Shown here: in pieces, positions 1 through 64,000 of the stretch
Layout of the letters: each line of letters opens with the position of its first letter
Position numbering within the stretch: the first letter of the stretch is position 1
DNA from: an uncultured Novosphingobium sp.
GTDB taxonomy: Bacteria; Pseudomonadota; Alphaproteobacteria; Sphingomonadales; Sphingomonadaceae
Direction: 5' to 3'
NCBI GenBank assembly: GCA_964413325.1
Contig: CAYPRK010000010.1
Location: 47,595-111,594 of the forward strand
DNA length: 64,000 nucleotides
Translations under genes and position numbers: made by a program
Notes under the pieces: model-generated
What the model was told of the DNA's origin: nothing
Databases searched by the model: none
The model's input: only the letters and a program-made list of their open reading frames with translations

Positions 1-447
1 CCCGAGACCGGCGGCACCAGCATCGACGAGGCGGCCGGGGCCAAGACAAGCAACGGCATCGGCGTGCGTATCGTTCCGCGCTTCGGCATTTCGATCCCGG
101 TGATCGTGCGGGTGGGCGAGACGACACTGACTGCCGGGCTCAAGGACCTGAAGCTCACCGCGCAGCCGGGCAGCCCGACGGCCCTTGCGCTCACGATTAC
201 GCGCGAAGGCACCCGCTCGGCCTTCGGCGATATCACGATCACTGCTCCCGGCGCGAAGAAGCCGGTGGCCGAAATCAAGGGCATCGGCGTCTACACCGAG
301 ATCGCCGAGCGCGCGGTGCAGGTGCTGATCGATCCCGCGACGGAGCCACGCTTCCTCGCCAAGGGCACGCGCTGGACAGTGAGCTATATCGATGACGACA
401 TGTCACCCGGCAAAGTGCTCGCGCGGCAGGAATTCATCGTGCCGTGA
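1..447 (+). CDS. Fimbrial/pilus periplasmic chaperone, C-terminal part (5' end lies outside the window)
   Basis: Frame is open from base 1. The 'GVRIVPRFGISIPVIVRVG' strand and following Ig-like segment resemble chaperone-usher chaperones. Its stop overlaps (GTGA) the start of the usher-like gene. Confidence 0.65.
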   Translation, partial: PETGGTSIDEAAGAKTSNGIGVRIVPRFGISIPVIVRVGETTLTAGLKDLKLTAQPGSPTALALTITREGTRSAFGDITITAPGAKKPVAEIKGIGVYTEIAERAVQVLIDPATEPRFLAKGTRWTVSYIDDDMSPGKVLARQEFIVP

Positions 448-3400
448 CCGACCGGGGGGGTGGGCACGACACGCGCGTACCATCCGGGTCGTGGCAGGCC
501 CTGCTGGGGGCGACGCTGGTCATCACGGGCGATGGCATCGCGGCTTTTGCGGCGGACATTGCGCGCCCAGCCGGGCCTGCCTCCCCGGTCTCGGCACGGC
601 CCACCTACAAGGCGGCGCAGGCGCGGGGGCTGCCGCGCCCCTGCTTCGGCAAGCAGGCAGCGCGCCGCTCTGCAGGCCACAAGGCCCGCCATCGCAAGCG
701 CATCCGCCACCAATGCACGATCAAATCGGCGCATCGCAAGAAGAAGCGGCATGGCTCCAGCCAAGCAAAGACGCATCCGCCGGGCCACGCCGCGCGGCAG
801 TTGAGCGCCCTCCCTCAGCCGCATTTTGGTGTAGCCGGAGCCGCCACCCGTCCGGCCGGCAAGGTTAGACTCGAAAAGGCCAGACTCGAAAAAGCGCGGC
901 TCGAAAAGGCGCGGCTCGAAAAGGCGCGGCTCGAAAAGGCGCGGCTCGAAAAGGCCAGGCTCGCAAAGGCGAGACGCGAAAAAGGCAGGCTTGCAAAAGC
1001 GCCAGACAACCATACTTCCACCGGGCGCGATGCCCTGCCATCGGTGCTGGCATGGAGCCCATGGAGCGCCGATCTGGAGCGCGATCCGCAAGCAGATCCA
1101 CCCGCCGCTGTACCTGCGGCGGCTGCCAGCGCATTGGCTGCGCTCCCGCCCCAGCCCGCCCCTTTGCCGCCAGGCCCTTCGCGCGCCAGCGACGAGGATT
1201 TTCTCGCCAGCCGCACCGCCAGTTACACAGGCGACACCATCTATCGCAGCGCGGCCGAAGCAATGGTCGCGCTGGGCGAGATGGAGGCCAATGACCGCGA
1301 TTTCGTGCTCTATGCTCGCGCGGCCGCCCCCGCTCTGCCCGAACCCCGACAGGCCGCCGAAATTGCCCCTGCGGAACTGGCTACTGCGCAACCGCTGCCA
1401 ACGCCAAACTTCGGCCCGCCTGCCGTTCTTCCATCGCCGCTGCCCGCAGAACCGCTGCCGCCCCCGAAACCGGCGCCGGACGCCGAACTCCCGCCGCTCC
1501 CCGCTGCTGCCGTCACAACGGACGCCCTTCCTGATTCAGCGCCCGCACTTGCTGACAGACATCCCGTGGTGGCGGCTCCGGTGGCTGCGCTTGCCCCACC
1601 TGCGCAGGAACCGGCACCGCACATGCTGGCAGAGGCACTGCCGGTTCCTGCTTTCGGCGGTGCACCCCCGTCCGCGTTAGCGCCCTCCCGGTCGGCTACC
1701 GCACCGCCGCAGAAACGCCTTGCCTATGCACCTGCCGGGTTGCCGCTCACGCCGGTCGCGACCTCCTTTGCCGTGCCTGCGGCGGCCGCCACGGCGAGTC
1801 TCGCAACCAGCCGCGGTGCGCTGCCCGCGCCAACCTTCGGCATCCCCGAGTCCGCCCAGAAGCCCGCCCCAAAGCCCGGCCTCACCGCCTCGCCGCTCCG
1901 CGCCAATGTCACCGATCAGGCCGGTCTTGGCGCGGCAACGAAAGCGCCGGTGATCAGCGAGGACGACGAACTCATCCTCCAGATCGAGACGTCGCAGGGC
2001 GAGATGAGCGACACGATCGTCGCTTATGGCCTGCGCCAGGGCGTTTATCTGCCGCTCGGTGCGCTGACCCGCTTCCTCGACCTGCCCATCGCGGTGAGCG
2101 ACGAAGGGCACTACGCAAGCGGCTGGTTTCTGAACGAAAAACGTACAATCGCGCTCAACTTGCGCGATGGTACGCTGGTTGTTGCAGGCAAGGCGATCCC
2201 GCTCGGCAAGGGCGATGCGGTGGCCTACGAAGGCGAGCTGTATCTCAAGGCCGAGCGCTTTTCCGATCTCTTCCCGCTCGATCTCAAGGTCGATCTGCGC
2301 GCGCAGACGATTGCGGTGAAGACGCGCGAGCCCTTCCCTTTCGAGGAGCGGCTGGCGCGCGAGGCGGACCGCGAGCAGCTGGCCTCACGCTCCAACAAGG
2401 AAGCACCCTCCCGCTTCCCGCGTGAGGAAACGCCGTGGCGCGCGCTTTCCGTGCCCGTCGGCGAAACCGAACTGCGCGCGCTGACCGACGACGATCTCGG
2501 CGCGCGGGTGGAAGCGGACTTGCGTCTGGCCGGCGATCTCGCCTTCATGACGGCGCGGGCCTATGCCAGCGTCTCGAGCCGTGACGGACTCACTGCCGCG
2601 CGCCTCGAAATGGGTCGGCGCGATCCGGATGGCGATCTGCTCGGGCCGCTCAAGGCCACCGAATTCCAGATCGGCGATGTCGCGACAGGGGCGCTGCCGA
2701 TCGGCCTGCGCGGGGTCAGCGGGCGCGGCGCTTTCGTCACCAATGCGCCGCTGGAGCAGGCCTCGATCTTCGATTCCGTCGATCTGCGCGGCGATCTGCT
2801 CGACGGCTACGAAGTCGAGCTGTATCGCAACAACACGCTGATCGGATCGACCCGCACGCCGGTGAACGGGCAATATGCCTTCCTGCAAGTGCCGGTCGAT
2901 TTCGGGCTCAACGTGTTCCGCCTCGTGTTCTACGGGCCGCAGGGCCAGCGCCGCGAAGTGGTGCGCAAGATCAGCGTGGGCGATGGCCGCCTCGCGCCCG
3001 GCCAGTTCATCTACAGCTTCGGCGCGGCGCAGAAGGACACCAACCTGTTCGGCGTGCGCAGCCCGCGCTTCAGCCCCGCCCCCGATTTCGGCGCATGGCG
3101 CGCGACGGCGGAGCTGGGCTACGGCATTTCCCGCACGCTCACCGCCACGCTCGGCGCGGCGAGCTGGGACAGCGGCAGCAAGCACCACTGGCTCGCCACG
3201 ACGGGTCTGCGCAGCGGCATCGGCGCGACGGCGCTGCGGCTCGACCTTGGCCTGCAGGACGGCGGCGGGACGACGGTCGAAGTCGGCCTTGGCGGCAAGC
3301 TTTTCGGCATCGGCTATAGCGCCACCCACGCCGAGTACGGCGGCGGCGCGATCGACGAAGTGCGGGCCTTCACCGCCGATCCGCTGCGCCGCGCGAGCGA

Positions 3401-4538
3401 GTTCAACCTCAACACCACGCTGCATTTCGGATCGGGCCTCAATGCGCGGGTTCTGCCGATCACCGGCCAGTTGCGCCGGCTCGAATTCGCCGATGGCCGC
3501 CGCCAGATCGATGCAGCGCTGCGCACGACCCTGCCGATGGGCAGCCTGCTGCTCTCCAATACGCTCGACTACAACCGCGTCGGCGGGCCGAGCACGCCAG
3601 CCACGAGCCGCCTGCTCGGCAATTTCGATCTCGCCACGCTGTCAGGCTCGAAGATGCGCTTCCGAGCGGGGCTCGGCTATGCCGTGCTGCCCACGGTCAA
3701 GCTGCAGACGGTCACGCTCGAAGCCGACCGGCGCTTTGGGGAGAACATGCTGCTGCGCGGGGGGGTGACCCACACGCTGACGGACAACCAGACCACGCTT
3801 GGCCTTTCCGCGATCCGCCGTGTCGGCCCGGTCAACCTTGCGTTCGACGGGGCCTATGGCTTTCCGCGGCGCAATTTCTCGGTCGCGCTGCGGGTGGGTT
3901 TCAGCTTCGGGCGCAATCCGCTGTCCGGGCACGCCTTCCTCGCGCGGCCGGGGCTGACCAGCGGCGGGGCGGCGGCAGTGACCGCGTTTGCCGATGCCAA
4001 TGCCAACGGCGTGCGCGATCCGGGCGAAGGCCCCGTCGCGGGTGTCACCTTCCTTTCGGGCACCCACGAAAGCCGCACCGATGCGCAAGGCCGCGCGCTG
4101 ATCCCCGGCCTTGGCGACGGCGCGCGGGCCTCTGTCCGGGTGGACAGCGATTCCATGCCCGACATCGCGCTCGCCCCGGCACGCGCCGGTATCGAGATCG
4201 TGCCGCGCCCCGGCCGCATCCACACCAGCGATTTCGCGATCGTCACGCTGAGCGACATCGAAGGCACTGCCTATTTCCGCGCGGCGACCGGCACCCGCGC
4301 CGTCTCGCGCCTCCAACTGCGGCTGCTCCGCCCCGATGGCAGCCTTGCCGCAAGGGCGCGCAGCGAATCCGACGGCTTCTTCCTGTTCGAGCGCCTGCCC
4401 GCCGGGGAGTACCGCCTCGAACTCGATCCGCAACAGGCCGCCTCGCTCAAGATCCGGCTCGAAGGCCCGGTCACCCTGACGCTGGGCGGCAAATCGAGTG
4501 TGCTGCGCCAATCGATCTATGTGAAATCGGCAAACTGA
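444..4538 (+). CDS. Outer-membrane fimbrial usher-like protein with long low-complexity N-terminal extension and C-terminal SdrD-B/CnaB (carboxypeptidase-regulatory-like) domains
   Basis: 1364 aa ORF. From ~aa 505 it has usher-like features ('VELYRNNTLIG', 'VPVDFGLNVFRLVFYGPQGQ', alternating beta-strands). The C-terminus has 'FADANANGVRDPGE' and 'GFFLFERLPAGEYRLELD'. It follows the chaperone gene. Confidence 0.7.
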   Translation: MTDRGGGHDTRVPSGSWQALLGATLVITGDGIAAFAADIARPAGPASPVSARPTYKAAQARGLPRPCFGKQAARRSAGHKARHRKRIRHQCTIKSAHRKKKRHGSSQAKTHPPGHAARQLSALPQPHFGVAGAATRPAGKVRLEKARLEKARLEKARLEKARLEKARLEKARLAKARREKGRLAKAPDNHTSTGRDALPSVLAWSPWSADLERDPQADPPAAVPAAAASALAALPPQPAPLPPGPSRASDEDFLASRTASYTGDTIYRSAAEAMVALGEMEANDRDFVLYARAAAPALPEPRQAAEIAPAELATAQPLPTPNFGPPAVLPSPLPAEPLPPPKPAPDAELPPLPAAAVTTDALPDSAPALADRHPVVAAPVAALAPPAQEPAPHMLAEALPVPAFGGAPPSALAPSRSATAPPQKRLAYAPAGLPLTPVATSFAVPAAAATASLATSRGALPAPTFGIPESAQKPAPKPGLTASPLRANVTDQAGLGAATKAPVISEDDELILQIETSQGEMSDTIVAYGLRQGVYLPLGALTRFLDLPIAVSDEGHYASGWFLNEKRTIALNLRDGTLVVAGKAIPLGKGDAVAYEGELYLKAERFSDLFPLDLKVDLRAQTIAVKTREPFPFEERLAREADREQLASRSNKEAPSRFPREETPWRALSVPVGETELRALTDDDLGARVEADLRLAGDLAFMTARAYASVSSRDGLTAARLEMGRRDPDGDLLGPLKATEFQIGDVATGALPIGLRGVSGRGAFVTNAPLEQASIFDSVDLRGDLLDGYEVELYRNNTLIGSTRTPVNGQYAFLQVPVDFGLNVFRLVFYGPQGQRREVVRKISVGDGRLAPGQFIYSFGAAQKDTNLFGVRSPRFSPAPDFGAWRATAELGYGISRTLTATLGAASWDSGSKHHWLATTGLRSGIGATALRLDLGLQDGGGTTVEVGLGGKLFGIGYSATHAEYGGGAIDEVRAFTADPLRRASEFNLNTTLHFGSGLNARVLPITGQLRRLEFADGRRQIDAALRTTLPMGSLLLSNTLDYNRVGGPSTPATSRLLGNFDLATLSGSKMRFRAGLGYAVLPTVKLQTVTLEADRRFGENMLLRGGVTHTLTDNQTTLGLSAIRRVGPVNLAFDGAYGFPRRNFSVALRVGFSFGRNPLSGHAFLARPGLTSGGAAAVTAFADANANGVRDPGEGPVAGVTFLSGTHESRTDAQGRALIPGLGDGARASVRVDSDSMPDIALAPARAGIEIVPRPGRIHTSDFAIVTLSDIEGTAYFRAATGTRAVSRLQLRLLRPDGSLAARARSESDGFFLFERLPAGEYRLELDPQQAASLKIRLEGPVTLTLGGKSSVLRQSIYVKSAN
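867..1001 (+). repeat. In-frame 15-bp tandem repeat, 9 units, encoding (RLEKA)x6-RLAKA-RREKG-RLAKA
   Basis: Units read directly: agactcgaaaaggcc, agactcgaaaaagcg, cggctcgaaaaggcg x3, cggctcgaaaaggcc, aggctcgcaaaggcg, agacgcgaaaaaggc, aggcttgcaaaagcg. Confidence 0.95.
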
Positions 4539-4573
4539 CCTTCCCCTGCGGGCAAATATCTCTACCGTTCCGC

Positions 4574-5932
4574 TTGATGCAGTCCGCGCCAGAATTCCCG
4601 CAACACCACCAGCCCAAGCGCATGCTGAGCACCACCGCCGCCGCCGCCGTCGTAATGGGCATGGTGATCGGCGCGGGCATTTTCCGCACGCCGCAGCTGG
4701 TGGCGCAAAGCCTTGGCGGTGAAGGCGCGCTGATGCTGGCCTGGGCGCTGGGCGGCGTTTTTGCGCTGATCGGTGCGCTATGTTATGCAGAACTCTCCGC
4801 CGCTTACCCGGATACCGGCGGCGATTACCGCTTCCTGCGCGAGGCGTTCGGCGGCGATGCCGCGTGGCTTTTCGCATGGTCGCGCTTTGCGGTGATCTTC
4901 TCCGCATCGGGCGCGCTGCTGGCTTTCGTCGGTATCGACTACCTCGCCGAACTCGTGCCGATGGGCACGATGACCCGCGCCTTGGTGGCGGGCAGCATGG
5001 TCATCCTGCTCACCGCGCTGAACTTGCGCGGGGTGCAAACGGGCACGCGCGCGCAGATCGCGATGGTGGCGATGGATGTCGCCGCGCTGCTGGCGCTGGG
5101 CGGCGCGGCGCTGTGGCTTGCGCACCTCGGCATGGCGCCGCAGCAGGTTGCGACGGGCGCCGTCGCCCCTGTCAGCCCGGCAGCGTTCGGGCAATCGATG
5201 GTGTTCATCATGCTGGCCTATGGCGGCTTCAACGATGCCTCCACGCTCTCTGCCGAAGTGCGCACTCCGCGCGACATGACGCGCGCGCTGTTTGGCGGGA
5301 TGGTGCTGATCACCGCGCTCTACATGATCGCCAACTGGGCCTATGTGCGCGGGCTGGGCATGGTGGGCCTTGCCAGCAGCGAAGCCCCAGCCGCCGCGCT
5401 GATGGCGCGCGCGTTCGGACCGGCAGGCGAAGCGGTGATCGTGGTCTGCGTCGCGATTGCCGCGTTTTCGGTACTCAATGCGCTGATCATCGTCGGCGGG
5501 CGGACGCTCTATACGGCGGCGGAAGACGAGCCCGCGCTCGCCGCCCTCGCGCAGTGGGACCAGAGCCGGGGCGTGCCGCGTGCGGCGATCCTTGTGCAGA
5601 CGGCGGTCGAACTGGCGCTGATCGCATGGGGTGCCGCTTCGGGCCGGGGCTTTGCGACGATGGTCGACTACCTCTCGCCGATCTACTGGCTGTTCCTGAC
5701 GATGAGCGGGCTCGCCGTCGTCGTCCTGCGGCGCCGCCAGCCGGAGGTGGAACGCCCCTACAAGGTGCCGCTTTACCCGGTGCTACCGCTGATCTTCGCC
5801 GCCGCTTGCGCTGGCGTGCTCTATAGCAGCGTGGTCTATGTCGGCTGGTCAGGCTGCCTGATCAGCTTCGGCGTGCTCGCGCTGGGCTTCGTGGTGCGCA
5901 CGGCGCTGCGGATGATGGTCAAGCCGGCGTGA
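4574..5932 (+). CDS. APC-family amino acid permease
   Basis: 452 aa with about 12 hydrophobic segments; 'MVIGAGIFRTP', 'YAELSAAYPDTGGDY', 'AYGGFNDA' and 'ERPYKVPLYP' match APC/LAT-type motifs. Confidence 0.9.
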   Translation: MMQSAPEFPQHHQPKRMLSTTAAAAVVMGMVIGAGIFRTPQLVAQSLGGEGALMLAWALGGVFALIGALCYAELSAAYPDTGGDYRFLREAFGGDAAWLFAWSRFAVIFSASGALLAFVGIDYLAELVPMGTMTRALVAGSMVILLTALNLRGVQTGTRAQIAMVAMDVAALLALGGAALWLAHLGMAPQQVATGAVAPVSPAAFGQSMVFIMLAYGGFNDASTLSAEVRTPRDMTRALFGGMVLITALYMIANWAYVRGLGMVGLASSEAPAAALMARAFGPAGEAVIVVCVAIAAFSVLNALIIVGGRTLYTAAEDEPALAALAQWDQSRGVPRAAILVQTAVELALIAWGAASGRGFATMVDYLSPIYWLFLTMSGLAVVVLRRRQPEVERPYKVPLYPVLPLIFAAACAGVLYSSVVYVGWSGCLISFGVLALGFVVRTALRMMVKPA

Positions 5933-5937
5933 CGGCT

Positions 5938-5963
5938 GACCGGGCAGGTTCCCCTGCCCGGTC
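5938..5963. terminator. 11-bp hairpin between convergent genes (probable bidirectional terminator)
   Basis: gaccgggcagg-ttcc-cctgcccggtc between the permease stop and the export-lipoprotein stop. No U-tract. Confidence 0.6.
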
Positions 5964-5969
5964 CTGCGC

Positions 5970-7178
5970 TCAATAGCTGTAGGCGTTGATCGAACTGCGC
6001 TTGAAGATCGCGGTAACCGAATTGAGCAGCTGGGCCAGCTTGCCGATCTGCACCGAGTCCGATGTCGAGACGTAGACAAGGTCCTGATCGCGCATCTGGA
6101 ACGACTGCGCGAGCATCATGCCCTCGGCCGACTTGAAGTTGACGTGGTAGACCACCGGCACGGTATCACCCAGCGTCAGGTAATCCGGCAGCGCGGTCGT
6201 GCGCAGCTTCTTCGCTATGTCGGCCTGCTCGTAGCGCAGCACATAGACGCCTGCCGGATCGGCCTGCTTGTCGATGAGACCGCCGCCGTTGCCGATCGCC
6301 TCGGCCAGCGTCAGGCGGGCCTTGCCGAAGTAGACTTCGCTCTGCTTGTTGGTCGCACCGAGCACGACGACGCTCTGCGGTTCGTGATCGAGCGTGACGA
6401 GATCACCCGGGCGCAGGAAGATGTTCTGCGTGGGATCGCGCAGCACCGCCGACATGCGCAGCGAACGGACCTGACCGCCGCGGGTGAGCTGCACCAGCAT
6501 CTCGCGCGCCTTGCCTGTCGTGCCGCCCGCCGTGGCAACGGCGTCGAGCAGCCGAGTGCCGCTGAGCGCCAGCGGGAAGCGACCGGGCTTGGACACGTCG
6601 CCAGTGACGGTGACGGCGTTGTCGACGGTCTGGACGACCTGGACCAGCGCCTGCGTCTCGTTCGCCTTGCCGCGCAAGGCCTTGATGATATCAGCCTGGA
6701 CCTGACGCGGCGTGCGCCCGGCAGCTTTGACCTCGCCCACAAAGGGGACGATGATCGTGCCGGACTGATCGACCGTCTGGTTCGGCACGGTGGCCGATTG
6801 CGCACCGCTCAGACCGACCGGGGCCTGACCATTGGGGTACTGGTTCACGGGTCCGAGCAGGCCGCTGCCAAACTCCCAGAGCGTGACCGAAACGGTATCG
6901 CCGATGTGAATCGTGCCCTGCGGGACCACTTCTGGAGTGGTCAGCGGCGAAAGATCGTCACCGACCTTGCCGACGAGCGCGGTCAGCACGAGGCGGTCAA
7001 CCGGGACCATCATGAACGGCGCGTTGTCAGCCGATTCCCGGTCGATCGCCTGCAGCGAAGGGCCTTGCGCGGGCATCGCCGCGCAGCCGCCGAGGGCCAG
7101 TGCCAGGCTGGCGACGGCGGCGGCCCTGAGCAATGGGCCGCGCAGCGGTGAGGTGCGGTGGGCGGACGGTTCAATCAT
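5970..7178 (-). CDS. Polysaccharide export outer-membrane lipoprotein (Wza/KpsD/BexD/CtrA family)
   Basis: Lipobox 'LALGGC'; Poly_export motif 'VDQSGTIIVPFVGEVKAAGRTP'; SLBB repeats ('VTVTGDVSKPGRFPL', 'LTLAEAIGNGGG'); 'FQMRDQDLVYVS'. Start set at MIEPS (GTG at 7184 is an alternative). Confidence 0.9.
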   Translation of the reverse strand: MIEPSAHRTSPLRGPLLRAAAVASLALALGGCAAMPAQGPSLQAIDRESADNAPFMMVPVDRLVLTALVGKVGDDLSPLTTPEVVPQGTIHIGDTVSVTLWEFGSGLLGPVNQYPNGQAPVGLSGAQSATVPNQTVDQSGTIIVPFVGEVKAAGRTPRQVQADIIKALRGKANETQALVQVVQTVDNAVTVTGDVSKPGRFPLALSGTRLLDAVATAGGTTGKAREMLVQLTRGGQVRSLRMSAVLRDPTQNIFLRPGDLVTLDHEPQSVVVLGATNKQSEVYFGKARLTLAEAIGNGGGLIDKQADPAGVYVLRYEQADIAKKLRTTALPDYLTLGDTVPVVYHVNFKSAEGMMLAQSFQMRDQDLVYVSTSDSVQIGKLAQLLNSVTAIFKRSSINAYSY

Positions 7179-7282
7179 GTTCACGGCGGACCTCGGAGTC
7201 TGATGGACAAGTGCGATGGGCTCCGCACGCCGGCGCATGGCCTTCGGGAAACCCGGACGAAACGATGGGCGGCGCGGCGCGG

Positions 7283-9028
7283 TCATACGCGCTGGAGCCG
7301 GTTGAGCGGACGGGGCGAGCCGTTTGCGGTCGCGGGCCGCACGGCGGGAGCCTTGCCGACACCAGCGGCCGGCTGCCGACCGGGTGTAGCAGGCGCGGGC
7401 CCAGCGGCCGGAGCCGTCTCGCGGCTCCGCCACAGCTTGAGGTTCTGCAGCCGCTCGGTCTGCGCCGGATTGCCCGGTTCGACCCGCGCGAGAATGCTCT
7501 CGGCCTCCTCGTGCCGGTCCTGCGTGCGCAGCACTTCGGCGTAATCAAGCAAGGTCCGCGGCTCATCATCGGCAAGGGTCAGCGCGACCTGAAACAGCGC
7601 TTCGGCTTCCTCGTTCAAGCCGCGCGCCGAACAGGCCAGCGCCAGCCGGCGATAGGGCTCGGGCGTGCGCACGCTGAATTCGGACCACGCGCGCGCGGCC
7701 TTGCGCGCACCCTCAAGGTCATCGGCGGCGATCAGCGCATCGAGACGCATCGACCAGTAGGTGTTCTTGACCGCCCGGCGCTGCGGCTCGCGCTCCAGCA
7801 GGAGCAGCGCCCGCTTGGCATTGCCCGCCGCCATCGCGATCCGGGCGCGCGCCAGCGTGATCTCGTCACCCGGGATCTGCCCGCGCATGAACGGCAGGGT
7901 CTTGGCGAGGAGGTCCATCCGGTTGACCTTGCCCGCCGCCGTGAACAGCGCGACTGCAAGATCAGGGTTGGCCTCGATCAGGTCGAACCGCTCACCCAGG
8001 GTGGCGATCACCGCCTGCGGGTTCTCGGCCATCGATTCCCGGATCGCCTCGACATCCAGCGTATCGGCGCCGACGTAGCCGCGCACCATGCGGCTGGTGT
8101 TGAGCTCGATCACACCCTTGGTCGGGTGAACCTGATCCGGCTCCAGCGCGTGCTGCCGTTCGGACAGCGTGACGCTCTCGTAGCTTGGGAAGTAATCGAC
8201 GAAATCGTGCGTGAGCGTGATCGCCTCGGCCACAGTGCGCAGGACCGCCTTGGAATAGGCGTTGGCGACCATCACGTCGTCTTCGCGGAAGGTGGCAGCA
8301 AGCGGAACCGGCGAAACGGTGAGGATCACGCGGACTTCGGGATGGCCATGCTCGCGGATCAGCGCCATCGTTTCGCGCATCGCGTCCCGCACTTCATCGT
8401 GGCTCAGCACATGGAGCTGGAAGCGCTCCGGAAACGCGCGGATCATCGAGCGGCGCGGCGCTGTGTTGAGGTAAATGCCGGTCTGCTTGTCAAACCAGCA
8501 TTCGGCGAGGCCGAGCGTGATGATCACCACTCGGCAATCGCGCAGCGCCTGATAGGCATTGAGGATAGCCCGCCGCCGCGCACGGACAACCTCGATCGGC
8601 GCCGGCTTCAGCGCGTGGTTGAGATGCACGTCGATGAACTTGTCATCGTATATCTCGAAGAAGGCCTGCTCTTCGGAAAAGCTGTGCTGGGGATCGAGCG
8701 CCCAGCGGATCTCGTTGAGAATGGCAGGCGCGCCATAGTTGTTGAGGATGTTGTGACCGATGCGGCCAAATTCCGGATCGGCGCGGATGATATCGCGCGT
8801 CGGGATCAGGAAACCCTGGCTTTCCAGCACCTTCTCGATGTTGCGCGCGAAGCATGAGCCGATCGTGAAGATCCGCTCGCCCGCAGAGAAGCGGAACGAG
8901 GGCCGGAAGCCGGGCCGGGCGAGCGGCTCGAGCCGGTTGCCCAGTTCGCCGCGCCCGGGCCACGACGAGGCGGAGTTGGCCTTGACGTTGACCATGGCTT
9001 CATCGCCGGAAAGAACCAGCAGCGGCAT
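7283..9028 (-). CDS. GSCFA-domain protein (SGNH-like) with C-terminal TPR-like repeats
   Basis: 'IFTIGSCFARNIE', 'IITLGLAECW', 'ILTVSPVPL', 'YFPSYE' and 'DQVHP' are present. The helical Ala/Leu-rich C-terminus has TPR-like spacing. RBS TAGGAG lies 6 nt before the ATG at 9028. Confidence 0.85.
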   Translation of the reverse strand: MPLLVLSGDEAMVNVKANSASSWPGRGELGNRLEPLARPGFRPSFRFSAGERIFTIGSCFARNIEKVLESQGFLIPTRDIIRADPEFGRIGHNILNNYGAPAILNEIRWALDPQHSFSEEQAFFEIYDDKFIDVHLNHALKPAPIEVVRARRRAILNAYQALRDCRVVIITLGLAECWFDKQTGIYLNTAPRRSMIRAFPERFQLHVLSHDEVRDAMRETMALIREHGHPEVRVILTVSPVPLAATFREDDVMVANAYSKAVLRTVAEAITLTHDFVDYFPSYESVTLSERQHALEPDQVHPTKGVIELNTSRMVRGYVGADTLDVEAIRESMAENPQAVIATLGERFDLIEANPDLAVALFTAAGKVNRMDLLAKTLPFMRGQIPGDEITLARARIAMAAGNAKRALLLLEREPQRRAVKNTYWSMRLDALIAADDLEGARKAARAWSEFSVRTPEPYRRLALACSARGLNEEAEALFQVALTLADDEPRTLLDYAEVLRTQDRHEEAESILARVEPGNPAQTERLQNLKLWRSRETAPAAGPAPATPGRQPAAGVGKAPAVRPATANGSPRPLNRLQRV

Positions 9029-9037
9029 TCTGTTCTC

Positions 9038-10138
9038 CTACAACTTTTCGCCGGGCCGGCGTGCCGGACCCGTGCCGACCGGCTGGCCGTACACCAGCAG
9101 GGCAGTCTTGCGATTGACCGGGCTGTCGCAGGCTCCGCCCTGCACGGCCCGGTTGCGCCACAGCATGGCACCAGCGAGCCCGTCACGGCGGATCGCCTCA
9201 TGCACGAAGCGCGCATCGGCTTCGCTCGTCTCGGCCAGATCGAACAGGGCCAGCACGCGCCGCCCATCGATCGCGCCGCCTTCGCGCAACATTGCCATCT
9301 GGCGGGCATAGCTCTCGGGCAGACTGCCTTGCGCATTGCGCGCCCACAGCCAGATCGTGGTGTAATCGAACTGCGTGACCAGTTGGCGGGCGACCGGGCC
9401 GGTGATCCCGGTCCAGGTCTGGCTCGGCGCATCAAGCGGGTTGATCATCACGCCGGCCTTGCGGCCAGCGCCGTGGACCAGCGCGGCAAAGCGCAGCAGG
9501 AAATCGAGCGACTGCTCGGGCGTGCGCCCGTCACCCACTTCGTAGTCGAGGAACACGCCGGTTGCATTGGCCTGCAGGCGCTTGGCGGCGAGCACGCAAG
9601 TATCGTCCGCGCTCACGGGTCCGTTGTCCGGCTGGACCTGCTCGGCGACGAGCCTGATCCCGGCCTTGCGCGCCAGTGCCTCGCCTTTCGCATCAGCGCC
9701 GAGCAGCCGGGCAGTCTGCGCCAGCGTGCAGGCGTTGGCGCGCTCCACTGTGGTGAACGGCGAGCGCTGGCGGCGCAGCGCGCCCGACGCGGGCTGGAAA
9801 TTCGGCTTGCGCGGCAGCTGCCGGCCCGCGCGGTTGTAAAGCGGCGCGGTCGAGCGGTTGCCCCACTGGAAGTACCACAGACCGACCCCGCGCTGCGCGG
9901 ATGCGAGCTTGCCGAGTTGCATCGTGGCGGCGTCGGTCAGCGGATAATGACTGTAGCCTGCCTCGCCCATCTGCGGTGGCGGGGCTTGCTGGAAGACGCG
10001 GAACGGCGGGCGCGCAGGACGGCTTGCGGCAAAGCACGAGGCCCCGTCGCGGCTGCGAGCCGCAGCAGCGTGCTCGCCGCCCACCAGCGCCGCAAGCGCC
10101 GCGCAGGCGCTCCAGTAGCAGGCGCCCCGCAGGTTCAC
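9038..10138 (-). CDS. Secreted protein with GH18-like (beta/alpha)8 glycoside-hydrolase motifs (putative)
   Basis: Signal-peptide-like N-terminus. 'GVFLDYE' resembles GH18 DxDxE and 'GLAGAMLW' resembles the GH18 C-terminal GLGGxMxW strand. GTGA overlap with the upstream ABC gene. Confidence 0.5.
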   Translation of the reverse strand: MNLRGACYWSACAALAALVGGEHAAAARSRDGASCFAASRPARPPFRVFQQAPPPQMGEAGYSHYPLTDAATMQLGKLASAQRGVGLWYFQWGNRSTAPLYNRAGRQLPRKPNFQPASGALRRQRSPFTTVERANACTLAQTARLLGADAKGEALARKAGIRLVAEQVQPDNGPVSADDTCVLAAKRLQANATGVFLDYEVGDGRTPEQSLDFLLRFAALVHGAGRKAGVMINPLDAPSQTWTGITGPVARQLVTQFDYTTIWLWARNAQGSLPESYARQMAMLREGGAIDGRRVLALFDLAETSEADARFVHEAIRRDGLAGAMLWRNRAVQGGACDSPVNRKTALLVYGQPVGTGPARRPGEKL

Positions 10139-10875
10139 GCCGAAGTCGTGCCTTCCGCAAGCACCGCGTCCTGCGCAGCCGGTTGAACCGTTTCGCCTTC
10201 GGTCTGTGCGGCAGACACTGCAGCGGCCACCGGCGGCAGCGAGCTATCAAACGCGGCGAGCGCATCGGCGATGGTATCGTAGAACCGGGCGCCGCCCTTT
10301 GTCAGCACGATGCCGCAATCGCAGAGCTGCTCGGCCATGCGCGGCTGGCGCGTGGCGATGATCGTTCCGGCCTCGGCCGCACGCGCGGCATAGAGCCGGG
10401 TGCACAGCTCGCGCACTTCAGGCTGCGGCGGGCCGATCACGTTGTCGAACAGATAGCAATCGAAGGGCAGGGTATAAGTGAGCAGGTAGCTGAACGCGAT
10501 GCGCGTCTGGACCGAAAGCTCGCGCAATGGAAACTCGAGCTCGTCCTGCAACATGCAGACGTCGCTCAGGAATTCCACCACCTCATCCGGATCGGCGCCA
10601 TAGATGCGCGCGGCAAACATCGCGTTCTGGCGCATGGTGCTGGTCTGGCGGAAGCCGCGCTGGAAGCCGCCGGGGAACGACAGGCGTGCCCCGCGCTCGA
10701 TGCGGCCGCCCTGCGGCGTTTCGATGCCGGCGAGCAGGTTGAGCAGCGTGGTCTTGCCGCTGCCCGTGCCGCCGAGAATGGCGACGCGCCGGTCCGTCGG
10801 GATGACGAGGTCCAGCTCCGAAAAGATCGGCCGGCCCTTGGCGTAGGCGTGGCTCAGTCCGTCGACGCGGATCAT
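10135..10875 (-). CDS. kpsT: KpsT/BexA-like capsule ABC transporter nucleotide-binding subunit with degenerate catalytic motifs
   Basis: Collinear with KpsT (Walker A GGTGSGKTT, 'SFPGGF', 'ARIYG', 'FDCYLFD', 'LCDCGIVL', 'FYDTIADA'). Signature, Walker B Glu, D-loop and H-loop are altered. RBS AAGGAA precedes the ATG at 10875. Confidence 0.8.
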   Translation of the reverse strand: MIRVDGLSHAYAKGRPIFSELDLVIPTDRRVAILGGTGSGKTTLLNLLAGIETPQGGRIERGARLSFPGGFQRGFRQTSTMRQNAMFAARIYGADPDEVVEFLSDVCMLQDELEFPLRELSVQTRIAFSYLLTYTLPFDCYLFDNVIGPPQPEVRELCTRLYAARAAEAGTIIATRQPRMAEQLCDCGIVLTKGGARFYDTIADALAAFDSSLPPVAAAVSAAQTEGETVQPAAQDAVLAEGTTSA

Positions 10876-10879
10876 CGTA

Positions 10880-11737
10880 TCATTCCTTCTCTTCAAGATA
10901 ACGGCGCGTTCCCGCCTCGAACAGCAAACCGAGCGTGAACAGCACCAGCGCGACCATCAGCACGTAGAACTGGTCGGTCAGCGCCTGGGGGTAGAACGGG
11001 TAGAACGCCCGCCGGAACCAGTTCACCCCGTGCATCACCGGGTTGAGCCCGAAGAAGTAGCGGCTTGACGGCGTGAGGTAGGCAGCGACGAAATAAGGCC
11101 CGGAAAAGTGCAGCGAAGCGCGCGCGATGGCGGGCCACACCACGTCCCACACCGGCACGACGCGCGCGAGGACGGCGTTGAAGATGCCGGTCGCGAGGCC
11201 AAGCAGGAACAGCGTCGCCAACGCTTCAACGGCGGTCAGCGGATCGTAGGGGATCGCCGCTTCCACGCCGCCGAACCAGTAAAGGCCGAGGAAGAACAGC
11301 GCAGCGACGGCAGCGCTGCTGACGATGTGGATGACGGCGTGCACCATAAGGTGATCAAGCGGCCGTTCGATCGGAAACCGGTTGCGGTGCGCCAGCACGT
11401 TGAGCGGCTGCCGGATGCGCAGCGAGGTGTGGATGAACAGGTAGATCGGGAACACGCCGGTGCCGAGGAAAAGCAGCAGGCTGTGCCCGTAAGGCGGGGT
11501 GCGGCTGAGCGCGGAGAACAGCACCCCGATGGTCGCGACGATGACCAGCGGCTCCACGCCCGCCGCGATGTAGCCCAGCGCAAAGCTCTGCCCGTGGCGC
11601 GTCTCCGCCTCACGGTAGAGCAGCGCGGAAAAGACATTGTACTGGCTGCTGAGCGCCCGGCGCACCCCTTCCCAGGGCGAAGGTCCGCCCTGGGAAGCAG
11701 GCCTTCCTGCCATCGCGCCCGACGGAGGCGTCGTCAC
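10880..11737 (-). CDS. kpsM: KpsM/BexB capsule ABC transporter permease
   Basis: 'ALLYREAETRHG...LGYIAAGVEP', six hydrophobic segments, 'FGLNPVMHGVNWFRRAFYP'; lies between kpsE-like and kpsT-like genes. Confidence 0.85.
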   Translation of the reverse strand: MTTPPSGAMAGRPASQGGPSPWEGVRRALSSQYNVFSALLYREAETRHGQSFALGYIAAGVEPLVIVATIGVLFSALSRTPPYGHSLLLFLGTGVFPIYLFIHTSLRIRQPLNVLAHRNRFPIERPLDHLMVHAVIHIVSSAAVAALFFLGLYWFGGVEAAIPYDPLTAVEALATLFLLGLATGIFNAVLARVVPVWDVVWPAIARASLHFSGPYFVAAYLTPSSRYFFGLNPVMHGVNWFRRAFYPFYPQALTDQFYVLMVALVLFTLGLLFEAGTRRYLEEKE

Positions 11738-13170
11738 CGACCGTGCTCCATGACCGAATTGCTGACGAGCAGACCGATCAGCCAGATCATCCCGGCAATC
11801 ACCGCCAGCAGCATCAGTTCGGACAGACGGTCCGGACCGCTCGGGCTCTCGCCCACGCGCGGCTTGACATAAGTCGTCAGGTAAACCCGCTGCGCATCTG
11901 ACATCGCCTGCGAATTGCTGAGCGCGGCCTGCGCATTGGACAGCACGCTGAGCGAGGCCTGCAATTGCGCTGTCAGATCGGCGTAGCGGTTCGACTTCTC
12001 GGAATTGACGACATCGACCGAAGACGCCAGCGCGCGCTCGTTCGCGGCAAGCTGTTCGCGCAGCAGGCGGATCTGCGGCGCGTTGGGATTGTTGAGCTGC
12101 GCCATCAGCACCTGGATCTGCGCCTGAATCTGCGCGATGTTGGTGCGGGTGTTGGTCGAAAGATCACCATTCGCCTTGAAGACACCGAGCGATGGGGAAT
12201 CGATGCCCTTGTGCGAAGACGAAAGCGAGGCGATTTCGCGGCGCAGATCGGTCACCTGCTGGCTGGCGCGGCGCACCTGCTGCTCGGCAAAGCGGACGGT
12301 ATCCTGCTGCGATTGTTGCCCGATCTGGTTGACCAGATCGTTCGACTGCTGGAGCAGGGTGTTGGCGATCGCGTAGCTGTCCTGCGCGGTGTAGGCCTTC
12401 ACGCGGACCACGGCGAGACCGGTGGTCACGTCGTAATCCGAGAAGATCATGTTCTTCCAGTAGCGCGCGAGGCGCTCGGCGGAAGCACCATCGCCGACGC
12501 GCGAGAACGGATCGCCCGGCTTGTTATACATCGCCTTGAGGTTGACCTTCTTGTCGAGGTCAACGGCGGCCTGCTGGCTGCGCACGTAATCGGCAACGGT
12601 GAAGTTATCGAGCAAGTCGGTGCCCGGTGTCGGATTGCCGCCAAACAGCGCCGACAGCGAAGCGCCGCCCGAGGCGATCGACCCCGGCTGGCCTACCGGC
12701 ACGCGCACGCTGAAGCGGAACTCGGTGGTGTAGATGTCCGGCGCGAGCAGGAGGAGGTAGAACGCGCCAAGCACGACGGGAGCGACGAACGAGACGCCGA
12801 ACCAGATCCGCCGGCCCAGCGAGCGACGCGTGCGGCGGCGCGGCAGGGCCAGACCCGCGTTCGAGCCGCCATCCTGTGCGGGCAGCGCACCGGTCGATGC
12901 GGCAGTGCGCGTGAAGAACAGGCCCTTGCCGGAATCGTCCTGCGTGCCTGGTGTCACAGTAGCGGGATCGGCCTGCACGGCTTCCTCGCTCCAGAATTCG
13001 CGCGCCGAGCGCAGCGGTGGCGGGGCTTCGCCTCCGCGCGCCGCGCTGCGCGTGCGCGGCAGGCGAGCGGAGATTTCGCCGCGCGTCGCACCCGCTTCAC
13101 TATCAACCGCAGGCCCCGCCCCCGGCGTGCCTTCGCGTTCACCAACCATTGTCTCGGATTCCCCCAGCAT
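11734..13170 (-). CDS. kpsE: KpsE/BexC/CtrB polysaccharide co-polymerase of ABC-dependent capsule export
   Basis: N-terminal TM followed by 'APDIYTTEFRFSVR', 'VADYVRS', a coiled-coil region, 'QRVYLTTYVKP' and a C-terminal TM. About 100 aa of extra low-complexity N-terminus; start uncertain (13149, 13170 or 13209). Confidence 0.85.
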   Translation of the reverse strand: MLGESETMVGEREGTPGAGPAVDSEAGATRGEISARLPRTRSAARGGEAPPPLRSAREFWSEEAVQADPATVTPGTQDDSGKGLFFTRTAASTGALPAQDGGSNAGLALPRRRTRRSLGRRIWFGVSFVAPVVLGAFYLLLLAPDIYTTEFRFSVRVPVGQPGSIASGGASLSALFGGNPTPGTDLLDNFTVADYVRSQQAAVDLDKKVNLKAMYNKPGDPFSRVGDGASAERLARYWKNMIFSDYDVTTGLAVVRVKAYTAQDSYAIANTLLQQSNDLVNQIGQQSQQDTVRFAEQQVRRASQQVTDLRREIASLSSSHKGIDSPSLGVFKANGDLSTNTRTNIAQIQAQIQVLMAQLNNPNAPQIRLLREQLAANERALASSVDVVNSEKSNRYADLTAQLQASLSVLSNAQAALSNSQAMSDAQRVYLTTYVKPRVGESPSGPDRLSELMLLAVIAGMIWLIGLLVSNSVMEHGR

Positions 13171-13198
13171 AACTGTATCGCGCCCCCTTGCAGACGGC

Positions 13199-14449
13199 CT
13201 ACATGGCAATCGGCAGCGGCACTTCGTCCTTGCCGTTCAGCAGAAAGAGGTTGGGCGCCGGGCGCGGCTCGGGCCGCTCTGGCCGCTCGGTCGACCAATG
13301 CGACAGGCACGGGATCTTGCTCCGGTCACACCGGCCAGCGAATCGGCGGGCGATTTCGGAAACTTCCGCGGCCAGTCCTTCCCGCAGAAACGTCGGCTTG
13401 AGGCCAAGCTTCAGGAACGAATCGTTGCACACGTTGAGCTCGTTTTCGCTCGCTTCCACGCGCGGATTGGGCACGTGCTGGTAATCGACGCCGGTCATGT
13501 CAGCGATCATCCGCGCCAGATCGATCAGACGGTGCGTCTCGGTCATCTGATTCATGATCGCCACGCGCTCGCCCTTTGCGGGCGGATTGGCGATCGCGAG
13601 TTCGATGCAGCGCACGCTGTCGCGGATGTGGATGAAGGCACGGGTCTGCCCGCCGGTGCCGTGCACGGTCAGCGGGTAGTCGATCGCCGCCTGCATCAGG
13701 AAGCGATTGAGCACCGTGCCGTAGTCGCCGTCATAATCGAAACGGTTGATCAGGCGCGGATCGGCCGAAGTCTCGGCGGTCTGCGTGCCCCACACGATGC
13801 CCTGATGCAGATCGGTGATGCGGGTCTGGTAGTTGCGGTTGTAGTACCAGAAGAACAGCGCGTCCTGCGCCTTGGTCATGTGGTACACGCTGCCCGGGTG
13901 TGCCGGATAGAGCACTTCGATCTGCTGCTCGCCCGCGGGCGTATCGACGCGGACCGGAAGGTAGCCTTCGGGAATGGTCATCCCCGCCGTGCCATAACCA
14001 TAGACGCCCATCGTGCCGAGGTGGACGAGATGGATATCGAGACCGCTTTCGACGATCGCCGAGAGCACGTCATGAGTGCCGTTGAGATTGTTGCGCACGG
14101 TGTACCGGCGCTCGGCCGAACCCTTCATCGAGTACGGCGCGGCCCGCTGTTCGGCGAAGTGCACGATGGCCTTGGGGCGCTCGCGGCGGATCAGATCGAC
14201 GAGGGCATCGTAATCCTGCCCGATCGTCATCTTCTCGAAGCGGATCGTCCGACCACTGACTTCGCGCCACGCTTCGATCCGGACCTCGATCGGCCGGATG
14301 GGGGTCAGCGAATCAGCGCCCAGATCGACATCGATCTTACGGCGCGACAGATTGTCGACGATGACGACGTTATAGCCGATGTGCGAAAGGTGCAGCGCCG
14401 TCGGCCAGCCGCAAAACCCGTCGCCGCCCAGAATGATGACTGTTTCCAT
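13199..14449 (-). CDS. sqdB: UDP-sulfoquinovose synthase
   Basis: 'ILGGDGFCGWPTALHLS', 'HFAEQRAAPYSMK', 'HLVHLGTMGVYGY', 'PGSVYHMTK', 'TDLHQGIVWG', 'NRFDYDGDYGTVLNRF', 'GTGGQTRAFIHIRD' and 'NPRVEASEN' are characteristic SqdB/SQD1 sequences. Confidence 0.95.
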   Translation of the reverse strand: METVIILGGDGFCGWPTALHLSHIGYNVVIVDNLSRRKIDVDLGADSLTPIRPIEVRIEAWREVSGRTIRFEKMTIGQDYDALVDLIRRERPKAIVHFAEQRAAPYSMKGSAERRYTVRNNLNGTHDVLSAIVESGLDIHLVHLGTMGVYGYGTAGMTIPEGYLPVRVDTPAGEQQIEVLYPAHPGSVYHMTKAQDALFFWYYNRNYQTRITDLHQGIVWGTQTAETSADPRLINRFDYDGDYGTVLNRFLMQAAIDYPLTVHGTGGQTRAFIHIRDSVRCIELAIANPPAKGERVAIMNQMTETHRLIDLARMIADMTGVDYQHVPNPRVEASENELNVCNDSFLKLGLKPTFLREGLAAEVSEIARRFAGRCDRSKIPCLSHWSTERPERPEPRPAPNLFLLNGKDEVPLPIAM

Positions 14450-14506
14450 GATGCCACCCGATGCAGGAGGACGTGGCAGCCCCCCGCAGGGGCGCCACGC
14501 GGAAGA

Positions 14507-14857
14507 TCAGGCCATTGCCTGACGGTCGTGGCGGCGGACGACCCGAAGCCCTTCGAGCAGCGCGCCAAGGATCCAGCGCTGTTCGACAGGCGATGCACCA
14601 TCCTTGTAGTAGGCCAGCACTTCACGCACGGTGGTGGGGAAAGCGGCGGCAGCGGCACGCATGCGATGCGCCTCACCCTCGGTCATCAGATCGAACACGG
14701 CTTCGACTTCTTCGATCTCGGCAGTATCGAGCTGCACCAGAATCTCTTCCGGGAGCTGCAGATCATGCTTCTTAACCTTCCCAAGCACTTCGCGCGGACC
14801 ATTATCGGCCTGGCGAACGAGCTTGAGCGTGCGGGAATCGTCAATAAATAGAAGCAT
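14507..14857 (-). CDS. Hypothetical protein (~116 aa)
   Basis: Fills the gap upstream of sqdB on the same strand with normal composition; no recognised motif. Start set at MLLFIDD. Confidence 0.65.
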   Translation of the reverse strand: MLLFIDDSRTLKLVRQADNGPREVLGKVKKHDLQLPEEILVQLDTAEIEEVEAVFDLMTEGEAHRMRAAAAAFPTTVREVLAYYKDGASPVEQRWILGALLEGLRVVRRHDRQAMA

Positions 14858-14937
14858 TTGAAACAACCCCTTATATACAAACGCACACAATCGGACCGAC
14901 AACCTCTAAAAAGGCGTCGGAGCAAATCACCTCGCAA

Positions 14938-14961
14938 CTTGATGGCAAGAAAACCATCAAG
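14938..14961. promoter_or_regulatory. Perfect 8-bp inverted repeat with 8-nt spacer (candidate operator or hairpin)
   Basis: CTTGATGG-caagaaaa-CCATCAAG in the AT-rich gap upstream of the hypothetical-sqdB unit. Confidence 0.35.
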
Positions 14962-15091
14962 AATATTTCGTATTCAAGCCCGTGCGAATTTCATTTCCAT
15001 CAGATTCGATCTTGAAGTTAACCTATTTTGTTCAATAGGATAAACGCCTGTCGATGTCTGATCCTTCGCCCCTCCCGAAATCCATAATGAT

Positions 15092-16069
15092 TCATTGTGA
15101 CAGGGGTGCTACATCACCGTATGGGACCATTAACCTGTCGACAGCACGTTTGTTGCGCCGCCGAAACCATGCCCAGGTCTTGCGCAGACCTTCGGGAAGC
15201 GGTGTCGCGGGCTCGAATCCCAGCATTCCGCGGGCCCGCGAAATGTCGCACCAGGTCTCGACGATCTCGCCGCGGCGCGCTTCGCGATATTCCACCGTTA
15301 CCGGCAGCGGCGCGACGACCGTGCGGATCATGTCAATGAGATGGTTGACCGAAACCGGGACACCCGAACCAAGCTGGATCACGCTTGAAACGTCGCAATC
15401 GAGCGAGCGCAGGATGCCGTCGCACAAGTCCTCGACAAAGATGAAATCGCGCACCTGCGACCCGTCGCCATACACGATCAGAGGCCGGCCGCGCAGGATC
15501 TCCTTGTAGAAGCTGGCGACCACGCTGCCCTTGTGGAACGAGCGCGGGCCGTAGACATTGGCAAAGCGCAGCGAGAGCGAGCGCAGCCCGTAGCTGCCGC
15601 TCCACGCCGAGCAAAACCCCTCGACCGCCATCTTCGACGCGCCGTAGGGCGCCAGTGGCCGGGGCACGAGGTTTTCATGCACCGGCGGCGGCACATCGCC
15701 GATGATCGCACCGCCGGTCGAGGCATTGATCAGCCGCGGCACACCGCGCGCGCGCATCGCCTGCAGCAGGCGGAACGAACCGATCACATTGACGTCAAAG
15801 TTGTGCAGCGGATCGTTGATCGAATCGATCACGCGGGTATCTGCGGCGAGGTGGATCACCGCTTCGATCCCCTGCAGCGCGCTGTGCAGCGCGTCGCTGT
15901 CACGGATATCGCCGTGAATGAACTCGCCCTCGAAGTTGCCCAGATGCTCGCGCCGTCCTAGCACTTCGGAATCGAGCACACGCACGGTGTGCCCAGCCTT
16001 TTCTAGCCGCGGCACCAGATTGCTCCCCACGAAGCCGCAGCCGCCCGTTACCAGAATTCTCTTGCCCAT
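15092..16069 (-). CDS. NAD-dependent nucleotide-sugar epimerase/dehydratase (GalE/WcaG-like extended SDR)
   Basis: 'ILVTGGCGFVG', 'IHLAA', 'ASTGGAIIG', YGASK, 'LRFANVYGP', 'RDFIFVED'. An alternative GTG start at 16084 overlaps the glycosyltransferase stop. Confidence 0.9.
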   Translation of the reverse strand: MGKRILVTGGCGFVGSNLVPRLEKAGHTVRVLDSEVLGRREHLGNFEGEFIHGDIRDSDALHSALQGIEAVIHLAADTRVIDSINDPLHNFDVNVIGSFRLLQAMRARGVPRLINASTGGAIIGDVPPPVHENLVPRPLAPYGASKMAVEGFCSAWSGSYGLRSLSLRFANVYGPRSFHKGSVVASFYKEILRGRPLIVYGDGSQVRDFIFVEDLCDGILRSLDCDVSSVIQLGSGVPVSVNHLIDMIRTVVAPLPVTVEYREARRGEIVETWCDISRARGMLGFEPATPLPEGLRKTWAWFRRRNKRAVDRLMVPYGDVAPLSQ

Positions 16070-16080
16070 CGATTGCCCCA

Positions 16081-44784: not shown

Positions 44785-45227
44785 ACAGAACACTTCCTGA
44801 GCACACTCGCGCGGCCAACCGCAGCCCCAATGGGTTCACGCTGCTCGAACTGCTGGTCGTGCTGGCAATCCTCGGCCTGCTCGCCGCGATCGTCGGCCCG
44901 CAGGTAGTGCGCTACCTCGGCAGCTCGCGCAGCGAAGCAGCGCATGTGCAGGCGCGCAATATAGCCGCTTCCTTGCAGCTCTACCGGCTCGACATGGGCG
45001 GCTTCCCCACTGCCGAGGAAGGCCTCAAGGCACTTGTCACCGCGCCTGCCGGGCATCCCGAATGGAACGGGCCCTACCTCGCCGAGAGCTCGGCCCTGAC
45101 CGATCCATGGGGCCGCCCCTATCAGTTCAAGGTGCCGGGCGAACACGGCGAAGTCGATGTTTTCTCGCTCGGCTCAGATGGCGCAGTCGGCGGAACCGGC
45201 GAGGCGAAAGATGTCGGCAACTGGTGA
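44781..45227 (+). CDS. gspG: Major pseudopilin GspG
   Basis: G|FTLLELLVVLAI N-methylation motif, 'YRLDMGGFPT', 'WNGPYL', 'DPWGRPY', 'SLGSDG'. Confidence 0.95.
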   Translation: MNRTLPEHTRAANRSPNGFTLLELLVVLAILGLLAAIVGPQVVRYLGSSRSEAAHVQARNIAASLQLYRLDMGGFPTAEEGLKALVTAPAGHPEWNGPYLAESSALTDPWGRPYQFKVPGEHGEVDVFSLGSDGAVGGTGEAKDVGNW

Positions 45228-45627
45228 TCCCGCACCGCGCCATGCCGATGCCGGTTTCACGCTGTTCGAGCTTCTGGTCGCGGTCGCGATCATGAGCCTC
45301 GTTGCCGGCATTGCCTTTCCCGCGCTCCAGCAGGTCAACGCGCGGCGCACGCTGGACCATGCCCAGCGCGCTCTTGCCGTCGCCATCGTGACTGCGCGGG
45401 CCGAGGCGCTGACGCGTGGCCGTGTCGTCGCACTCGCCCCCGCAGCCGCAGCGCCGGACACACTGCTGGCGAACGGGCAGATCGTGGCAAAGCTCCCTTC
45501 CGGTGCCAGCGTGACCTGGCCGGCCGAGCGCCCGGTGTTCTATCCGGACGGTTCCGCACGCGGCGGGATGCTCTCGGTCACGGCGGACGGTGCCGTCCGG
45601 CAAGTCAATCCGGTTGCCCTCCCATGA
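45211..45627 (+). CDS. gspH: Minor pseudopilin GspH
   Basis: 'AG|FTLFELLVAVAI'; 'VFYPDGSARGG'. Confidence 0.85.
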   Translation: MSATGDPAPRHADAGFTLFELLVAVAIMSLVAGIAFPALQQVNARRTLDHAQRALAVAIVTARAEALTRGRVVALAPAAAAPDTLLANGQIVAKLPSGASVTWPAERPVFYPDGSARGGMLSVTADGAVRQVNPVALP

Positions 45628-45998
45628 GGGAAAGATCCGCACTGCCCGCACCCGAAGAGGCGGGATTTTCGCTGATCGAAGCCCTCGTTGCGCTGGCCGT
45701 GATCGCGGTTTCCGTCAGCGCCTTCCTCGCGGCGCTGGGACAGGATGCAAAGCTCGAAGGCGCGGCAAGCCGCCGCTCGCTTGCCGTTATGGTCGCCCGT
45801 TCCGCGCTGGACCGCGCGATGGGCGGCGATAACACTCCGTCAGGCCGCGATCAGGGTCTCGGCTGGCAGGTCTCGCGCCAGCCGCATGGCCTCACAGATC
45901 CGCTCGACCGGGTGCGGCTGGAGGATGTCGTCGTCACCGTTTCGAGCGACGGCATCACGCCCATCGTCACTCTGAAAAGCATCAGGGTGCGCCAGTGA
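45624..45998 (+). CDS. gspI: Minor pseudopilin GspI
   Basis: 'AG|[14 protein letters not shown]'; position in operon. Confidence 0.85.
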   Translation: MRERSALPAPEEAGFSLIEALVALAVIAVSVSAFLAALGQDAKLEGAASRRSLAVMVARSALDRAMGGDNTPSGRDQGLGWQVSRQPHGLTDPLDRVRLEDVVVTVSSDGITPIVTLKSIRVRQ

Positions 45999-46678
45999 CA
46001 GCCATCAAACGGGACAGCCGCGAGCGCGGGTTCTCGCTTGTCGAGATGCTGGTGGCGCTCGCCGTGACCGGCTTTGCCGCGCTGCTGCTGGCAACCGCGG
46101 TCGGCCGCATCGAAGGCGTGGTGCACAAGGGGCGGACTTCCTCGCAGGCGCTCGCGACCGTCTCGGCCGCGCAGCTTGGCCTGCGCGAGCGACTGGAGCG
46201 GGCCTTGCCCGAGCCTGATCCGCAGAACCCCAGTTCCGCCGTGGACTTTCGCGGCCAGTCCGCCGTGATGGACTGGGTCGGCACGCCGATCGACGCCGCT
46301 GCACCCGATGCGCTGTGGCGCTATCGTCTGGCGCGCACCGCCGATGGCCGGATTGCACTCTATCACCGCAGCAGCCTTTCCACTCTCGGCGATGAGCGCG
46401 GTCCCAGTCTGATCGGCTGGAGCGCTACCCCGCTGCTCGATGGCACCGCCGCTCTCGAGCTTTCCTATTTCGGCACGATTTCCGGCCCCGGCTCGCCGCG
46501 CGCGTGGCAGCAGAGCTGGGCTGCGCGCCGTGCCCTGCCCCTGCTGGTGCGCGTGCTCGTCCGCTTCCCTGAAGGCGACCGGCGGCGCTGGGCCGAACTC
46601 GTGGTGCGGCCGCGCGCCGTCTTGCCCGAAGATTGCCCGCCGCAGGGCGGCAGCGAACCCTGTGGAGATCCAGCATGA
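45995..46678 (+). CDS. gspJ: Minor pseudopilin GspJ
   Basis: 'RG|FSLVEMLVALAV'; 'W...ALPLLVRV'. Confidence 0.85.
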   Translation: MTAIKRDSRERGFSLVEMLVALAVTGFAALLLATAVGRIEGVVHKGRTSSQALATVSAAQLGLRERLERALPEPDPQNPSSAVDFRGQSAVMDWVGTPIDAAAPDALWRYRLARTADGRIALYHRSSLSTLGDERGPSLIGWSATPLLDGTAALELSYFGTISGPGSPRAWQQSWAARRALPLLVRVLVRFPEGDRRRWAELVVRPRAVLPEDCPPQGGSEPCGDPA

Positions 46679-47712
46679 GCGCCAACCTGAGCAGGCGCGG
46701 CATTCTCGATGCCGATATGCGCACCGTGGGCGGATGGATCGCCGATGGCACGCGCTGGTGGATCGGCGAACTGGGCGCGCTGGTTCCGCCAGCCATCGCC
46801 CATGCCCTGCGACCTGCGGCGACCAGCGTCGATTGGGCGCCGCAAAGAGCCGCCTTCTCGCCCGAACCGGCGCGCGGCAAGCCTTGGACGGTGCGCCTGC
46901 CAGCGAACATCGCGCTGGTCCGGCAGGTCGAGTTACCCGCTGTCGCGCCCCGCGCGCTTGGCACCATGGTAAGGCTTGAGGCCGACCGGCTGATGCCGTT
47001 CCCGCCCGGCGGACCGGTGGTGATCGCCGCGCTCCCGCAATCATCGGGCGCGCCGGGTGGCCGACAGCCCACCACCATCGCCGGGCTTGCCCCGGACGCC
47101 GCACGCGCGCTGGCTGATGCGATTGCGGCGGAACCGGCGCCCCCGCGCGCTGTGCTGGCACCGCTTCCCGGCGGCGGCGAGATCGATCTGCTGCCCGCCA
47201 TGGCCCGCGCCGGTCTGGTTCCCGATGAAGCAGGCCGCGCGCGGATCTGGTGGATGATCGTCGCCGCGCTGTTCGCACTCAACCTCGCGCTCATCACCTG
47301 GCGCGACATGGCGGCGGTCGACCGGCTGAACGATGCGATAGAGGCGCAGCAGCCCGCGCTCGCCGTCGCGCGCCGCATTTCTGGCCGCATCCGCGCCGAC
47401 AGTGCCCTGGCCGGTGCCGTCGCCGCAGAGCGCGAGAAGGCGGAGCCGTTGGCGCTGATGGCGCGGGTCGCCGCAGCGCTGCCGTCGGGTGTTTGGCTGC
47501 AGCGCTGGGGCTGGCAGGATGGCACGCTGCACCTTGCCGGCATGCGCCCGCCCGCGAGCGATGTCGCGGGCGCGCTGCGCAGGGCTGGCTTTGCCACCGT
47601 CCGCTATGCCGACAGCGCGGGCGACAGCAGCGCCGAGGCCGCCGCAACGCCGCTCGGCGTGCCCTTCGACGTCGTGCTGCAAGCGCCCGGCGCGGAAAAG
47701 GCCAGGCCATGA
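46675..47712 (+). CDS. gspL: Type II secretion protein GspL (PilN-like periplasmic domain)
   Basis: 'WWIGELGALVP' N-terminus, one TM, 'LPSGVWLQRW'; ATGA overlap with gspJ. Confidence 0.75.
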   Translation: MSANLSRRGILDADMRTVGGWIADGTRWWIGELGALVPPAIAHALRPAATSVDWAPQRAAFSPEPARGKPWTVRLPANIALVRQVELPAVAPRALGTMVRLEADRLMPFPPGGPVVIAALPQSSGAPGGRQPTTIAGLAPDAARALADAIAAEPAPPRAVLAPLPGGGEIDLLPAMARAGLVPDEAGRARIWWMIVAALFALNLALITWRDMAAVDRLNDAIEAQQPALAVARRISGRIRADSALAGAVAAEREKAEPLALMARVAAALPSGVWLQRWGWQDGTLHLAGMRPPASDVAGALRRAGFATVRYADSAGDSSAEAAATPLGVPFDVVLQAPGAEKARP

Positions 47713-48266
47713 ACGGACGCACACTCTCCCCGCGCGAGGCCCGCCTTGTGGCAATCCTCGTCCTTGTCGCGCTGATCGGACTTGTCTGGCTCCTGGTGCT
47801 GGGGCCTGTCCTCGGCGGTTTTGCCGAACGCAGCACCCAGCGGGACGAGTTGACCACGCGCCTTGCCGCCAACGACCGGATGATCGCCAGCGTGCCGCGC
47901 CTGCGCCGCGTCGCCGAAGCGCGTGAACGCGCGCTCGGCTCGGTGATCCAGATCGCGCCCGATGCAGCGTCTGCGAACGGCGCGCTGCGCGATCGCCTGC
48001 AGGCCGCGCTCGTGGCCACGGGCGGTTCCTTTCGCGGCGCTGAAGACTTGCCCGCCACCCGCACCCGCGTTTCCTGCCGCCTGCGCGCGCGGCTCTCGCC
48101 CGAACAACTGAACCGGTTCCTCGTGCTCATTCAGAACACGCGGCCGGCGCTCGTCGTCACCTCGCTCGTGGTCGGAGGCGAGGATGCCCTCGTCACTGGC
48201 CGCGCCTCAGATCTGGATGTCCAGCTTGAAGCCTCCGTTCCCGTTCGCCTGGCCGCGTCGCGGTAG
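47709..48266 (+). CDS. gspM: Type II secretion protein GspM
   Basis: 'LSPREARLVAIL', single TM, 'FLVLIQNTRPALVVTSL'. This is the real 3' part of listed ORF 47250..48266. Confidence 0.8.
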   Translation: MNGRTLSPREARLVAILVLVALIGLVWLLVLGPVLGGFAERSTQRDELTTRLAANDRMIASVPRLRRVAEARERALGSVIQIAPDAASANGALRDRLQAALVATGGSFRGAEDLPATRTRVSCRLRARLSPEQLNRFLVLIQNTRPALVVTSLVVGGEDALVTGRASDLDVQLEASVPVRLAASR

Positions 48267-48741
48267 TCCGGCGCGCCTGCCGGCCTTGCTCGTCCCGCTG
48301 CTGGGCGTGCTGGCGGCTGTGCAGCTGGCGTTGCCGCAAGGCGATGCGCCGGTCTCGAGCCCGGCCGTGGCGCAGCTCGCCTTGCCGCCTTTGCCGCAGC
48401 CCCCTGCGCAAGTTTCGCTGCCGCCCGTGCTGGCGCGGCGAGCGTTGTTCGCTTCCGGCTCGGCTGCAGACGCGGCAGGCGGCGCACCGTCCGCCCTGGC
48501 CGATCCGCTGGGCGGCATCCGCATCGCCGGGACGGTGCGCGAAGGCCGCGCCCTGCGCGCCGTAGTCCAGTGGCCGAACGGCCGCATTTCCTACGCCGGC
48601 ATCGGCAGCCACCTTGGCGACTGGTCGATCACCGCGCTGACCCCGTCGGCGGCGCGGCTCTCCGGGCCAGCCGGTTCCTTGAGCGTCACGTACGGCAGCC
48701 AGCCCCAGCCCCTTTCCATCGTTTCGGAAGACCAGCAATGA
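48184..48741 (+). CDS. Small GspC/GspN-like T2SS accessory protein
   Basis: Hydrophobic N-terminus, 'RRALF', 'RIAGTV', 'GDWSITAL' (HR-domain-like); lies between gspM and gspD. Start uncertain (TTG at 48286 is possible). Confidence 0.55.
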   Translation: MPSSLAAPQIWMSSLKPPFPFAWPRRGSPARLPALLVPLLGVLAAVQLALPQGDAPVSSPAVAQLALPPLPQPPAQVSLPPVLARRALFASGSAADAAGGAPSALADPLGGIRIAGTVREGRALRAVVQWPNGRISYAGIGSHLGDWSITALTPSAARLSGPAGSLSVTYGSQPQPLSIVSEDQQ

Positions 48742-50830
48742 CCAGCCTCCCATCGCAACTCGCCACCATCCTCGCTGTGCCGGTCGTTGTCGCTCCGGTG
48801 GTGGCGATGTCACAGGGCGAGCATATGGCGCAGCCACTGCCGGTCCCCGCGTTCGGCTTCGCTCCCGCCGCGACACCGCACATGGCCGAGCCGGCGATAC
48901 CGCAAACGCCCGCCGTCGCGCTCGAACCCGGCCGGCAGGTCAGCACAACCATCCTTGCTGGCGATACGGCGGCACCGGTCGCAGCGCGCCCCGCCGCGAA
49001 GCCGCCAGCGCACGGCTCGATTTCGCTCAATCTGCCTTCTGCGGATGTCTCCGTCGTCGCCCGTGCCGTGCTCGGCGATCTGCTGCGCCGCAACTACACG
49101 ATTGCCGAAGGCGTGACGGGCACCGTCTCGTTCGTCACGCCCTATCCGGTGGCGCGCCACGCGCTGCTGCCGATGCTGGAAGATGCCCTGCGCGCGGCCA
49201 ATCTCGCGCTCGTACCCGTGGCGGGGGGCTATGAAATCCAGCCTGTTGCCGGTGCCAGCGGAGTCGTCGGGGCCGATGTTGCCGGGTTCGGCAGCGAAGC
49301 GATCACCGTGCGCTTCATCAATACCGAGGAAGTGCGCAAGGTGCTCGATACCCTGCTGCCGGGCGTTGTTTCCTCCACCAATCCCACCACCGGCACGGTC
49401 ACGATCACCGGCACCAGCGGCCAGCGCAGCAGCGCGCGCGATCTCCTCAAGCAGTTCGATGTCGATTGGCTGCGCAACACCAGCTTCGCGCTCTATGTCC
49501 CGCACCGCACTGACGCGCGGCTGATCGTCCCGTCGCTCGACAAGCTGATCAACGCATCGGATTCGCCCACGCACGGCCTTGTCCGCCTGATCGCGATGGA
49601 TCAGGTCAACGGCATCCTCGCCATCAGCATGCAGCCGCAATACCTTACCGACGTCCAGCGCTGGGTCGAAATCCTCGACCGCGAAGGCGAAAGCGCCGAG
49701 CCGCGCATCTTCGTCTACCGCGTGCAGAACGGCCGCGCCCGCGATCTGACCCGCACAATCAACATGGCATTCGGCGGCGGCGGCGGCAATGGCAGCTCGG
49801 ATGGTTCCTACGGCACCGGCGGCGATCAGCCTGGTGCCTTCCCCGGCGCGCTTCCACCACCGCCTCCCGCCGCCGAACCGCGCGGTAACCTTGCGCCCGC
49901 GCCGCAATCCGCGAACGGCGCCGCAGCCAACGCTGCGCAGGTCACCCGCGTCACCGCCGACGAAGTGAACAACGCGGTTCTCGTCTATGCCACCCCGCGC
50001 CAGTACGCCGTGGTGGAGGACGCGCTGCGCAAGCTCGATCTGCCGCCGACGCAGGTCCTGATCGAAGCCGCAATTACCGAAGTCGGCCTCAACGATGATC
50101 TCGGCTTCGGCGTGCAGTGGAACTTCAACAGCAACGGCAACAGCCTCGGGGTCGGCACCGCAAGCACCGCGCCCGGCGGCGCGACCACGTTCACTTATGC
50201 CTATACCGGCAGCAATATCGCCGCATCGCTCAAGGCACTCGAACAGCGCACCAGCGTCAAGGTCGTCTCCGCGCCCAAGCTGCTGGTGCTCAACAACCAG
50301 ACCGCCGCGCTGCAGGTGGGCGATCAGGTGCCGATCTCGACCGGCACCGCCACCAATCTCACCAACAGCAATTCGGTCGTCAGCACGATCGAGTATCGCG
50401 ACACCGGCGTCATCCTCAAGATCACCCCGCGCGTGAATGCCAGCGGGGTGATCCAGCTCGATGTCAGCCAGGAAGTCAGCGACATCAGCAACGCCGCGCC
50501 CTCCGCGCAGACCCAGCAGCAATCGCCGACCATCTCGACTCGCCGCATTGCGACGACTGTTGCTGTGGCCGACAACCAGGTCATCGGCTCGGCGGCCTGT
50601 TCCGCGACAATACGCAGAACCTGCGCAACGGCATCCCGATCTTTTCACGCATTCCGGTGCTCGGCGGCCTGTTCGGCAACCAGCAGAAAGTACAGAAGCG
50701 AACCGAGCTGATCGTCCTTCTGAAGCCGCACGTGCTGCACGATCCGGACGAGGGCCGCGCCGCTACGGATGAACTGCGCAACAAGCTGAAGATGATGCGC
50801 CCGTTCGGTTCCGGCAATCAAATCCCGTGA
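48738..50830 (+). pseudogene. gspD: Type II secretion secretin GspD, interrupted by a 1-nt deletion at 50586-50587 (real lesion or sequencing error)
   Basis: N-domains and secretin motifs ('QVLIEAAITEV', 'KLLVLNNQTAALQVGDQVP', 'YRDTGVILKITPRVN') run to 'DNQVI'. The conserved tail 'LGGLFRD...GIPIFSRIPVLGGLFG...RTELIVLLKPHVL' continues in the -1 frame to 50830. Confidence 0.9.
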
Positions 50831-51690
50831 TGCAGGATCGCCGGCCTGAACCTGCAAGGCCGGAGCCTGATGGCTATGCCATGGTGGCGGCGGTCGTGGC
50901 CATGGCGGTGCTGTCGTTGCTGGCGCTCGAAATGATGGACTGGGCGCAGTTGGCAATCACCCGGACCGGCGGAGAACTCGCCCGCGCCCGGGCTGTCGCC
51001 GCGGCCGATGCCGGCGTCGCGCTGGCGCTGCACCGGGTTATCGATGGCGATGCGACCACCAATGCCATTTCCGATGGCCGCCCGTGGACCGAGACCTACG
51101 AAGGTGCGCGGCTTACGATGCGGCTGGTCTACGAACGCGGCAAAGTCCCGATCAACGTGATCGACGAAGCGACGGTGACCCGCCTGCTCGAGAAGCAAGG
51201 GCTGACCGGCAGCGCGCTGCTGCGGGCGCAGGACTCGCTGCTCGACTGGCTGGACGACGACGACGAGCCGCGCCCCTATGGCGCAGAAGCGCCGGACTAC
51301 GCCGCTGCGAGGATCGCCCCGCGCAACGGCTCCTTGCGCAGCGTTGCCGAACTGTCCCGCATTCGCGGGATCGGGCCTGAACTCGCCGCGCGCATGGCGC
51401 CGCTGATCACGGTTTCTCCCGAGGCGCGCTCGTTCGAGGCAGCGCATGCCGACCCGCGCGTACTGGCGATCATGCTACCTGATGGCGGCGCCGTCTCCGC
51501 GCTCATCCGTTCGCGCGAGCAGGCGGGCGCGCGCACTGCGCTGGAATTCGGCGAGACCAATTCGCTGAGCAGCGGGCCGATCACGATCCTGATCGACGCT
51601 GCCATCGACGGCGCGACTGCGCACCGCGAGGCCGAGATCGAACTGCTTGGCGGTCCCAGCAAGCGCTGGCGGATCAGATCGTGGAACTGA
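50827..51690 (+). CDS. gspK: Minor pseudopilin GspK
   Basis: 'DG|YAMVAAVV', 'ERGKVPIN', 'LLDWLDDDD', 'GAEAPDY', 'RNGSLRSVAELSRIRGI'. Confidence 0.9.
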   Translation: MMQDRRPEPARPEPDGYAMVAAVVAMAVLSLLALEMMDWAQLAITRTGGELARARAVAAADAGVALALHRVIDGDATTNAISDGRPWTETYEGARLTMRLVYERGKVPINVIDEATVTRLLEKQGLTGSALLRAQDSLLDWLDDDDEPRPYGAEAPDYAAARIAPRNGSLRSVAELSRIRGIGPELAARMAPLITVSPEARSFEAAHADPRVLAIMLPDGGAVSALIRSREQAGARTALEFGETNSLSSGPITILIDAAIDGATAHREAEIELLGGPSKRWRIRSWN

Positions 51691-51710
51691 CGCCCTCGCC
51701 TTGAAGGGCA

Positions 51711-52583
51711 TCAAGGCGTAGTCGCGTTGGCCCCATTGCTGGCGCCCGCCATGGCAAGGCCCCAAGGTGCGAACAGCCGCGCTGGTGCGGCGCTTTGCTG
51801 TGGCGCACCAGCGCGCAGCCGCACGCGACCCATGCCGGGCACAGCTGGTGCCAGCACATTCAGCGCCAGACCGCTCTCGCCGCGCGTGACGACCGGTCCG
51901 CTAGCGCCGCGCGCCGCATCCGCGGGCATGCGGTAAAACAAGTGCGCGCCGATCTGCGCGGTCATCTGCCCGGTCGACGCCCAATAGGGGTTCACGTAGT
52001 TTGCATGGTAATGCGTCGCACCGCGCACATGGTCCGGCGCGTAGCCGGCCAGCACCGAGACCGCCGTAGCCCGGGCCGCTTCGACGACCTCGCTCCTCAG
52101 CCGCCGCTGCAGCGAGCCATCGCAGGTAAAGGTGAACTGGCATCCGGTCCGCCGCGCCGAGCCATCGAACACCACGCCGCAGACCGTCTTGGGGAAACGA
52201 GGCTCGCGCAGGCGGTTGAGGATCACCTGGCCGACCGCTTCACGCCCCGCGAGCGGTTCATAGCCCGCTTCATAGGCAATCGCCGCCGTCATGCAGTCCA
52301 GCGCGCGCGACTGATCGGCTGCAGCCAGCAAGGGGCGCGTCGTGATCGTCGGCCTGATCGTGGCCGTGTCGGCGCCGCCGTTGTCCGGCGCGGCAGCGTT
52401 CTCGTCACCCCACGGTGCCGAAAACAGCGGCGATGCCATCCCGGTGGCAAAGGGGCGCGATCCGGCCGTATCCTGCGCCTGCGCCGGTGCAGCGATCAGC
52501 AGCAGCAGACCAAGCGCCATCCAGCCGAGCACGTTCAGCGTTCGCAGCGGTATCAAGGCGCGTGACAATCCAGAATCGGCCAT
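51711..52583 (-). CDS. SleB/CwlJ-family cell wall hydrolase
   Basis: 'CMTAAIAYEA', 'AVGQVILNR', 'FPKTVCGVV', 'CQFTF', 'ATHYHANYVNPYW'; RBS GGGAGGG precedes the ATG at 52583. Confidence 0.9.
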   Translation of the reverse strand: MADSGLSRALIPLRTLNVLGWMALGLLLLIAAPAQAQDTAGSRPFATGMASPLFSAPWGDENAAAPDNGGADTATIRPTITTRPLLAAADQSRALDCMTAAIAYEAGYEPLAGREAVGQVILNRLREPRFPKTVCGVVFDGSARRTGCQFTFTCDGSLQRRLRSEVVEAARATAVSVLAGYAPDHVRGATHYHANYVNPYWASTGQMTAQIGAHLFYRMPADAARGASGPVVTRGESGLALNVLAPAVPGMGRVRLRAGAPQQSAAPARLFAPWGLAMAGASNGANATTP

Positions 52584-52691
52584 CAAACCCTCCCTGATCC
52601 GCTCATAGTCTGACATTGTTTCACCCGATTGACACAATCGTGGGCGATGGGCCGCTAGGAACGGTATCGCAGCATGGAAGGTTTGTCACAC

Positions 52692-53240
52692 ATGGGTTCG
52701 GGTCGCATCGGGCTGCTCGCTCTGCTTTTCGCGGCCTTCGGGGTCTCTACCTCCGCATCCCCGGCCCAGGCCGCGAAGCTGCTGCCGTCCCGGATCTTCA
52801 CCTGCGACATTGGCCATGTGGTGAATTTCGATGCGAGCAAGCGGCAGACCCCGACCGACCTGAAGTTCGATACGCGGCACCGGTTTGTGTTCACGCTCGC
52901 CGGTGGCCCCGCGCGCACGGCCCCGCCGCCGGAACCCGGCGACAAGCCCGAAAAAGTGAACCCCGTCTCGCGCATAGTGTCCGATCCGGATCGCATTGCG
53001 CCCCAGCATCGCGCCCAGTTCGATCAGGTGGTGGATTACTGGCCAGATCGCATCGAACTGATGGGCATGATCAAAGGCGATCTGCGCAACGCGATCGTGA
53101 TCGACAGCTACGATGCCGCAGCCGGCACCGCCAACCTGTTCATGCTGCGCGCAACAGAACTGACGCACTTCGAACAGGGCCACATCTATCAGGGCTCCTG
53201 CCGCGTCACCCTGCGCGCTCCCGTCAGCCGCACGACCTGA
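52692..53240 (+). CDS. Secreted hypothetical protein
   Basis: Signal peptide (...SASPAQA|AK), beta-rich body with two Cys; divergent from the hydrolase gene. Confidence 0.7.
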   Translation: MGSGRIGLLALLFAAFGVSTSASPAQAAKLLPSRIFTCDIGHVVNFDASKRQTPTDLKFDTRHRFVFTLAGGPARTAPPPEPGDKPEKVNPVSRIVSDPDRIAPQHRAQFDQVVDYWPDRIELMGMIKGDLRNAIVIDSYDAAAGTANLFMLRATELTHFEQGHIYQGSCRVTLRAPVSRTT

Positions 53241-53268
53241 ATTTGCCCCGAAGCCTTTCGTTCAAGCG

Positions 53269-54210
53269 CTAAGCCTCGCGCGCCAGCCTGCGCAGGGTCT
53301 GGGGCGGCTGGCCATATTGGCGCATGAAGGCCTCGCGCATGCGGCGGATGTCGACGAAGCCGCACTCCCGGGCGATCTGGTCCATCGGATGGCGCGTCTC
53401 CTCCAGCATGAGCCGCGCTGCCTCGAGCCGCATCTGCTCGACCGCCTTGGCCGGGGTCTGGCCGGTCTCGGCGCGGAACGCACGCGCAAACTGGCGCGGG
53501 GAAAGCGCGGCGACTTCGGCCAGTTCCTCCACCGTCAGCGGGTTGGCGAGGTGCGCCTTCGCAAAGATCAATGCCTTCTGGATGCGGTCGCTGCTGGGGG
53601 CGAGCTCAAGCAGTTCGGAATGCTGCGACTGCCCCCCGGCGCGGCGGTGATGCATCACGAGGCGGCGCGCCACGGAACCGGCCACTTCCCGGCCAAGATC
53701 CTTCTCGATGAGCGCCACGGCAAGGTCGAGGCCAGCAGTCAGGCCAGCTGAGGTCCACACTGCGCCTTCGTTGATGAAGATGCGGTCATCCTCGACGCGG
53801 ACTTCCGGAAAATCCTCGCGCATCCGGCGGGCATAATTCCAATGAGTGGTCGCGCGGCGCCCATCAAGCAGGCCCATCTGGCCAAGGAGGAAAGCGCCGG
53901 TGCAAAGCCCGGCGACACGGCGCGATGCGCGGGCCATTGCGCGCAGCGTTTCCAGCGCGGCCTCTTCCTGCCGAGGCGGAGGCACCAGGCCCGCGAGCAG
54001 CAGCAGCGTATCGACCTGCCCCACATCGGCGAGCGCCACGGTAGGCACGGAAAACCCGCTTGAGGACTGGACCGGACCGCCGCTCACCGAAGCAATCGAG
54101 AGCGTGTAGCAGGGCTCGCGCTGCACCACATTGGCCAGTTCAAAGGCCGCCTGCACACCAAGCGCAAGGAACTGGAAGCCCGGTGTGAGCACCATCGAAA
54201 CGTGTGGCAT
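53269..54210 (-). CDS. GlxA-family transcriptional regulator (DJ-1/PfpI plus AraC)
   Basis: 'GLCTGAF', 'ATTHW', 'WTSAGLTAGLDL', 'RRAGGQSQ', C-terminal AraC double HTH. Confidence 0.95.
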   Translation of the reverse strand: MPHVSMVLTPGFQFLALGVQAAFELANVVQREPCYTLSIASVSGGPVQSSSGFSVPTVALADVGQVDTLLLLAGLVPPPRQEEAALETLRAMARASRRVAGLCTGAFLLGQMGLLDGRRATTHWNYARRMREDFPEVRVEDDRIFINEGAVWTSAGLTAGLDLAVALIEKDLGREVAGSVARRLVMHHRRAGGQSQHSELLELAPSSDRIQKALIFAKAHLANPLTVEELAEVAALSPRQFARAFRAETGQTPAKAVEQMRLEAARLMLEETRHPMDQIARECGFVDIRRMREAFMRQYGQPPQTLRRLAREA

Positions 54211-54335
54211 GCGGCCTCCAGACGGTATGTCCTGAAAACGTAATTTCTACGTCATATCAGTCATTGGTGGATCGGTCCATAAGGTCTGTGTCGAGAGCGA
54301 TGGCGCTCTCCCCGATCAGACCAAGGACACGAACC

Positions 54336-64000: not shown

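Follow-up and report, generated by a model that had tools for sequence, protein, structure and literature searches.

A divergent Novosphingobium cluster that joins a type II secretion system, a DING-type protein and a putative sulfoquinovose capsule, with Pho-box-like elements at four promoters

Described systems and the Novosphingobium locus

The closest described counterpart of the locus considered here is the PA0677-PA0696 region of Pseudomonas aeruginosa, where expression of hxc, lapA/B, pdtA and PA0696 rises at low phosphate (PMC7035377, PMC9769906). Our locus lies in a stretch of 64,000 nucleotides (the window) from an uncultured Novosphingobium sp., and it shares with that region a type II secretion system (T2SS) beside a DING-family secreted, phosphate-related protein, TpsB and its giant partner TpsA, an ExbB-ExbD-TonB set and a putative porin. 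Compared by content and order, tpsB-exbB-exbD-tonB-porin are collinear in the two, and the likeness to hxc, lapA, pdtAB and exbB2D2-tonB4 drawn in a preliminary description of this DNA holds and takes in PA0696 as well (PMC7035377). The differences are substantial: the window lacks both vreAIR (ECF sigma/anti-sigma) and phdA, its tpsA ends an operon that the P. aeruginosa counterpart starts, its DING-type protein has 697 residues with large insertions, and an sqdB capsule module has been added. That no ECF sigma gene is present had been noted before, and no window ORF scanned contains a Sigma70_r2/r4 domain. Each unit has a Pho-box-like promoter of its own, an arrangement that suggests direct control. 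The T2SS of Caulobacter crescentus, also alphaproteobacterial, belongs to the PhoB regulon and functions in extracellular phosphate acquisition, although its cargo is the lipoprotein ElpS rather than a DING-type protein, and a linked TPS/TonB cassette or capsule is unreported (PMC11208175).

The capsule module resembles those of ABC-transporter-dependent (group 2/Vi-type) capsules, KpsMTED/VexABCD, in having KpsM, KpsT, KpsE and an outer-membrane export protein (OPX) in one operon, but it is without KpsC/KpsS and adds SqdB and proteins of 116 and 366 aa. In Bacillus subtilis, phosphate starvation causes a switch from teichoic to teichuronic acid, with the tua operon under PhoP. As in the function proposed for the Novosphingobium cluster, a phosphorus-free anionic surface polymer is there placed under a Pho regulator; the parallel is an analogy only, given that the genes are unrelated, the polymer belongs to a Gram-positive wall and its charge is carboxylate rather than sulfonate.

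Gene content and layout

Eighteen co-oriented genes on the minus strand (5970-41349) diverge across a 472-bp spacer (41350-41821) from 11 T2SS genes on the plus strand (41822-51690; Table 1). These coordinates, strands and counts agree with the preliminary description, as do its gene identifications and the sequence of minus-strand modules (DING-like, TPS/TonB cassette, TpsA, sulfosugar capsule); two small conserved genes, small117 and small170, are among the 18. The "~46 kb divergent island" of that description stands as a divergent cluster but not as a horizontally acquired element, since base composition is the same as in the flanks and neither integrase nor tRNA was found at the borders. 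We regard it as chromosomal, a set of four transcription units in a Novosphingobium-type sphingomonad. Unit 1 would be the T2SS operon and unit 2 the monocistronic PBP697 gene; unit 3 would run from tpsB through exbB (DUF2341-LamG), exbD, tonB, Porin_5 and small170 to tpsA, and unit 4 from small117 through sqdB, kpsE, kpsM and kpsT to wza.

Table 1. Positions in the window of genes and regulatory elements of the cluster
Feature	Position	Strand	Basis
Wza/KpsD/VexA-like outer-membrane polysaccharide export protein	5970..7178	-	Pfam Poly_export, SLBB, SLBB_2; NCBIfam polysaccharide export protein/VexA
GSCFA-family (SGNH-like) protein, C-terminal TPR repeats	7283..9028	-	Pfam GSCFA 1e-43, TPR
Conserved 366-aa protein	9038..10138	-	tblastn 46-71% identity in L062, L063, L064, L067, L068
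KpsT, capsule ABC transporter	10135-10896	-	ABC_tran; best NCBIfam matches for KpsMT pair include VexC, VexB
KpsM, capsule ABC transporter	10880-11737	-	ABC2_membrane; NCBIfam KpsM NF050053 5e-18
KpsE/CtrB/BexC-family inner-membrane polysaccharide co-polymerase	11734..13209	-	TIGR01010 1.3e-46
UDP-sulfoquinovose synthase homologue (SqdB/SQD1)	13199..14449	-	phmmer, NCBIfam
small117, conserved 116-aa protein, first in sqdB/export operon	14507..14857	-	conservation across capsule loci
sqdB/capsule-export promoter element, TGTAGC-N5-TGTCAC, 10 nt, TAT	15084..15113	-	seven-locus alignment
NAD-dependent sugar-nucleotide epimerase/dehydratase (GalE/RmlB-like)	15092..16084	-	Pfam Epimerase 1.7e-56; TIGR01179 galE 1e-48, below cut-off
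GT4-family glycosyltransferase	16081..18474	-	Glycos_transf_1, Glyco_trans_4_4
TpsA, giant two-partner-secretion exoprotein, about 4,411 aa	18731..31966	-	TPS domain, DUF3739
small170, secreted coiled-coil protein	31980..32504	-	conservation in L001-L011
Porin_5-family outer-membrane protein	32504..34408	-	PF16930 2.6e-141
TonB-like	34408-35112	-	TonB_2
ExbD	35126-35533	-	Pfam ExbD
ExbB fused to periplasmic DUF2341 + LamG domains	35571-37400	-	MotA_ExbB, Laminin_G_3, DUF2341; TolQ/ExbB PDB matches
TpsB, Omp85-type transporter for TpsA	37402..39072	-	ShlB 1.5e-17, POTRA_2 1.1e-8
tpsB operon promoter repeat, TGTAAC-N5-TTACAC, 48 nt upstream of tpsB ATG	39120..39136	-	conserved block
Intrinsic terminator directly 3' of PBP697 gene	39188..39218	-	11-bp GC stem, GCAA loop, T5
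PBP697, expanded DING-type phosphate-binding protein, 697 aa	39256..41349	-	PBP_like_2, family profile, AF2, Foldseek
PBP697 promoter element, ATCACA-N4-TGTAAT, 10 nt, TAT	41603..41634	-	PWM
T2SS operon promoter repeat, TGTAAC-N5-TGTCTA, 51 nt upstream of gspE ATG	41754..41770	+	conservation
GspE	41822-43570	+	T2SSE
GspF	43567-44784	+	T2SSF
GspG	44781-45227	+	identified by eye
GspH	about 45211-45627	+	GspH domain
GspI	45624-45998	+	T2SS operon member
GspJ	45995-46678	+	T2SS operon member
GspL-like	about 46675-47712	+	T2SS operon member
GspM	47709-48266	+	T2SSM
185-aa protein of unknown function	48184-48741	+	within T2SS operon
Secretin GspD	about 48738-50711	+	Secretin with N0 domain
GspK	50827-51690	+	T2SSK

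Among the 11 genes of the T2SS operon, GspO is absent and GspC is not recognisable; N_methyl is a further Pfam match, and the 4-nt start/stop overlaps rest on internal starts proposed from translations, not on annotated starts.

With the PBP697 family profile, E values for DING structures range from 5e-19 to 4e-16, while the highest-ranking PstS reaches only 1.5e-6, and the AF2 model (pLDDT 85, pTM 0.87) has DING proteins as its best Foldseek matches (E about 1e-14, TM 0.71-0.74). The nearest matches by profile and structure, PfluDING and HPBP (PDB 2q9t, 4f1v, 2v3q), have the Venus-flytrap fold in common with it. The family keeps the DING-type motifs GTGSG, FSD and RLDNSGTTD.F.RHL, the last two of which align to the DING structure. 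The name DING given to this protein earlier is apt for the fold and too broad in the strict sense, for PBP697 is nearly twice as large as the DING proteins and is missing their DINGGG N-terminus. In a genome scan the family was confined to Sphingomonadales (53 of 61 loci), the other 8 loci being weak PstS-like matches. By analogy with LapA and Hxc, PBP697 is probably secreted through the T2SS, after which it could trap phosphate, or scavenge it, on the cell surface or close by.

TpsA begins with a visible signal peptide and a TPS domain (PF05860, 7.9e-16) and ends in DUF3739 (1.7e-26). The ATG of small170 overlaps the Porin_5 stop codon; its product, for which a Pfam search gave no match, is 50-82% identical in relatives (loci L001-L011). 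The fusion of ExbB to DUF2341 and LamG is widespread, with 1,235 cluster representatives at E<1e-30. Unit 3 would secrete the giant filamentous exoprotein, a putative adhesin, and supply a neighbouring outer-membrane device powered by proton-motive force.

The divergent T2SS/PBP pair is conserved in 30 loci. Some 10 Novosphingobium-type loci preserve the full order T2SS-PBP-tpsB-exbBD-tonB-porin-tpsA (L001-L004 and L006-L011, with L041, whose sequence stops before tpsA), at PBP identities down to 38%, and almost every sphingomonad locus, however arranged, has a DUF3739-ended giant gene beside its PBP gene.

Pho-box-like elements at four promoters

Phylogenetic footprinting identified direct repeats that resemble Pho boxes, with TGTCAY-type half-sites and an 11-bp period, at the promoters of the T2SS, PBP697, the tpsB operon and the sqdB/capsule-export operon. 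Upstream of tpsB, the block cTGTCACAcagaTTAaACAC is kept in 12 orthologous intergenic regions that have otherwise diverged; the terminator preceding it is likewise conserved (an equivalent hairpin and T-run in 12/12 loci), and the element is the single window match to the derived pattern. The PBP697 element stands about 270 nt upstream of the ATG. With a PWM derived from 22 other loci it scores 35.6 bits, whereas 20 shuffles never exceeded 14.9; 43 sphingomonad loci have this element ahead of the homologue, and alignment columns C28, T29 and A30 are invariant. The T2SS element is kept in the window and L001-L004, and L010 has the near-canonical TGTCAC-N5-TGTCGC. The capsule element overlaps the last epimerase codons, and when seven loci are aligned over 100 nt, no block but TGTCGC-N5-TGTCAC is conserved; L063, L064, L067, L068 and L069 differ from TGTCAY-N5-TGTCAY by at most one mismatch, and the window by 2. 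At that threshold of one mismatch the motif has only 24 matches in 1.25 Mb of loci, about two-thirds of them at cluster-type promoters; another, in the deltaproteobacterial locus L055, precedes a canonical pstS by 249 nt.

In both the PBP and the capsule promoters the second half-site is followed, at a distance of exactly 10 nt, by a conserved TA, which fits the strict spacing between Pho box and core promoter described for PhoB (PMC10294691). Moreover, TGTAA replaces TGTCA at several promoter sites simultaneously in the window's clade, as would be expected if a single factor reads them all. With such elements at four promoters, the whole block is probably a single low-phosphate response. We infer from the repeats that the factor is PhoB, and we favor, with moderate confidence, a scheme in which one regulator, most likely phosphorylated PhoB, would switch on all four units when phosphate is exhausted. 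Direct PhoB control, first raised as a possibility for this cluster, thereby gains in silico support that extends to sqdB and capsule export.

It is possible, but in our judgment unlikely, that another OmpR/PhoB-family protein or some other regulator reads the repeats, and that the cluster is co-regulated in answer to something other than phosphate, for example envelope stress, sulfur, iron or surface contact. The half-sites do depart from TGTCA at several positions (ATCACA, TTACAC and TGTCTA are degenerate), the loci searched yielded no pstS, phoU or phoB promoter from a sphingomonad as a positive control, and the cassette includes a TonB system, a type often iron-regulated. In L039, moreover, the neighbor of a PBP paralogue is a PhoB-like response regulator, atypical for its Ser at the phospho-acceptor position, which has the motif upstream. 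Against this, the 11-bp period, the TGTCA(C/T) half-sites and the -35-replacing geometry are Pho box traits, the best-conserved target is the gene of a phosphate-binding protein, the canonical pstS of L055 has a similar site, and dependence on PhoB is shared by the Caulobacter T2SS and the homologous cluster of P. aeruginosa (PMC7035377, PMC9769906, PMC11208175). It counts against PhoB that the strict E. coli Pho consensus, allowing up to 3 mismatches, has no match in the 472-bp spacer.

The sulfosugar module

SqdB aligns with Arabidopsis SQD1 (PDB 1qrr) across residues 1-385 (phmmer E 1.4e-92) and retains the catalytic Thr (GTMG) and the Tyr-His-x-x-Lys motif (YHMTK for YHLSK), although its NCBIfam UDP-sulfoquinovose synthase score of 334 bits is under the 575 cut-off. 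The first gene of its operon, small117, has counterparts in 7/7 capsule loci (50-81% identity) and a more distant one in Reyranella (35%), and a Pfam search with it gave no match. The 366-aa protein, which has zero matches in Pfam, NCBIfam or PDB, comes after KpsT in 6/6 Novosphingobium-type capsule loci covering that position. The Wza-like ORF extends to 7433, its likely start being MIEPS at 7178, followed by the lipobox LALALGGC; orthologues in L062-L069 have 380-412 aa. The GSCFA protein probably modifies the polymer; the place of its gene is variable in L063, L068 and L069, and in some relatives a methyltransferase gene stands there instead. The sole glycosyltransferase of the window's capsule module is the GT4 enzyme, a candidate sulfoquinovosyl or polymerising transferase. 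Together with it and the epimerase encoded upstream, unit 4 would synthesise UDP-sulfoquinovose and export an anionic polymer, sulfonated and free of phosphorus, of which we infer from the gene content that sulfoquinovose is a component.

A different product, a sulfoquinovosyl glycolipid (SQDG-like or a sulfoquinovosyl sphingolipid), might be carried to the outer membrane by the KpsMTED-like machine; the organism, which has glycosphingolipids in place of LPS, would then spare phosphate by remodelling its lipids. The known sulfoquinovosyltransferases SQD2 and SqdX are GT4 enzymes, as is the module's single glycosyltransferase, and the linker enzymes KpsC/KpsS (Capsule_synth) are absent from the module by Pfam and NCBIfam profiles. 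In Caulobacter, moreover, PhoB induces glycosphingolipid synthesis (PMC11208175). We nonetheless consider a glycolipid improbable, given that the full KpsM/T/E and OPX set is a hallmark of ABC-transporter-dependent polysaccharide export, that sqdD, sqdC and sqdA are absent from the sqdB module, and that relatives' modules contain extra GT2/GT4 genes, which suggest a polymer.

The capsule module could also be a mere neighbor of the other modules, an independent surface-polysaccharide locus placed after tpsA and answering to unrelated signals. Similar modules, with GT4 homologues, are present in Caulobacter, Reyranella and Nevskia, where no DING, T2SS or TPS genes accompany them (GT4 homologues are present in Novosphingobium capsule loci as well), the module is separated from tpsA in L063, and in the window 256 bp lie between tpsA and the GT4 gene. 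The GT4-epimerase pair has no Pho-box-like element of its own in the window, so its expression would rely on read-through from tpsA; the related Reyranella sqdB locus lacks such an element too. We think chance proximity very unlikely, however, because the capsule export operon has a promoter element of the other units' class and because the linkage recurs. The preliminary description had asked whether the capsule module travels with the DING/TPS/T2SS block, and the genomes compared support this: it lies directly downstream of tpsA in 5/7 genomes examined (the window, N. rhizosphaerae LY [L062], L067, L068 and L069), at protein identities as low as 45-60%, and nearby in a sixth (L011/L064), where it has been relocated to a few kb beyond the T2SS, beside a second TPS pair.

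On our preferred reading of a common PhoB-directed response, the cluster would have its physiological role in phosphate starvation, but that it remodels the whole cell surface and spares phosphorus, as the preliminary description proposed, is speculation; the Pho-linked putative sulfoquinovose capsule is its most novel part. The junction of tpsA and capsule module holds small insertions in relatives, and in two of the five genomes the inserted gene encodes the T2SS prepilin peptidase.

Four transcription units and their setting

What the sequence establishes is how four transcription units are built, that their linkage is conserved and that they share a promoter element. The units are a T2SS operon; the gene for PBP697, a phosphate-binding-protein homologue; an operon running from tpsB to tpsA; and an operon of small117, sqdB and capsule-export genes. 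GC3-guided ORF calling with Pfam and NCBIfam scans bears out the divergent layout claimed in the preliminary description, with PBP697 as the last gene of the minus-strand series, and its statement that no ECF sigma or anti-sigma gene is present also holds: none of the scanned ORFs of the window carries a Sigma70_r2/r4 or anti-sigma domain. Two of the 18 minus-strand genes, small117 and small170, are small and easily overlooked and are kept in relatives.

Features of the cluster and its surroundings, in window coordinates
Feature	Position	Strand	Description
Repeat protein	444-4538	+	1,364 aa; SdrD_B/CarboxypepD_reg-like and pentapeptide repeats
Minus-strand genes	5970-41349	-	18 co-oriented genes
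unk366	9038-10138	-	366-aa protein
small117	14507-14857	-	precedes sqdB
Capsule promoter	15084-15113	-	TGT(C/A)GC-N5-TGT(C/A)A(C/T), TA exactly 10 nt later, upstream of small117-sqdB
small170	31980-32504	-	secreted coiled-coil protein
ExbB-like	35571-37400	-	N-terminal periplasmic DUF2341 and LamG extension
tpsB promoter	39120-39136	-	conserved cTGTCACAcagaTTAaACAC block, about 50 nt before tpsB
Second PBP-promoter-like copy	39239-39270	+	CCATCACATTTCCGTCAT, overlapping the PBP697 stop codon on the opposite strand
PBP697	39256-41349	-	697 aa, PBP_like_2 domain
Spacer	41350-41821		472 bp
PBP promoter	41603-41634	-	ATCACA-N4-TGTCAT, 10 nt, TA; about 250-330 nt upstream of PBP start
T2SS promoter	41754-41770	+	TGTAAC-N5-TGTCTA, 51 nt before gspE
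T2SS operon	41822-51690	+	11 genes: GspE, F, G, H, I, J, L-like, M, unknown 185-aa, secretin D, K
AraC-family regulator	53269-54210	-	DJ-1/PfpI domain; 1.6 kb past T2SS

The flanks hold genes for an amino-acid permease, a cell-wall hydrolase, the AraC/DJ-1 regulator, SDRs, Lon and MlaA. Since the GC content of the cluster is that of its flanks, no integrase or tRNA was seen at its borders, and it is chromosomal in complete genomes, we regard it as a gene cluster and reject a horizontally acquired, mobile island. A further surface protein is probably encoded just beyond it, the 1,364-aa repeat protein. As for the AraC-family gene, the P. aeruginosa cluster, too, is reported to end with regulator genes, LysR-like and AraC-like (PMC7035377). 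An Rfam scan of the window matched tRNA-Tyr (57745-57830) alone and no known leader RNA, and generic sigma-70 promoter and terminator scans gave results at chance level. The tRNA lies in a stretch of low GC (0.59; 56000-58000), together with a 409-aa ORF that has no Pfam match (56044-57273) and several weak AT-rich PWM matches.

The T2SS operon supplies the core set (E, F, G, the minor pseudopilins H-K, L, M and secretin D), the GspL assignment being weak and resting on position and size; several of its genes have 4-nt start/stop overlaps, conditional on proposed internal starts. Neither a GspO prepilin peptidase nor a recognisable GspC was found in the 64-kb window. Two of the compared loci have a Peptidase_A24 (GspO-like) gene between tpsA and the capsule module (L068, 8073-8876; L069, 9141-9953). 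The DING-family gene adjoins a dedicated T2SS operon, and by tblastn searches with all window proteins 30 loci have the T2SS/PBP pair in divergent orientation.

The DING label of the preliminary description stands for the fold, profile and motifs of PBP697, but not for its size or N terminus. Its family profile matches solved DING proteins at E values of 5e-19 to 4e-16, against 1.5e-6 for PstS. The AlphaFold model (pLDDT 85, pTM 0.87) has the two-lobe PstS-like fold and is closest to solved DING structures, which are its best Foldseek matches (E about 1e-14, TM 0.71-0.74 on the DING chain). DING-type motifs are found family-wide (GTGSG, FSD and RLDNSGTTD.F.RHL), the last two aligning to the DING structure. 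PBP697 has neither the ~40 kDa size nor the N-terminal DINGGG, the equivalent mature N-terminal region reading IHGAGATS, and its insertions amount to about 300 residues beyond a canonical DING protein. Judged by its DING-favouring profile and structure matches and its motifs, PBP697 is a predicted phosphate-binding protein of an expanded DING type, not a canonical 40-kDa DING. Four cysteines are invariant in the family and two more nearly so. The family was found in Sphingomonadales alone: of the 61 genome loci, 53 come from sphingomonads, and the remaining eight, from other phyla, match weakly and are PstS-like. The nearest relatives are on the chromosome of a Novosphingobium MAG (78% identity) and in N. 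rhizosphaerae LY (75%). Several loci have tandem DING-like paralogues (L023, L035), and in two others paralogues stand beside genes for DsbA-like thioredoxin-fold proteins with CPYC (L028, -2944; L032, -6055), each with a 1-mismatch Pho-box-like site just upstream.

Pho-box-like promoter elements

The E. coli consensus CTGTCAT-N4-CTGTCAT, allowing up to three mismatches, gave one intragenic match in the window against 2.7 expected and none in the spacer; because this strict consensus misses the spacer, orthologous intergenic regions were compared by phylogenetic footprinting. All four elements that emerged consist of directly repeated half-sites with a period of 11 bp, upstream of start codons and oriented with their genes. 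A PWM of the PBP promoter, derived from 22 further loci, reaches 35.6 bits in the window, against at most 14.9 in shuffles, and the element lies upstream of the PBP homologue in 43 sphingomonad loci, those without a T2SS included. An intrinsic terminator follows the PBP gene in every orthologous locus, and the cTGTCACAcagaTTAaACAC block of the tpsB promoter lies downstream of it. The T2SS element is kept in the five closest loci, and in locus L010 it is the near-canonical TGTCAC-N5-TGTCGC. At the capsule promoter the repeat is the sole conserved block across seven loci, five of which have at most one mismatch to TGTCAY-N5-TGTCAY. Matches of that quality number 24 in 1.25 Mb of loci, about two-thirds of them at these promoter classes; others lie ahead of DsbA-like genes that neighbour PBP paralogues, of the gene for a giant Calx-beta protein and of a deltaproteobacterial canonical pstS.

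The fixed 10-nt spacing to the TA at the PBP and capsule promoters puts the repeat in place of a -35 element, which is the geometry of PhoB, for which a strict spacing of Pho box and core promoter has been described (PMC10294691); downstream of the tpsB and T2SS repeats a core element is harder to make out. Furthermore, TGTAA replaces TGTCA in half-sites at several promoters together in the window and its closest relatives (window 41617-41632, 39120-39136 and 41754-41770; loci L001, L003 and L062, the last being N. rhizosphaerae LY). This looks like a concerted change of recognition sequence and suggests that one factor recognises all of the promoters. That factor could be a different OmpR-family regulator that reads the repeats in response to another signal. 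In favour of this, searches of the compared loci for pstS, phoU and phoB, with approximate E. coli queries and the PstS of L055, found no sphingomonad pst/pho operon; against it, the spacing at two of the promoters is that of PhoB. We think this alternative unlikely. From the Pho-box-like elements at the four promoters we infer a probable induction by low phosphate via PhoB, and the elements constitute a directly testable regulon model.

The GT4-epimerase pair of the capsule module has no box of its own in the window and so probably depends on read-through from tpsA; in locus L063, where no tpsA lies ahead of it, the GT4 gene has its own 1-mismatch box. A block upstream of GT4, CCGACACAAATGTGCAAC, is common to the window and L062 but matches 6 of 12 core positions, and it was rejected as a Pho box. 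Rejected likewise was a Fur box at the capsule promoter, since the AT-rich palindrome-like stretch there is window-specific and not conserved. The second copy of the PBP-promoter motif, CCATCACATTTCCGTCAT, matches 14 of 16 core bases; its PWM score (14.7) is no better than that of the best shuffle, so it may be due to chance, or may be an antisense or secondary binding site. The PBP697 leader (~270 nt) begins, right after the -10-like element, with a hairpin showing compensatory changes (CCNG...CNGG) and a G5 run (~41560-41600, minus strand). Only this 5′ hairpin and G-run and the Shine-Dalgarno region are conserved, the other ~200 nt not, and a riboswitch is therefore unlikely. The leader of the capsule operon is of similar length (about 230-310 nt). 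In one locus (L039, 5964-6723) an OmpR/PhoB-like response regulator with Ser at the phospho-acceptor Asp (LSW for LDW) is encoded near a DING-like gene, with the promoter motif directly upstream.

The TPS/Ton/porin cassette and its Pseudomonas counterpart

The window has a TPS pair, a giant TpsA (~4,411 aa; N-terminal TPS domain, 7.9e-16; C-terminal DUF3739) and an Omp85/POTRA TpsB. Directly after tpsB come exbB, exbD, tonB and the gene for a Porin_5 protein (Pfam, 2.6e-141), whose stop codon is overlapped by the small170 ATG. The ExbB-like protein carries its extension beside an ExbD and a TonB-like protein, and small170, small117 and unk366 have no match in Pfam, NCBIfam or PDB. The family sequence of ExbB-like TM3 is IAPGIAAALLAT; across the aligned family Ala occupies the position where E. 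coli ExbB and TolQ have an essential Glu (ISEAL / IAEAL). The replacement points to a divergent stator. ExbB3 of SYK-6 is reported to be without the same Glu (PMC8599685).

In P. aeruginosa, PA0677-PA0696 comprises the hxc T2SS, lapA/lapB, pdtA-phdA-pdtB, exbB2-exbD2-tonB4 and the putative porin PA0696 (PMC7035377), and low phosphate induces this cluster by way of PhoB and the ECF sigma VreI (PMC7035377; proteomics, PMC9769906). The window shares the parts list and the tpsB-exbB-exbD-tonB-porin order, a likeness of gene content and order. Unlike P. aeruginosa, it lacks vreAIR and phdA, and VreI/VreR-type control next to the cluster was not found in it; its DING-type protein is much larger, and every unit has a box-bearing promoter. 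The T2SS/DING/TPS/TonB part is the known P. aeruginosa-type cluster in altered form. A Pho-controlled alphaproteobacterial T2SS has a precedent in Caulobacter, whose T2SS is a member of the PhoB regulon (PMC11208175).

Some 10 Novosphingobium-type loci, in which PBP identity falls as low as 38%, have the whole order T2SS / PBP-tpsB-exbB-exbD-tonB-porin-small170-tpsA. The DING-like gene is adjoined by the 3′ end of a giant DUF3739 TpsA-like gene in almost every sphingomonad locus (L013-L053), same-strand upstream or convergent, both in loci that have a T2SS and in loci that lack one; so constant a neighbourhood suggests cooperation of the two proteins on the cell surface. The cassette itself is far more widespread than the sphingomonad or P. 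aeruginosa lineage. At E<1e-30, 1,235 cluster representatives show the DUF2341-LamG-ExbB fusion, and in most of 46 metagenome contigs >8 kb anchored on it ExbD and Porin_5 adjoin, many adding TpsA, TpsB or both. The GC content of these contigs (0.37-0.72) indicates that they span many lineages, and T2SS or DING-like neighbours are rare among them (2 contigs). Four metagenome contigs (L089, L120, L139, L142) have a Wza-like gene a few kb downstream of the cassette.

Until now, research has treated the hxc/lapA/pdt/exbB2-tonB4 arrangement as a virulence locus of P. aeruginosa. Its recurrence in environmental alphaproteobacteria, with Pho-box-like promoters and no ECF sigma, indicates an ancient phosphate-acquisition function. 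The function of the TPS/ExbBD-TonB/porin cassette is uncharacterised in P. aeruginosa too (PMC7035377), and cultured, non-pathogenic models such as N. rhizosphaerae LY are at hand.

The capsule module and a proposed surface programme

The capsule end encodes a Wza/KpsD/VexA-like exporter, GSCFA-TPR, unk366, KpsT, KpsM, KpsE (TIGR01010, 1e-46), a SqdB homologue, small117, a GalE/RmlB-like epimerase and one glycosyltransferase, GT4. With KpsM, KpsT, KpsE and an OPX (KpsD/Wza) protein all present, the set is of the KpsMTED kind. The poly-Kdo linker enzymes KpsC/KpsS (Capsule_synth, PF05159) have no match in the window; the domain is present in a Caulobacter relative (L065).

The SqdB homologue aligns over its full length with Arabidopsis SQD1 (1qrr; E 1.4e-92) and keeps the catalytic Thr and Tyr-His-x-x-Lys. 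It scores 334 bits against a cut-off of 575 for the NCBIfam equivalog NF041015, still by far its best family match, and we treat it as a UDP-sulfoquinovose synthase homologue of predicted activity. Its product might go into a sulfoquinovosyl glycolipid and not a polymer: the GT4 enzyme, encoded 1.6 kb away, belongs to the same CAZy family as SqdX/SQD2. No sqdD, sqdC or sqdA lies beside the window sqdB, and the gene shares its unit with a capsule-export set. A glycolipid seems to us improbable. Current discussion of sulfoquinovose concerns its roles as head group of lipids and as a sugar of archaeal N-glycans, and a 2026 review of its bacterial cycling nowhere mentions polysaccharides; an sqdB-containing KpsMTED module with a Pho-box-like promoter is without counterpart in the literature searched.

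We tentatively propose, as possible rather than probable in its entirety, that the cluster encodes a PhoB-switched surface programme for phosphate starvation that includes the first bacterial sulfoquinovose capsule. At low phosphate, PhoB~P would activate all four units. The T2SS would export the DING-type protein, as Hxc exports LapA, so that phosphate is bound outside the cell by a trap working with the TpsA filament secreted by TpsB, while a motor of ExbB(LamG), ExbD and TonB, Ton-like and with a lectin-like periplasmic domain, would energise an outer-membrane step at Porin_5. SqdB would make UDP-sulfoquinovose, the GT4 enzyme would polymerise sulfoquinovose, and KpsMTE and Wza would export a sulfonated, phosphorus-free anionic coat. 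The teichuronic-acid switch is an analogue in the logic of such a coat. If the proposal is true, sulfoquinovose would gain a new natural source in a KpsMTED-exported polymer, and the phosphate-sparing polymers of cell surfaces would gain a new type.

Whether the capsule genes travel with the DING/TPS/T2SS block was surveyed by fetching the genomic contexts of GT4 homologues, and the linkage that the preliminary description proposed to check proved frequent but not universal. N. rhizosphaerae LY has the module directly after tpsA, and so do three genomes at a greater distance (GT4 identity 60-64%), two of which have a prepilin-peptidase gene inserted between; in one genome (L064) it lies, relocated, on the opposite side of the T2SS beside a second TPS pair, and in another (L063) it is not adjacent to tpsA. 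GT4 homologues in Caulobacter and Reyranella belong to other capsule loci, without T2SS, DING or TPS genes. That the module is a mere neighbour of the rest is, set against the adjacency in LY and the three distant genomes, quite unlikely in our judgement. In L064 (1-9548) the module diverges from genes for ShlB and a 2,539-aa YDG/MBG_2 repeat protein, after which comes a Sulfotransfer_3 gene, and a Pho-box-like site lies ahead of the tpsB of this second TPS pair.

Follow-up and report, generated by a model that had tools for sequence, protein, structure and literature searches.

According to the accepted view, ABC transporters that export capsules and O-antigens are powered by a homodimeric nucleotide-binding domain (NBD) going through repeated rounds of ATP hydrolysis. 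The locus described here, situated in a 64-kb stretch of DNA from an uncultured Novosphingobium (the window), raises the question of how a KpsM-KpsE-KpsD-type exporter is powered whose KpsT-like protein, P0001, has retained the P-loop and lost several other catalytic motifs.

A KpsT-like protein with degenerate catalytic motifs

The kpsT-like gene is an intact open reading frame, as the preliminary description had stated, and the ATG at 10875 is preferred as its start over a TTG at 10896 because all homologues in the alignment begin with MI-. This ATG follows the kpsM stop codon after a 4-nt gap and is preceded, 8 nt upstream, by AAGGAA, which lies within the final kpsM codons. The overlap described for the other end of the gene depends on where the next gene, orf366, begins: with the GTG at 10138 the two genes overlap in GTGA, whereas there is no overlap if the start is that called in the orthologous locus L001, in which the orf366 counterpart begins about 140 nt further on than the GTG-equivalent position. 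Residues 1-212 of P0001 adopt the ABC NBD fold and residues 213-246 form a disordered, Ala/Pro-rich tail. The motifs listed below were compared by HMMER alignment of P0001 to the KpsT of PDB entries 8tsi/8tsh (E 2.8e-28, residues 15-218).

10135..10875, minus strand: kpsT-like pseudo-ATPase gene (P0001, 246 aa plus stop)
10747..10773, minus strand: Walker A (P-loop) GGTGSGKTT, residues 35-43, retained
10648..10653, minus strand: Q-loop, GFQ of KpsT replaced by GFR, with R75-Q76 where KpsT has Q-G
10504..10518, minus strand: signature (LSGGQ motif, YSSGM in KpsT) replaced by LSVQT
10441..10458, minus strand: Walker B, CYLFDN for YLIDE of KpsT, Asp144 retained and catalytic Glu replaced by Asn145
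10423..10434, minus strand: D-loop, AVGD of KpsT replaced by GPPQ
10348..10356, minus strand: H-loop, VSH of KpsT replaced by ATR

The alignment bears out the four losses of catalytic elements that had been noted previously (signature, Walker B Glu, D-loop, and H-loop) beside an intact Walker A, and it adds a fifth change, Q-loop Gln to Arg75, that was absent from the preliminary description. The codon of Asn145, read directly from the sequence, is AAC at 10441-10443. Sequencing errors had been discounted as the origin of the substitutions, and rightly so, for orthologues of 79-91% identity have identical residues. Compared with a catalytically competent protein of the PF00005 type, P0001 possesses the NBD fold and a Walker A motif of the form GxxGxGK[ST] but lacks the signature, the Walker B Glu, the D-loop, and the H-loop His; the Pfam match itself spans residues 20-64 only.

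The AlphaFold (AF2) model of P0001 is confident (pLDDT 90.4), and KpsT (8tsl; TM 0.81/0.88, rmsd 1.9) ranks first among more than 1000 NBD matches in the PDB that Foldseek returns for it, followed by Wzt, TagH, and TarH. The best NCBIfam match, and the sole KpsT-type curated model matching P0001, is VexC NF011724 (E 2e-14), at a score of 53.5 bits that is far under the cut-off of 313. Gene context is that of a KpsT: the gene adjoins kpsM, kpsE and kpsD are present in the locus, and this synteny is kept in related loci. We take P0001 to be the cytoplasmic part of a polysaccharide exporter of the KpsM-KpsE-KpsD type.

The export operon

The neighbours of the kpsT-like gene comprise the remaining export components and genes for cytoplasmic synthesis.

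5970..7433, minus strand: kpsD/Wza-like outer-membrane polysaccharide export protein (longest ORF)
7283..9028, minus strand: GSCFA-family protein with C-terminal TPR repeats, 581 aa
9038..10138, minus strand: orf366, next after the kpsT-like gene, conserved, with hydrophobic N-terminus and no family match
10880..11737, minus strand: kpsM-like permease, 285 aa, 5-6 TM segments (ABC2_membrane, 8.6e-10)
11734..13209, minus strand: kpsE-like inner-membrane/periplasmic adaptor of PCP-3 type, 491 aa in the longest ORF (TIGR01010, 1.3e-46)
13199..14449, minus strand: UDP-sulfoquinovose-synthase-like SDR, 416 aa (NF041015, 1e-99, 334 bits, under the cut-off of 575)
15092..18474, minus strand: NAD-dependent sugar epimerase/dehydratase (330 aa) and GT4-type glycosyltransferase (797 aa), the cytoplasmic synthesis genes of the operon

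The permease matches KpsM NF050053 at 5e-18, under the cut-off, and has the KpsM chain of 8tsh as its sole PDB match (1e-11); the sole PDB match of the adaptor is, likewise, the KpsE chain of 8tsh (1e-22). The true start of the kpsD/Wza-like gene probably lies downstream of that of the longest ORF, since orthologue alignments begin at about residue 74-121. The gene for the UDP-sulfoquinovose-synthase-like protein is syntenic with the export genes in three lineages, with copies that are 67-93% identical, and often accompanies the P0001-type gene in related loci. In Sphingomonadales and Caulobacteraceae, copies of orf366 (45-83% identity) adjoin the NBD gene. Fusions of the NBD with TPRs are numerous in the clade of P0001, and a link to the export system by way of these fusions was considered for the GSCFA protein and rejected, as its TPR part has no specific similarity to the fused TPRs. 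Because the glycosyltransferase is predicted to be soluble (no TM segment) and KpsM is the only polytopic membrane protein of the operon, no alternative route across the inner membrane is encoded there. The Capsule_synth domain of KpsC and KpsS was found in none of the 21 window proteins scanned. A weak hint of expression exists for a relative: one sequencing run, which is only presumed to be RNA, contains contigs that match parts of the operon at 87-94% identity, among them a 451-nt contig spanning the kpsM/kpsT-like junction.

A sister clade of KpsT under purifying selection

The loss of catalytic motifs is a family-wide trait and no peculiarity of this one gene. In a family alignment of 32 sequences the losses seen in P0001 recur even in members of only about 30% identity, and G40, K41, and D144 are invariant. 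A profile search of 1.84 billion representatives yielded 651 clusters at 50% identity (E<=1e-30). An analysis of 176 sequences showed 32 with the full canonical set of motifs and about 140 in which signature and His are both missing. In this latter group, 87 have GK and the Asp without the Glu, 27 have kept the Glu, and about 25 are without the Walker A Lys as well. One split (support 0.947) of a FastTree phylogeny, which is unrooted and sampled with a profile built from the degenerate family, parts canonical from signature-less sequences, with all 32 canonical KpsTs and 6 intermediates on one side and P0001 on the other. The presence of the Walker A Lys is associated with that of the Walker B Asp, and the absence of the one with that of the other (114/1 vs 13/13, Fisher p 2e-10, without correction for phylogeny).

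The blocks of the cis site, i.e., Walker A, Walker B, and H-loop, reach conservation values of 0.70-0.89 in the family against a background of 0.51; the Walker B block LPFDCYLFDN (0.89) is the most conserved of all and, together with the former H-loop block GxIxATRQPR, makes up the most conserved parts of the family. Conservation does not exceed the background at the signature (0.50) and is low at the D-loop (0.47) and the aromatic residue of the A-loop (0.36). Signature and D-loop are the positions that close the ATP sandwich. From its sequences, the branch to which P0001 belongs appears to be a sister clade of KpsT that is old and widespread and has been maintained by selection. Automatic annotation labels proteins of this clade as 'capsular polysaccharide transport system ATP-binding protein', which masks the difference.

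The loss of four to five catalytic motifs, in a window that derives from a metagenome assembly, could suggest a decaying gene or an assembly or sequencing artefact in a defunct capsule locus. This explanation can practically be dismissed. The reading frame is intact, and the comparison with orthologues that had been suggested as a check gave dN/dS values of 0.07-0.21 against three of them, a range equalled by kpsM and kpsE, so that purifying selection speaks against decay; the operon as a whole is syntenic and under purifying selection across orthologues. Independent genomes, among them the complete one of a cultured isolate (L009), have the same motif states, and the stretch is present at full word share in several independent sequencing runs from sludge and other metagenomes. 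Canonical orthologues beside a decaying copy, the case that would have spoken against an unusual exporter, are contradicted by orthologues that share the motif states of P0001. The locus is carried by the cultured Novosphingobium rhizosphaerae LY (CP137861), Novosphingobium sp. FKTRR1, and NDB2Meth1, and is also found in the MAG chromosomes OZ245852 and CBDCBI010000002.

Search for a second ATPase

Searches of the 64-kb window with canonical KpsT (phmmer/hmmsearch) match the kpsT-like ORF alone, in agreement with the earlier statement that no other ABC ATPase is encoded there. Further motifs of the form GxxxxGK[ST] in real genes belong to a T2SS GspE-type ATPase and to an 803-aa ORF (60419-62830) that, judged by motif alone, looks like a Lon-type protease; two more matches, at 32507-34519 and 46468-46932 (minus strand), lie in ORFs that correspond to no recognised ATPase. 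As a motor for the exporter, the ExbB-ExbD-TonB genes at 34-37 kb were considered and rejected, as they belong with a TpsA/TpsB/porin cassette, and in Caulobacteraceae and Gemmataceae no such genes were seen close to the locus.

Related loci were surveyed at about 40 distinct places (22 retrieved loci and 26 metagenome loci), and no canonical NBD was found within the available flank, which is at most 10 kb on either side and far smaller where contigs are short, as many of them are. In these loci from Sphingomonadales, Caulobacteraceae, Gemmataceae, and metagenomes, no ABC ATPase other than the P0001-type protein was found near kpsM-kpsE-kpsD, except for a second, degenerate paralogue in the Gemmataceae loci L005 and L006. 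When the nearest canonical KpsT (P0030) was used as query, the matches listed had only Rhodobacterales-type names and included no named Novosphingobium proteins, and tblastn of canonical KpsT against plasmids listed records from Rhodobacterales and Rhizobiales and provided no sphingomonad lead. Tandem-NBD hits of the profile were considered as fusions of a canonical with a degenerate domain and rejected, both halves being canonical.

These results bear on the possibility of an asymmetric transporter, in which P0001 would pair on the KpsM dimer with a competent NBD of the KpsT/Wzt type that is encoded elsewhere and hydrolyses ATP. Degenerate NBDs are normally part of heterodimers, and the two clade members per cluster in L005 and L006, one of which has kept YLIDE, might indicate that hetero-pairs exist in some lineages. 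We nevertheless consider such a transporter unlikely. The Gemmataceae paralogue that retains the Glu also lacks the signature and the His, and neither the window nor the flanks of the about 40 loci hold a second, different NBD, this paralogue excepted. In known heterodimers the defects are split so that one consensus site is left, but P0001 carries all of them on one chain; even a heterodimer of P0001 with a canonical KpsT would be left without a fully consensus site, because both its cis half (Glu, H-loop, Q-loop) and its trans half (signature, D-loop) are degenerate. The translational coupling of the kpsT-like gene to kpsM is also what would be expected for a dedicated subunit.

Possible function of P0001

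The preliminary description had offered a choice between a borrowed, active KpsT and a nucleotide sensor in a differently powered exporter. This choice is now narrowed, if not settled: the classical asymmetric model is disfavoured, with all defects on one chain, and the sensor is favoured because the clade is old, diverse, and under purifying selection and because the P-loop Lys and the Walker B Asp share their pattern of retention and loss.

Hydrolysis in ABC domains requires the H-loop His and the Ser and Gly of the signature; for the His this reportedly goes back to the 'linchpin' work on HlyB. In KpsT, the exchange E151Q alone abolishes capsule secretion (PMC11041684). The clade of P0001 has lost those parts that make an ABC domain a dimer-dependent ATPase, i.e., signature, D-loop, and H-loop His, and in most members, including P0001, the catalytic Glu, and it has kept the Lys and Thr of the P-loop and the Walker B Asp. 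We think it probable, from comparison of sequences, that P0001 is a selectively maintained subunit of this sister clade that has Mg-nucleotide bound at its P-loop without being capable of the canonical ATP-sandwich hydrolysis cycle, and that it would act as a gate, scaffold, or nucleotide-sensing subunit docked to KpsM. Its ligand may not be ATP, since the aromatic residue of the A-loop lacks conservation. Movement of the polymer would then draw on a different source of energy; candidates are the membrane potential, with a strongly anionic (sulfonated) chain to act on, ongoing polymerisation in the cytoplasm, and an unlinked ATPase.

A different reading is that proteins of the clade still power export by hydrolysing ATP or another NTP, perhaps slowly, with substitute residues such as Arg176/Arg179 of ATRQPR, Q76, or downstream acidic residues. 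Migrated catalytic residues occur in some pseudoenzymes, the high conservation of GxIxATRQPR and of the Walker B block would suit such a role, 86% of the degenerate clade has Thr175, about half has Arg or Lys at the position of the His, and residual or non-canonical hydrolysis is conceivable because 27 members keep the catalytic Glu. However, the position of the Glu is occupied by Asn, Gly, Asp, Ala, and His, and that of the His by R, S, G, K, or N, so that no single replacement chemistry is conserved. Signature and D-loop are relaxed, and among the members without P-loop Lys one that is fused to a KpsE-like part (L019) is still situated in an export context. Substitute catalysis as the source of power seems quite unlikely to us.

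Returning to P0001 as a docked gate or sensor, the same might apply to a whole class of KpsM-KpsE-KpsD exporters with a pseudo-KpsT, which would move their polymer without ATP hydrolysis by an NBD of their own, the pseudo-NBD acting, with nucleotide bound, as no more than a gate or sensor and the membrane potential and/or polymerisation driving an anionic, sulfonated or sulfated chain. We put this forward as a tentative generalisation that is possible rather than probable. The substrates of canonical KpsMT are likewise polyanions, and yet ATP hydrolysis is needed for their export, so that an electrophoretic drive is no obvious consequence of charge.

A full transporter architecture with an NBD unfit for the canonical mechanism, and with no replacement encoded nearby, is present in hundreds of clusters from several bacterial phyla. 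Neither degenerate KpsT/Wzt proteins nor a pseudo-NBD as sole NBD of a bacterial ABC-type exporter were found described in the literature searched in full text. If an unlinked ATPase is recruited, these systems would represent a new kind of exporter with a shared NBD; if a type V ABC scaffold has become a hydrolysis-independent, nucleotide-gated conduit, the view of energy coupling in polysaccharide secretion changes. As the locus is present in cultured Novosphingobium strains, the question of its powering is directly testable.

Comparison with known systems

The closest known relative of P0001 in both sequence and fold is KpsT of the KpsMT-KpsE system from Caldimonas/Schlegelella thermodepolymerans (8tsh/8tsi/8tsl; Nature 2024, PMC11041684). 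Like KpsT, P0001 is a short, single-domain NBD with kpsM, kpsE, and kpsD as neighbours, and it has retained KpsT-specific features, i.e., S-[WF]-P-x-G after the second strand, F138-D139, and Y141-L142. It differs from KpsT in having other residues in place of the signature, the catalytic Glu, the D-loop, the H-loop His, and the Q-loop Gln. Group 2 KpsT systems possess the poly-Kdo anchor genes kpsC and kpsS, for which no counterpart was found among the 21 window proteins scanned; in this respect the locus may resemble that of the Vi antigen, whose exporter protein VexC is the best NCBIfam match and which also lacks both genes. However, VexC, Wzt, and TagH, from type V ABC exporters of polysaccharides or teichoic acids, are canonical ATPases.

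With the degenerate sites of CFTR NBD1, TAP1, TM287/288, BmrCD, and ABCB11, P0001 shares the loss of catalytic Glu and H-loop His and the retention of Walker A. At such sites, heterodimeric ABC exporters keep ATP stably bound and do not hydrolyse it. In those heterodimers the signature defect resides on the partner NBD, which is either fused to the first or encoded with it; in contrast, complementary defects that would leave one consensus site are absent from P0001, and its gene is the sole NBD gene of the locus. In its conserved fold, its lost catalytic motifs, and the purifying selection acting on it, P0001 resembles the pseudoenzymes and pseudo-ATPases reviewed in PMC10211241.

Operon context, motif losses and fold

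The kpsT-like gene product P0001 is encoded within the following operon.

Genes of the operon (positions in the window, strand, product)
16081-18474 (-), soluble GT4 glycosyltransferase
15092-16084 (-), sugar epimerase
within the gap 14507-15091 (-), small ORF of 131 aa, no family match
13199-14449 (-), UDP-sulfoquinovose-synthase-like SDR (sqdB-like; NF041015, E 1e-99, below cut-off)
11734-13209 (-), kpsE-like (TIGR01010, E 1e-46)
10880-11737 (-), kpsM-like (PDB match, KpsM chain of the 8tsh/8tsi complex)
10135-10875 (-), kpsT-like ORF, P0001, 246 aa
9038-10138 (-), conserved protein of 366 aa, no family match, hydrophobic N-terminus
7283-9028 (-), GSCFA-TPR protein
5970-7433 (-), kpsD/Wza-like export protein

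As all homologues of P0001 begin with MI-, its start is assigned to the ATG at 10875, only 4 nt after the stop of the kpsM-like gene and preceded by AAGGAA, 8 nt upstream, within the final codons of that gene. At its other end, the stop overlaps (GTGA) the start of the longest ORF for the 366-aa protein, which is kept beside the gene for this nucleotide-binding domain (NBD) in Sphingomonadales and Caulobacteraceae with 45-83% identity. The gap between the epimerase and sqdB-like genes holds the 131-aa ORF alone; the same slot of the orthologous locus L001 holds a 116-aa gene (6015-6365). The sole glycosyltransferase of the operon lacks a TM segment and consists of a GT4 domain (residues ~86-445) and ~350 C-terminal residues without Pfam match. 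Since it is soluble and the kpsM-like product is the sole polytopic membrane protein of the operon, KpsM is the only encoded inner-membrane route. P0001 and the KpsM- and KpsE-like proteins each have the matching chain of the KpsMT-KpsE complex (8tsh/8tsi) as best or only PDB match, and no Capsule_synth (KpsC/KpsS) domain was found in any window protein scanned. Upstream on the same strand (18731-41349) are genes for a TpsA-like giant ORF of 4419 aa, Porin_5, TonB_2, ExbD, an ExbB fused to Laminin_G_3/DUF2341, TpsB (ShlB/POTRA) and a PBP-like protein, and T2SS genes (GspE, GspF) follow from 41759 on the plus strand.

A preliminary description had reported that P0001 lacks four catalytic elements and keeps Walker A, and the HMMER alignment to KpsT (E 2.8e-28, residues 15-218) bears this out. 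The signature YSSGM is replaced by LSVQT, Walker B YLIDE by YLFDN (Asn145, AAC at 10441-10443; the Asp is intact), the D-loop AVGD by GPPQ and the H-loop VSH by ATR, and Walker A (GGTGSGKTT) is intact. A fifth change, not in that description, turns the Q-loop GFQ into GFR, followed by Gln76. Pfam ABC_tran matches residues 20-64 only, and VexC, the best NCBIfam match, reaches 53.5 bits versus a cut-off of 313. Despite these losses, the fold of P0001 is clearly that of an NBD: AlphaFold2 models it with a mean pLDDT of 90.4 (>92 over residues 1-212; the tail is disordered), and among known structures the model is most similar to KpsT (TM 0.81/0.88, rmsd 1.9 Å), followed by Wzt, TagH and TarH. The search of all 64 kb also agrees with the earlier statement that the window has no further ABC ATPase; apart from P0001, P-loop ORFs within real genes are limited to one for a T2SS GspE-type ATPase and one of 803 aa (60419-62830) that looks Lon-like by motif alone.

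Selection and distribution of the degenerate clade

The same motif states occur in orthologues from three related genomes, two of them MAGs (one a complete chromosome, one from Sphingomonadales) and the third that of the cultured Novosphingobium rhizosphaerae LY, so the substitutions are not sequencing errors, in line with the earlier view. Two of the checks suggested at that time, orthologue alignment and dN/dS, gave degenerate orthologues and values of 0.07-0.21 (0.21, 0.07 and 0.21; Nei-Gojobori), comparable to those of kpsM (0.10-0.17) and kpsE (0.17-0.23). Synteny of the whole operon is kept in these genomes as well. Gene decay or an artefact is contradicted by dN/dS, by synteny and by the full presence of the stretch in several independent sequencing runs, and is extremely improbable. 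The RNA signal is weak, coming from one run, only guessed as RNA, with contigs 87-94% identical.

The first protein search identified 264 relatives. Down to ~30% identity, 32 of 33 aligned relatives lack the same motifs, the exception being P0030, a canonical KpsT. The family alignment shows no variation at G40, K41 or D144 and reveals conserved blocks particular to this family (PTDRRVAILG, LPFDCYLFDN and ATRQPR). A profile of degenerate members identified 651 clusters at E<=1e-30 among 1.84 billion 50%-identity representatives. Among 176 sequences surveyed for these motifs, made up of the 33 relatives and 143 of the 150 top-ranking representatives, the full canonical set (YS.GM, DE,.VGD, SH) is present in 32, and ~140 lack both signature and H-loop His; 87 of the latter possess Walker A Gly-Lys and Walker B Asp without the Glu. 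The catalytic Glu is replaced by N (46), G (30) or D (17).

In the maximum-likelihood tree, which is unrooted and whose sequences were picked by the degenerate-family profile, one split (support 0.947) separates all canonical sequences and six intermediates from the signature-less sequences, a pattern indicative of a single ancient split rather than of recent decay that happened repeatedly. Column by column, residues 100% conserved in canonical KpsT are gone in the clade (Y-S-x-G-M, Glu, D-loop G-D and His), and KpsT-specific structural positions persist (S66, P68, G70, N84, F138, D139, Y141 and L142). Many clade members of 450-780 aa carry C-terminal TPR fusions according to profile matches (P0161, P0165, P0200, P0201, P0205, P0225, P0231, P0182, P0191 and P0128), one fused member having a methyltransferase domain and one also an F5/8 type C domain. 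The TPR part of the window's GSCFA-TPR protein shows no specific similarity to these TPRs.

Nucleotide pocket and possible function

Within the 32-sequence family, conservation (fraction with the commonest residue) is 0.89 in the Walker B block, 0.86 in PTDRRVAILG, 0.75 in the H-loop block and 0.70 in Walker A, compared with a background of 0.51 and values of 0.50 at the signature, 0.47 at the D-loop and 0.36 at the A-loop. P-loop Lys and Walker B Asp are retained or lost jointly in the clade (both 114, Lys only 1, Asp only 13, neither 13; Fisher p 2e-10, ignoring kinship between sequences). From block conservation and Lys/Asp coupling, the cis half of the pocket looks functional in most members, P0001 included. 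The trans half, clamping ATP between two NBDs, has been freed from selection.

In the closed ABC dimer, H-loop His and signature Ser/Gly are essential for hydrolysis. Because P0001 has neither these residues nor the Glu, canonical hydrolysis by P0001 is very unlikely. For KpsT itself, the single change E151Q is enough to abolish secretion and trap ATP (PMC11041684). The clade might hydrolyze ATP in a non-canonical manner, as conservation of the ATRQPR block and retention of the Glu in 27 of ~140 signature- and His-less members could suggest, but the Glu and His positions hold varied residues and ~25 of these members have lost the P-loop Lys as well, making this improbable. We rather favor, with some reserve, that P0001 is a pseudo-ATPase that would dock on KpsM, still bind Mg-nucleotide and serve the exporter as gate, scaffold or sensor. 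The analysis establishes its fold, the lost motifs, the selection and the spread of the trait through the family; that it binds nucleotide and does not hydrolyze it, and what supplies the energy, is inferred from sequence. Candidate energy sources would be the pull of the membrane potential on a polyanionic chain, the polymerisation reaction or an unlinked ATPase.

Related loci and known parallels

Scanning 185,579 species genomes for the degenerate pattern identified 13 loci in Novosphingobium, other Sphingomonadales and one Acetobacteraceae; exact-protein look-up contributed loci from Caulobacteraceae, from Gemmataceae and on unassigned soil contigs, and a JGI metagenome scan 26 further loci. 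Wherever gene calls existed, a kpsM-like gene is followed by the NBD gene, and most longer loci have kpsE- and kpsD-like genes nearby. At none of the loci was a canonical NBD found within flanks of up to 10 kb per side, which are far shorter on many contigs, many metagenome contigs being short. An active NBD from elsewhere might pair with P0001, but none is encoded nearby at these loci and, as all defects sit on one chain, such a heterodimer would lack any consensus site; a borrowed canonical partner is therefore doubtful.

The sqdB-like gene accompanies kpsE-kpsM-pseudo-kpsT-kpsD in Sphingomonadales, Caulobacteraceae (67% identity) and Gemmataceae (69%), overall with 67-93% identity (13199-14449 (-) in the window, 19416-20654 in the Caulobacteraceae locus L003, 12352-13698 in the Gemmataceae locus L005). 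Other clade loci have Sulfotransfer_2 genes, or PAPS-reductase-like (PAPS_reduct) and CysQ-like (Inositol_P) genes, and these neighbours hint at sulfonated or sulfated polysaccharides as products. The Gemmataceae loci L005/L006 encode two clade paralogues in one cluster, at 13-714 (-) and 10001-10702 (+). The one with YLFDN adjoins a kpsM-like gene; the other, keeping YLIDE and lacking signature and H-loop His, adjoins a gene for a 676-aa KpsE-like protein, and the two may form a hetero-NBD pair. In the Acetobacteraceae MAG locus L019, an NBD without Walker A Lys (GEPPEARTL) is in frame with a KpsE-like C-terminal part (3109-5247 (+)), a fusion that is provisional given the masked bases of this record. 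On one soil contig (L021/L036, 8666-15262) the pseudo-KpsT module directly adjoins genes for TssF, TssG, Hcp, VipB and gp25 (T6SS/eCIS-type), probably mere adjacency.

Clade proteins are named only 'ATP-binding cassette domain-containing protein' by PGAP and KpsT by IMG, and a full-text literature search turned up no account of degenerate KpsT/Wzt proteins. The closest known parallel to P0001 is found in the degenerate sites of heterodimeric exporters. In contrast to these, P0001 carries every defect on a single chain and is the sole NBD of its locus, and in these two respects this type of degenerate NBD differs from known parallels.
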